Counted from the first letter of the stretch, positions 1 to 64,000 are shown. The stretch: 64,000 nt of DNA from Andalucia godoyi And28 (GCA_009859145.1 VRVR01000055.1:136927-200926), one strand, 5' to 3'. The notes: a model not told the origin generated them from the letters alone. Program-made: numbers and translations.

Positions 1-572
1 TTCTAACAGACATCGTGTAAAATTCAGAATATGCTCCGCACCTTCGGACGGAAGACCCTGCAACAAAGTTCTCGATCCTGCCAGGCGACATGTCCCGGGT
101 CACCCACACATTCCCGACGACATGGACCTTCCAACTTGTCGGAGCGCGAAATCCAGGCAGTTTTTTTCCGCAGTGGGAACCCTGCGATGTAACAGTTCCG
201 GTGCTGATATGGAATTCAACACTCGAAAGTCGAAACGTTTCACCGTGAAGTTGCTCGAATGGCTGCAGTACAGCAGAGCACCACGCGGAAAAACTGCTTT
301 ACAAGGCAGGCAATCGGAGTTTATTGCCTTCTGCCAGGTGTTCGTACACGGACTGGTCGGAGTTCGAAAAGACCTGCCTTTCTGTGCCAGGACTTACTGA
401 ACGTCACTTCACTTGATCCGGATAAGCAAAGATCTTCTATTTCTTTCTTGCAGTCGAGAGTTTCTTGGGGAATTCACGACACAGTAGTTAGCAACAGTTG
501 AAAAAGAAGAGAAAAAACTGTTTTCTTTGCAATTTCGCAGTTTGATGTGCTTGTTTACCATTTAACTTTGCA

Positions 573-1943
573 ATGGAGGATGGCTCTCCGGATCAGTTGC
601 AGGGTACTTCTTGTGTAGCTTGCCGAAGCACACATAAAAAATGCGATCGCTATGGGCCTCCTTGTCGACGATGTGTATATGCTTCTCGAGAGTGTGTGTA
701 TACCGGAAGAACACCCTGTAGAACCTTCAAAGGCTGCAGGGACGAGGACGTGGTGACGGAATTGACCGACGAATCCGCTTCTATGAGAATGGTCGCCACA
801 CACATCTGAAGAGGGTCTATCGCAACAAAGGTCCATCCCGAATGTCGCGAACTGCAACTGCTCCTGCGCCACGCAGTCCACAGGACAATGCGGTTTCCGC
901 CGTTGAGATAGCAGTTCCTCCTTCTCTACTGCATAGTTTCTCAAATTTGCAGAGCGACAGTATGTTGGCACAAAAGAAAGCAAATGCACAGCTGACTGCT
1001 AAACAAACCGTGGATAGTCAAAAGTTTGGATACGCGGTGCGTTCCAGCACTAATGAAACACACAACCAGCAATACACGGCAATTCAAAGAGCAACATGCA
1101 GCTGCGACTCAGCAACTCTTGTTCATCGGATCCCGCTCTCTGAATATTGTGATGCGAATTCCGTTGTGTCGCCCGGACTGTCGAAAAGTCAGCTCCCTGC
1201 CCTTTCCATTTCTCCGTATGCATACATGCCTTCATCCTGCAGTATACAAATGCAGCGACATCAGTCCTTCCAATTTCCTGGAACTGGAAGTGCATGTCTA
1301 TCTTCTTCGCTGTTCCAAGGTCTACTTCGGACAGTTACGGCGTCCGAGGAATCCACGCACTCCGCCCAGGAAAGAGCAACTGTCGATGGGCCGAATGTGT
1401 TGTCGGTGTGCTCAGTCGGTCAAGCCACGGTGGCTTGTTCAGGACCAAGTCCATGGTCTGTCGAGCTCTCCAGAATGATTGTCGTTGGCACTGTTGCACA
1501 AGACCTTGGTCGGCAGTGCGCTACCCTTGCGCAAACTGATCCGATGGTGCTGCATGAACCTTTTTCTTCATCTGACAATCAACATGAATCACATTTCGCT
1601 GCATTGTCGCCATTGTTTTCTAATTGAATTCTGTAGCAACCAATTAGACATACACACGTCTGCGGACGATGTAGGTCAAAGAGTACAAAGCATTATAAAG
1701 ATTTTCCTTTCTGTCGATAACAATGCCAGTATATCCATCAGCCAACTGTACGCTTCGGATAAAACTACATGGCCTCAGGTTTGGGCCCTATCCGGTACTT
1801 GGAAATCCGGATACGCCGACTTCAGTCTTTTGAATTGGTCGGTAACATTTGTCTCGCTGTGCAATGCCGACGAATTCGTCGACGCCGTCACCTTCCCTGG
1901 GGGAAGCTCTATTACCTTGCTTGCCAGCTTGCTGATTCCGTGA
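573..1943 (+). pseudogene. Zn(II)2Cys6 binuclear-cluster protein; N-terminal domain in ORF 573-809, probable continuation in other frames (842-1627, 1479-1943)
   Basis: CVACRSTHKKCDRYGPPCRRCVYASRECVY fits C-x2-C-x6-C-x5-C-x2-C-x6-C. The downstream ORFs are in different frames, so the gene is frameshifted or spliced. The domain is solid; the extent of the gene is uncertain. Confidence 0.6.
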
Positions 1944-2761
1944 TCAACAATCCTCTGGACATCTTGTCGGCTTCCCTTCACCTCCAAAATGAATCCGTGG
2001 CACTCCGCTGAGGAATCAGGGTCCACATCCGTACCACTCGAGATGATCTGTTGCCGAGTGGGTTGTGCAGATGCTGCATCTGAATTGAAAATGTGCTCGT
2101 ATGCGTCAGAAATGACGGTAAAGACACCCAGGCGACCATGTCGAAACAAGTCTGCGATATCCGAGTCATGCGATCCATTGAAAATGTCTTCCGGTTGCAT
2201 CGTTCCTGAGGGTACCTTGATCGCAAGAAAGGTGACTGGGGATGAAGAACGGAGCAGGTTGCCAAGAACCGTGGGCTGAGGTAGAGCTGCGTGGCCGCAT
2301 TTAATGGAGGAAGAGGGTCCTGAACGGGAAAGGTCATCTTTGTCAATGAGGCCCATGCGAAGCAGCGCTTCCGTCTCATTCACCACTTCCAGGGCGTCGG
2401 CATGGACTGCGAGATGCAGCGGCTTTCCAACAAGGATGTCGCTCCGAAGATGAAACTGCGAATCCCAGCTTCCGGCCTGAGGACGAACAAGCAGATCGAC
2501 AGTCAACCAATCCGAGGAAATCGTACTCTTCTGCACGTTGTACAATAGCAAGTACTCCGATCGAGGGTCGCACGGAAGCGCGCCGTTGTCGACGTTCCTC
2601 TGCAGCACATCCACCAAGCATCCCATTCGACGTGCAAGAGACGTCTCAATTTGATCGCATCCCGAATACCATCTGCCAGAGAATATCCGGACATTGGCAG
2701 TCTTGTTGGCGCTTGCAGTGAGCAGAAACAGAAATTCTTCCGACCTCATGAACGCGAGCAA
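1775..2761 (-). CDS. hypothetical protein (328 aa)
   Basis: Long uninterrupted ORF with globular-protein-like composition; no recognisable motif. Confidence 0.45.
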   Translation of the reverse strand: MLAFMRSEEFLFLLTASANKTANVRIFSGRWYSGCDQIETSLARRMGCLVDVLQRNVDNGALPCDPRSEYLLLYNVQKSTISSDWLTVDLLVRPQAGSWDSQFHLRSDILVGKPLHLAVHADALEVVNETEALLRMGLIDKDDLSRSGPSSSIKCGHAALPQPTVLGNLLRSSSPVTFLAIKVPSGTMQPEDIFNGSHDSDIADLFRHGRLGVFTVISDAYEHIFNSDAASAQPTRQQIISSGTDVDPDSSAECHGFILEVKGSRQDVQRIVDHGISKLASKVIELPPGKVTASTNSSALHSETNVTDQFKRLKSAYPDFQVPDRAQT

Positions 2762-3915
2762 TTTGATCCCCAGACGACAAAGGCGGATGAATGAACTTCT
2801 GCTTCACAGCAAATTGCTGATTGTTGTCCTTCTCGCCAATTTGTGCGTCAACATTTCCTTCTGCTTTGTTGTATGAAAAAAACAGACAAAAAGCACATTC
2901 TCGTGCACGCTGCCCAACCTGGCGATAAAATGCCGGGGAACGTCCACTTTTGCGTGGTTCCCGCTTCCCTGAACGAGTTTTTCAACAACGATCCCTTTTT
3001 CGGCGCAATTCTCCGCCAATTCGAAGAAGCAAGGAATGAAGCCTCAATTGACGCGCAAAAAGCATGCAGCCTGCTTTTGAGAACTGCCGTTGTTCGTTTG
3101 TTTCGGGCTCTGGAATCTGAAGGGGTTTGGCTTTTTTGACAGCCGAAACGTCTACTGCTGCACGCGAGCCATGGAACAGGATGGCAAGAGACCCGATGGA
3201 GGCGTAAACGATGACAAGTCGGACGAGAGGCCAACAACCGCTACCGCACCGAGTTCCACATTCGCACATTCGACAACGCAAGAAAGCGGTGCTTGCATGA
3301 ATCCGTGCCGTCAAGAGAAGCATCGTTCATGGAATTTGGAGTAAGAATAGAAACAATGTTTGCGAAGTGGACAGCATATATTTTATGGAACTCCAGGGCT
3401 GCTCCGGACAGTTGAACGAAATGAATGAAGGCGCAAAAAAGTTGCACGAATTCGAGAGCATCTCCTCCAGCATACACGGGGCGGTTGAAGGCAACACCCT
3501 TCTGCGGCATTGCGATTTTGCGGCGGACCCGCGTTAATTTGACGATTCGGATGGTGTGAGCACATGGAGTCAAACAGAGGAAGAAACAATCGCTGTGCTG
3601 CTCGAAACAGAGACTCGAGTTCTGCACAACAGAAAAACCAGTACTCTTGTTTGAGAAAGTATTTTGTCCAAATGAGTGCAAGCTCGACCCTCTGCATGTG
3701 AGAGAGTTTCCGGCTTACTGTGGTCCAAGCAGCACAAGGAATTCATTAGAAGATCAGTTCAACGGCCGGGGGGGGGGGGGGTGGAAGAGGATGAGAATGC
3801 TCGGAGAAGGAGGTTTACGATACTCAAATGCGGAGCCAGGATTGCTTCGGTGGCTCTGTTCTACCATTCCAACTTTACAAGGCTCGGAGCGTACTGCACA
3901 AACTGCCCCTCCTTT

Positions 3916-4128
3916 TCAGTCCTTGTTCTGGGTCTCGCCCTTCGAGAATTCGACCTGGCCCTTGTCTTTTGCCTGCTGATAGTCGTCAGGGTTGTCATAG
4001 CCGTGGGCGTGCGCCTGTGCAGTCAATCCGCCCTTGCTTGCAATGGACTGCTGCTGCTGCGGGTCCATTGCTGCAAAGCCGCGCTGGCTGCCACTGTTGG
4101 AATTGTCTTGGTCCTGTTGACGGTTCAT
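3916..4128 (-). CDS. KGG-repeat / Con-10-like small hydrophilic stress protein
   Basis: RGFAAMDPQQQQSIASKGG matches the KGG/Con-10 motif (RGFAsMDpekqreIASKGG) in a 70-aa hydrophilic ORF. Confidence 0.75.
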   Translation of the reverse strand: MNRQQDQDNSNSGSQRGFAAMDPQQQQSIASKGGLTAQAHAHGYDNPDDYQQAKDKGQVEFSKGETQNKD

Positions 4129-4912
4129 TGCTGATAGATGTTATTTTGGGTGGTTTCGCTTTGTGCAAAAGAACGAATGGAAGAAAAAAAAGATGTGCAG
4201 ATCAAATGCAGAGCACAGCTATTCATACGAATTCATGAGTTCATTCATACAACTGCAGTTCAATTGGTTTGTAATTTCGGCTGTTCCATTGATACAGACT
4301 GCGGATCCAGCGGGGAAAGTGCAATTTCAACTGGATCCTCGTCCTTGCGAAGGGGGGCTGGAAAAATTAGCGACTGACTCCAGTGCGATCCTTATGCAGA
4401 GGGTAAGCAACCAAGTCGTCCGCCGAGCGGTTCAAGTTTTTCACATCGCCCAGTTTCGTTGTGTCAAAGATCGGTTCATCGGAGGGAACTGGTCAGGAGC
4501 GACGATAACCCGGGGAACGGTCATTGAATCTGCGCTCCGACTGCGGCTGTGTCACGCAATAGTGGGCGATCAGATACGGAGGCTGTGCGAATACAGAACT
4601 GGTCGGATCACATTTGGACGGTAGCAAGGAACTTTCGAACTGTTGAAGGGAAGAACTTCCATTTCGGGTTTGCTGAGATGTCCCAATCGGGTTGCATTTA
4701 CGTCTGCACCGCACTACAAAAGAGTTCCTCCTCATGTGCTCGTATTGAAATTGTTGGACCGCGAAAGGGAGGCTCTCCTTTGTTGTTCCACTAATCCTCT
4801 CTCTCTCTCTCTGTGTCAGCTCAAAACGGAGAGTGCTGTCTTGTTTGCATTTTTTCATTTCTTCTTCTTCTTCTCTGAACAGTCATGGGCTTTGACACAC
4901 GCAAGGGAGAAC

Positions 4913-5503
4913 ATGGACGACTTTGACACAGAATCCCCCGAATCCTTTGAAAGCACATCGTGTGCTTCCTGTCGATTTCTTCACAAGAAATGCGATCGTC
5001 ATAGCCCTGTTTGCATCAGATGTCTTCGAACCGGTAAACAATGCGTATACACAGGGATAACGGCTGGAAGACCGAGGAAATCCGCAGGAACAGCGACTCC
5101 TACTTGTGCAACTCACTTCAAAAAGAAAATCTGCTCTTGCGACTTTACCGAGTCTCGGCTGTGCGTACCGCCACCTATAAAATCGACGCCCTTCAGCCGA
5201 GGCGACAATCACCGATTGCAGTCCGATTTTGGCAATCGCTACCACAGCCGCTTGGATGCATTCACTCCAGACTCGGAAAACAAGAACGCCATCGTTCCCA
5301 AATCACGGCCACTGTCTCTCTCTCCTGTTCCGCACGCCGCTTCGTATCTTCCGTCTCTCGACTACTGTTTGCCAGCCAATTCGTCTGTGAATCTGGCAAC
5401 CAGTTTTGCACATGATGATATCGAATGCTCCATTCTGCAGTGCGTCGCACGACAGCTGTTGGCATTTGGAACTTCGACAACTCCCGTGAATGACTGCGTG
5501 TGA
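4913..5503 (+). CDS. Zn(II)2Cys6 binuclear-cluster protein
   Basis: CASCRFLHKKCDRHSPVCIRCLRTGKQCVYTGITAGRPRK: six Cys in canonical spacing followed by a basic GRP(R)K tail. Start placed at ATG 4913, after a CT-rich leader. Confidence 0.75.
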   Translation: MDDFDTESPESFESTSCASCRFLHKKCDRHSPVCIRCLRTGKQCVYTGITAGRPRKSAGTATPTCATHFKKKICSCDFTESRLCVPPPIKSTPFSRGDNHRLQSDFGNRYHSRLDAFTPDSENKNAIVPKSRPLSLSPVPHAASYLPSLDYCLPANSSVNLATSFAHDDIECSILQCVARQLLAFGTSTTPVNDCV

Positions 5504-6551
5504 CTTCGGCTAATTCGTGAGCAATACTCATGTGTAAACGAATTTCCCCAACGACAGCCATTCGTGCTTTGTTTGTGTGCTAGATTGTCGAAGCACCCAA
5601 TGAGCGCTGCGAATGACGCGAAAACGCCCAAAGCAACAAAAAGGGCGCGGCTGACAACGAATCGAGGTGACCGGTTCATTCAAATGCAAACAGTTCTGTG
5701 CATTATGAAACACACATCAACATCTAGGCGGTTTTCTCTTTTACAACACAGAAAAGGACCGGTTTTTTGTTTTTTGTTTTTTGTTGCAAAAAGAGAGGCA
5801 ATGTCGTCGTTCAACCTTTTCATTCCACATACTGACAACTGACAACAGTTGACGTTCTCCATTTGGTAGTATTTGCGAAAATTCTCCGGCAGCACCCCAT
5901 TACTCGACCGTTCGCCTTTTCATTATCTTCTTGGGGACGCATCCTTTCTTTTCTTATGGAAGAACAAAATTCTTTCCATGCTATTCCATGTGTGCATGTG
6001 CGCCCCCATGAATTTCATTTGTGATTGCGAGTAGTTGATAGAGTCGCTCACACCATGGCTTGCCAGCTGTTGAACAACTGACAACCACTGGACGCCCAAC
6101 CGATGTCTTGCCCGGCGTTTTCATTTGTCGTGTCTGTACTGCAGCACTAAAATTGCATATGCTGCAGAAGTACACGGACTGTTGAAAGCCATCGTATAGC
6201 GATCTTGCTTTCTACTGTTCGATTCTTATCCAACAGGGGCTGTCTTGAATTTGATATCCGGATTTTCTCGCAGTAGACGGTGCGTCCTTTCGTTCCAAAT
6301 GCACAAAATGCATCGAAGACCTTTCAGAGAATTTGGGGTGTTTCCAAAGTTTTTGTCGTCTTCCCATTGTCGATGAGTTCTTCGTCCTCTCAGACACGAA
6401 GCCGGTGGATTGTTTGTTTGATCTACATATCGTATCCAGAGCAGATCAGCATCGCTCAGCAGTATTCAGCAAATGCCGCATGTCCGACTGGCTCGCATTG
6501 AAGACCCGGAAGAAGTCACCCAACACCCAATCTATCAAGACGCCTGTCCTT

Positions 6552-7139
6552 TCAATCAGCAATGTCCAGCTGTTTGCTGTTGCAATGATGACGCTCGGTG
6601 ACCTCTGTGTCATGACAGTTGTGCAGGTTGTTGGGGGGCTGCGTTCCATGCTCATTGCGACCGTTGAAATGCAGCACTGTGATGCATGATGCCAGACTGG
6701 GCGAGGCAGTTTCTCGCTGGTCTGGTAAGGCAGGACCTCGCCATCCTTTCGCCATCCAGTCATTGCACGCGCCTTGAAACTTTTCGGCAAATTTTGCGGC
6801 TCTTCCAGGTGGCTTCCCGACATATCTGCACGATTCTCCGTCTTCTTCGCAACGGCTGCACGGCGGTCCTTCCCTCCCACACTTCCTATGCAAGGAGCGA
6901 CATCGCTCACAGGAAAACAATTGGAAACTTTGGTTTCTTTCTTTTGCATCGACCAACATAGTGTCCACACAAATTGACTCGAGTTTTGAATGCATAGGCT
7001 GGCTGCATCGTTCAGCACGGTCTTCACAGCATTCTTGTACTGTGGACGAATAGCTTTCGGATGAAGGAACTTCATCGTGAATCATAATCCGAGGAACTGC
7101 TGCAAGCTGATTTTCGGATGTTTCTTTTGGTGTTTTCAT
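6552..7139 (-). CDS. Zn(II)2Cys6 binuclear-cluster protein (3' end probably frameshifted)
   Basis: CERCRSLHRKCGREGPPCSRCEEDGESCRYVGKPPGR: canonical six-Cys spacing. Confidence 0.7.
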   Translation of the reverse strand: MKTPKETSENQLAAVPRIMIHDEVPSSESYSSTVQECCEDRAERCSQPMHSKLESICVDTMLVDAKERNQSFQLFSCERCRSLHRKCGREGPPCSRCEEDGESCRYVGKPPGRAAKFAEKFQGACNDWMAKGWRGPALPDQRETASPSLASCITVLHFNGRNEHGTQPPNNLHNCHDTEVTERHHCNSKQLDIAD

Positions 7140-7882
7140 TGTGCGGAAACTGTTCTTTTCGACTTTTTGGACTGGTGTTTTTGAGACAGCGAATTGAGAA
7201 TGGAGTGTGTCGAACGACAGTGAACCACGAGAAGAAGGAAAAGTGCAAATAGCTCGATCAAAAACAATTAGACATTGCGGAAGGGGAGGTCTGTGTTCCG
7301 TAGTCTACAGAGAAGACAAGCCGAACTCAAGCTTGCATTTCAACAGTTGTTGCGCCTGGTGTTCTGTTTCCACTCTGATCGCAGAGGATCACTTCCGATA
7401 CAGAATTTATGCTTCATGTTGCTCTCTTTCTTTGAGCATTTTGATTTCTTCTTTTTGTCCGAAATTCTTCTTCGTTTGACAGGCACACAGTCCTTCTTGT
7501 TGTGGAGTTGCGCTGATTGGCGATTGCTGTCTGGTTTCTTTGTTCTTTTCTTCGAGTCCTGACAATGACATGTTGGCTGAATCAGAGACGCGGTGTTGAT
7601 GGTATGCACAGCACAGAAAGACACAGTCCGTGTAATTGGTACGTTTTTAATGAATGTTGTTATTTTTCTGCGGAAACATGCGTCGACAAAGGCATCCATA
7701 TTTTTCCCAATCAGTCCTTCTGTAGATGGCTGTTGAAATGGTCATTTTCATTGCTCCGAAAAGCCTTCTCTCTTCTTTTTCAAGAATACTGTGCAAATGA
7801 AGAAATTTTCGAGAAAGAGCAATGATACAGAAACGACGAATATCTTCATCAATTTATCTCTTTTTGCATTCATTGGATTAAA

Positions 7883-9097
7883 ATGATCACTGATCTTCCA
7901 TACGCACCATTCCAAAGGATCTTGTCCTTTTTGAACTATGAAAACGTCCTCTCTCTTCGTTTGGTTTCTCGCAAGCACGAACAGGCCATCATAAGTGTGT
8001 TCTTGATTGGTGGCATCGTTTCGTTTCCTGACGACGCTTGGCCGATAAAGGTCAGCGAGTTCCTCCGCATCTTCCCAAACATGCGGATTGCTCTTCGTTC
8101 GATACGGATCGCGAGCATGGAAGAGTGCGACGCATATCGTTTGTATCATTCACGGCTCCAGATTTCAGATATATTTGTTTTGCCTTGCATTCCAGGTGTC
8201 TATTCTCATGGTTTGTCTGCTGTCCACACTCTGTTGCCTCATGTCCCGACGAATTTTTTAGAAGAGGACCTGCAGGGCACGGCAGACAGTTTGTTTGGCG
8301 GTTGCTACGGGACACTGCATGTCGGATCGGAGATTTCGGTCAGCGACTTGACGCGGATCGCTGTTCATTTTCCGTACTGGGACGTGTCGGTTCGGTCCTT
8401 AACTTTGTGTTTTTCTGATGTGGAAGTCGATTTGCTGATCTCGTCCGCCCAGAGGATCCGGTGCACGGAAATTTGCATTGAAGTCGGATCTGCCTTGTCG
8501 TATTTTGGTCAATTGCTGCCGATCGCTAGTCGCTTAGTCTGTCTTCCGCGTCATTCCTCGAGGGTCTGTGCCTGGGAATGGATGCACTCCGTCTGTCACC
8601 GGTTCCTCCATGTGGAGGAGCTGCTGGTTGTTGTCTACCCTTCGCGAATACACGATGTGTATCTTCCGACCCTGTCCTCTCTCCCACAGCTGGAGAACTT
8701 GCGTTTTTGGGATCTTATGTGGATATCTGGAGACATTTGCACGATCCACGTCCGGTTTTCCCGGTTGGATCCGGTTCTGATGATTATGATCAACGGAGAT
8801 TCAATTTTGCAGACCGGTGTTTCCTCCAAAGTTGAGGTTTTCCCCTTGCCGATTGTCAATTCGTTCTACTCAGAATTGGTGTTGATAATAGATCTCCCGG
8901 AACCGTGGAGCCAGCGGTTGCATTTACCAGGATCTTCTTTCATATCTTCCCTCACTATTATACAAAAATCTGTGGCGACGTGTCCGAATCTTTCTGTCGG
9001 AAGGTTTCCAGATCTGTTGCAGTTGAACACCATCGGGGACGTTTTGCCTGCTTGGACGGCTTGGTTTCCCAGTGCTCAACTATGCCGATCTTCTTAG
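7883..9097 (+). CDS. F-box protein with Leu-rich C-terminal region
   Basis: N-terminal ITDLPYAPFQRILSFLNYENVLSLRLVSRK fits the F-box consensus (LxxLPxE..xIlsxL...L..l..VSk). The rest is a Leu-rich, LRR-like 404-aa ORF. Confidence 0.65.
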   Translation: MITDLPYAPFQRILSFLNYENVLSLRLVSRKHEQAIISVFLIGGIVSFPDDAWPIKVSEFLRIFPNMRIALRSIRIASMEECDAYRLYHSRLQISDIFVLPCIPGVYSHGLSAVHTLLPHVPTNFLEEDLQGTADSLFGGCYGTLHVGSEISVSDLTRIAVHFPYWDVSVRSLTLCFSDVEVDLLISSAQRIRCTEICIEVGSALSYFGQLLPIASRLVCLPRHSSRVCAWEWMHSVCHRFLHVEELLVVVYPSRIHDVYLPTLSSLPQLENLRFWDLMWISGDICTIHVRFSRLDPVLMIMINGDSILQTGVSSKVEVFPLPIVNSFYSELVLIIDLPEPWSQRLHLPGSSFISSLTIIQKSVATCPNLSVGRFPDLLQLNTIGDVLPAWTAWFPSAQLCRSS

Positions 9098-10129
9098 CAA
9101 TATATAGAACACAATATGGTCATCCGGATGAAGTTGCACCGTATGTATTCGTGAGCTTGTTTTCTGCTTGCTCTTTGAACTTGTATTTTGCACTGACGAG
9201 TGTTTCTTTTCTTTTTGGTGAAATAGGTGTTATGTCTTTCTCGCAGCTCGAGACAGCAGCTACATGACGGGCCAGGTGCTGCATCCAAACGGCATATGTT
9301 TCTGCGCTCCTTCTTAGACATTGGATTATCGATACTGATGTTCTTGTTTTCTTAATGCAGGGCATGTCCGTGAGCAGCTAATCTGCCGATTGTCGACAAG
9401 AGTGGGGAATGTGGGAGGTTCCGTTGGGTGTTGATTCTCCACAACTCTACTTGTCTTCTCCAGCTCTTAATCGGAATAGTCACAGCAGGTTTTCTTCGAA
9501 AGTTTTGTCAAGACCCACAAAGTAGTTTACAGCGCCCACAGGACTAAACACGTCCCAGATTGTTCGCCAAATTCCGATTCGTCCGGAGCTACACTTTCCG
9601 ACTTGTGTGGAAGGACCAAAGGAGACCACACAAGTGTCTGCGGATTCACCCCGCAAGCATCACAATTCTTCCCATTAAAAAATATTAACAAAATAAATAT
9701 GGCAGGCTCCACCGCCCTCCGAAGAGCCCTGTCCGTCCAGATTGCAAATATGCAAGCAAGCAGACATGCTGCGTACAGTAACAAAGGACGACAGATGAAA
9801 GTCGACCATGTTATGGGACTCTTTCACCAATGGCAGTTCGGAGGGGAAGCGTAGACGAAGTAATTTGGAAGCATCTTCGGTCCCGACGTCTCGCTCAAGC
9901 GCGTCGAACCTACCACCCAGACAAGAGAACCGCTGCCCAGCTAGTGAAAATCATCCTTCGCTTTCTGTGCGAGGTCTACTTTGTTCTTTACACAATATAC
10001 ATAAAGTAACTTCAGATGCGTTCTCATTTCCGAGTGGTTACAGAAACAGAGTCTCAACAGTCTTCACCATCCGCTTTGTCATCAAATCAGACAGATACGA
10101 AAGGCAGTACCGCCCAATCTGGCATTCCA

Positions 10130-10540
10130 ATGACCAGTTCTCATTCAGCTGAGCGAAATGCAAAGCCGTATGATGATGTGCAAGTCTTTCATAAAGATTC
10201 AGCAGACGGGATTCACGATGCGCTTGCTGCAGTACAAAACATGCAAGTTGCAACTGTTGACGATGCATCGTCGGCTTTTCCTCTTTCAACAGACGCCTGT
10301 CCATCACGCACAAACGTTCAGAAAAAGGATGCAACAACTTGGTTTCAACTGTTCTTATGCAAGAGGTGCCGACAATTACATTAGATCTGCGATAGAAGAG
10401 CTCTTCGATGCCTGCGATGGGAAGACGCGAACGAGGACTGTGTATAAGTTGGAAGATCTCCAGGAAGAAGAAGACCGTCACACAGTCAACAAGAGTGGAT
10501 GACGAAAGGATGACGCGGCCCTGCTGCAGCATCGAAAGCC
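10130..10540 (+). pseudogene. decayed Zn(II)2Cys6 gene, paralogue of 6552-7139
   Basis: Reads FQLFLCKRCRQLH*ICDRRALRCLR..EDCV*VGRSPGR...EWMTKG*RGPA against FQLFSCERCRSLHRKC...CRYVGKPPGR...DWMAKGWRGPA in the paralogue; three in-frame stops. Confidence 0.6.
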
Positions 10541-10902
10541 GACGAGAAGACGGGCGAAGAAAGAGTGGAAACGCACGAGAACCTCGTTTAATCCTTTTGG
10601 ATTCGTGAGGCCGTATCTGGTGTTTCGTGTCTGTGATGAAGATGAAGCATTCGTCAATGAAGCGAGGCTTTTGAAAATTAAATTATTGGTTCGATCGTCA
10701 GATAGCAAGGCAACTCCGCCATTCGATGTTCGCTGATGGAATTTCAAAACCGCCTGCCCAGTGCATGTTTCCCTTATTCTTCGATCCGAGAACAAAACTG
10801 ATTTACAAAAAAGATGCTTGTAAACCGCAGCATCACCAAAAGTACATGTGACCCTAGCAGTAACAGAAATTTTTTGCAACAGTCCTACGCCAAGATCCAA
10901 TC

Positions 10903-11487
10903 TCATGGTCCTTCCGTTTCTTGCGTCCAAACGCACTCTTCCGCCTGCAGAAACGCTTCCCGCGACTGCTCGAACGCGTCTGCGGCCTCGGCTTTCGCAA
11001 TCTCCTCGGCCTTCTGAATCAGTTCCTCGTGCTCCGAGCACAGACGCACTCGCTTCCGCGCCCTCTTGGTCTCCTCATTGACGTATTCCTGCAGTGCATT
11101 CGCGAGCGTTGTGGACGTGCCCGCTTGTAATTTGCGGTCCAGAAACGCGAGCAGCGATTCCGTCTGTGCCGGTCGTCTCGGCGGTACTTGCAATACCACC
11201 GCGTCCATCGCCGCATCCTCGGCATCTGGATTGGTGAATCTTGAATTCATAAACCGTCCACCGGTGCTTTCGCGGACTTGCATACTCAAGTCGATGTCTT
11301 TCTTGCTGAACTTTGGGCAGTGCATCGTGACGACCAGCATTTCCGAAAACTCGCCCGCATACGGCACCGAGCGAAACAGGCGATTCACACCAGCATCGAG
11401 AACCTCCGATTGACGATCTTTCAGTCGCTTCCGATCTCTGTGTGGAATATTCAGCAAAGACGCGATTGCACGGGTTGTCATCGACAT
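10903..11487 (-). CDS. 194-aa hypothetical protein, head-to-head with topo II; paralogue of 35529-36113
   Basis: Both copies start MS.TTR, are 194 aa, are about 80% identical by eye and stop at the same position. Conserved intact frames support a real gene. Confidence 0.7.
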   Translation of the reverse strand: MSMTTRAIASLLNIPHRDRKRLKDRQSEVLDAGVNRLFRSVPYAGEFSEMLVVTMHCPKFSKKDIDLSMQVRESTGGRFMNSRFTNPDAEDAAMDAVVLQVPPRRPAQTESLLAFLDRKLQAGTSTTLANALQEYVNEETKRARKRVRLCSEHEELIQKAEEIAKAEAADAFEQSREAFLQAEECVWTQETEGP

Positions 11488-11701
11488 TTCTTTTGAACTC
11501 AATCGAAAGACCTGAAGAAGAAGAAAATGAAAACAGGAAAGAAACAGAAACATTTTGACGAGTCTGAAAAAACGGGGCATCAAGTGACCGGTAGATCACC
11601 TGATTTTCCCGACTCACATACTCACAGAATCCGCCTTTTCCTGTTTTTCATGTTTTCCTTTTTTCCTGTTTCTCCAAAACTCTAAACGGTGCCTCTCCCA
11701 C

Positions 11702-14700
11702 ATGGACACCACTGCTGCATCTTCTTCTTCATCGACGTCCCGAGTGCAAATTCTGGATCACCGGGTGCACATTCTCACTCGCCCAGACACGTATGTTGGC
11801 GCGCTCACGGTCAAACCGGTCGAAGCATGGATCTTTGACCTGAACACACGATGCATGGTCAAGAATCCGAATGTGCAGGTTTCGCCGGCGCTCCTGAAGA
11901 TTTTTGACGAGGTCCTCGTCAATGCCTCGGACTTTGCAGTGCAGGAGCCGCGCGTCACCGAGATTCGAGTCACCATCGATCGAAGCACGGATTCCATTGC
12001 GGTGTACAACAATGGTGGGTGCGTGGAATTGCAGCCGCATCACCAGAGGACCGATTTGCACGTCCCGGAAGTCGTGTTTGCGGAGTTCATGTCCACCTCC
12101 AATTTTGAGGACAATACGGCGCGTGTCGTGGGCGGACGCAATGGGTACGGTGCCAAGCTTGCCAATGTGTTTTCCAGCCAGTTTTCGGTCGATCTGTGTG
12201 ACGGCACAACTGCGTACAAACAGGTGTGGCGCAGCAACATGAGCGAGCACACCACACCAGTTTTGACCCCAGCAGAAGGGGGCGCTGCACCATCCGTCTA
12301 TGTGACCTTCATTCCCGACCTTGCGCGAATGGGATTGGAGCACATCACGGACGATCTGGTTTCGCTGTTCTTTCGCCGGGCACTGGACGTCTCGGCGTAC
12401 CTGCACATGATCGGACGCAACGTGCGCGTGCATTTCCGGTGTGGTTCCGAAGGATCGTGGACGCACGATTTCAACTGCTCGAATCTGTTACCGACAACGC
12501 AGCAGTATGCAAAAATATTCTTTCCAGATGCCGTATTCCTTCCCATCGTCGCAAATCGACTGTCGGTGGCGTTCTCCATCCAGCCGCAGGGCCGCGAGCT
12601 GCAGCAAGTGTCCATTCTGAACGGCATATTCACGTCTGCGGGCGGCGAACATGTGAAGATGATCATCGATGGGCTTTGGAATGGTGGTCTAGCGGACGAA
12701 ATCAAGAAGAAATGCCCGAATGCGAGCCTTACGCACTTTCGCGCCGTCATGCAGGTCGTCGTTTGCTGACAGTTGCACAACCCCGAATTCTCGTCGCAAA
12801 CGAAGGAAGAGTTGACGAGGTTCCTGAATCTTTCTGAATCACCCGTGTGGAACGGAGGGCTTGCAAAGCAGACTGTCTACAAAACTGGTCCAGAATCGGT
12901 TCGCGGAACAGGTCACGCAGACGATCATTCAAAAGCTGAAGCAGGACGACATCCGCTTTTCGAATCTGCGCCTCGGCAGTGCTCTTGATGTGCCCAAGCT
13001 GCAGAATGCGGCTCTTGCGGGAACAGATCAGCGACGCCAGTGTTCGTTGATTCTGACGGAAGGCGACTCGGCCATGGCGCTGGTGAGCAATTCCTTGTCG
13101 ACCGATCAAAAGAAGCACTTCGGTGTGTACCCGTTGCGAGGCAAGTTTCTGAATGTCTGCGAAGTCCCACGGGCGGACGTCTTGGAGAATGAAGAAGTGA
13201 AGAACATTGTGCGGGCGCTCAATCTCAGCTTCGATCTTGCTTACGACAACGATGTCGAGTTGGATACGCTGCACTACGGGCATGTGGTTCTGATGACGGA
13301 CCAGGAGCACGACGGGCTGCACATCAAAGGTCTGCTGCTGAACTTCTTCCAGTTCTTCTGGCCGCACTTGGTTGTTCGCATCCCCGATTTCCTGAAAGAA
13401 CTGCGCACACCCATCATACGAGCAGTGCATTCGAATGGCAGCGATTTCTAAGAGTTCTTTGCGCTGCGGCAATTTCGAGCGTGGTTTGAAGGGCTGTCCG
13501 TGGACGAGCAGCGTGCGTGGCGCGTGAAGTACTACAAAGGACTGGGGACCTCGACGACGGAAGAGGGGCGTCGGTACTTCGAGCATCCACAGAATTATGA
13601 ACGCTCCTTCCGTTTCGCGGACACCAACCGGGCGATGCTGGATGTCTTCTTTTCGGGAAAAAAGGTCGAAGAGCGGCGCAAGACACTAGAAGAGTGCTGG
13701 AAAGAGCAGGAAACCGTCGATGCTGCGCTGCTCGATGTCAGCATTTCCGAGATTGCCGCAGAATCGATCTCGATGGACCACTTCCTGCAGAAGGAGATGG
13801 TGTCCTCCAGTCTGTACGACTGCATTCGGGCGATTCCAAATGTGTTGGATGGACTGATCCCTGCGCAGCGCAAGGTGCTGTACACGCTGTTGCGACACGA
13901 CGGCGATGGAGAGGACATGCGCTTGTTGGAATTGATCGGCATGGTAGTTCGACAAACGAAATACCACCATGGCGAGGCGTCGCTGGGCGAGACGATCATC
14001 GGCATGGCACAGTCGTTTGTGGGCAGCAACAATGTTCCGTTGCTTGTGCCGGTTAGCCAGTTCGGAAGCCGACTGATGGGCGGCCAGGATGCTGCGAAGC
14101 CGCGGTACATTTTCACACGGCTGGATCCATCGCGCGCATCCTGTTTCCGATGGATGACCTCGCTTTGTTGTCGTACTTTTCAGAAGAAGGACAAAACGTC
14201 GAGCCCAAAGTCACGCTTCCCATCATGCCCATGATCCTTGTGAATGGCGCAGGGGGCATTGGGACTGGGTTTTCGACGGAGGTACCGACCTTTCACCCCG
14301 GCGACCTCGCCCAGCGCCTGAAGTCGTTCCTCCTGGATTCTGCGTCTTCTCCGACGGAAGGTGAGTTGGACTGGTATGAGAAACACTTTGGCATGGGTTG
14401 GGCACCGTGGTATGCAGGCTTCACGGGGGAAATCGTTCCTTTCGATGGAACTCCATGTTCATGGGCGAACTTTGGTCGGGTGAAGCGCGATGGCCCGCAC
14501 ACGCTGCAGATTTCGGAGCTTCCGATTCATACATGGGTTCAGCCGATGTTTGAGCAGTTGCAGAGGTGGATGGTGGACCGCAGCTTGAAGAACAAAGTCG
14601 GTCCATTTCACGATGCGCAGAATCTCAGCGAAGAGAATCGCGTATGCCTGCACATCCAGTTCCATAATTCAGAAGATGCCAAAGACTTGATGCGTCGCGA

Positions 14701-15430
14701 TGTATACAAGCTGATGAGACTGCAAAGACAGGTGTCATTTTCAAATGTCCACCTGTTTTCAACGGACAGAGAGGGCCTTCGAATTCGCAAGTTCGCGCAC
14801 CCATGTGACGTCCTTCGCGTCTTTGTGCCTGCTCGACTGGAATTGTATCGCCGTCGCAAGCAGATGATTCTCGAGCAAAAATGGTCAGAAGCAGCTCGAC
14901 GTCGAAGCATTGTGCAGTATGTTGAGAATCGCTCCTTGGTGCAGAAAGTGGTGCGCGCGAACCTCGATGGACTTGATCCATCACCCGATCTGGAAGCAGC
15001 AGGGCTTGCAAGAGTGAACGGGTCGTTCGACTATTTGCTGCGTGGTCTGAATGTAGCGTCGGTGCGGGTGGAGGAGGTGCGGGTGCGAGCGTCTGCCAGT
15101 GAAGAAGTATGTCGAGAGTTGGAGTCCAGGGGTGCAGAGCAGATGTGGATCGCCGAATTGGACCGTTTCATGCAAGAATGGAAAGCTCGAATGCCGGAGA
15201 CCGTTGTGGAGGGCGCGAAGTTGCCGCGGAAACAGAAGACAATGCAAGCGCCTCCGGTTATGAAGCCGCCGAAACTTGAAAAACCGGTAGCTCTTGGAAA
15301 CACGAAGGAGCGCATTGCGTCGCTGTTTTCGAAGAAGCAGGCCGGTCCACGGAAAAGAGCGCACAAGGATATGTCATCCGACGAAGATGATTTCGAAGAT
15401 GACTTGAGTGTTCCTGATATGTATGAATGA
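11702..15430 (+). pseudogene. TOP2: type IIA DNA topoisomerase, intronless and compact (virus-like); 2 in-frame stops and 2 frameshifts
   Basis: GHKL motifs (KIFDEVLVNASD, VYNNG, GGRNGYGAKLAN), TOPRIM motifs (LILTEGDSA, PLRGKFLN, MTDQEHDG.HIKG), KYYKGLGTS, DGL.PAQRK, YHHGE and active-site FGSRLMGGQDAAKPRYIFT. Lesions: TGA at 12767, +1 in G-run ~12858, TAA at 13449, -1 at ~14127. Confidence 0.93.
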
Positions 15431-15573
15431 CTTGTTATCATCATCTCGAATTTTTCCGATTTTTCTCGAGAATCTTCGGAATTCCTCATCCTTAGAGGAG
15501 CGATCCCACCCATGACTGGACGGAGCTCCCAAATCGCTCCCAACATTCTTCGCAAAACTCGGGTTTCTCGAAC

Positions 15574-17819
15574 ATGGTTCCCGGGTTGCAAGTGGGCGCA
15601 CCTGCTCCTTGTTTTCTTGTGCTCTTCGCTCTCCCATGTTTGTCGACTATTCTCGTCGTTTTCCTTCCAAACAAGATGTACTCCGACTGCTCTATTTCCA
15701 ACAACCACATAAAATACGTCTCCACCCTCCCGCGGATGAACTCCATCGTTGACTTCGGAGACATCGATGCTGCTGTGCATTCCGTTCTGCACCTCCTTCA
15801 AACGGATCCGCAGAATGCACGCCTCGCAGCCGTTCCGCTGCGGATTCGTACGGACTATCGATTCGTAGCCTCCCTGTTCACCAGCGCCCCTCGTTTCTTG
15901 GAGGAAGTGTTCGAAATTCCGTGCGCACTGTTCCCCCAGTTGCCCACTTCCCAGAACGCCGAGGCCGCAGATTCGGTGATCTTCCTGCTGCGGCACAGTC
16001 CGCGATACGAAGAACGAGCTTTGACATTCTTGGACGAAACTGCTCTCCCGGATCTCGAATGGCAGAGAATCGACCCATGCATTCTAGCTTACATGCCCGG
16101 AGTGCTGGGAAATGTGAGGTTGCTCGAAATGGTCATGTGCAGCCGCCAGTTTCCAACTGCCCACATTCTCTTCTTGCTGAAACGGTCCTTCGAACGCTTT
16201 CCGGAACAAACAGCCGCTCTTCTGATCGAAGAGTCCGACTGCGGTCTACTCTTCCATTTCCACCAAACCATTTGCAACGCTATTGCACAGGGACGCATCA
16301 CGGAAGTGCGCATTCGGCAAATTCCGTTCGTTGGGGCAGAAATAATTCTCGCATTGAGCGTTTGCTGTCCTGCACTCCTCCAAGCCAGCATGCCTTCTTT
16401 CCAATCAGCCATGCAGCGAATGCACTTGCCGCGACCGTGGGTGTGGCTCGTGCGCGCGAGCATACTGGCCCGATCCGACGAGGACCTCCTTCATGTTGCC
16501 GAGCTCTTGCTGGAGCACTTTTCAACGCGAGGAGTGCGGCTCTACTTTCTGTTCAACGCCTTCAACATGAGCAACGTCGCTCTGGCTCAATGGATGATCA
16601 AACACTGTCTCATGGACGCAGAGCGAATCTTTGCCACCTCGTCCTTTCCGAATGTCTTGCAAGTAACGATGCCGCCCGACAAGCTGTTCAGCATGCAAGA
16701 GATGATTGCCTTGTTGGATCGTATTCTCGCGAATCCGTTTGTCATTGCTTCGGACGCTCTCTGTTTCGCAGCCTCCTTGTCGCCACGCCTGTTGGAAGCC
16801 AAAGGCGTGCGGGTTGCATTCTTCGTCGACAACTGGATGGATTCCACTTCACCTCCTCGGCTTGATGCGTTGTCTGCCCTCCTCGATGTCACCGTAAGTG
16901 ATCTCATTCTCAGTGACGAGGAAGTGGAGAAGCTTGTGCACATCTCCATTCGGAATGAAGAAACAGTGCGATTAGAAACACTGGCTCAAGGTTTTCGAGC
17001 AGATTTGTCGGATCCAAAATACTGGAGTTCCATTTCGAGCCTGGGGATGCTGCAGTTTCTGACGGAGGAACTCGGCGTACACGTGCGATGGCCGACATGG
17101 ATGAAGGTGCCAGCGGCGCTCCGCAAAAGCATACGAGACGGCGAACAGTCCGTTCATGCAGACACGTACGAAGCGTGCGCAGTGGACCATTCGTGCGCGG
17201 CTGCTGGAGGACACAGACCCCGTGGAGGCTGATGTCTCACGAGTCCTGGCTGCGAATCCTCCAGCAATGCAAAAGTATTTTCGATGGCAGAGTGTACACA
17301 ATAATGTGGTGTTGTTTCTCACGTCCTTATTCAAGAGGATGGGAAGCCCAAGTGATCTCGCAGTGGGTACGCTCCGTTACCGCACATAAGAAGATGTGGA
17401 GAGGGATTTGCAAGTTGCGATGGTAGACGCAGGGTCGAACTGGAGGATGCTCATTCTGTTCCTGTCCATCTGAGGGCAAAGCGGAAACGGCTGGCATGCC
17501 AACATGCTGGTGATTCAACGGGAAACGGGAGTGGTAGTGCGATTCGAGCCGCATGGTCACCGATCGCCGAGTCCATACATCGATGCGTTCATTGAAGAGA
17601 CGATTCTCCGAACTTTGATATTGTGCGAACCAACAGGACGATTTGCGTACCGCCGATTGGGCAGATACTTGTCCGTATCACGGACCGCAGAGGAAATCAG
17701 ACGCTGTGACATGGGCGGACTTGGACTTGCGCGAAATGGGTGGGTACTGCGCGGTGTGGTCGCTCATGGCCATTTCACTTTCTCGTCCTTCATCCCCACT
17801 GGAGTGTGTTGGAGTGTAA
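15574..17819 (+). pseudogene. large helical-repeat-like protein with C-terminal clan-CE-like (Ulp1/adenain-order) cysteine protease domain
   Basis: Joining frames gives ...MLILFLSI*GQSGNGWHANMLVIQRETGVVVRFEPHG (17492-17548), then after a frameshift TCPYHGPQ...GGYCAVWS (~17656-17765), i.e. His-Glu-Gln-Cys order. Stops at 17387 and 17471; +1 in A-run 17125-17128. Confidence 0.65.
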
Positions 17820-18020
17820 CGAGAAGAGAGTTCGAGGACTTGGGCTTTATCGAATAAGGGTAAGAACTAAGAAGTAAACAAACAGACAAAAAGTGTCATG
17901 TCGACACTTGTCGACAGGCAAATATACGTTTGAGTGCAACGGGTGGTATTTGTTTCCAACCGTTTCTTTGTCTTTGCTTTCTTTTTATTTCGTAAAATCA
18001 GACGTTCTTTTATTTCTAAG

Positions 18021-18236
18021 TGTCACAAAGGTAAGAAAGAAAGAATGAGCACAGATCAGCAGACCCGCTTCCTTAAATACTCCGACGGCAATCCGTGCTG
18101 CTTCAAGTCTGACGTATCACGCCGACTATAATGCCGATGCCACGTGCCATGCCGATCGTAACTCCGGTCGAGTTCCCTTGAGTCGCTTGAGTCGCGATCT
18201 TCCAGTTCCCACACCTATATAAGGACTTCCGTCACA
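18021..18236 (-). repeat. LTR (216 bp) of Ty3/gypsy element
   Basis: Bounded by TGTCACA...CGTCACA (TG...CA on both strands), contains TATATAA, abuts the pol fragment, and is homologous to 34329-34528. Confidence 0.6.
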
Positions 18237-19442
18237 TGATGCCATTGGCGAGAAGCGCATCAACCTGTTCGTTCATGATTTCCTGATTTTGCGATGACAG
18301 GCGGCGAGGGGCAAAGGCGTGCGGTTGCGCTCCCGGTTTCAGCGTGATGTTCATGGGTCTGACCTTGGCAGGCTCGGAATCAGGGTTCTCAAAAAGGTCG
18401 GAGTACTCAGCACAAAGGTCCTGGATACCCTGCTGTAGGGGCCCCGGAGCGATGAACAAATCACTATCTTGGTCCTCCGACGGAAGGGAACGTCGTACGA
18501 TGGAGATTCCGCTTCTCGAGCGGCCGGCTGCTCGACCAGGAGAGAAAGCAATCCCGTCGACTGGAGAACAGGAAATCCGATGATCGCATCTTCCCCAGAT
18601 TCCAGGACGAAGAAAGAAACATCGATGGTCACAGCGCGGGCAAGACTGGGCGGAGTGCCGGTATTGACTGACAACTTGCAGGTAACCTCTTGCGAGGAAA
18701 CGGTGGTCTGTCCTGAGGCGACGGCGATCTCTCGCGTGCAAGGGCGGACGATCACGCCAATCACCAACATCTGTGAGAGTAATTTAGGCGACATCAGGCA
18801 AATGGAAGATCCTGTATCCAAGAGAGCTGCAACCCGAACGGATCCCGTCCATCCGAGAATCTTAGCCGTGGTTCGTGGTACAGTTTCCGGAGCGGTCGTT
18901 GCGGATTTTGCTTGAGCTTGGTTTGTAAGAGGCATCTTATCCAACCGGGTCCCGATGCGTTGCCAAACTTGGCATGTCCTTGAAAGGACAGAAAGGGCGT
19001 AGATGGCCTGGATGGCCGCATCCATAACAGACCTCCGACGAGGTCAATGGTGCAGAAGTACCCTCCAACGGTATGGGGCATGAGACGGAACCTTGGGGGC
19101 CTCACTCTTCTCGGCGCGGATCCTTGGTAACGACGAGCAATGTACTCCGGGATGTGTCACCGACGAGGAGCGGAGACGTTCCGCTTCCAAAACGATTTTT
19201 GTGAGTTGCTCAACATCTTCCAGAACAAAGATTTTAGCCTCCTTCAAGCTCGTCGGATGACGGAATGAGACATGATCCGAGAGTCTCTGCGGCCGCAAAT
19301 TCGTGACAAATAACTTGCGGAGTGCTTTGGAGTTGGCTCCCAAAGCATCGGAGCACACAGCCTCTTCCTTCTCATACTGCGGTATGTAGGTCATCACAGA
19401 ATCAGTGTTGTGCATGACAGTTGATGGCAAGTGATATGTCAT
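18237..19442 (-). mobile_element. Ty3/gypsy LTR retrotransposon remnant: gag C-terminus, CCHC knuckle, aspartic protease, RT N-terminus
   Basis: CYGCGHPGHLRPFC zinc knuckle (~19030-18990), VAALLDTGSSICLMS protease motif, and EYSDLF...MNITLKPGAQP..FAPRRLS...MNEQVDALLANGIM typical of the region just before RT. Frameshifted and truncated at 18237. Confidence 0.85.
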
Positions 19443-19868
19443 GTAACGGTCTGGTTTTCATTGCTTCTTTTTATTTCGAGTTCCTCTGATTCTTTTCTGT
19501 TTTCATTTGTTATTTCTTTTACTCGTACAAACTTTTGTTACCGTTGTTTCCTATATTACTTTGCCTAGTCGTCACAGTGTTTTACTTTTCGTATAATAAT
19601 AAAAATTAGGAAAGTTTTATTTTAATATCTGTTATCAAAAGGAGTGCAAATTCAACTTATGAATACGGTTGTGATGCTGCGGGCAAACAGCCGTAGTCAC
19701 AAACCTTTTGGGATTTTCAACGGTGAATTACGTCTTCCTTCTTCTGTGTTTCTGTTTTTCTTTTCGTATAATAAAATTAAGTAAGTTTTACTTTTCTTGG
19801 TGTGACCACATGGCATCATTTCTTTCTCTTGATCACCACACATCAATCAAGATACTTCTGCACGAACA

Positions 19869-22800
19869 ATGCCCAATATTCGCTTTACAATCACCGACAA
19901 CTCCGGGTCTTTGTGTCAAGACCGTGTATCCATCCCATGCGCCAATGGAAAGGCGTTTGCTTCCTGGATTTCCTCCAACGTGTTCGCGGGCTTCCCGAAA
20001 CAGTCCCGTGGCGACTTGCTGAAGATCTTCTTTGGGCACTTGGTCTGTTTTTTCAAGTACGGGATGTGGCTGCCACGTTTCTATCTGGATCGCTTCGGGA
20101 AGCCCTGCGGAATCGATCTGTCGCGCTCATTTGAAGACATCGGCCATATGTTGCAAAGCAATGCAGACGTTGAAATCGGAATCAAGTTCGCGACGCATTC
20201 GTACTACGCTCTTGTGCGCGGGTATGAATTTGCCGAGGAGAAGCATGTGCAGCACGTGCCGTTCGAGTATCGCCACTCCATTTGTTGCGCATTCATGTAC
20301 GTGGAAGAGAGCCATCGAAACTCGCCCGTGTTCGAGTGGCGCCAATACCGCATCATTGACGCTGCATCGGCGAAAGAGACGACGTGTGCGCTTCCGGTTC
20401 CTCTTTCCAAGTTTGCCGCGTTCACCGACTTGAAGACGTACTGCGAAATCTCTAAAAGGGGTCGCGACGACACGGCCGCGCTAAAAGCACAGGTTACGGG
20501 GCTCTCCGTCTATCAAGCAATCCACTTTGCGTTGCACAAGGAAAATCTGAACACGAAGATCGTGGGAGCTCTTGCAGACGGCCCGAAGATCGAGGTGTAT
20601 CTTTCCAATGGTCTTCCAAAGGACAAGATGCGTTCGTTCGACCTTTTCGATGTCTTGCAGCTTCGCTACATCCCGCATGCAGAAGACTCTGTGCGTTTCG
20701 TCTGGCTCCAGCGGACGCAGACGGGCGATATTGACGCAATGCGCCTTGCCAAACGCGAAAATCGCTTCGGGGGCATCGAAGAGGCACAACGTGTCCTCGA
20801 CAGATCAATGCGGTCTGTCATGGATTATCGGGTGCGTTCCGGCGAAAAGTTTCTTTCGGAAGAAAACACCATTTACTGGGAGACCCGGTTTGGAGAGCGA
20901 GCCGATGCGCGCAGCCATCTCAACGCCGTGTTTGCGAACACTCCGTATGTGCGGTCCGACGATCTAGCAGTGACCAATGCGAATCGGGGATACGGCGACA
21001 ACTTGCGGGACCGTCCCTCGAAGGTGGTCACTGCGTGGTGGAACAACGCGCCTCTCCAGATGATCCATTTTATTGGGAAGGATGCTCCCGAAATCAATCG
21101 CGTCAATATGGGGCGCGTTGGCTTCGCAGAGGGCGCGGCGACGCTTGAGAAAGCCGAGCGCGACGAAGACGTGCCAATCGCAGATTACATCCCTTGTGTC
21201 CGCGGCCATGTTTCGGCGAAGATTATCCGCGAACACCGAGATGTGTTCGTCTCTACGGTGAAGGCGTGTTGCGTCGAGTATCGAGAATTGTTAGGGTATG
21301 CGCGCTACGCACGCGACCTTTCTGAATTCTACACGCGCTACGAACCGATTATTCGGTCGCTTGTGACAAACAACATCGATGCGATGAAGTCGGAGTTGGA
21401 CCAATTGCTCCGATATGTGAAGCCGTTGAAAGATCTTGTCGAAACTGCCGATCTGGTAGACGCCGTGAAGGCGCTCCCCGACGCTGTTGTCTTCAACACG
21501 TATGCGGTCGAAAAGGGCAGTCTTCCAGAAAATGCCACTTTGGATGGCTATGAGCTCCGCATCGCAGACGACGTGCAGACACTGGGAAAGATCCAGGATG
21601 CATATCCGGTCCTGCTCTTCGTGACCGTCGAGCGGATTGCCGAAACGTATGGATCCAGTGAACACCTGGCTGCCGTGAAGCGGATGGCGGACGTTTTCAA
21701 CGACTATCCAATCGGGAAGGCACTACCCACTGGGAGCATTTCGGAAAGCATCCGGAAGCTTGGACATAAGATTTTCGCCGATGCAATGCGCTCGGACGAA
21801 GCAAAGCGTCGCTACCAATCCACCAAATTGTTGTCCAACAAGGCGCACGCACATATGGAAACTGCCGGCGCGTTGTTTCCCGTGTTACATGGTGTGGTGC
21901 GCTTTGGTGTTGCCACCGAAGCAACGAAGGAAGACATTGCCAAGGTTTTCCAATCCGACCTTGCGGCGATTGTTGCGCAGGCAACGGCAATTCGTGCAAT
22001 TCCGTCAGTCGAAGAGGTCAAAACCACGCTCCCAATGGAAGGCGGCGAATGGATCGGATACAACGCGGTGTTGGCAGCACAACGGACGGCTGCGTACATG
22101 ATAGGATATTGGATCAAGTCGTTCAGACTTCGCGATTTCTCGGTTCGCCCAGTCGTCAACAGCGGCGTTGAGGTGCAGGTGGAAACGGAAGACTCGAAGG
22201 CAATCACACCGACATCAGAAGAAGAAGCGCGGATGAATCGCCTTGCTGAAACGGAGTTAATGGTCGCGCAGACACTTGTTTATTTGTACGGAGGCCTCGA
22301 GTCTTCCAAGAATGTGGAAGAGGCGCGCCGGGCTCTCTGCGCATCTAACTCGAAGAGTCATGTTGATGCACTCTCCAACGCTATTCGTTCGTTCTGCGAA
22401 GAAACGAAAATCGAGTACGACGGGATTCGTGCATGGGTCACTCCTGCAAGAAATGTCGGACACACAATGCCCTATGTCGAAAACAGACAGAGTGCATCGG
22501 ACGAACTCATTACCGAATACCGAAACCTGTACAACACGGGGGTCAACGTTGATGCCGTGTTTACGGTCAAGACTGCGGTTGAGATGCTGTGCGCGGCGCG
22601 CCATGCACTCGGGATGTCGTACATCGCAATGGACGTGCATGCCAGGTTCGAAACACATAACATGAAGACGGTGGATTCCGAGAAGAGCATCTGCACGGCG
22701 GCAGTACAGTGTCAGTGGATTGTCATGGCGTTGTACAACATGTTGGAGACGATGGGCGTCATCGATTCGTCACGGGATATTACCATCACCAAGGATCGAC

Positions 22801-25800
22801 AACTCTCTATGGAAGAGCTCACACGTCTGTATGACATTTACCGCGCTTTGTTTTCTTCGATGCGCGTTCTGGGAGGAATCCAGATTAACAGACCTATCGT
22901 GGATATATTATTCACTTTCTTCGGCTTGCACGGCAAGGACTCTCCGGCCGATATGGAGAAGGCCTGGGCCGAGTTTTGCGCGATTTCAGACGATGTCCGG
23001 AGTCCTGGAGACATTTTTTCCAGAATGCCATCGACTTACGTGCCCGTGTCGCGCAAGCAGGACACTGCGAAACAATCTGCCGCAGATGCACTCCGTGCAT
23101 TTCACAGCAACGAGCCGCTGTCTCGAGAACACCGCGACAAGATCGCCGACATGTTTGAAAACCGTGTGTTGGACGCAACATGCGGAGATTCGCACGCAAT
23201 GAAACTGGGCATTCCTGCTGTCGACAATTGGGTTGACGCTCAGCATTCCTACTGCAACCTAGTCACCAAACTTCGGAATGCAAAGACTGCGCCTGTTCTC
23301 TATCTCATGGATTTCTATGCACGATCTGTGCATAACTATTTCTCGATCGGCCTTCGCATAAACGTGGCGTCGGAACCTAACAAGTTTGACCGCGAGCGCG
23401 TACGTGCAGCATGCAACAATCTCGAGCCTGCACAGGATGTCAAGACAGTTGGAAAATGGCACAACCTGCTCCTTTCCAAATTGGAGAAATCGCATTCGTA
23501 CGTGTCATTCGATGCGGCTCTCGACGAGGTCCTTGATGAGATCGACAGCGACCATGCGACAAGACGGACGGAGATCCTGGCATCAGGCGCAATTGACAAT
23601 GTCGAAATAATGACGAGCATTCACGCGCGCAACTATCTCTGTTTCTACGTCAATAACGTGCGCCGAGCGATTAAGCAGGAGGTTGCAGACGACAAGTTGA
23701 CAATGGCCGGCCTAGAGCGTCGTGCATTCTCCAAGATCGAGAAGGCCGTCTGGGACCAGATCGTCAAGGAGTGCTCTCCGATCACCGGACTTCGATCTGT
23801 GCACAAGTTCATCGATTTCAAGAGGGTCATTGCGCGCGGCACAATGATCTGGGAGGAAATGCGGAAGGCGTTCCACAGCGCAAAGAAGCGCGGATGTCAC
23901 GTCGATGCGTTTGATTCGATGTACAGCAGAATGGTGCACACACCACAGGCGACTATTCTGAATCGCGATGCATCCATGATGTTCAACGACATGGACAATG
24001 CAACCCGCGAATTCCCGGCCGAACTCGCCGAGTTGTTCGCGCCGCTTGACGAATCTTCCGGCTATTCGATGATGTGTGACCAAATCGCCGACAGGGTGAA
24101 ACGCTACAATGCAATAATGGCCGAGTATCGGAAGCCGCATCAAGCATCCACTGTCAACACATTCGAAGCGTTCCGGAAGTTTATCGGGATAGATGTTGCG
24201 CACGCATCCGCGGAGTCGTCCGAAAATGTTTTTGATTCGGAAGATTTGAATCAGTTCGTCCAGAAAGAGCTCCAGTCGGACAATGCAACCCGCAAGGCTA
24301 TGGCCTACGCATTTTGTTATATCGTTGTTCCAAATGGCGGAGACATTTCTGCCGTTGCACACGATCTCTTCGTTATGGAGGAAAATATGCAGAAGGCAGA
24401 CGCAATCGTCCAACTGGTTGCCATGTACCAAATGCACCACGACTCGGGAAGTAGAAAATCTCGTTTACCTGATCTCCTGGTTCGGTACATTCAGTCATCG
24501 ACTCGATCGTATGCACGGTGCAGTGTTGTTCACGAAGTGCTTCAGATGTTGGCTTCTGTTGGCGGGCACGGCATTGCAATTGATTACAATCAACTGCAAC
24601 TCATTCCGCGCCAATTTCATACGTATTTCTTTGGAGTCGGCTCTTGGCACTCTTGTTGGGATGCTCTGCGCAAACTGTTGGAACACATCCGTCGCGTATT
24701 CCCGTGCAGCCTCGCGTTCACGCATCCGGACACGTTTTTCCGACAAATGCTCGAGCGGTTTGATGGCCCGTTCACCAAAGTCGTTTTGCAAGAATACATG
24801 CAGAATTTGATTAAGCAAGTCGTAACCCGTGTCCGCATTTCCAATCGCGCAGCGCAACTGTATCTCGAAAGAGTATGTTTGCCTTTGAGTATTGAGCCTA
24901 TCGACTTAGCCCCGCACATCGGACAGTTGGTCTCGACTTGGCAACCGTCACTGGAACTGTGCTCGGCAAAAGCAATGCCGATCGTGTCCAGACTAGAATT
25001 TGACGGACGGTCGGTGGGTGGTTGGAAATACGCCGAAATCCAGCATCATTGCGCAGTTGATAACGGGAATCGCATGACAATGGCTGATGCCCCGCACAAG
25101 TTCACATGGGAACGCCTGGCTGCGCCAAGTGAAGCAGTCGACGCAATCAACACGATAGCAGATCTCAGCAGTACACTAACTGCACAGAGCATCGTAGAAA
25201 AGGTGAAGCGGTCGTCTCCAATCATGCAAACGTTTGGGATTGACGCAGTTCCTCGCGTCGCCGTCCCGCTGGTTGCAACGCTCCGCTTGGTGCAGCATTC
25301 GCCAGAGGCTGCACAGACTCTAGCAGACATGATCAATCTGACCGAGGGGGAGGCCATCACGCCGCAGTTAGCGCAACTCATCAAGACGGGGAATTCCGAC
25401 GTTGCGTCGATCTATGCCTATTTCCAGCGAATCCACCCCGATCATCCGAGTGCAAGGTATCGCATCGTCACGGCAGTTGAGAAAGCGATCGAAAAGGCTC
25501 CGGACCACAAGTTGGTAATCGGAGGAAAGGACGCCCGCGACATTGTCGGGTATCTGGGACGGCGGCCAGAAGGAGCAGCAGCAATCACAGACCATGGCGC
25601 GCGCATGGCGTCGATTGTCCGATCAGCCGCGCGGACGCATTCCATGGCCGATTTGGCCAAACTCGAGGAACATCCAGACGACGCGGACATGTTGAAGCAG
25701 ATGATCACATGGTTCTGGCTGCGCAAGGGCGCCGTCTTCCCGGAAGGCGTTATTTCGGCGACGAAGATGATATCAGAGCGCGGCCCGTTCCCCCCGTTTA

Positions 25801-26297
25801 CGCTCCTTGTCGATGTGCGCACGCGCGAGGCCTTTGTGAAACAGTTTGTGCTGCTCGGGGTTGAATGTGCGTTGACAAAGAACGACAAGCGCAAGGAAGC
25901 GCTGACGGCATTTTTGCAAAAGATCAAGTCTGTTTCAAGGCCTCCAAAACGAAACCATATGAATATCGAGGACGCGTTTGAGATTGGATGCCATCTGCAA
26001 GCCATGCTCAAGAAATTGCGGAAAGACGTGCACATACTCGATCTTTCCATTGATTCATACATCCAATTGCATTCGGCAATCGACATGGACTGTCCGTCGT
26101 TGATTGGCTCCATCCGCACATGCGCATCCCCCAGTTTGCAAGCAGATATTGACGAAATCTGCAAGACGCGCGGATTCTCGATCAAGAAGGTCGATCTTGG
26201 ACGGTATCCAGTGTCGGAGCTCCTGCGGCGGATGCGAATGAATCGCGATGACATCGACCGAATTGTGGGCTGGCATTTGAAAACGGCTGAGATATAA
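19869..26297 (+). CDS. very large intronless hypothetical protein (2142 aa)
   Basis: A 6.4-kb uninterrupted ORF cannot arise by chance; mostly helical composition; no motif recognised. Confidence 0.9.
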   Translation: MPNIRFTITDNSGSLCQDRVSIPCANGKAFASWISSNVFAGFPKQSRGDLLKIFFGHLVCFFKYGMWLPRFYLDRFGKPCGIDLSRSFEDIGHMLQSNADVEIGIKFATHSYYALVRGYEFAEEKHVQHVPFEYRHSICCAFMYVEESHRNSPVFEWRQYRIIDAASAKETTCALPVPLSKFAAFTDLKTYCEISKRGRDDTAALKAQVTGLSVYQAIHFALHKENLNTKIVGALADGPKIEVYLSNGLPKDKMRSFDLFDVLQLRYIPHAEDSVRFVWLQRTQTGDIDAMRLAKRENRFGGIEEAQRVLDRSMRSVMDYRVRSGEKFLSEENTIYWETRFGERADARSHLNAVFANTPYVRSDDLAVTNANRGYGDNLRDRPSKVVTAWWNNAPLQMIHFIGKDAPEINRVNMGRVGFAEGAATLEKAERDEDVPIADYIPCVRGHVSAKIIREHRDVFVSTVKACCVEYRELLGYARYARDLSEFYTRYEPIIRSLVTNNIDAMKSELDQLLRYVKPLKDLVETADLVDAVKALPDAVVFNTYAVEKGSLPENATLDGYELRIADDVQTLGKIQDAYPVLLFVTVERIAETYGSSEHLAAVKRMADVFNDYPIGKALPTGSISESIRKLGHKIFADAMRSDEAKRRYQSTKLLSNKAHAHMETAGALFPVLHGVVRFGVATEATKEDIAKVFQSDLAAIVAQATAIRAIPSVEEVKTTLPMEGGEWIGYNAVLAAQRTAAYMIGYWIKSFRLRDFSVRPVVNSGVEVQVETEDSKAITPTSEEEARMNRLAETELMVAQTLVYLYGGLESSKNVEEARRALCASNSKSHVDALSNAIRSFCEETKIEYDGIRAWVTPARNVGHTMPYVENRQSASDELITEYRNLYNTGVNVDAVFTVKTAVEMLCAARHALGMSYIAMDVHARFETHNMKTVDSEKSICTAAVQCQWIVMALYNMLETMGVIDSSRDITITKDRQLSMEELTRLYDIYRALFSSMRVLGGIQINRPIVDILFTFFGLHGKDSPADMEKAWAEFCAISDDVRSPGDIFSRMPSTYVPVSRKQDTAKQSAADALRAFHSNEPLSREHRDKIADMFENRVLDATCGDSHAMKLGIPAVDNWVDAQHSYCNLVTKLRNAKTAPVLYLMDFYARSVHNYFSIGLRINVASEPNKFDRERVRAACNNLEPAQDVKTVGKWHNLLLSKLEKSHSYVSFDAALDEVLDEIDSDHATRRTEILASGAIDNVEIMTSIHARNYLCFYVNNVRRAIKQEVADDKLTMAGLERRAFSKIEKAVWDQIVKECSPITGLRSVHKFIDFKRVIARGTMIWEEMRKAFHSAKKRGCHVDAFDSMYSRMVHTPQATILNRDASMMFNDMDNATREFPAELAELFAPLDESSGYSMMCDQIADRVKRYNAIMAEYRKPHQASTVNTFEAFRKFIGIDVAHASAESSENVFDSEDLNQFVQKELQSDNATRKAMAYAFCYIVVPNGGDISAVAHDLFVMEENMQKADAIVQLVAMYQMHHDSGSRKSRLPDLLVRYIQSSTRSYARCSVVHEVLQMLASVGGHGIAIDYNQLQLIPRQFHTYFFGVGSWHSCWDALRKLLEHIRRVFPCSLAFTHPDTFFRQMLERFDGPFTKVVLQEYMQNLIKQVVTRVRISNRAAQLYLERVCLPLSIEPIDLAPHIGQLVSTWQPSLELCSAKAMPIVSRLEFDGRSVGGWKYAEIQHHCAVDNGNRMTMADAPHKFTWERLAAPSEAVDAINTIADLSSTLTAQSIVEKVKRSSPIMQTFGIDAVPRVAVPLVATLRLVQHSPEAAQTLADMINLTEGEAITPQLAQLIKTGNSDVASIYAYFQRIHPDHPSARYRIVTAVEKAIEKAPDHKLVIGGKDARDIVGYLGRRPEGAAAITDHGARMASIVRSAARTHSMADLAKLEEHPDDADMLKQMITWFWLRKGAVFPEGVISATKMISERGPFPPFTLLVDVRTREAFVKQFVLLGVECALTKNDKRKEALTAFLQKIKSVSRPPKRNHMNIEDAFEIGCHLQAMLKKLRKDVHILDLSIDSYIQLHSAIDMDCPSLIGSIRTCASPSLQADIDEICKTRGFSIKKVDLGRYPVSELLRRMRMNRDDIDRIVGWHLKTAEI

Positions 26298-26554
26298 TAA
26301 TCTACGACTGTACTTCCTCGACAAAATGAGCTTGCATCACGTGATGCCTGGCTTATCTAGAAGCTTAAAGGACCCTGCTTCGTTAGGGTTGCAGCTTGCA
26401 GAAGGTTTATGGATTCCCCCTTCGCGCTTTCGTATGACAGATCCAGAGCTGGCATTGCGGTCAAGCCGCAGCGTGAACGTAGAATGACGATTTTCATGAA
26501 TTCCGAATAAATTCGTTCGACTCCAGTACCTTCTATCCGACGGCTCTCATTCAC

Positions 26555-27373
26555 ATGATCCAAAGAGTCACCGTTGAACACTTCGAAGCCGGACACCCGT
26601 CCCCTTCGATTGCACAATCTCTCATCACATTTTCGCTTATCGGAAATTCGTTTTTCCTTCTTGCGCGAGGATGCGATGTGCGTGTATTCCCCATTGCTCT
26701 CGTATGGCTCACGATTGCGGACTGGTTCGCATTGCGTGCATTCCGTCGATCGGTGGTTTATTTCATCTGTCGATGGATTGTCCCATTCAATGCCACCATG
26801 TTGTTGCAACGGTCGTTTAAGAGCGCGTTTCCCCTCCGATGGATCACAAATTGGTACTTTTCGAAGTATTTAACGACCGTACATGCTTTCTATTCTACTG
26901 GGAGCCGTTCGCTGTTCGACATGTTCGTCTACCGTCCTGCGGCCTATTTCTTCGTGCCACTCACGTGGTTTGAGGGATTGGTTGGAGAGTACGGGCTCAG
27001 ATGTTGGTTGGACACGTTGAAAGATGCATGCGCTGGGTTTGTGCCCAGTAACACGGCATCGACTAGCAAATTTGGACAGAACCAACTTGGCAGGGACAAC
27101 GCTCAGATTCAGTGGCGCGTTTCGGTTCTCTCAATCATCTTTCCGTTTGTTATTTCCTATTGGTGGAACTGGCTTATTCGGCACGTTGAAGGACCACATC
27201 ACACATCGCATTTTTGCGGTGAAAATGACTGGCTGATCGGCCTGCTTGTAACGGTGCTTTTCGCCATGTGTGTAACTCCGGACATCCCAACGCTGATCAT
27301 CGTGTCGTTTGTGCTTCTTTTCGCTGCCGCGATACTCACCTGTTTGTTTGGTTTTCATAGTCGGCGTCGATAG
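26555..27373 (+). CDS. multi-pass membrane protein, possibly 7TM-like
   Basis: 272-aa ORF with several hydrophobic, aromatic-rich segments and a YGLRCWLD loop; family not recognised. Confidence 0.45.
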   Translation: MIQRVTVEHFEAGHPSPSIAQSLITFSLIGNSFFLLARGCDVRVFPIALVWLTIADWFALRAFRRSVVYFICRWIVPFNATMLLQRSFKSAFPLRWITNWYFSKYLTTVHAFYSTGSRSLFDMFVYRPAAYFFVPLTWFEGLVGEYGLRCWLDTLKDACAGFVPSNTASTSKFGQNQLGRDNAQIQWRVSVLSIIFPFVISYWWNWLIRHVEGPHHTSHFCGENDWLIGLLVTVLFAMCVTPDIPTLIIVSFVLLFAAAILTCLFGFHSRRR

Positions 27374-27416
27374 GCTAATAAATCATTTCGGCGGCAGAGA
27401 CGCCACTGTTCCTCCG

Positions 27417-27882
27417 TTAACAGTTGTGAGTTGCAGTGCATTTCATGACCAAAAGCAGATTGTTTTGGATGCACGGCGTAGTCCACTGCATACTGTAATC
27501 GTCAAGACGTTGGCAAGCCACCGCAAACAAATCTAACTTCTTCATCAGAAGCGCATTTCCATCTTCAGTGACCCGCTGCTGTGATGGCATCATGCTTCCG
27601 TACGAGTCCATTCATAATTGGGCCCAGCTGTGCGTCACAAAGTCGACCAGGTGGCAGAGGGTAGTAGCACGCGAGACCATCGAACGCATTCTCAAGCATC
27701 GGTTGTGTGACAAACAAGCCATCTGCACTATTACCAGTTACTTCCCGACCCGAACTGCCGTCCTTGTCGCTGTCATTTTCAAAGATACGTGGAAGAACAT
27801 CAAGCAGCATGTCTTTCAACAGGGATTCTAAACGATCGATGTCGTCTTCTTCCAAAGTGGGTTTGAATATTTCAGGTAGCAT
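27417..27882 (-). pseudogene. hypothetical protein split over two frames
   Basis: Overlapping ORFs 27565-27882 and 27417-27611 with protein-like composition (LEEDDIDRLESLLKDMLLDVLPRIF). Confidence 0.3.
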
Positions 27883-28348
27883 TGCTCACATTCATGCACT
27901 GAGCTAACTAACAAAAATATGCGATTTCTGGCCAAAAAGCGCTCTCATCAATTGATTCTACGATTGAACGCTATGCAAGAAGAACGGTTTGCGTTGACGG
28001 TATAAAATAAATGACAAACAAATATAATAAACAAATGTTTACTATATGGCACTAGAAAACAAAACAAAACACAAGAAGAGTACAAAAGAAAGAAGACAAA
28101 CAAACAAAAACGATGAAAGAAAGAAGAAAGAAACGCAGGAGCGAGCCCTGCGCGGACAGCGACAGTCGTCGTCCACGACAGCGTGTGGTTGACACAATAA
28201 AAGAACACAGAGTGCTTATCTATCTCCACAATAAAACGAAAGAGAAAAGAAACACAAACACGAACACGAACACGAACACGATGCTAACGGCGAAAGTGAC
28301 TGCAGCAGGCGGCGTACAGTAGGCGCACGCCACAAGCGTGCTCCCGCT

Positions 28349-29535
28349 TCACGCAATAATCTGGCATGAGACGGCTGCTCCGTACGCCTCCCATTCGACA
28401 GTATAATAAACAGACGGTGTTGTGTGAAATGCCACGGAGAGGAAGTGAAACTCCGGGATGGTGGTTCCGCAAATCACTGCACTTCGTCGACCAATGTGCA
28501 CCTTGCAATTCCGGCGATGCAGGACGGGTGCTGTCCCTGCCGGAGAAATCGTAGCATTCACCAACAGACAGAGCATGTCAGCGATCGGTAGAATCCGGTC
28601 AGCGACTGACCACAGGAACCGAGCAAATTCGAGAGCGATGGCAGGATGCAAGCAATCCGTGCCAAGCGTCGTTTGGTACATTTCGCTATTATCGTAGAAG
28701 CATTCTCTCGGTGCATACGTGATGTGTTGCACTGCATAATCTGCATCATCCGAAAGAACATTTCCACAATCTCGCATCGCAGCCCAAAGAGGCTGCCATG
28801 CGCACAAGATCGCCTCTGAGTTTGTTGGCGCGCAAAAACATGCTTGCTCCAATGGTCGCATCCGAAAGGCGTCGATCCTTCATGGCCTTACATTCACCGT
28901 CAATGCCTACTGCGTCGTAGAAAAGCTGCTTCACTGGAGCGCTGAAACATCCAAGTTGCATGCCGATTAGCAACATGGTGATCCTTTCCAGACGTGTACG
29001 TCTCTTTGGAAGATGCATGTGTGAACTGAAACAGAACACACTGGAAGCCACATGCAACGCTGCCGTTGAGATGTACTCGGACAAGTTGCGGAGTGCCGGG
29101 TTCTCTTCGCCGCTGTTCGCAGTTGCAGCATGGATGATTGCGAGAGGCTCTTCAGCCAAAGACTGTGCAGTTCACAAGGTCGTCGTCCAGAATGTGCGGC
29201 AAGTTCACCATTTCATACCGGCCAACGCAATCTGCAGGCGCGTGCTAGAGATTTTTCAAGCCGCAAATGACGCCTCGAGACGGATCTTTCGTACGGTCGG
29301 TCTGCTCCAGAACATCCCTGGATTCACAAAGCAGTCAAAATGTGACGTTGTTGAGAGCCTTGGGAACAAGCCCAATTGAAGCATTGCTCGTTTTCGTCCT
29401 ACTGATGTCAGACGTGCGGACCACTGTAATGTACTCTGGCGGATCCTCCATGTACACCTCCGAAATAACACTGATTCCATTGGTCGCAGCCAGCTTCGCG
29501 GACGGTAACGCGAAAACGGTCGACAGCACATGCAA
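28349..29535 (-). pseudogene. decayed hypothetical gene in three overlapping frames
   Basis: Successive ORFs 29335-29535, 28746-29159 and 28349-28861 on one strand with protein-like composition. Confidence 0.35.
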
Positions 29536-29556
29536 GTGACCAATTACGCCCTCTTA

Positions 29557-29601
29557 TTTCGTTGGAATGTAATCTTGGGTCGCAAGCTCCTATATCAACA
29601 C
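29557..29601. repeat. 45-bp direct repeat, copy 1 (copy 2 at 31335-31379)
   Basis: TTTCGTTGGAATGTAATCTTGGGTCGCAAGCTCCTATATCAACAC versus TTTCGTTGGATTATAATCTTGGGTCCCAAACTCCTACATCAACAC: 40/45 identical. Confidence 0.85.
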
Positions 29602-30239
29602 GGGCTTGCGAACGGAGTTGTCGTGGACAACAGCAGTAGGTGTTCGCGCAAGATTCGCGCTTGTTTGTTTGTCTGCTTGTTTTATTTCTTGTGTTTTGTT
29701 TTGTTTCGTAATGTGCGCATAAAATACTGTTGTTTTTTTTAATTATATTTTGTTTTTATTTCTACAGTCAACACACAGTCATGCGAACTCGAGTTCGCCT
29801 AAAATCGACTTCGGTCGTAACAAACAGTCATGCGGGTCATAGAGCACCGATCCTTCGTATCGTTGTAAAAATGATAATAATTCACGTAAACATTTATTTT
29901 GTGGTGTCATTACACTTTCCCCCTAATCACAATGTTGAAATAGAAAGTGGTTTCCGTAATGACAGACTCGGAAATGCCGATACAGCATCCAATAGTTGGC
30001 CAGTCGACCATCGCCCGCAGAGCCAAAAGATTGCGTGTGCATTTGCATAGATGTAGTGTATGTGAGATGCCCGAGTTCTGCATTGTGAAACAATAAAAGA
30101 AACAAAGCAACAGCTTCTGCGCTCAGTCTGAGCTAATTTTACGCGTTTCTGGTTTCCGCTTCTGGATTCTCAACACACCAGACAACCAAAGGCAAAATGT
30201 CCACGGAATTCGAATTCGATCTTTAAATGGTCTGTTTGC

Positions 30240-30641
30240 TTACGACATTCCAACGACGGATGCCGGGGAATGGACGCACGCAAGAGATTTCCACTCTGCT
30301 GGATTCTGGATCTTGAGGCCACGATAGTAGTTTGAGCGCAACATCAAGTTGATGTGATCAGTCTCCGCACACACCGCACCAAAACAGTCGAAGCACGTGC
30401 ACGGGATGCACGACCCGCTGAGGTAGTACTTGTGGAGACCCAGACAGCCACCGAGACACAAAACAATCGGGTTGCAGACCATGCAACATGCGACGATCTT
30501 GAGCTTCTCAGCAGGAACAGGAGGCCAGAAGCTGTAGGCAGGCTCTGGGGCTGGAGCCGCCATTTGCTGTTGAACCATCATTGGAGGTTGCATGACCATC
30601 ATCGGAGGACTTGCAATTACCGCAGGCTGAGCAACTAGCAT
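30240..30641 (-). CDS. Pro/Met/Gln-rich, Cys-rich TM2-domain-like membrane protein
   Basis: N-terminus PPMMVMQPPMMVQQQ followed by VLCLGGCLGLHKYYLSG, which resembles the TM2 motif (FLG.LG.HrfYLG). The 3' end may be spliced. Confidence 0.6.
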   Translation of the reverse strand: MLVAQPAVIASPPMMVMQPPMMVQQQMAAPAPEPAYSFWPPVPAEKLKIVACCMVCNPIVLCLGGCLGLHKYYLSGSCIPCTCFDCFGAVCAETDHINLMLRSNYYRGLKIQNPAEWKSLACVHSPASVVGMS

Positions 30642-31334
30642 CTTGCTTCGTAGAGGTGTTGAGGTTTCTTCAGCAAAAATGAAAAAAAGAAAGGAAAAGA
30701 AAAGAGGAAAAAAGAAAAGAACACGAAAAGTGCGAACTGGGGAAAAGCGAAAAAAGAGAAACGAGCCCCGCTAGAGGGCCTCGACGACCGATCGCGCTCT
30801 GGGGTTCGGTCCGAATGTGAGCCGGACATCCGCACCATCCATCTCGAAAAGGAAGTTTCCGGTTGGGAATGCGACGTGGCTGTCAGCTGAAAGAAACACT
30901 CTGGAACGATGAGCCAGACTTGGGCAGAATGATTTTTGCATGCCAGTTACAACAAAAATATTTTCCTGATCACACAATCCATGTCACTCCGGTTTGCCAG
31001 CACATCACGCTTGCATGTCAACCTCCGACGGCGACCCAGAATGTCGGAGGAGACGCAGAAGAATGGTAAAACGAAGCATACAAACAACAGCATGCCCACA
31101 TCGCGACAAGATCCGCTGCGGGATACCATAAATGTGATGAAGAAAGAATCGCTTCTGGTGGAACTTGTGTGATGTCATTTGACAGAGGAATAAATATCAC
31201 TTCAGGTCAACGTATTATGACAGTTGGGAAATAAGTATTTACTCACACTCTTTCTTTCTGTCATTGTTTCTTCGTTTTGTTTATTATAAAGGTTTGGGTG
31301 TGTCATTATCAAAAAAACACTATCACAATCCCCG

Positions 31335-31379
31335 TTTCGTTGGATTATAATCTTGGGTCCCAAACTCCTACATCAACAC
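31335..31379. repeat. 45-bp direct repeat, copy 2
   Basis: See 29557-29601. Confidence 0.85.
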
Positions 31380-32416
31380 AGGGTATCGAACGATGATTAG
31401 GCGAAGGATGACCTTCGTGAAGCGGTTCATTTCGCATTTCACAGGCGCAGTGAAGCCGGCGAAGGTTGGGAAGAGTCGCCTGAATGGGTTTCTTGGTTTG
31501 ACGATCGCGATCTACTGGACACTTGGTGTCGAAAAGCTGGCATCGTCGTTTTAAGACTCAGCACGCCACTTCTCCAATTGATCGTGAGTGTCTCAACGGA
31601 TGTTCTACACCATGTCCTTGCTGTTCAGCGACGAACGGTTCAAGAAGTTCATGTGGAGTGGAGTGGGAGATTTACTTGGACTGAAGGAGCGAACAGCGCG
31701 TCTTCGGAACTGTAGTCATCATCGAGACATGCAACCCTGGTATGGTCTCCAGTAATCCAAATCGATGAGTGGGAGCTACTACATTAACATCGTGAGGTTT
31801 CTTTAATTTTCTGCACCATGTAATCATCGTCGTACTGCCCCCCTAACATCCATGAAATCGTGCCAATGCATATTCGATGCGCGATGCACGAGCCGTCCAG
31901 TCTGTTTCGATCAGTTTGGCATGGTCAGCGCAGCTTGTTGGTCCTCCATCGGCAGAGCGGGCAGCAGGCGTCCGTCCGAAACACTGAAACCAGGCCAATA
32001 ACTTCAGATGACGACCCCGTGGACAGTCTGCTGGGTAGGATGCACGTGGATGACTGAATCCGGCTACTGGCTCTCAATCACGCAAACGCACCACGTAATG
32101 AACACTGGCAAGATGGATCACGGAGAGCCATCGATCCTCGAAACCAGACTGGTCGTCGTCGTTGAGCCGTTCAACACACTTCCGCCTCTTTCCTGACACC
32201 AGTGTTTCAGAACCAAGAGTGGTTTGGTCCATATAAAGACAGCCTGCAGAACGTACAAGAAATACGGACCGTGATGGGCCTCGTGAACAGCGAGACCACC
32301 GTGATCGTCCTGTTTGTTTTCGGAAACATGGCAGCAGGTGCGCTCTCCGTCGAGCAGCAGAGTGAGCTATTCCCGCCGTGCTTCCGACAAGATGCAAACA
32401 GCGCCTCGGTGGTCAA
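31365..32416 (-). pseudogene. heavily decayed gene with many in-frame stops
   Basis: One frame reads protein-like through stops: ...SKDMV*NIR*DTHDQLEKWRAES*NDDASFSTPSVQ*IAIVKPRNPFRRLFPTFAGF...YPVLM*. The 5' extent is uncertain. Confidence 0.35.
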
Positions 32417-32478
32417 CCAGTTCTTATGCGATACGTGTATTTACTTAATTCATAAAAGTAAAATCAGCTAGAGAAAAA

Positions 32479-32985
32479 CTACAACATAAAGTTCAGAAGA
32501 ATCGCAAAGGAGGCAGAGAGCCCAAGAAGCACGTTCCATCTCGCGCTCGCAGCTCCCGAGGTCTCGCAGGTTGTGCCCTTGACACCCACTGCAACGGAGC
32601 CGGAGCCTGTGCCAGAGTCAATGGAGAAGAAATTGAGACCGCCTTCGCACGTCCCGCCAAAGTAGCGCAGTGCAAACGTAAAATCCTTGGTCGAATCTGC
32701 GGCCAGGTACGCCGGAACAGCACAGGTGTTGCCGCCCTGCGAGTCAACGCTGCAGCGATACACATAGTTGAGTGTGTACTTTGTTCCGAGAACAGTGATA
32801 TTCAAGGTGGACACCTCCAGTGACTGCACGCCCAGTGTCTGCCCGGTGGTGCCGTTGACAATGCAGAAAACATTGTTTTCAAACTCGGGATACACCTGGG
32901 CAACAGTCGTCGGGCAGGCAGCACGGGCACACGGGAGAGTGAATGCAAAGGCTGCAAAGATGGCGAGAATGGCAAGGGATTTCAT
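32479..32985 (-). CDS. secreted, probably GPI-anchored small Cys-containing protein
   Basis: Signal peptide MKSLAILAIFAAFAFTLPCARA, a Cys-containing ectodomain, then small residues SGAAS and a hydrophobic C-terminus (VLLGLSASFAILLNFML). Confidence 0.75.
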   Translation of the reverse strand: MKSLAILAIFAAFAFTLPCARAACPTTVAQVYPEFENNVFCIVNGTTGQTLGVQSLEVSTLNITVLGTKYTLNYVYRCSVDSQGGNTCAVPAYLAADSTKDFTFALRYFGGTCEGGLNFFSIDSGTGSGSVAVGVKGTTCETSGAASARWNVLLGLSASFAILLNFML

Positions 32986-34328
32986 TGTGGAATGCGTATA
33001 TGCAGATTTGTCAAAGAATCGATACGGAAAGAAGAAAAAGAAAAGAAAGAAAAAGAAGTTGAATCGCAGAGAAGTTCTTTAAATTCTTCGTCCGCGTGCT
33101 TGCCGCACGGTCGTGTTAGGGTTGCCAAGCCCTAGGTCAGCTCGAGCTTGTTGCATCGGAAAGGGATTTCCGGAAATGCCGAGTCTGCCAGTATGCTTGA
33201 ACAGACCTTCCAAAAGGAGACAGAATGCACAAGGCGAAAAATGCCGAATGACGGACGTGCGGTGTCTGTTTCACGGAGCCACTCGCACTATGATTTTACC
33301 CCGATTCTACACAGGACCGACATCAAAAATGGACAAAATGTGACTCCGCCTGCACGTGGATGTGTATGCAGTCGAGATTCGCCGTTGTCACCTCGCTTGT
33401 CCTGTATCTCATGAGCTACATCAACGGGCTGCAACCACGAGACAATGCACAAACCCATGAATGTGCCCCACTGCTGGACAGACGTCTTCGTGATGATTGA
33501 CATGGTGCTGTGATACGGCGGACCTCAATTAGAGATGTTTGTTACAAGGGTGTGATTTGGTCAGCAAGATCCCGCGACACATGACGTACTGTTTGAGTGA
33601 CACATATGAATAAAACAAATATTTGTCTTATTTGTATTCCACAAGAAAACGAAAGGAAAGCAAACACACAAACACTCAAACAAACACAGACAAGAAAAGA
33701 CAAAAGCGCGAATCCGTTTTGTCTGGCTACGGTAGGCCGCTTACAGCAGACGCACGCCACAACTGCGTGCAATGGTGGCACAAAATTCGGTGTATGCACG
33801 AAGCCGTTTCCGACTCCAACAGATATGACCTGCCGACCTGAGTGAGACAGGATGCGAAAGAGGCAAACCGTTCCTTAAGAACGAGATCGAAGATACAGAC
33901 CGCAGATTTCAGTATTCGGGGACCAGTACAAAAAATGTGGAACTGTCGAGCGTCTTGAAGTGACTGCGCGAAGGCACGCAGGAACGAATGCATGGATGAA
34001 ACGTTTCCTGGTCGCTGTGGCCGACTGAAATGCAGTCTCCTACGATACTGCGACTGCAATGTGCGTAAGGAAGTATCTTGGCGGCGAAATGGAAAAGCCA
34101 AGGCCTCATCACGCACGGGAATCTGCGGACGCGCCGCTGCAAGGTTCTACAGTCGGCTACATTGTATCTGCGCCAAAGATCATGGAAGAACAAATTTATG
34201 GAACGGGTGGCATAATCGAGATTGAACGCGAGATCGATTGCGAGAGCGACAGCGAAGAGGATCGTCAACCAGATAAGTGTTACTGTCGGCGCATAAAAGA
34301 AATGACGAAACACATGAAGAAAGTCTAG

Positions 34329-34528
34329 TGGCATTGGAAGAAAGAACGAACGAACGAACGAAGGTCAGCGGATCCACTTCCGTAAATACTCCAAGATATT
34401 TCGTGTCACTTCAAATGTGACATATCACGCCGACTATCATGCCGATGCCATGTGTGTGACGTGTCATGCCGATCATAACTCTGGTTGAGTCGCTTGAGTC
34501 TCACCTCTACATAAAGACCTCTGTCACA
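34329..34528 (-). repeat. diverged solo-LTR-like copy of 18021-18236
   Basis: Shares GAAGAAAGAA...TCAGC.GA.CC.CTTCC.TAAATACTCC...TGAC.TATCACGCCGACTAT.ATGCCGATGCCA...GAGTCGCTTGAGTC...GTCACA. No TSD seen and the left boundary is approximate. Confidence 0.65.
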
Positions 34529-35528
34529 GATACCTGCACTGACGTACACACACACACATGCTCGGTTTGTACCCAGTCATTATCCAAATGACTACGGCTG
34601 TTGGAGCATACGAACTGTCCATTTCGACATGGGACGGCATGCCCAAAGGAAGAAGCCACGGTCGAGTCATATCCACATATCCTGCTTCTCAGAATTTCGG
34701 CGAGTCGTAGCGAATGTCATGACAATGGCAAACCATTCTTTCGTAGAATCAATAAAGACCCTTGTCTTCCTCGCTAAGCATCCCGGGTGCTCCTCAAAAC
34801 TGGGCACGTAAATAGTGAACCATACTGGAAGACCGGGCCACGATAAAGGCCACACGCAAGAATGATTGGAGTTTGACTAGGCGCTTTCAAAATCCGGCTG
34901 CGCTATCGATATCCCCGCGAAAGAACTCCAGGTACAAATAATCGTGGCACGGCCGAATTCTGCGTCCCGTAGTGTAAGGAACAAGATGATCGTGCCTCGA
35001 TTTTGCCATTGACGCCGTTTCTTTCGTGGATGCGCTATTCGCGAAAAGTCGATTATATTCCGTAGAGAGAATCAAAGGCGAATGCATTGCAACAATTGCT
35101 ATTTCAAAATTTGTTGGCAAGCATTCCGATATATGGGATTGTTTTGTTATTTACGACTATTTAGAAGACTTTGTTTATTCGTGCAAAGCGGAATGCTGTA
35201 GGAGATGCTTATCGCAATAACCGACCTTATGCGTCATTTCCCGTGAAAAAGCGCTTTACAGCCAAAAAGAGATGCGGTGGAACCGAGATCCCCTGGATAT
35301 TCCGAGCACTGTCCTTGACATCACGCAACTTCGATTGAGTCTCTGTGTATACGGCAGACTGGTGCTTGAATATAGTTGACTTCACATTCTACGTACAGTA
35401 GCTTGCATAATCACACCATGTGCAGAAAGAAGCGATATTGGGAGTCAAATGCAATTCACTGATGTTTTCAACGACTGTACCTGTCGACAGAACCGGATCG
35501 CAATGGATCGCACTGACATCCACTATCC

Positions 35529-36113
35529 TTACAGTATCCCCGTTTCCTGCGTCCAAATGCCTGCTTCTGCATCGAGAAATGCCTCCCGCGACTCTTCGAA
35601 CGCATTTGCTCCCTCGGCTTTTTCGGTTGCTTCCGCCTTCTGTACGAGCTCGTCGTGTTCCGAGCATAGGCGCACACGCTTCCGCGCTCTCTTGGTTTCC
35701 TCATTGACGTATTCCTGCAGTGCACCCGCGAGCGTTGTGGGGGAGCCCACTTGCAATTTGCGGTCCAGAAATTCAAGCAGCGATTCTATCTGCGCATCGC
35801 GCCTCGTCGGTACTTGCATAGCAACCGTGTCCATTGTCGCATTCTCGGCATCTGGATTGGTAAACTTTGTGCTCGTAAATCGGCCACCGGTGTTTTCGCG
35901 AACCTGCATGCACAGGTCGATGTCCTTCTTGCTGAACTTTGGACAGTACATCGTCACGACCAGCATTTCCGAAAATTCGCCAGCAAACGGCACCGAGCGA
36001 AACAGCCGATTCACGCCAGCTTCGAGAACCTCCGATTGACGGTCTTTCAGCCTTTTCCGATCCCGGTGTGGAATATTCAATAAAGATGAAATTATACGGG
36101 TCGTCTGCGACAT
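35529..36113 (-). CDS. 194-aa hypothetical protein, paralogue of 10903-11487
   Basis: About 80% amino-acid identity, same length, same position upstream of a topo II segment. Confidence 0.7.
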   Translation of the reverse strand: MSQTTRIISSLLNIPHRDRKRLKDRQSEVLEAGVNRLFRSVPFAGEFSEMLVVTMYCPKFSKKDIDLCMQVRENTGGRFTSTKFTNPDAENATMDTVAMQVPTRRDAQIESLLEFLDRKLQVGSPTTLAGALQEYVNEETKRARKRVRLCSEHDELVQKAEATEKAEGANAFEESREAFLDAEAGIWTQETGIL

Positions 36114-36198
36114 TTTCCCTCGCGTATTTGAGAGAAATGGAAGAAGAAAAAAGGTAGACGAGCACGATTTGGGCGAGTCTGAAATTGGGTGGGTATCT

Positions 36199-36276
36199 TG
36201 CACTGCAACGGACTTTGGAGTGCAAGATTGCACAAAGTTGCATGAAAATGCAGTGAAAATGCAATGCAATATTGCA
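36199..36276. repeat. cluster of nine TGCA motifs, probable hAT subterminal repeats
   Basis: TGCA at 36199, 36204, 36221, 36229, 36239, 36249, 36260, 36265 and 36273. It lies where homology to the first cassette ends, about 200 bp upstream of the hAT ORF. Confidence 0.5.
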
Positions 36277-36468
36277 GCTTCTTAAGCGGTTCCGATTGCC
36301 CGCCATTTTGGCCGCCGCAATTTCCCGCGCTTTCACTTCTGGCCTCTCTGGCCAAATGCCTCAAATTTCCTGCTCGACATCTCCAGTTTGAATTGTTGTT
36401 GTTGATTTTGTTTCGTTGTTCGTGGTTTTTAATTTGTCTTTTGTTTGGACATTTCTTGACATCAGAAC

Positions 36469-38085
36469 ATGTCTGTTGCAGAGTCATCTTCAAACGAAAC
36501 AGGACGGGATTCGCAGGCCCGTATTGCTCCTGTGGGACACAAATCAAAGTCTTCTGTTTTCAAACATGTGGTGTACGCTGGAGGTGAGAAAAGACCCTGC
36601 AGAAAACCAGGGGAAGGGACCTTGGAAGTGTAAACACTGTGGACTATCTGTTCCAGGATCCGATAATCCGACCCGAGTGTGCGCACACTTCATCACCTGT
36701 AAGAACATTCCCGCAAGTGACTTGGCTGTCTTGTCCAAGCAGCACAGCTCCATTTTTGGACGCGTTGTTTTTTCCCCAAGTTCGAACAACTCGCAATCGT
36801 TTTCGTCGTCGTCGTTGACAATTAGAGAAGAATGTCGCTTGGTTGAGAGTCGTCGACGAGTGCTGACATCAGACGCAAGTTACACCACAGAACCAGTGAA
36901 GAAAGTTTTCCGCCAGTCGTCAATCATGTCTTCGACTGTGTCCATTTCCCGTCCTGCCTGGGATGCCTTTGTGCGACACTTTGTGAAAGCAATGTACCAG
37001 TGCAACGTTCCGTTCAGGTTCATTGAAAATGAACAACTGAAATTCGCATTCGACAGTCTCGGTGTCACTTCAAGATCAGAGTCATTCCCTGCACTGCCGA
37101 CTCGCCGAGCGGTCGCTGGTCCACTGTTGAATGAAATGTACCAGGAATGCAAGTTTACTTTCGCAGACGCTTGTTTGAAGGCCCGATGGCTGAGCGTGTC
37201 GACCGATTCCTGGACAAACGCTGCAGACGCTGCAGTGGTCAATTTCATCGTGCACACACCCGCGCCCCTTTTCTTCGATTCCGTTTTCACCGGAGACCAC
37301 AATCAAGATGCAGAGTATTTGGCCAACGTCATACATGAAAAGATGAGAGAAATCACCCAACATGCGTGCGATGGAGAAGACAAGTGGAGTGCAATCGTCA
37401 CAGACAACTGCAACACAATGAAGAAAGTATGGAGATTACTGAAACAAAAGATGCCCAAGCTAGCAGCCATTGGCTGTGCAGCTCACATTACACATCTTCT
37501 CTTGAAGGATATCTGTCGAGACTTGCCGTGGCTTGCCGCAAGTATTGACTATTGTAACGACTTGACGTCGTTTTTTAGTCGGAAAAAATTGCTGTGGAAG
37601 AGAATCGAGACGCAATGCGGCGCGAGGAAACGTCTACAAGCATCTGTCTCGACAAGATGGGCCAGTCAACACACATGCATTGCGAGTGTGATTGCAAATG
37701 AAGATGCACTTCGTCAGGCCGCTGCACGGGCAGAGATGCAGGTAGAACTAGGACATCGTGCCGCTTCGTTGGTCATGAACAGCTTTTGGCAGGAATTACG
37801 CAAGGCCGAATGCTTCTTGCGTGAGTTTGCAATCGTCATCGCTTTCTTGGAAAGTGATTTGTCGGTGCTTTCCGATGCATTTGTCCTGTGGGACCACCTG
37901 AATCTCCACTGTGCGTCTGTTCTGTCGGCAGAGGATGCTGCTGGAGCAGAAACCAAGCTACTCCAGCGGTGGAAGGCGTACCTGCATCGACCAGAGATTG
38001 TCGCCGCGGTCTTTCTTGATCCGCGTTTTCACCGAATGTACTTTGATTCTTCCGTCGTGGACGAAGGTGTTTCAGCACTGGCTGG
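36469..38085 (+). mobile_element. hAT-superfamily transposase with BED finger, 3'-truncated
   Basis: Start MSVAESS..HKSKSSVFKHV, +1 at A-run 36589-92, then WKCKHC...CAHFITC (BED), FRFIEN, PTRRAV, SVSTDSWT (first catalytic D), AIVTDN (second D), CAAHITHL (CxxH), STRWAS and FLDPRF. The C-terminal dimerisation domain and catalytic E are absent because the sequence runs into topo II DNA. Confidence 0.9.
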
Positions 38086-39114
38086 ACACCATGGTATGCA
38101 GGTTTCACGGGGGAGATCGTTCCTCCTGAAGGAGCTCCGTGTTCATGGGCAAACTTTGGCCGCGTGAAGCGCGATGGCCCGCACACGCTGCAGATTTCGG
38201 AGCTTCCGATTCATACATGGGTTCAGCCGATGTTTGAGCAGTTGCAGAGGTGGATGGTGGACCGCAGCTTGAAGAACAAGGTCGGTCCATTTCACGATGC
38301 GCAGAATCTCAGCGAAGAGAATCGCGTATGCCTGCACATCCAGTTCCATAATTCAGAAGATGCCAAAGACTTGATGCGTCGCGATGTATACAAGCTGATG
38401 AGACTGCAAAGACAGGTGTCATTTTCAAATGTCCACCTGTTTTCAACGGACAGAGAGGGCCTTCGAATTCGCAAGTTCGCGCACCCATGTGACGTCCTTC
38501 GCGTCTTTGTGCCTGCTCGACTGGAATTGTATCGCCGTCGCAAGCAGATGATTCTCGAGCAAAAATGGTCAGAAGCAGCTCGACGTCGAAGCATTGTGCA
38601 GTATGTTGAGAATCGCTCCTTGGTGCAGAAAGTGGTGCGCGCGAACCTCGATGGACTTGATCCATCACCCGATCTGGAAGCAGCAGGGCTTGCAAGAGTG
38701 AACGGGTCGTTCGACTATTTGCTGCGTGGTCTGAATGTAGCGTCGGTGCGGGTGGAGGAGGTGCGGGTGCGAGCGTCTGCCAGTGAAGAAGTATGTCGAG
38801 AGTTGGAGTCCAGGGGTGCAGAGCAGATGTGGATCGCCGAATTGGACCGTTTCATGCAAGAATGGAAAGCTCGAATGCCGGAGACCGTTGTGGAGGGCGC
38901 GAAGTTGCCGCGGAAACAGAAGACAATGCAAGCGCCTCCGGTTATGAAGCCGCCGAAACTTGAAAAACCGGTAGCTCTTGGAAACACGAAGGAGCGCATT
39001 GCGTCGCTGTTTTCGAAGAAGCAGGCCGGTCCACGGAAAAGAGCGCGCAAGGATATGTCATCCGACGAAGATGATTTCGAAGACGACTTTGGTGTCGCTG
39101 ATTTGCATGACTAA
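38075..39114 (+). pseudogene. TOP2: duplicated C-terminal quarter of type IIA topoisomerase
   Basis: About 38165-39080 is almost identical to about 14480-15400. The 5' ~80 bp (WTPWYAGFTGEIVPPEGAPC vs WAPWYAGFTGEIVPFDGTPC) and the last codons (FGVADLHD vs LSVPDMYE) are diverged. Confidence 0.92.
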
Positions 39115-41426
39115 AGCAAGGAATGCTCGCTGAAAACGTGGATTCTGCTGTGCTTTATTCGGTACAAGACATTTATATCCGAAATGCTCTGTAGCATTTA
39201 CAACGTGTCCTACCGCGATTTATGTCCGAAACTCCTGCACTGGCTTTGGCTGGCTCCTTTTTTCTGTTTCAACTCTTTTGCTTGGGTTCCTTGATGCTGC
39301 TGATTGCGGTTTTCTTCGAATCATATCCCAGTGCGCAGACAGATTGAGATTGCGTACATGACGATGTCACCTGTTTCTGGATTTCGAGCAGCGATACCTC
39401 CATTTGTAGTCGTGCTCTTCGATGTTCAAATTCAGATTCTCTCCACGGAAATGTGCTTGCGAATTTCGTGCGTGATGCTGTTCAACTGATTGAATGAGTG
39501 CGTATCCAGCTTTGGCTCATTTTCTCAGAGAACGGTGTTTGCTCGGACAATCCACAAGAACTCGATGTGGCTGTGCGTTATTCTCTGACTCGGTGATGTG
39601 ATTTGCTCAACAATAACTCGCAGCATAAAACACCGCAGGTCGGCTCTAGCTGAATCCAGTATGGAGAACAGGGTCTGATCAAGAAGTCGGTGATCGGATC
39701 TGTTATACAGAGGTCGAAAAACGCACATTTCAAGGATCATAAAATGCAAATGGCAGGGTCCGCTTGTCCGTGGAAACGTCCGCATAGAGGAACATGCAGT
39801 GTCTTCCGAGAGATCTGATTCAAGGAGTTGGAGATGCGAGTTTGCACAAGATCTTGCTTCATGTGCAAGCATGCACAAAGAGGCCCAGCGCGAGAAGTGA
39901 TTCGGATAACGTGTGCGTTGTATTTAGGGGTATTTGCCGTAAGAGGGTACTTCACCGTCTCCTTCGGCAAATTATTCGTGTACTGATTCATCCAAAACAT
40001 AGATACCCACAAGTATGCATTCTCGTCAATGCGCTGAGCCTTATGAAACGGCGCGGCTTTTTCCGCAAACGAGTTCTTGATTTGCGAAAGGAGGGTGATA
40101 GACAATTCAAAAGACTCCATGGCTTTTCTAGTGCATTCAAAAAACTGAGGTTATTTAGCGGGGGGCATGGTCAGTCGCTGGCAGTTCCTTACGTAAAATA
40201 TCCAGGTATATGCCTGTTCCTGTGCCATTCAAACCAAGGTCGGCTGCATTTAAAACAAATGTCAACCGATCGGTGTTTCAATGTCGCCGCACGAGGAACG
40301 GCCATGCGATCGATTACCATGTCTAGAAAAACGCCATCACTGCTGATTATCACGACACAAGAAGGGACATTTGACGTGGATCGCGCAGACTTGGGAAAAG
40401 CAATCGATCATCGGTTTTATGCAGGAACTGTTGTGTGCGTCTGAGAAACCCTTGCACTGATTTTCATTGCTGCTGTTGAGCTCCAGACTTCGCAAAATCT
40501 CGTGGAAACGTTCATTTCAAACGGTACCGTTGATGTACAGGCCGTTGCAGATTATCTTCAAGAAAAAGCATTCCCTGATGGAAGTGAGAAAGTCATTTCT
40601 GATGCCACATGGGGCGTGATAGAGAAAGAGCTGATGCCTGCAGAGACAGTGCGTGCCGTGTCTGGATTGCTCGTTTCGTAAAACAGTCCAAACAAACCGT
40701 CGTCGCTGTCTGAAAGTCAAAGGCCTCTCAAAATTTGTACGTCGCCGGCTCTTTAAAAACTTCAAATATGTGCAATCATGACATAGTTCGACATTTCCGC
40801 TTGGAAGAATACCGATCCGAAGAAACGAACCGTATTCTTTTGAATCGTAATGATGCACTTACATCCTGCTTGCGCTTTCCGATCCAGCTTTGCGGTAGGC
40901 CAAAAAGAGTTTCTGGAACACACCTGAACGTGTCTCGGGAATGCCCTGCAGCACAGCTAGTACACAGAGACCCTACGAAGCGATCGACATCAGTCCCATC
41001 CTGTATCTGCAAGAACAACAAGGGACCTTGGATGCTCTCCAAATATCCATCAAAAAAACGTCAAACAGTGAATGCCTCTTTTCCGGCGATGACAGTCATC
41101 GACAGCGTTTTTCGTGCCACATAAAGAATCGCGCTATCGTTGCGGTCGATTTCGGTGCTCCGATCGGCAACATGATCGCGCCTCTCGACGAAATCTCGAT
41201 TTCGGTCATGACCTCCCACCACCTGCAACAAGCAACCACAGGCCTCCTTGATGTTTGACGAATACGGGTACACTCCCGACCTCATTTGCTTGGCAATGAT
41301 CCAGCGCGGTGGGTGACACCGCACCTTGTCGACTTGCCAAAGTCATAGTGCTCTGTAGAACGAATGAATCATTTGCAGGACGCGTTTTCGAAATGTAAGT
41401 TAAACACCCATAAATGCAGGCAAAAT

Positions 41427-44400
41427 TCAGTCCCATATCTCTGCGTCTGAGTCACCGTCGTCTTGACATCCAAGCGCGTTTGTGTTGGGGATCAACATAT
41501 TCTGGCTATTTGCATGTGTGCTCGAGCTTGCAGTGTCCTCCACAGACAGCTGATTGGAGTGTGTTCGCGACCACTCCTGCGCCGAGATGATTCCCATTCT
41601 CACTTTGCCACTCATGGAAATGCTTTCGATGGTTTCTGCACTATCCTCCGGAACAGTGAGCGCTCTCGCGCGTTTTGTTCTAGACACTTCGCGCCTGTGT
41701 TGTTCCGGTGTCAATCCTGTTCGAATCTCTCTGACTCTTCTGCTGTATTCCTCGATGAATGTTTCTGGATAATGCTTCTGGGTTTGCGCATTCGGCGACC
41801 TCCGATCATCTTCTGCCAAACGACGCATAACTCCCACCGAATCATGCTTGCCAAATTCGTCGTCCCTTCTTTCGTCCGATAAAAAAATCTTGTTGGCTTT
41901 GAAATGCATTGCCATGCAATGGAAATTGATATCACATGCCGGGATCGACACTATGCCACCTTCTTCATAATTGTTGTCCATATCGTTGAGCGCGCTAAAT
42001 CGATGAATTGCATTTCGTTTTCCAACGACACCGTCTGCCCGTTGCTGTTCTTCGTCTGATTGGAAATGTTGATGAATTTCGGGAATTGGCAGTATGTAGA
42101 GGAATGGGGTTGCAGATACAGGATCTTTTGCGGCACGGTGTGTTTGTCCTGGCATACCTCAGCAACGCACTGCATGACCTTGTCATATCCAAGAAGCCTG
42201 GCCACCACTCTCGAGAAATCATAGTCTTCCAACAAAACATGATCGCGGTACTTCAACAACTCGGAAACCAGGACGGTAACGTGCATCTTTGCATCCGGAC
42301 CGTTCGGGTCCTTGATCTTCACCTTATGCACAATGGGTATCTTGGCGCGTGGTTTTGATGCATCGATTTCAGCCGGATTGACCCGTACCGAGTTTGCATC
42401 GAATTCGTTTTCAAATGCCAACGGGCGCTTGAAAGTGTATTCCTCGACTTTCTGGTGCCTAAATTCCTTCAAGATCTTCCGAAGACTCTGGTCGCTCATG
42501 TCCACGTTTGCGTCAGTAAAGAGCTCCTTGAGTTCTTCGAACAACGACGCTTCGTCGCCAAAATCAATGTAGTTGTAGTACACTTCCAGTCGATTCTGAC
42601 GCGCGGTCCCAGCATTGCTGTTATGTTGGTTGGTGTTCACATCGACATCCGGCGCTGTATCTCGAGACGCCGCCGCTTTTTTGTGTAGATAATCATGCTG
42701 CCCACCACCAGAATTCAACTGCCTATGATACAACACTGATAATGCAGCCATGACGGTCGAATGATGCGTCGACTGGATCTGATCTTCCAACAACGAAATT
42801 GCGAGTACGAAGTGATGGATGCGCGAATAACATCTTGCATGAACTGCGTTCATCGCATCAAGCACCTCAAATTTGTTGTAATATTGCGACGATTCAACAA
42901 AGTACACCGCGAGAATGGTCTCCATTATGGTGATCACGCGCGCCATCTGAGCGATTTGATCGGCCTTGCGCAACATGAATCCTTTGATGTTTGCTTTTTG
43001 GATGGCAGCGAGCAACGCGTTGGTTCGATTGGCGATGAGATCTTCTAACGGCTGTGCTTCGAAAAAGTCGATGAACAGAAGCATTTCATACAGAATAAAC
43101 ATAGCTTCAACCGATTTCAGCATGTTTCGGAAGTGTTCTTGATCATCTTTTTCAGACTGTTTCATGCGCGTCTCGGCTTCCTTGGCGTCACCTGCCGAGC
43201 CCATCTCGCGACGGAGTCCCGTGCGCGACAGCAGAAGAAGACGCTGGATCTCAGGAGAATCAAGCCGTCCAGAGATATCCGAGTTCGTGCACACGATCTC
43301 GACACGATCATCGAGCGTTAGAAACGCCTTTGATTTCCGGTCTCCATTGCTTGTATCACATACAATCGTGACTGACTTTTGATTGGTCTTCCCGTTCTTC
43401 CAGCGATTCATGACGCCCGAGCGCTTCTCAATGCCGACCCAGCCGTAATCTGCCACATACTCCGACGTGCCTTGCTTGTTGGTGCGGGAGTCTGGCCGAT
43501 CGCCCGTGTTGCTGTGGAAGAGCAGGCGATCCACAAGGAACGACTTTCCGATGTCTTCTGGGCCGCAAATGAGCGGGTGCACTCGCAATGTGTCTCCGAT
43601 CTTACTGGTGTTGTATCCGGTGAAGATGGCAAGCCAGCACGTCAGGAAGTCGAAGTGCGAGTTGGACACAAACTCATAACGTGTCAGATTGTCGAAGTAG
43701 TATGCAAAGAAGTTTTCGATGATACTGAGACTGGGGTCGACGACTTTGACTGCAAAGGGCTTGCGACTCAGGTCTTCCTTCGAGATCATTTTCCAGTGTG
43801 CGACCGTTTTCTTGGCCCCCGATGAAAGTGCCGCTTGCGGATTGCTGATTGTTCGAATAAACATCTTCATCCGATCATTGGAAAATGCTATCTCCTGTGC
43901 AGCCGTCTTGACGCTCGCTCGATGTTCGCGAGTGGATGTACGCAATTTGTAGAGATCGGTGAATTCAAACGTTTCCAGTATCTTTTCATCCGTGATGGTC
44001 TCCGTCGTTGCGTAATGCCGATTGTCCATTGGTTTCAACAAATGTACCTGGTCCTCGCTGTATCCTCCCAAAAACTCGCGGCCAAGTTGATCAATCTGGT
44101 TCTGACGCCTGATGCGCAACTGGCGAAGTTGCTCGCTATCCATGTTCTGCGCCATTTCACTACGTTCGCGAACGAAGGTCTGGAGGAACTCCTCCTGCTG
44201 CTGAGTGTCGGTATCCATTTCCGCATCGCGAGTTTCGAAGGCTACGTGGGGCATGAGACGCATCTTGATGTCATCCCATGTCATTCCGACATCCGGGGGA
44301 ACGAACACCACGCAGTTTTGCTTGGGAAACTTGATATGCATCCTTCCTGCGAAACCGCCGGCAACATAGTGCAACGGGTCTGTCTGGGGATTGTTGACTT

Positions 44401-44941
44401 CACAGAGACCAAGCGAATCAAATGTGGCCAACATGCCGAACATTGTGATCGGGTTGAAGATCCCTCCGTAGTCTTTGATCATGCCTTCCTTCACCCCCAC
44501 GATTTTCGTCCTGTCCACCTCGATCCCGTTGACACGCTGGACATGTTTTGCCCAGTCCTCGATTCTAGTGATCGTGGGAACTTCGTTGACATCTGAGCGG
44601 AATTTTTTGCGAGGAGGTCCTGTTTGGGACCGTGTCCCAAACATCATGTCTCTCGTCATTCCAGCAAAGGAAGTATTCATCGGTTCTCCCGAACTTCCGT
44701 TGATGACCTGCACTAACGCGGCCCCAGGCGATGGAAATTCGTGGATGGATTGGAAAAAGAAGAAGATTCTGAGCTGGCGAAACACGCCGTTTGAATCTAG
44801 AACCGATTCAACGTACGTTTCGGCTCCAACCATGGGTCCGTCTGCTTGAGATGGTGCAAGAACCTCGGAAGGGGTGGATTTTGCAGCAGCGCCGCGATAC
44901 TTCGTCACAGCCAATGCCATTGTGTTGTACACATATGGCAT
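41427..44941 (-). CDS. large P-loop AAA+ NTPase, SF3/MCM-like putative replicative helicase (virus-like); frameshift near 42000
   Basis: 996-aa ORF with RVHPLICGPEDIGKS (Walker A), EIVCTN (sensor-1/motif C-like), SPEIQRLLLL (Arg-finger-like) and MLRKADQIAQMAR (sensor-2-like). No clear Walker B. Overlapping ORF 41427-42155 probably supplies the C-terminus. Confidence 0.6.
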
Positions 44942-46237
44942 CGACTCGCCTACATTGCTTCCCGATGCAAAGTCGCCTATGGTCTTGCCACTGAGCTCAG
45001 ACGCCGGGATTTAAGGACGACAACATGAGCCACGTCCTTCAAAGGGTTTTGAGGACGGGTCCATGCGATAGAAGAACGCATGCCCCATGTGTTGGGGACC
45101 CATTTTGCAGCTGGGAGGGACGTGACTGACATGATATTCACTCTGCAAATCTAGCTGAAAGCAAACTGTGTACCGAACAAAAAGAAAACGAAAACGAAAG
45201 AAGAAGGGGAAAAAAGCGTCCGGATCGTTTTTATAGGACTCGACTCCAAACCCTAGCACTCTGCCAACCCTGGGCATCAACAATGCTAGCCGTCGGCAAC
45301 CCTAATGGACATAACCCTATGGAATCCTTCTTCGTATATCAATGGAACACATCAGCAGCACCGCCCTATGGAAAAGTCGTCGACTGCGGGTCCTCTGGTC
45401 TTTGAAACCTGCAGTCTCGTCCAGAAAAGGTGTGAGTGCATGCAGTTCCTGTGGCACTGTGGATATCTGGATCCAGTCAGCTTCTGATTCTGTTTGTATG
45501 CAAGACTGTCCTTTTGGAGACTATGTCCTACTATCAGAAGAACTGTACATAGAGCTGCAGATATGGAGGCTGCATCTATTTGTATTCAGTCAGCACTGGT
45601 ACGGGTCCGGTGCATATGCACGCTGGACTTACAAACAAAACATGATTGATGATATTCTAAAACGGACATTCGTAAACTCTGTGTGTCGTCGAGAGCTTTG
45701 TACTCTCCATTCGGCGATCTCATTCTCGCATTTTGTTCCGATGAAAGCGAACAATGTGGAAGTGGAGAGGAAGGTATTTCATACTCCACACAAACACTTC
45801 TCAAGGTCGGTACGGACGAGCATGATCTCGCAGCAGAGCGGTCCACCGGACGTGCAGCCCACTCGCTGATGCTTGATACGAGACCCTTTCATGTATTCTC
45901 TCGCTTCTTGGCAGCAAGCTCTTCGTTCCGTTACGCTCAATTGTTTTTGTTTTGTTTTTTTTCAAATTCGAACCAATCGCTCCATATTCAAATGACAGAT
46001 GCTTTCATCGCTGTACTAGTAGCGCACGGCCCTGTGATGGCCTCTTTCGTCCCTTACCGTGGTCGGTGTTTCCTCTGTGCCGCCTTTTCTCTGTGTTGGC
46101 TCATGGAATCTACAGTGGAACTCCCTGTTTCTGCTGTTGCACTCTGCAGAGATGAGTGATTGCATGCTCTGCAGGCTCCAGCTGATGCGTCTTATGTGAA
46201 TTCAGGATGCCTCGATAGAATGCACACTCCTGCAGCA

Positions 46238-46421
46238 TACACGTCGGTCTGCTTGTTCGTATCACAGAGCACCACGGTGGAAGCAATGCTATGTGCCATG
46301 TCGACGTGCGCACCAAGCAGCGTTCTCTATGTTCTGTTCGAAGATATCAACGCGTGGGAACGCCTCAAGAATGAAAGGCTGTCTATTCCGCAAATGTTGT
46401 CTTCAGAATGCGCTGAATGGG
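46238..46421 (+). repeat. 184-bp identical block, duplicate of 49050-49233
   Basis: Base-for-base identical from TACACGTCGG to GCTGAATGGG; the flanks on both sides are homologous but diverged. Confidence 0.9.
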
Positions 46422-47390
46422 GTGACGTGGGGATTGACGGTTGACAGGCCGCAACGATTTTTGTTCCTCGCAGAAAGAACAGGCGTATACGAGGGAGTGC
46501 TTCTCCTAGTGCCGTGGGATCCTCAAAGCTCATGTCGACAAATGGCAACATCAACTTGAACCTCTGTGGGTCGGACCTCTAGTGAACACCTGTTGTAAAT
46601 GAATTTTCCGCCACCACTTGAAGTGAAGGATGTCTCGCTCTGTTGCGAGCATTTTCCAAAGGGAAGATGGATCGATGGGGGATCTTCGAGGGTGCCCCTG
46701 GGTTTTTTTTCTCCCTTCCACTTCTCAAATTCGCATTTTCTCTCCCTTCCACTTTTTCCATCGTGGCGTTTTTTGTTTTGTTTTTCTTCTTTTTTCTTCT
46801 GCCTATTATTTTCGCCTGGGTTTCCCATTTTGCAGAATGCAGTCATTGTGACAATCGCACACAGCGCCGGCGTAGTGGCGCTTTCATGCGGAGCGAGTCG
46901 GTGGATGGTGAATCCGCGGGGGGCGCGGACTTCGCAGACTTTGGATGGAGAGAGACTGCGTAATTTGCAAACGATCGTCACACAACGGATGTGTGCGCCA
47001 AATCCCATGGCATCCAAAAACAACCGTGTGTGCGCGCCGTTCATAATGGGTGTGCCGAGCAGCATGTTGGAAACCTAGGTTACCGGCGTCACCATTTATG
47101 CAGAATTGTCTCAGTGCATCGCAAAGGTTTGTCAGCAGTCCTCTTCATTTGCGGTCGAGGTCCTCTAAATAATTCTGGAGGAATGGATCGGAGAATCTGA
47201 TTCCAGCTAGCATCAATCCTTGGTGCATGGAGCGCTGCGAGGTCTGCGAACCCTGAAATCCTTGAATAGGAGGAGGATTCTGTCTTCTGTGTCTCGTCCG
47301 TTCGTTTTCATTTTTTCTTTCTTTTTTCCCTCTTTCCTTTTCTTTGTTTTGGCTTTGACTCTTTATTCCGCTTCTTCACCTGCTTGCGCT

Positions 47391-49256
47391 ATGTCATCGT
47401 CTGCGGGCACGAAAGAGCGCATCAAGAAGACCATCTTGTGCTTGTCGGTTGACATAGAGAGCCCCCTGCTTCCCACCAGTGATGATTCCGTCACGTACGT
47501 AAATGTACTGGAAGAACGAACGTTCGAACATGATCAATCCTGTACACTCTGTTTGAGGGAAGCAATGGAAAGATGGACAGGTGTACTAGAAGACGTGATT
47601 TATAACTATCGACCACTTCAATCGAAAGAGCAAGGCTTGTCGAGCAACACTGCGGGGAATGAGGCGCAAGACGATCAGCATCCTCCAGAGCCGAAGAAAT
47701 ACAAAAGGCGGAATGACAGGCACAAACCTCTCGCTGATCGGATAGAAAAGAACCAAGATGGTACATGCGTGAGGACGGTGCGTGGGAAGTTCCCTTGTCG
47801 CAGTCCAATGTTCTTATTAGCATTGGTTGTGACGGTTCCTACCGAAACGGATATGTCATTTTTTCAATACCGTTTGGATCGTCCGCTTCCACTGGCCGTG
47901 CAATCACTGAACTGTAAGAAACGGTTTAAATCGATTAGGCCTCTGATCCGATTTTGCTCAAAACTTCTCGAAAACGATGGTCTCATCAGGCGGGGCCGTT
48001 TGACCAATCGAGAAGCCGTGGACAGCACCATGTGGCAGTATTTCATGAAAAACGAGAAGCATTTGCCGGATCTGCTGTTGCACTTCCAATTATCCGACCT
48101 CTATCCTGCACAGTATCCAAGGTGGCATTCGAGCAATGTGCAAGACTATATTATGACTCTGGGACTTGAAGCGCATTCATGTCAGCAGCGCTGTCTGGAA
48201 TGGGATGTGGCGCCGTGGTTTAGAGATTCTGCAGGGACGGAGGAAGCAGAAAGCGACGTGAAGGCGCGCCTTCTGGAGGAGAGGATCGGAACAGATATTG
48301 CAAAAACCTCCGGCATTGTGGTGGTCCCGATGGCCTCGACTATTCCGACTCTGCGTGCATTCTGTGATAAGATCCCCGCTGAGGCTGACAGCAGGCAGAC
48401 TACATGTGTGCTGCCAAATCAGGCGTCAAAATACGCAGTCCTGAGAGATCAGACGGATTCGAGGTTCTACGATCTGTCAGAGATGGTTTCGGCACTTGTC
48501 AGCAGCCGATCCGCTTTGAAGGCGCGCGTAATCGTTCCATTTCTTCATCTTTGGACACCGCGCATGCTTCGCATCCTGCTGGGCATCTTGGATGGACAGT
48601 CCCTTCTCATTCTCTTGGTGGACCCCGTGATGTACGACATGGCGACTCCTGGTAGGTGGCTCATCAGACATTTGTTAGGATTCCAACATGTGAGAGACTG
48701 TGTGTCGGAGCAGTATTGCAGCGACGATTCAATCGAATCTATCACGGTAGGCCATCCATGCCTTTCATGGATTCTAGGGGGACACTCGTTGCACACAAAG
48801 ATTGACCCACCGATAACTTCTGTAACCCATGGCAGAGGTGCGTGCAGTTACACTGCATTGTCTTCTGTGGAGCCTGCTACTCATATCCATCTAGACCCAC
48901 GTGCCTTGGAAACGATACCGGTTTTTGTGACCAACATCACAGAGGAGAAACCGATGCTCATGCGGTTGCTAACGCGACTGCCAACTGGCAGCCCATTTTC
49001 ATCTCCACGAATTGTGTGCATTGAGGCGGGACGACATACCCCTGCAGTCTACACGTCGGTCTGCTTGTTCGTATCACAGAGCACCACGGTGGAAGCAATG
49101 CTATGTGCCATGTCGACGTGCGCACCAAGCAGCGTTCTCTATGTTCTGTTCGAAGATATCAACGCGTGGGAACGCCTCAAGAATGAAAGGCTGTCTATTC
49201 CGCAAATGTTGTCTTCAGAATGCGCTGAATGGGATGACGTGGGAATTGGGCATTGA
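47391..49256 (+). CDS. hypothetical protein with degenerate RecD/SF1B-helicase-like C-terminal half
   Basis: Intact 621-aa ORF. RMLRILLGILDGQSLLILLVDP...PGRWLIRHLL resembles the RecD region around motif III, and VEAMLCAMSTCAPSSVLYV resembles motif VI. No intact Walker A or B. Confidence 0.4.
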   Translation: MSSSAGTKERIKKTILCLSVDIESPLLPTSDDSVTYVNVLEERTFEHDQSCTLCLREAMERWTGVLEDVIYNYRPLQSKEQGLSSNTAGNEAQDDQHPPEPKKYKRRNDRHKPLADRIEKNQDGTCVRTVRGKFPCRSPMFLLALVVTVPTETDMSFFQYRLDRPLPLAVQSLNCKKRFKSIRPLIRFCSKLLENDGLIRRGRLTNREAVDSTMWQYFMKNEKHLPDLLLHFQLSDLYPAQYPRWHSSNVQDYIMTLGLEAHSCQQRCLEWDVAPWFRDSAGTEEAESDVKARLLEERIGTDIAKTSGIVVVPMASTIPTLRAFCDKIPAEADSRQTTCVLPNQASKYAVLRDQTDSRFYDLSEMVSALVSSRSALKARVIVPFLHLWTPRMLRILLGILDGQSLLILLVDPVMYDMATPGRWLIRHLLGFQHVRDCVSEQYCSDDSIESITVGHPCLSWILGGHSLHTKIDPPITSVTHGRGACSYTALSSVEPATHIHLDPRALETIPVFVTNITEEKPMLMRLLTRLPTGSPFSSPRIVCIEAGRHTPAVYTSVCLFVSQSTTVEAMLCAMSTCAPSSVLYVLFEDINAWERLKNERLSIPQMLSSECAEWDDVGIGH

Positions 49257-50874
49257 CAGACCCCAACAATGCTTCAGAGAACAAGCAATAAAACAATTTT
49301 GCGAATTTCAAAGCATATTCTCGGCAAACGAAAAAGCCAACTGGATGGATTTTGCAGTCGAACTGGTTGAACGAGAGTCCCAGACGGGCGGGCAGACGGG
49401 CTTTCAGACCCTCCTGTTGTAACATGTTTTTTCCGCCACAACCTCAAGTGAGATTGCTTGAGTCCCTCGCGGGGCATTTCTCAAAGGAAAATCGAGCCCA
49501 AGTTGTCTTGTCGAAGAAAGACCCAAATTTTTTTCATCCTGTTTTTTCCCTATGCATTTCTGACTACGGCGTTTTCTTTCTTTTTCTTCTTTCTTCTTCC
49601 TTTTCTGCATTTGTTAAGACTAAGTTTATTTCACGGAGTACTCCTGGGCCGCGCGTTATCTTTTGGCTTTTCCGTTTCATTTGAGTTCCGGTATTGCAGA
49701 ACGCTCTCATTGAGGCGGTAGCGCGCCGCGCCAACAGAATGACACTCTCGTGTGGAGAAAGTCAGTGAATGATGAACCCACGAGCGCGATTTCCGCGTAT
49801 TTTAGGACACAGAAAGATTAAGTGAGTTGCAAAAGGACTGCCACAACGGAAGTGTGCATCGACCCCGTGGACGCTGCTCAAGAAGGACGCACGGAGAGGT
49901 TCGCTGAACGCCGAGCTTTCCAACGTCACTATTCGTGCAAGAACATCTCGTTGCATTGCGGGGGCCAACACAGTCGATGTGAAGTATTGCACCGATACAG
50001 CATAATAAGAGACATGCTTCGCATTCGGTCGCTTCCAGAGCATGATGCATCATCTTTTTTGTATAATGTGTCTTTTGCCTTTACGGGAGTGGATTCGTCA
50101 TCGAGCGCGTGGCTCCTCTCCAATTTACAGACGACAAGGCTCGTTGAGTCCTTCTTCTTGCTAAAGATAAAGCCCTGAAGCTCGCGCAACAGCTGGTTCA
50201 TCAGCACACGGGTGTTTGGGCTGCTTCCACCGGATGTGGATACAGCACCGAGGATGACACGAAGTACAGCCTTGCATCAGTCGGCTTTCTGGACACGGCT
50301 TCTACGAGGTGCGAGATTGCGCGAAGACAGCAAAAAAGGCGGGCTCATTCTCGATCCCGGCAGAAGGTGTTGGATAGCATCAATTGACGCAGGTTCCGAT
50401 CATGCCCAGCCTGCGCATTCTTCTTGGGGGGTTTCTCGCTGCATCATGAAAGCTGCTTCTCTTACTTATTTATTTTTTTAACAGAGTTGCGCTTCGCCCC
50501 CCGAAGACTTTCCCTTGGTGTCTTCCTCGTTTCGGGGACATGTTCCAGCAGCCAAGCATGCAGCCCACGCCCACCTCCCACTTCCGCTTCCGCTTCCACT
50601 CCCGCTCCCGTACTCACACCCACATCCAGTGCGCCTCCTTTCGAGTAGAATTCCCTGGGAACGCTAGTATAGGCAATGCTTCAACAGGCGCAGTCAGTCC
50701 AGCCAGTCCAGCAATCCCACGAGCAGCCATCTCCAGCACAGCCCCGTGCACGTCATCAACAAGTTGCTCCGCAGCTCGTACTAAGCCATCCTGTCGATGG
50801 ATTCCGCACATCGGTGGATGTGAGTTTGCCGTGAACAATGCTGTGAGCGGGCCCGTTCGCTGCTGCGGTTCGGA

Positions 50875-52043
50875 ATGCCAGCTGTCGACCCGGTGAAAAC
50901 GATATTGAAGTCATTCTGTCGTGTCTGGCTCGCTACTGCATCACATTGGACGGCCGTGTCTCTGTGGAAATGCACATTTGTGAACAGTCGAATGGTGATG
51001 CAGCGTCGTCTTGACCACTGTCGCTACCGTCGCAGTCCATGGCGCTTCCATTCGGTACCATGCTCCTTTTCCGCGAAGGGGACGAGATGGATTTCGCAGT
51101 GCCGGGATGCCATTCGCCTGTTTGTTCGCCAAGAGTACGGGAGACTCATTCGCGTTTTGTTTGCTGCGCTACAGGCGATTGCAGAACTTCGGCACTCGAC
51201 GGAATTTCGGCAGATCATGTACAACCCACCCACAGCGGTGGAATCGTCGGCGGGGCACGTCGGGCCAGTTGAAGTCTGTGTTCGCATCAACGGAGCGGCA
51301 AGTGCAGTGCTCAGCACAATTGTGGTCACGGCACAACAAGACAAGTCGTCGTTGAGCTGTTCGGCTCCTGTCCCGCACACTGTGTCTGCGGACGTCGCGG
51401 CACGATGAACAGAACAAACATGCACAATCTCGTCACCCTCCGCTCCGCCCGCGCCAGTCCATCCGGTGCATGCCAACCGTGACAACGATGTCGGTGTAGA
51501 GTCTGCTGCAAGCCATGCAGAAGCAGGCTCTCGCGGCCGCCCAAAGAAGCAGAACAATCCTGTAGATGAAGTCTTGACGAACCGCGGTGCCAGGAACGCT
51601 GCAGCGTCCCCTGCAACGAAAGACGCGTCTCTTCCTGAGGATGAACCACCCACGAAGAACAAGAAGAACAAACGCGCAACCGATCCCGACGCTCGTCCTT
51701 GCTTGCCGCAGACAGCAATCGTGTGCAGACGACCGCAAACGATTCCGACTCGGAAGATGTGGAAAGGATCAAGGCGCTTCTTCACGAATATGCAAAGTCG
51801 GCGGATGATATCGCATTGTCCGAGTTTTGGCAGTCGTGCACTGCAAAGCATCCGCGCCTTCTGGCGACTCAGCCGCGCGTGCTTGCGCAATGGATGAAAA
51901 ACATGGGCTGGGTAGTGAAAGCTCTGCATCATGGGAGAAAGACACGTCCATGCTGGATCTCTCCTGAGCATCCAGAATACCCGTCTCAAAATGCAGAGGA
52001 TGCTGATGCGGGCGGTGTACAAACAGAAGAAGACCAATCATAG
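50875..52043 (+). pseudogene. interrupted hypothetical gene with low-complexity linker and compact C-terminal domain (possibly winged helix)
   Basis: ORFs 50875-51408 and 51466-51897 share a frame, separated by one TGA. ORF 51699-52043 (IALSEFWQSC..VLAQWMKNMGW..KTRPCW) follows after a frameshift. Confidence 0.3.
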
Positions 52044-52405
52044 AGCGTGTGTGGCTGCTGTCTGTGTGCGGGACGCCTGTGGACCGGTTTGGAGTTTTGT
52101 GCGAGCATGCTCTCCAGAGTAGTGCAGATTGCCAGCCCTCTCGCAAGCAAGACAGAATCGAATGGGCAGGCTCCTCTTTGCATCATTTGATGTCTGCCCG
52201 CGGAATGGCGTGACGCTAGACGATTGTTCAAAAAGGGAAACCCCGGCTGTCTCGCAAGCACACCACACAGCGTTCGGCAATCTCGTTCCCGACTGCCGTT
52301 TCTTTTTTGTGGGCGGTGTGATCGGAGCCGGCATCACATGGGACGCGTTGGCGAGGATCTGCCTCCACGAAGCACAGATCGTGTTGTTTCGAAGGTTGTG
52401 TTGTC

Positions 52406-53035
52406 GTGACGCTTCCTCCGAGAGAGCGCTCGCGCGACATGGCGACGATGCGCAGCGCTACTCTGATGAGTAGTTGGACACAGCGTGCCTCGTCGTATGT
52501 TGTCGAGGCAGCGCACGTCCTCGGCCGCCGCTTTTCGCACACATCCAAAAAGTATGTGCGCAACCTGCCCCCTCGCAACTATCTCCAAATCCGTGACGTC
52601 GAAACCGTGTATGCCGTCGCGGCGTTCGAGGGTTCGCCTAACCTTGGGGTATTCTCCGTGGACATCACGGGCGGCACTGCATGGGCCACTCAGATGTTCG
52701 TCATGCGGCACATCCGCGACGACGGGCAGCAGCCAAGGAGCCTTCCGCTCTACCTGTTTGAGCAGGGAATGCACAATCATTGGTTCCAGGGAGAAATCAT
52801 CAAAGTCTGCAAAATGATGAGTGATCAGTTGTCCATCGGCAAACCAGATATCATCAAAGAGATATTTATATGGCGTCCAATCGATGCCGCCGCCGTCCCG
52901 GTCCCGTCCAAAGCATACGCCGGTATTGGGTCAAGAGAACTCAGACCCGAGGCAATCAAGGCGATGAAAGACCTGTTTGCAAGAATTGGCGATTTCGAAA
53001 AACAGGTAGTCACAAAACACCTTTCGTTGCAATAA
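52406..53035 (+). CDS. hypothetical protein (209 aa)
   Basis: Intact ORF with GC-rich third positions, ending in TAA TAA TAA immediately before the left inverted-repeat arm. Confidence 0.65.
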   Translation: MTLPPRERSRDMATMRSATLMSSWTQRASSYVVEAAHVLGRRFSHTSKKYVRNLPPRNYLQIRDVETVYAVAAFEGSPNLGVFSVDITGGTAWATQMFVMRHIRDDGQQPRSLPLYLFEQGMHNHWFQGEIIKVCKMMSDQLSIGKPDIIKEIFIWRPIDAAAVPVPSKAYAGIGSRELRPEAIKAMKDLFARIGDFEKQVVTKHLSLQ

Positions 53036-53050
53036 TAATAAAATTAAAAT

Positions 53051-53631
53051 AAAATAAAAAATCAGAACGACTGTAAAAAACAAATAGGGAAGGGGGCCGG
53101 GAAAGAGGCGACGGACGAAAAAATTTTTAATTGGGAAAATGGAAAAAGTGCGGGCTCAGACATCGCCGGATCTTTTTTTTAATTAGTAGAAATCGGAAAA
53201 TGGGAAATTTGGACCCCTCCCGGAAAGCTGTGAGCCCGCTGAGCCCGTGAGCCCGCTGAGCCCGCAGCTTTTTTTTTCTCCTGGCTGTGACAGCCAGTGA
53301 TTGGGCCTGTACTAGGAAACAGGGGTCTGGTCCCACCGTCCTGGTCACACGTACGGGCGGATGGCGTGCTCGCACACCACCCCTGGTGGTGGCACACCCA
53401 TCATTCTTGCACGGGGAGAGTGGCTCCGGCGCGAGCTGGAGCAGCCTCCACCATCGGAAGAGATTCCCATCAATTGTCTTGTTAAAGATGGATGGTAGCT
53501 ATATTGGGAACATCCGTTCCGAATCTAGCTGACATGCAGGCAAGGATTGACTAAATGAGAGATGCATCTCAATTGGGAAGCAGCCACGCCCTAGGCTTTG
53601 CCTCTATTTCATGTCATCCACTCCTTCCTAA
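53051..53631 (+). repeat. left arm of 580-bp near-perfect inverted repeat
   Basis: Reverse complement of 54972-55551; the only difference I found is T9 versus A8 in a homopolymer. Confidence 0.95.
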
Positions 53632-53785
53632 TAAAGGAGTCAATGGACAGAAAGATCACATAGTCGATCGATGGCGACCATTCAATAAAAACGACTCATG
53701 TATTTATTAGATAACTGTCTCTTGATGCAATCAAAGAGAACAAATAAATAGATACGCTGCATCCATGTCGAACACTTATTAAAAG

Positions 53786-54031
53786 CAGGGGGACGCTGGT
53801 TATTAATCGGTTAACAACCGGTTAATAACCTTATACAAGCAAACCCTAGAAAGGAAGATCATCCAGCGTCAACTTATCAAGACTTTTACTTCTTGATATC
53901 TCATGAAGGTATTTTTCATATGTGTTTGTTCAGCCGTAGTGTAACCATTTTTAACCACCAACCGAGGAGAGTTGGATATTGGTTATTGATTATTAGGTTA
54001 ATCGGTTGAGCGGTTAACCAGCGTCTCCCTG
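53786..54031. mobile_element. hAT-type MITE (246 bp)
   Basis: 17-bp TIRs CAGGGGGACGCTGGTTA / CAGGGAGACGCTGGTTA and 8-bp flanks ATTAAAAG / ATTAAAAA (7/8 TSD). An 8-bp TSD with CAGGG termini is typical of hAT. Confidence 0.85.
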
Positions 54032-54846
54032 ATTAAAAATACAGGATGCAATGAACGCTGTAACAGAGTCTCTCCCAAACATCTGTTTATATATGTCAGT
54101 GCATGTTGTTCCAAGATCTTTGCACGGATTGGCGCAGACATCAAAAATCTCCATTGCGGTGTCACTACGGACCAACGTACTTACAACCTTCCCCATTTTT
54201 CACGATCATCAACTTCCCTATCGATAGCATAATATCGATCAGTGATTAGAAACTGCAATTTGATAGAAGCATGATGCGCACATGTCATGCAAGAACCGCG
54301 AATCGCTTTGTCGACACCTTAACAGATGTGTAACATGCGGTACTCCTTGTAATCCGGAAGCCTGTTTTAGCCAGTTCATTGGTGTTCACAGAACAGAAAC
54401 AGGAACAGAAACAAGACGGAGACGGAAACTCTAGTAGGGCTGCAATAATGATCACATCCATATCGACGTACAAGGACGCAAAATGGTTTATGATCAGATG
54501 CTGTGTCGAACGTGTACAGTCTAGTACAGGTATTGTTTGGAGGAGGGAATGGATATGTGACATGCGTGTTGTAGTGTTTGTTAATGTCCATCGATATCTC
54601 AACACCTACATCATGTAACGCTCATCTGGAAAGAAACAATGGAGAGGAAGAATCACTGTATCACGCATTGGTTCGCATAATCACGATGTTAAAGTTGGTG
54701 AATGTAATATATTACAGTGCGAAATATCTAGATGATACGCACCAGATACTGGATAAAGATTGACCATTTCAATATTTGTAAATAACTTGCATTAATTGGA
54801 TTGTGTTGAAATATCATAGATATAATAAATAAGGAGGTATTTAGAT

Positions 54847-54941
54847 CAGATAGACGCTGTTTAACCGGTCAACCGATTAACCTAATAATCAATAACCAAT
54901 AACCAATTCTCTTTGGTTAGTGATCAACCAACGTCTCTCTG
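54847..54941. mobile_element. hAT-type MITE, shorter copy of the same family (95 bp)
   Basis: Ends CAGATAGACGCTG / (rc) CAGAGAGACGTTG; flanks ATTTAGAT / ATCTAGAT (7/8 TSD). About 70 bp matches the reverse complement of 53960-54031. Confidence 0.8.
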
Positions 54942-54971
54942 ATCTAGATTGTATGTTGTATTAAATTTCCT

Positions 54972-55551
54972 TTAGGAAGGAGTGGATGACATGAAATAGA
55001 GGCAAAGCCTAGGGCGTGGCTGCTTCCCAATTGAGATGCATCTCTCATTTAGTCAATCCTTGCCTGCATGTCAGCTAGATTCGGAACGGATGTTCCCAAT
55101 ATAGCTACCATCCATCTTTAACAAGACAATTGATGGGAATCTCTTCCGATGGTGGAGGCTGCTCCAGCTCGCGCCGGAGCCACTCTCCCCGTGCAAGAAT
55201 GATGGGTGTGCCACCACCAGGGGTGGTGTGCGAGCACGCCATCCGCCCGTACGTGTGACCAGGACGGTGGGACCAGACCCCTGTTTCCTAGTACAGGCCC
55301 AATCACTGGCTGTCACAGCCAGGAGAAAAAAAAGCTGCGGGCTCAGCGGGCTCACGGGCTCAGCGGGCTCACAGCTTTCCGGGAGGGGTCCAAATTTCCC
55401 ATTTTCCGATTTCTACTAATTAAAAAAAAGATCCGGCGATGTCTGAGCCCGCACTTTTTCCATTTTCCCAATTAAAAATTTTTTCGTCCGTCGCCTCTTT
55501 CCCGGCCCCCTTCCCTATTTGTTTTTTACAGTCGTTCTGATTTTTTATTTT
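54972..55551 (-). repeat. right arm of 580-bp near-perfect inverted repeat
   Basis: See 53051-53631. Confidence 0.95.
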
Positions 55552-55672
55552 TTCTTCCCTAATCATTTTACATCATGGAGCAACATCCATCCGATGGTGC
55601 TTCGATTACAAATGAGCTTGAGTGGAACCCGAGCTTGCGCAATACGTAGGCCCACGTGTAAAGATCTGTTGG

Positions 55673-57290
55673 TCACCTTTCCATATCCTCGCCATAAATG
55701 CGCTTGTCTTTCGAAAACCCAAACACATTCAAAACTTCGTCCAGTTTGGCGATCCCTGCCGAACTTCGCCACGTTCTACAACTCGTGTAATTACACTTGC
55801 GATCGTTGTGATAAGTGTTGCATTCGTGCCAGTACCTATTGTCATCAGGATCTTCGCGAAGCAAGGCGAACACAAGACGGTAGGGTTCGATTTTGAACGC
55901 CCGCATCGCCGAATCGTGTTTGTAGACGCACATCAGATGATCGGGGGGCGCATGTTTGATGAGTTCGGACATTGGGCCGAAGTCTGCCTCGCTGGAGGAA
56001 TATAAGAACTCCGTGAGCTCGGGTTGGAAATCCAGTGCCAGACGGCATATCTCGGGCGTGAAATCAATCACGTCGTGGAATACCGTGCAGAAATGCCGAA
56101 CCTTATCCATACTGATCTTCCTTTCCGATTCGAGGAGATTGTCGCGGGTCCTGTATGGCGAATTCATCAATGCGCCTTCCAGCACCGCATCTGCGAACGC
56201 AAACACGCGGCCCTCGGATTCTGTCCAGTATTCGTACAGGGACGCGATGGAGCCGAGGAGCTCTTCGGATCCGACAGAAACCCATTGGTTCCGCGAATAC
56301 GGGAGCGTCTCTAGTTTCTCGACCATGATAGGCCCAGTGCTGTTCTCTTCGGTTTCTCCCTCGATCCCCTTGCAAAGCAATTTCATCAACGCGTGCGATT
56401 TGAGAATTTCGTCTGGCTTCTCCCAGCGCCCTGGCGCCGCCGCGATCCACTCTGCGAGCATTTCGGGGCGGATCGCGAATCCGAGATTCGCCATCGTGTT
56501 GATGGCCGGGACGCCGACGTCGACCCATTGCGTCTTCGTCTTCATGTCCGTGATGGAGAACGAACGCATGACGTAGTCGAACATGTGCGCGTCGATCAGC
56601 TTGCAGCTGTTGAGACGGCCGTTGATTGCAGTCACCCAGTGGACCCACGGCAGATCGATGCTGTGCGACGCTGCTGCAACGGCGTCGACGACGGTCGGGA
56701 TTTCTGAATCCGACAGATACGCCATCAACACCCATTCGCTGAGCGGAATAACTTCGGCTAGATCCGATGTGTTCCCCTTGTCTTGCTTCTGCAATTTGAA
56801 CACGGCATTGGCCATCGCCTTCATGAACTCCTGCTTCTTGCGCAGCACGTTCCACACGTACTCGGAGACATCTTTGGTCAGGTCGCCGCGCCAGTCGAAC
56901 ATGCTGAGGCCGACCTTGGAGAAGTACTTCTCCCAGAACCTCACCCGTATGCACACCAGCCCACTGCGTGAAGGGCTTCTTGCGCGTGGACGGGTACACC
57001 GATGGCGTGATTGAAAACAGCGCGCGTGGGAAGCGTGTCGCCGTCTCCTCTTCTGGGATCTTCTTCGCTGTTATGGACGCTTCGCGGATGGCGTTTCCTT
57101 TCTCCCTTGATCTTTTCCCGACAGCTCTCGAAGATGTGCTCTTCGAGACATGTGTTCGCTCTTTCCCATGCTCCACTTCGATGCCGTGGTACTTCTGCTC
57201 GATCTCACTGATTCGCTTGCGTGCATCTTTGAAATCGTGTTGATGGTTCTCATTGCTGATCTGCAATTCGATTAATGGATTCAGCAAGAA
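55673..57290 (-). pseudogene. hypothetical helical-repeat-like protein; frameshift near 56945; 5' end cut at the Mutator TIR
   Basis: A 427-aa ORF (55673-56956) is joined to the upstream protein-like part of ORF 56103-57341, with strongly GC-biased third positions. Its open frame runs into the Mutator left TIR. Confidence 0.65.
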
Positions 57291-57292
57291 TT

Positions 57293-60200
57293 GAGAAATG
57301 CTCCGGTGGCCCCTTAAAGTCCAAAAATGTTTGAAACACACACCACAGCACGCTGCATCAAGTGACGCAAGCTTCCTATAAAACGCCGAGAAAGCCCGCC
57401 CAATTCCGTTTTATTTTTTGTGCAGCCCTTCACCCTCTGTCTTCCAGCCATCCTCCTTTTCTGTGTCTGCAATTCTTTTTCTCATGGAAGGAACCTCATT
57501 GTCGTTGCGTGAAGCTGCACGACAGCATGGATTTAATAACCGCTGGCTTATCAAGAACTCGAAGCGTACTCGAAGCAACCTGCAGAGAGTGCTGGATATC
57601 CGCGTCCTGGGTCGCGATGACTTGCATTTCTGTTCGAATGAAACCCGAGCACTGTTTCCAAAACCGCGTGAAATTGATGATATAGTGGCGCAGCTTGTGG
57701 GAGACCATGGGGTGCCCAACATTGCGCGCTTAGGCTTGCCCCGAAAAAAGCAGAGATCGCTCGAGGAAGAAGACGATGGTAGTGATGACTCTTCCGATGG
57801 AGACGCTAACAGTTCCTCTGATCGCGGAAGTGACGCGGCTGCTGTCACGGACGGCATTGTAATCTATGTTGGTTCCCCGGCAAGCGTCTCCAAGGCTGTG
57901 GACTATGAAGGATGGATACATGGGCATACATGGCATTCTGAGAATCAGTCGGATCAGCAACGTCAGAATTACGAGTGTTCGTTCGGGCGCATCATGCGGT
58001 CTCAAGAGTACAAAACCAAAATGGGGCGCAATCGACCTCGGGATTGCTTATGTCGACGTCTTTCTATTAATGTCACTGTCAGAGACCAAACGTGCACAAT
58101 ACTTGTCCTCAAGGGCAGGCACATCCACTCTGCAGTGACCTGCGGTGAGCATGGACATCTGGATCCATCGATTCGTAAGCAGATCGAAGAAAGGCTCATG
58201 CAGGGCGCAAGGCCATCTGTAGTTCTTGACGAAATAATCTCTATGATCTCTGTACTGGCTGGTCGAAACAACCCTTTGGCAGAGGAAATGAACAAGAGAC
58301 TCGTACCGGACAAGAAAGCAGCGTGGAACATCTGGTATCGCCATGTGTACCACAAGCAACGTTTCTCGAGAGACGATCTGGACGATTTGGTGCAGTGGAT
58401 CGAGGACCCGTCTGCATCGTATCGAAGAGGCGTCGTGCTGTCAAAATACCGCTACGATGAAGGACAGAAGCGTGTCGTAGACCATCTTAATGTTATTTTG
58501 CATAATGACGCTTCATTTTGCATCTTGCAGAAATGTGGACCGAATGGAAGATTTTTGCTGGATTCGACTCATGGGACCAACCAGTTCCTCTGGCCGTTGT
58601 ATTCACTTGGAGTGGTTGTAGATATGAAACAACGGAAGACGGTTGTTGTCGCGCGCATGATAACATCGGACAATTCAAGCAAGGCTCCTGAAGCGCTCTT
58701 GCGATGGGCTCGTTCGCACATCTCCTGTGCGCCCAGAGACATCCTCATTGATAATGACATTCGCGAGAAGCTCGCGATTCGAGCACTGTGGGGAGAAGAA
58801 GTGAACATTATTATTTGTTATTTCCACCTACTGCAATTCTTGGTCCGATGGTTGAAGCATGAGAAGCTGAGAGAGGAAAGACGACATGTCATCGTTAGTG
58901 CAATCGAGCGAATGTGTGGGGCAGAATCTGCTCCTGCTGCCTTGCTGATCCACCGAAGAACTCGCATGGTCATCGTTGACTGGGAATCGCATGCGGCCAT
59001 TGGATGCGACGAACGTCGTGCGTACACGAAATTGCTGCGGCGCTGGGATATCTATGGGCAACGCAAGCATTCGTTTGAAGCTCCGGTCGGCTTCCAGGAC
59101 GAAAAGTTTGCAAATGATCATGTTTGCGCCGAGGATTTCGTTCCAGGCGATGATCAGGCGTTTATGTACGTCGAGATGTGGTGCCACGCGTTCTGGAGAG
59201 ATGCTTCTGTGCGGACCACAAATGGATTGGAAATTGAGCACAAGAATCTCAAGTATGGCGATGCGTACTTGAATGGCCTCAAAAATCGTCGGTTAGGAGA
59301 CTTCGTGAGAAAAATCGAACGTGGCGACTTCTTGAAGATGCAGGACTTCATCATGCTGGTAACGGGTCGGCATCGCGACAAGAATTCTATGCCGGTTAGC
59401 ATCCACAATGATTTCGAGAGAGGTCGCGAAGTGGCAGAAAAAATAAGCCTTGGAGAAAGGCAGGGTGCTCTCACAATCACATCTGACGGAAATGAACTCT
59501 GCTGTACTCTGAAGCTGCCGAATGCGCAATCGTCTACTGATGCAGAGACGGGAACAGTGGCAGTCATTCATGCTCTCAAGAATTGTCAAACGACCAATGG
59601 AACCGTCACCGAAATTCGGCATGTTGCATGCTCGTGTCCGCGTATGAGAGGAACTTCTTTTTGCAAGCATGTCGTCGCAGCAGCCCAACTGGAAGACTTG
59701 ATTCCCTCCATCGAACGATTCGCTACAACGTTGTTCCAGTTCACTGTTCAAGATGAGATCGTGACGAAGTTTCGCGAGTGGAAGTACGAAAGAGCTTGCG
59801 ACATGGAAAAAAGACTGCATCTGTCACAACGATTGTCGCTTCTCAATCCCAGCTTTGAAGGACTTGCAGTAATAGGTGGAAGTGCAGCTGTCGATGCATC
59901 ATCAGCCAGACGGCCGCTGCCAGTGGATCATGCCGTCGTCGACCTAACTGATGATGACCATGTCGAGACCGTTGTTTCAGCGACGACGTTGACAACTTCC
60001 GAGGAGCACAATGATGATACAGCGGGCTCGATGGCTGTTCTTTCGGCAAATACGGCTGTTCAATCCTTGTTGCAATCTGCTAGTCAAGCGTTGCGCCAAC
60101 CGGGAAGATCACAGAGGGCGCTACAAATAATTTCCCAATGCCAAGCGATGCTCAACGACCTCATGGGTTCCCCGGAGCGCTGTATGACTCGGATGGATCA

Positions 60201-61769
60201 ACTGACAAATGCATATGGAGCGAAGCGGCCGTCTGCCGACACTTCTCAGACGGCCCTGGCTTTGGCACATGCCAAATCACAAAACAAACCAGGTAGACAA
60301 GTTGTGCTGGAACGTCGCTCTGAAAGGGAAGCCGCATATGATGTCGCCGTCGCAAGTGTGTCGAGTAGACCCGAAAATGATCTCTTTCAGGGAGCTAGTC
60401 AACCCGATTTACCTCAGAATACTCCATCATACGCGACGTTCTGCAGAAATGAGAATGCCTACACTGATGTCACTGGAAAGATTGTGTCGTTTTCTTTGGT
60501 TCGAGGGATGGTGTGGAGAGATAATTCTTGTGCTGTCGATACCCTCGTTGAGGTTCTGATCCGTCCAATGATGCTTATGTCGTTAGAGCAGGTCAGTCGC
60601 TGGACGACAATGCCTGCTTTCATGAGGCGACCTTCTTCGATGTTGTTGTTGAATCATGTGATGGACCGGCGGACTCTACCACTCCGGGGAGTTGGCCCAC
60701 ACAGTCACTTCGAAACCGGATACATCCAGCTTCTTGACAGAATCAAATGCGAAATCTACAACATGGTGGCAGGAGGTAATTTCAAGCGTGGTGCATTTCT
60801 TTCGTATCCCTCGTTGCAAACGTACTTTATGACAAGAGACCCGTTGTGCGAATTCGTCGTCCGCGGTCTACATCCTGCGGTCACATTAACACTGTTCAGG
60901 TCTCCCAAGTTGAGCCAACATTGCCAACGCAATTGGAAAGCCCCTTGCCGAATAGAATCGAGTTTGGGGTACCGTCTGCCCACGAAAGATTTCCTGTTCA
61001 ATGTCAATATTGCAGAAAGCAGGTCGCATGGGACATCGAAAGTGTGCAGATGGACTGTCCGGTTCTCATGAATGTTTGGTGTTCCCAACAGCTATCAAGG
61101 CAGGAATTTCAAGGCAGTTGGTTGACTTGCAAATTTCGCACCAATCGTTCCTGGGTGATACGGATTGGTCCACAGCAGGAGATTGAATATCAACTTGTGG
61201 CAATTGGATTCTTCAAGGATAGCAGCCACTTCAACGCCGGCATCTGCCGACCAGATACCTCATCTCCCACATGGAGCTGCGAAACGTCTGAGTGGACATT
61301 CTATGATGGATGCGACAGATCCGGCACAATGTTCGGACACACCATGGACTCCGTTTTCCGTGTTGCTTTCCAGGCAGTCGGTCCAACAAGGCATGAAGTA
61401 TGCCAGCTTGTGTATATCAGGCGGGATGCATGCCATGTACAAGAAGAAATTCCCATGATTCAGAGGGTGGACGGCCTTTCCGCAAGCTCTGTTGAGTGGG
61501 CAATCGCCCTCCGTAACCTTGCAAGGCAAAAGGCAGAACGTCGAGCCGAAGCAAACGTTAGTTCATCGAAGAAGAAGAAGAAGAGGACGGCGAATTCAGA
61601 TGCTATCGTCATCGATGACTAAGATTGTGACTTTGCGAGTAAACGATAAATGTTGTTTGATTCTCGTCCCTGTATTAATAGGAAGCTTGCGTCACTTGAT
61701 GCAGCGTGCTGTGGTGTGTTTTTCAAACATTTTGGATTTTAAGAGGGGGGGGCCACCTGAGCACGTCTC
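57293..61769 (+). mobile_element. Mutator-like (MULE) DNA transposon, ~4.5 kb, with ~90-bp TIRs
   Basis: TIRs 57293-57379 and 61678-61769 share TGCTC.GGTGGCCCC...TCCAAAA.TGTTTGAAA.ACACACCACAGCACGCTGCATCAAGTGACGCAAGCTTCCTAT. No convincing TSD. Confidence 0.88.
57418..61622 (+). CDS. MULE DDE transposase with SWIM finger and C-terminal USP-like (C19-fold) cysteine protease; one frameshift ~60865
   Basis: FLLDSTHGTN (D), ILIDND (D), ICYFHLLQ (CxxH), RTTNGLEIEH (E), SWIM ACSCPRMRGTSFCKHV, Cys box GMVWRDNSCAVDT, Zn-ribbon-like SCGH...QCQYC, His box DSSHFNAG...WTFYDG and a basic NLS tail. The true start is probably ATG 57484. Confidence 0.85.
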
Positions 61770-62979
61770 TTCAACCCGCAACACCTCTTTCTTTCGCTTT
61801 GCCTTGTTGTTTCCCCTTTCCCTTTTCCCTTTTTCTGTCTTCTACCCCTGTCAATGTAGGCTCCCTTGTTTTTTGAGTCCCGGAATTGCCAAACTCGATT
61901 ATGAGGAACTAATCTTGCTGGATTTTCGGCAAAAGTCTTTCAGTGCGCTTTCATTTTCTTCACACTTTTTGTAGATGTGCAAGCAGAGAACGACGAGCTG
62001 TGCAAAAGCGGGGGGGGCAACCACTACATTATCCACCTCGATGAAGGGATGTGATTGTATCACTATGCGACATACGGAGTGCAAAAGAACATCCTTGTAT
62101 GAAGAAGGTTCCGTTCAGATTGTATGAAAGTACGTGGACGGCACCAGAAGGACGCTGCCAATAACAAGTTCTTGAGAAGGAGGATGTTCTGCGCAGTAGA
62201 GCATCAAACCAGCAATGGGAAGACAAATGTTGTTGAAGATTTGGCTTCCTGAAATCAATCGCAGGTGGTGGATACGACTGTCCGCTCCACCAGTGCTGCG
62301 ATTATCATCGGCTGCTGAACAAGCATGCGAATCATGCTTTAACAAGACAAGTGCCAATGAATTCGTCGCAGACTTGGAAGCGGCGCATGTGCGAGCAAGA
62401 ATTACAAGTCAGGCAGATGTGTGAACGACGCTCTGTGTGGACGATCCGTGGGCGCACTTTGACCAACAACCCAAACTGTGAGTATGGTACAAACCGAGTG
62501 CACAACATTATCTTGGGAGAAGCATCGACCAAGATAAATGCAACATCTGTGGATGGAGAAATCATTTCAACTGATGTCGAACAATTGGGAGCTTATCACG
62601 GTCCCTTCTGCGCGGCGTGCACGAATGCAGGGTTTGGACGCGGGTGTTACAAGACCGTCAGAAGCGTGCCTTGGTGCGGAACACGGGAAGATGAGAGAGC
62701 ATTCCTCTGGAAGCTAACAGCGGATTGGTAGGACCCCGAAAACGCTTTATGAACATCTTTTTCTTGATAAGCCGTGCCTTTTGTAGCGGGGAGGGGTCTT
62801 GGGGGGAAATGTTGGCAGCGATTCAGCTCTCTTGGTTTCTTTGTCTTGTGGTGTTCATCGCTTGTTCTGCGTTTGGCTATTGCTTTTGCGGGGTTGTTGG
62901 CGACGAGCGGTCACTTTTTTGAAAGGAGACTGTTGGGTTCGCGGTCGCGCGAGGCTGCCGAGTTTTGGTTTTTTATTTC

Positions 62980-63738
62980 CTAAACACCGTCGGAAATATC
63001 TCGGACAGTAAAGACTTCCTTTTCTCTCCGGATGCATTCCTTGTCATGCAACCGAGCCATGACTCTGCGCGCCAAACTCACGGTCAACACCTCTACTTTC
63101 CCAGCATTGGGTTGGATCACGTGGCCACCGTGCGGGTGAAACAAGCACATCCACTTCCACACGAGGAGGTCCCTTGCATCCGTGATAACTTCGTGCGACA
63201 GATCGTCGACGAAAGGAGCTTCTTCATCTTGGATCAACCGCATCGACAGGCGGAACCACGTATCTTCTAATCCTGAGTTCGAAGAATACAGAACAAGATC
63301 ATCTTTCAAAACAAAAAGCGACCCTTTCCAGCGGTACGTTGCAAGATCATCCAGAGTGATTAGGTCCGCAACGATATGTGGAGCTTGCACACATGCCCAC
63401 CTGTACAACACGCTCATCAGAAAATACCGGAATTCTTCTGTCGTGGATGATGCATGCATGCGGAGGCGTTGTAAGTGATAATGCACTGTGTTTGCCTGGA
63501 TCCCGTACGTCTGTAAACACTGAAAACAAGCGGCTGCGAAGGACTTTGCTGGGCAAATGGCCTGAATATCCAATTTCAATTTCTCGATGGAATCGTCGCG
63601 GAGGATTGGAACGTTATGTTCGATATCCTCCATGCCGATTGCGAACACATTGTCGAGCGAGTCGTCGTTTGGTGCATCGAGCATAAGAATCTCAGATGGC
63701 GCGTCGGATATCAGCGTCGGAATGATGCGGCGCTTCAT
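62980..63738 (-). CDS. hypothetical protein (~252 aa)
   Basis: Intact ORF from MKRRIIPTL with protein-like composition, preceded by a CT/GA-rich leader as seen for other genes here. Confidence 0.55.
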   Translation of the reverse strand: MKRRIIPTLISDAPSEILMLDAPNDDSLDNVFAIGMEDIEHNVPILRDDSIEKLKLDIQAICPAKSFAAACFQCLQTYGIQANTVHYHLQRLRMHASSTTEEFRYFLMSVLYRWACVQAPHIVADLITLDDLATYRWKGSLFVLKDDLVLYSSNSGLEDTWFRLSMRLIQDEEAPFVDDLSHEVITDARDLLVWKWMCLFHPHGGHVIQPNAGKVEVLTVSLARRVMARLHDKECIRREKEVFTVRDISDGV

Positions 63739-64000
63739 GACAACACAGGTGCGAAAGGCACAAATTGTGAATCTGGCAGAAATGAATGGGATTTCTTTTT
63801 TCAAGAGCTGCGGAGAAACGAGACCACAAAATCCGACAGACACCCCAAAAACCCCCGGAGGTCTGGAAGACCAATTCACACAATCCGCTGCAGCCGTTTT
63901 CAGCGTCTTTTTGCATTCGAGTCTTTTGCACCTCCCTCTCTCTCGCTCGCTCTCTTCTCGTCCTCCTGTTCATTTGTCTCGTACTCGCATCCTCATTGCT

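Follow-up and report, generated by a model that had tools for sequence, protein, structure and literature searches.

What is the origin of the segment that spans ~10.9 to 57.3 kb of the DNA analyzed here, a transposon-riddled stretch of 64 kb (the window) of nuclear DNA from the protist Andalucia godoyi, a jakobid? A first reading, made from the sequence only, had proposed an endogenous giant-virus or mirusvirus-like element in decay, shuffled with eukaryotic genes and transposons. Most genes of A. godoyi are intronless, and compact genes and numerous orphans are usual in this host (PMC7050145), so that being intronless and compact has no power to discriminate between origins. The same genome paper termed subtelomeric scaffolds "transposon/viral-like" (PMC7050145).

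A duplicated and broken topoisomerase IIA unit

A eukaryote-type topoisomerase (topo) IIA gene with a short acidic tail was identified at 11702 to 15430 on the plus strand (copy 1) using Pfam and solved structures. The Pfam domains Toprim, TOPRIM_C, and DNA_topoisoIV were matched in the order of one polypeptide (E values of 4e-7 to 5e-38), and the N terminus, corresponding to the GHKL ATPase and transducer, aligned with the ATPase domain of yeast Top2 across ~335 residues at 190 bits (phmmer); the Pfam match to HATPase_c was weak. Yeast and human Top2 were the closest solved structures, with those of ASFV and phage T4 well below. The sequence-only reading had described this gene as intronless and compact. 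It is indeed compact, but it is broken and not intact: the regions of homology fall in four open stretches that occupy two frames, and no single uninterrupted reading frame exists. The lesions are one in-frame stop, one frameshift, and one further frame change. Two of the three junctions are spanned continuously by alignments to relatives, and at the third the splice test was ambiguous between a frameshift and a short intron.

Divergently oriented from the topo II gene is ORF X (10903 to 11583, minus strand), which has ~190 conserved amino acids and no known domain; it had no match in Pfam and only a weak match to Ant in PHROG (E value of 0.005). Self-comparison of the window revealed a second, partial copy of this unit at 35.5 to 39.1 kb, which had previously gone unnoticed. 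It starts with ORF X2, a paralogue of X on the minus strand (35529 to 36269), and ends with topo IIA copy 2 on the plus strand (38080 to 39114), a 3' fragment that retains only the last third of the gene and is 97.8% identical to copy 1. A fragment of a hAT-like transposase (DUF659; 36416 to 38079, plus strand; Pfam E value of 1e-16) stands where the 5' 2.7 kb of copy 2 would be, and homology to topo II starts at 38080. The hAT-like element is itself truncated at this junction; its C-terminal hAT dimerization domain, inverted repeats, and element ends were not found. ANDGO_07460, a gene model of the A. godoyi set that maps with 100% identity inside the window (37736 to 39114), is accordingly chimeric and joins the hAT tail to topo IIA copy 2. 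A third topo II copy, ANDGO_07667, is located elsewhere in the A. godoyi genome and is 77% identical, and a search of the A. godoyi proteome returned no functional parent of these copies.

The copies of the X-topo II unit diverged under purifying selection. X and X2 are 82% identical at the nucleotide level and 77% at the amino acid level, with a dN/dS ratio of 0.15 at a dS of 0.70, and the two topo II copies show a dN/dS ratio of 0.29 at a dS of 0.05. The lesions in the 3.7 kb of copy 1 are few, and most of the divergence therefore arose while the genes still worked.

Affinity of the topoisomerase

The conventional topo II of the host is ANDGO_07992, an intact protein of 1,186 amino acids that is predicted to be mitochondrial and whose ATPase domain scored 314 bits against that of yeast Top2. 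It shares with the window topo II the enzyme family, the domain order, and a compact size of ~1,200 amino acids, whereas the window copies are broken, multicopy, and far more divergent. In the ATPase domain, the window topo II is only 36% identical to ANDGO_07992 and is as distant from it as from yeast.

Topo II was matched by 586 IMG/VR stretches. Over 227 conserved columns, the window topo II was 34 to 42% identical to everything compared (at most 41% to the IMG/VR giant-virus sequences), whereas 80 IMG/VR giant-virus sequences and the cellular or unassigned sequences were 44 to 60% identical among themselves. The window sequence is thus farther from all others than viruses are from cells. 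Its terminal branch, 0.77 compared to a median of 0.10, was the longest of 39, the other 38 being viral and cellular sequences, and it joined neither the viral nor the cellular clades among them. In 59 of 60 bootstrap neighbor-joining trees it lay outside all 30 sampled IMG/VR sequences, a placement that is weak evidence because of the long branch and the midpoint rooting. Given the identity of 36% to ANDGO_07992 and the longest branch, the window topo II is neither the normal host orthologue nor a recent duplicate.

A P-loop protein with very few relatives

The ORF at 41951 to 44941 on the minus strand is intact, encodes 996 amino acids, and is the only one among all ORFs of at least 80 amino acids that carries a canonical Walker A motif. 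It had been read as an SF3/MCM-like AAA+ ATPase. The Walker A protein is real; its SF3-helicase-like character is suggested by a motif order seen by eye, which profile and structure data did not corroborate. Its motifs comprise Walker A, a Walker-B-like and a "CTN" motif-C-like sequence, and a conserved YYxK; in the family, the acidic Walker-B-like motif and "hhh(A/C)TN" lie ~40 and ~85 residues, respectively, past the central Walker A. By eye, the SF3-type motifs are kept in three to four members, and the Walker A of one relative is degenerate. The protein is comparable to D5-type primase-helicases and viral SF3 helicases in size, in its central P-loop, and in its large N- and C-terminal regions, but differs from them in that no primase motifs were seen in the family and no match was obtained in Pfam, PHROG, or PDB, even with the family profile; IMG/VR gave no match either. 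Two structure predictions reached pLDDT values of only 33 and 40 and provided no fold support for the SF3 reading.

The family is very small. When 1.84 billion representatives were searched exhaustively with phmmer, only P0040 (E value of 3e-15) and P0041 (E value of 6e-4) were retrieved, and a profile search added P0042. A hidden Markov model built from these three sequences alone recovered the 996-aa ORF with an E value of 2.5e-21. The fourth and last relative is encoded on a JGI metagenome contig, and when a database containing the EukProt proteomes was searched by word index, the protein matched only itself. Three of the four relatives have readable neighbors, on metagenomic contigs of 8, 22, and 103 kb; the remaining one is truncated by the end of its contig, 4.2 kb in length. 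On the three contigs with readable neighbors the spacers measure 1 to 330 nucleotides, nearly all neighbors are orphans, and the GC content ranges from 35% to 62%. Such dense and orphan-rich contigs look like genomes of large DNA viruses. They could also be compact protist genomes, since the eukaryote-type genes Skp1, SNF2, and PRMT5/SET are among the neighbors.

Other orphans, composition, and transposons

The largest ORF encodes 2,142 amino acids (19869 to 26297, plus strand); it is intact and, as first described, an ORFan. Its length is far beyond chance, it had no match in Pfam, PHROG, or IMG/VR, and neither internal repeats nor TM-like segments were found in it. Like the 996-aa ORF, it corresponds exactly to an A. 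godoyi protein in EukProt, and these genes belong to the published annotation. An intact ORF of 552 amino acids (15574 to 17232), also without a match in these three databases, starts 144 nucleotides downstream of topo IIA copy 1 on the same plus strand, and an orphan ORF of 427 amino acids is encoded on the minus strand (55673 to 56956). The GC content at third codon positions (GC3) of these genes ranges from 0.59 to 0.72: 0.59 to 0.69 in topo IIA copy 1, 0.60 in X, 0.62 in both the 552- and 2,142-aa ORFs, and 0.72, the window maximum, in the 427-aa ORF, with the 996-aa ORF in the same range. The transposases have a GC3 of ~0.52, and ten host CDS starts, a small sample, have a pooled value of 0.51.

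Interspersed transposons had been reported from the outset and were found again. In addition to the hAT-like fragment, the element at ~57293 to 61769 (plus strand) is a MULE DNA transposon: its ORF of 1,217 amino acids (57418 to 61071) contains a MULE transposase domain (E value of 5e-7, over the curated cutoff) next to a weak SWIM match, and its terminal inverted repeats are 97% identical over 59 nucleotides and reach ~90 nucleotides. A target-site duplication was not identified. A relic of a retroelement-type aspartyl protease at 18354 to 19043 on the minus strand matched Asp_protease_2 with an E value of 5e-5, exactly on the curated cutoff, and no reverse transcriptase or integrase was found near it. 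A foldback structure (53046 to 55556, no strand assigned) has arms of ~580 nucleotides that are 99.8 to 100% complementary and an AT-rich spacer of 1.3 kb (GC content of 0.42).

Search for viral hallmark genes

Pfam scans of ~250 open stretches across the 64-kb window revealed no domains of capsid, DNA polymerase, packaging ATPase, primase, RNA polymerase, portal, or terminase proteins; that the first three are missing had been stated in the sequence-only reading. Several other genes that it had named did not reappear: these scans detected no clan-CE protease, RecD-like relic, or GPI protein, and solved-structure searches found no protease domain in the C-terminal part of the MULE transposase. 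The TM2-like gene is probably the ORF at 26555 to 27373 (plus strand), which encodes 272 amino acids with three hydrophobic segments and matched no Pfam domain, TM2 included. By Pfam, none of the Nucleocytoviricota markers (double-jelly-roll capsid, PolB, A32, VLTF3, D5, and RNA polymerase) was detected in the window. No window ORF except topo II had a relative in IMG/VR, and no relative of any window ORF was present in the flanks of the 80 viral topo II loci.

Two types of endogenous viruses offer a comparison. (i) Giant endogenous viral elements (GEVEs) derive from Nucleocytoviricota, and those of Euglena gracilis are the only GEVEs reported in Discoba (PMC12455990). The window resembles GEVEs in having foreign replication genes in a protist chromosome, with stops, frameshifts, duplication, and transposon invasion, and topo IIA is common among giant viruses, as the number of IMG/VR matches illustrates. 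It differs from them in the missing NCLDV markers, the low identity of its topo II to IMG/VR sequences, and the lack of any neighboring gene shared with the 80 viral loci. (ii) Mirusvirus elements are integrated or episomal, for example in Aurantiochytrium (PMC12606086), mirusvirus genes occur in diverse eukaryotes (PMC10827195), and some mirusviruses encode topo II (PMC12768974). They are likewise orphan-rich relics of large DNA viruses in protist nuclear genomes, but their HK97-type capsid, portal, triplex, and terminase were not recognized in the window, where the screen used Pfam and not mirusvirus-specific profiles. Jakobids are mentioned neither in the mirusvirus host-range paper (PMC10827195) nor in a survey of endogenous double-stranded DNA viral elements across eukaryotes (bioRxiv 10.1101/2025.04.19.649669).

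Origin of the segment

We regard the segment as a graveyard of foreign DNA, for which an undescribed large DNA virus or virus-like mobile element is the likeliest source, at about an even chance. A replicon module, consisting of the small ORF X head-to-head with a very divergent compact topo IIA, would have entered the A. godoyi nuclear genome, or been duplicated there, as at least two related and long-diverged copies. Large orphans, among them the 996-aa SF3-helicase-like NTPase and the 2,142-aa protein, may have come along. The module has since become nonfunctional, copy 1 through the stop and at least one frameshift and copy 2 through loss of its 5' two-thirds to the hAT-like element, with MULE, foldback, and retroelement debris interspersed in the region. 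Decay and interleaving with transposons, as originally described, are thus well founded. The endogenous virus itself draws support from the nonorthologous topo II and the company of the 996-aa relatives but is opposed by the missing hallmarks. That the segment stems from a virus or mobile element is plausible and unproven, with chances evenly balanced, and no virus group can be assigned. Descent from a giant virus or mirusvirus is a reasonable hypothesis and not a result because no hallmark genes were found in the window, three "viral" parts, namely, the clan-CE protease, the RecD relic, and an intact topo II, were irreproducible, the topo II is unplaced, and IMG/VR otherwise yielded no matches.

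The copies and their breakage, the purifying selection, the separate conventional topo II of the host, and the rarity and genomic company of the 996-aa family are shown; the viral source is inferred, the alternatives being some other mobile element and an island of genes peculiar to the host. The segment could be a repeat-rich island specific to the host, possibly subtelomere-like, in which ordinary lineage-specific orphans lie beside pseudogenized, fast-evolving paralogues of the host topo II that segmental duplication has spread, without any virus. Consistent with this are the lack of a viral hallmark gene, the compact and intronless genes that are the norm of this host, the eukaryotic kind of the topo II and its position in no viral clade, and the genes beside the 996-aa relatives; the neighboring Zn(2)Cys6 genes, which are of host type, are likewise locally duplicated. 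Against it stand a topo II that is as far from ANDGO_07992 as from yeast and beyond virus-cell distances, the lack of a functional parent in the proteome search, the shifted GC3 relative to the host sample and the transposons, and the rarity of the 996-aa family, whose two members from the 1.84-billion search are on metagenome or read-set contigs while the EukProt-containing database holds only the protein itself. We consider such an island unlikely, albeit deserving serious attention.

It is rather improbable that the X-topo II unit and the large orphans are cargo of a large nonviral mobile element of the cell, be it a giant transposon or a plasmid-like replicon that integrated and lacks virion genes. 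The unit occurs more than once, its copies diverged under selection, transposons are tightly associated with it, and a helicase-like NTPase plus a topoisomerase make up a replication module and not a virion module, in line with the virion genes that were not found. However, the unit has no linked transposase, integrase, or recombinase: both the hAT and the MULE are small, separate elements, the latter with its own inverted repeats, and self-comparison detected no terminal repeats bounding a large element. Furthermore, no family of eukaryotic transposons is known to carry topo IIA. It is very improbable that the region is chimeric in the assembly or a contaminant from another organism. The ~580-nucleotide inverted repeat is perfectly complementary, and the frameshifts could be homopolymer errors because the assembly is 454 based (PMC7050145), but an in-frame stop is atypical of such errors, the genes are within the published annotation, a diverged third topo II copy is present elsewhere in the same proteome, and transposons and duplicated families occur throughout the window.

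Minor features of the window

The stretch from 27400 to 35500 (no strand assigned) is poor in ORFs and contains no recognizable gene; 74 open stretches of at least 65 amino acids were scanned and revealed no domains. Its plus strand is A-rich (AT skew), and it contains small dispersed repeats. A segment of 150 nucleotides near the aspartyl protease relic recurs at 34342 to 34500. A tandem duplication on the plus strand (46223 to 49867; 46223 to 47075 versus 49035 to 49867) encloses an intact orphan ORF of 678 amino acids at 47220 to 49256. A NACHT match in the repeat, below the threshold, is probably spurious. Its direct repeats of 236 nucleotides are 94% identical, and ~30% amino acid similarity follows them.

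Gene content of the segment and the host background

The domain scan of the 64-kb window covered about 250 open stretches, and recognizable domains were very few in the segment, whose GC content varies from 0.42 to 0.56 with no sharp compositional boundary. These were (i) a type IIA topoisomerase (11702-15430, plus strand), with matches to Toprim, TOPRIM_C, and DNA_topoisoIV and a weak match to HATPase_c; (ii) a hAT-like DUF659 transposase (36416-38079, plus strand) located between X2 and topo II copy 2, both described below; (iii) a MULE transposase (ORF 57418-61071) within the terminal inverted repeats of its element (57293-61769, plus strand); and (iv) a retroelement-type aspartyl protease (18354-19043, minus strand) whose score was exactly at the cut-off. 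The Zn(2)Cys6 genes and the F-box gene that also gave domain matches are in the left flank, outside the present finding. Among the window ORFs of at least 80 aa, a canonical Walker A motif was found only in the 996-aa ORF (41951-44941, minus strand). No tRNA genes or Rfam families were detected in the window, and the clan CE protease, RecD-like relic, TM2-like gene, and GPI protein that had been proposed from the sequence alone were not recovered among the open stretches scanned.

The EukProt entries and the A. godoyi gene model ANDGO_07460, both described below, identify the window as nuclear DNA of the jakobid Andalucia godoyi. The A. godoyi genome is compact (20 Mb), the majority of its genes have no introns, and the introns found are of the GT-AG type with lengths of 55 to 756 bp (PMC7050145). 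Since compact and mostly intron-free genes are usual in this organism (PMC7050145), the lack of introns and the compactness of the genes in the segment are no argument for a viral origin. The presence of viral-like DNA in A. godoyi has already been remarked in passing but was never described (PMC7050145), and we found no paper in the literature that describes endogenous viruses in this species.

A broken topoisomerase II gene and its repeated unit

Judging from its alignment scores, the gene at 11702-15430 (copy 1) is clearly of the eukaryotic Top2 type. Its ATPase part scored 190 bits against yeast Top2, about 165 bits against the human enzyme, 66 bits against that of ASFV, and 56 bits against that of phage T4. 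The Toprim part scored 116 to 130 bits against yeast and human and 61 bits against ASFV, and the C-terminal part scored 91 bits against yeast; where many cellular enzymes carry a long C-terminal domain, this one has only a short, acidic tail. The homology is distributed among four open stretches that occupy two reading frames. There is an in-frame stop at one junction and a frameshift at another, and the alignments to relatives are continuous across both. The remaining junction, which is the first, is a frame change over a short distance in which neither frame is open; 96 GT-AG combinations would join the two frames, none of which was compelling, and the two options for this junction are a short intron and a further lesion. 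In principle, a 454 assembly error could account for the frameshift; it is unlikely to account for the in-frame stop. In the published annotation, only the last 345 codons of copy 1 are called as a gene. The 220-nt spacer between topo II and the divergently oriented ORF X (10903-11583, minus strand) contains a T-rich 8- to 9-nt tandem repeat, TTTTCCTGT, in 4.7 copies (11636-11675), and this repeat could belong to a promoter region used by both genes.

Comparison of the window with itself revealed that the last 1,031 nt of copy 1 are repeated at 38080-39110 with 97.8% identity (copy 2), and that X, which is located head-to-head upstream of topo II, has a second copy at 35.5-36.1 kb that is 82% identical in nucleotide sequence (X2, 35529-36269, minus strand). 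The hAT-like transposase, itself truncated, separates X2 from the topo II fragment of copy 2, and copy 2 therefore lacks its 5' 2.7 kb. A third copy, ANDGO_07667, is found outside the window and is 77% identical. The annotated protein ANDGO_07460 ("DNA topoisomerase 2," 446 aa) maps with 100% identity to 37736-39114 and is a chimera, in which the tail of the hAT-like transposase (120 codons) is linked with the 3' fragment of the topo II pseudogene across a 35-nt gap that is shorter than any verified A. godoyi intron. Comparison of X with X2 yielded a dN/dS of 0.15 at a dS of 0.70, and that of the topo II 3' parts of copies 1 and 2 yielded a dN/dS of 0.29 at a dS of 0.05. According to these dN/dS values, the unit has therefore diverged for a long time as working genes; its inactivation is comparatively recent, since there are only two or three lesions in 3.7 kb. 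The unequal dS values indicate that the two loci are mosaics that resulted from gene conversion or separate events.

Relation of the window topoisomerase to host and viral enzymes

The conventional topo II of A. godoyi is ANDGO_07992, a protein of 1,186 aa that is predicted to be mitochondrial (PMC7050145, supplement). Its ATPase domain scored 314 bits against yeast Top2, and it shares only 36% identity with the window copy, which is thus neither the normal orthologue nor a recent duplicate. This outcome decides the first half of the refutation test that was set for the sequence-only reading. A scan of IMG/VR retrieved 586 giant-virus topo II stretches, the best of which were 35 to 42% identical to the window protein, which is no closer than cellular sequences are. 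Over 227 conserved columns, the window protein was on average 38.7% (maximum, 41.4%) identical to 80 IMG/VR sequences and 34 to 42% identical to cellular or unassigned sequences, whereas the IMG/VR sequences shared a mean identity of 58% (minimum, 44%) with each other and of 53% (minimum, 44%) with cellular or unassigned sequences. In neighbor-joining trees, which are quick distance trees built from one open stretch of the broken gene, the terminal branch of the window protein (0.77) was by far the longest; among the other sequences, the median was 0.10 and the highest value 0.36. The window protein fell outside all other sequences in 59 of 60 bootstraps, a long-branch placement that is uninformative on affiliation. 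In the 80 viral loci, the neighbors of topo II showed no resemblance to any of the window ORFs, and a viral origin of the window topo II cannot be shown.

A rare family of putative NTPases

The 996-aa ORF is intact and had no match in Pfam, PHROGs, or the PDB. A word-indexed search of 5.8 billion proteins returned only the protein itself, and an exhaustive phmmer search of 1.84 billion representatives identified two remote relatives, P0040 (1,286 aa; E = 3e-15) and P0041 (1,518 aa; E = 6e-4). A profile search added P0042 (1,596 aa), and scans of JGI metagenomes added only one more short member, L007, on a short contig. An HMM built from P0040, P0041, and P0042 alone retrieved the 996-aa ORF with an E value of 2.5e-21 and nothing else in the window. 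Members have in common Walker A, followed at about 40 residues by an acidic motif and at about 85 residues by an "hhh(A/C)TN" motif, as well as a conserved YYxK; by eye, the order and spacing resemble those of SF3 helicases. The SF3-type ATPase proposed earlier finds a counterpart in this motif arrangement but not in database matches: neither the family profile searched against the PDB nor the relatives searched against Pfam gave a hit. AlphaFold2 models reached a pLDDT of 33 for the 996-aa protein alone and of 40 for its core with a four-sequence alignment, values too poor for a fold search. Searches of phage genomes by tblastn with the P-loop core returned nothing. The ORF directly downstream of the 996-aa gene was considered as its continuation and rejected, since it has no significant similarity to the longer C termini of the relatives.

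Three of the relatives have readable neighbors, on contigs of 22 kb (GC, 62%; Logan SRR27710300_54507), 103 kb (GC, 35%; ENA ERZ14705955 NODE_4), and 8 kb. Intergenic spacers on these contigs are 1 to 330 nt long, and the neighbors are almost all orphans, apart from Skp1, a compact SNF2 helicase, and one protein exceeding 2,560 aa with PRMT5 and faint SET matches. The last is encoded on the 103-kb contig (L004, 18148-24557) about 3.6 kb downstream of P0041, with three small genes in between, and this AT-rich contig is densely packed with what are otherwise orphan genes. Neither the contigs nor the family members are represented in IMG/VR, and no window ORF has a relative beside the genes of the 996-aa relatives. 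By analogy, these contigs are suggestive of large DNA virus genomes; very compact protist genomes could have the same appearance.

The 2142-aa (19869-26297, plus strand), 552-aa (15574-17232, plus strand), 678-aa (47220-49256), and 427-aa (55673-56956, minus strand) ORFs are also intact, and none matched Pfam or PHROGs. No relatives were found in IMG/VR scans with the 996-aa, 2142-aa, 552-aa, and 427-aa ORFs, P0040, and two family alignments. The 2142-aa protein is free of internal repeats and transmembrane-like segments. The "representative" of its 90% cluster, P0044, is an unrelated antitoxin-like peptide of 56 aa from a 537-nt metagenomic contig; evidently, the grouping is an artefact of clustering and the peptide no relative.

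Origin of the segment

In our evaluation, the best explanation, at about even odds, is that the segment retains the remnants of at least one integration, the source being a large DNA virus or a virus-like replicon whose lineage is still undescribed. The source replicon would have encoded a topo IIA of its own together with a helicase-like NTPase; after integration it would have been broken by point lesions and transposons. The sequence-only reading of this DNA is in part supported, and its observation in part confirmed: (i) decay and interleaving with transposons are real, as seen from the topo II lesions and the hAT and MULE elements in the segment; (ii) topo II is not the normal host orthologue, given the conventional ANDGO_07992; (iii) the "intronless compact topo IIA" is indeed a Top2-type gene, but one broken by a stop, a frameshift, and a frame change; and (iv) for an assignment to giant viruses or mirusviruses, we found no positive evidence beyond the presence of topo II.

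The GC content at third codon positions (GC3) amounts to 0.59 to 0.72 in X, topo II, and the 552-aa, 2142-aa, 996-aa, and 427-aa ORFs, to 0.52 to 0.54 in hAT, MULE, and the 678-aa ORF, and to 0.51 (range, 0.38 to 0.59) in the pooled first 133 codons of ten host genes; with this small host sample, the raised values may be taken as a modest hint of a common nonhost origin. This hint points away from a host-specific, duplication-prone gene island without any virus, which we regard as possible, though the less probable explanation. That the genes are the cargo of a nonviral mobile element appears unlikely to us. An assembly artefact or contamination, with the frameshift as a candidate sequencing error, is very improbable: the 2142-aa and 996-aa ORFs are exact entries in the EukProt collection. 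Returning to the integrated replicon, we advance only tentatively that the large orphans, together with the 996-aa family and the hyper-divergent topo IIA, might give a first glimpse of large DNA viruses or virus-like replicons whose lineage is undescribed. Its hosts would be jakobids and other protists, its position would be outside the Nucleocytoviricota sampled so far, and the 103-kb and 22-kb orphan-rich metagenomic contigs would represent its free relatives.

Jakobids, a deep lineage of eukaryotes, are valued for their bacteria-like mitochondria; we found no description in the literature of a virus or an endogenous viral element from a jakobid. Viral records for Discoba are confined to Bodo saltans virus and Euglena GEVEs (PMC12455990). 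Should the segment be viral, jakobids would join the hosts of large DNA viruses, and the segment would point to a lineage missed by current marker-gene screens. Even if it is not, the label "DNA topoisomerase 2" of ANDGO_07460 sits on a chimera of transposase tail and pseudogene, and studies of how topo IIA evolved in eukaryotes and viruses should either leave out the extra topo II copies or treat them as long-branch pseudogenes.

Repeats, transposons, and flanking genes

No solved protease was matched by the C-terminal part of the MULE ORF or the ORF overlapping it; this material belongs to the transposon because it is inside the terminal inverted repeats. An inverted repeat of about 580 nt (53046-53631 and 54972-55556) has arms that are 99.8 to 100% complementary, each with a short 9/17-nt tandem repeat, and the arms enclose an AT-rich spacer of 1.3 kb (GC, about 0.42). 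This structure is either an assembly artefact or a foldback element of very recent origin. In a tandem duplication (46223-47075 and 49035-49867), the first 236 nt are 94% identical and the remainder is about 30% identical at the protein level, a pattern that suggests local gene conversion. A NACHT match in the duplicated segment was below the curated cut-off, in a Cys/Arg-rich, noncoding-looking frame, and was treated as spurious. A dispersed 150-nt repeat (18033-18184 and 34342-34500; 76% identity) adjoins the aspartyl protease ORF; with no reverse transcriptase or integrase nearby, this ORF may be debris of an LTR retroelement.

In the left flank, a 404-aa ORF (7883-9097) with an N-terminal F-box (Pfam E = 1.4e-4) is of host type, with no further recognizable domain. 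Within the same 10 kb, a Zn(2)Cys6 binuclear-cluster domain occurs in four copies (573-722, 4931-5125, 6747-6941 on the minus strand, and 10316-10525) that share 40 to 50% amino acid identity; the ORFs that contain two of these copies matched Pfam Zn_clus significantly. This cluster is a locally expanded "fungal-type" transcription factor family in a jakobid.
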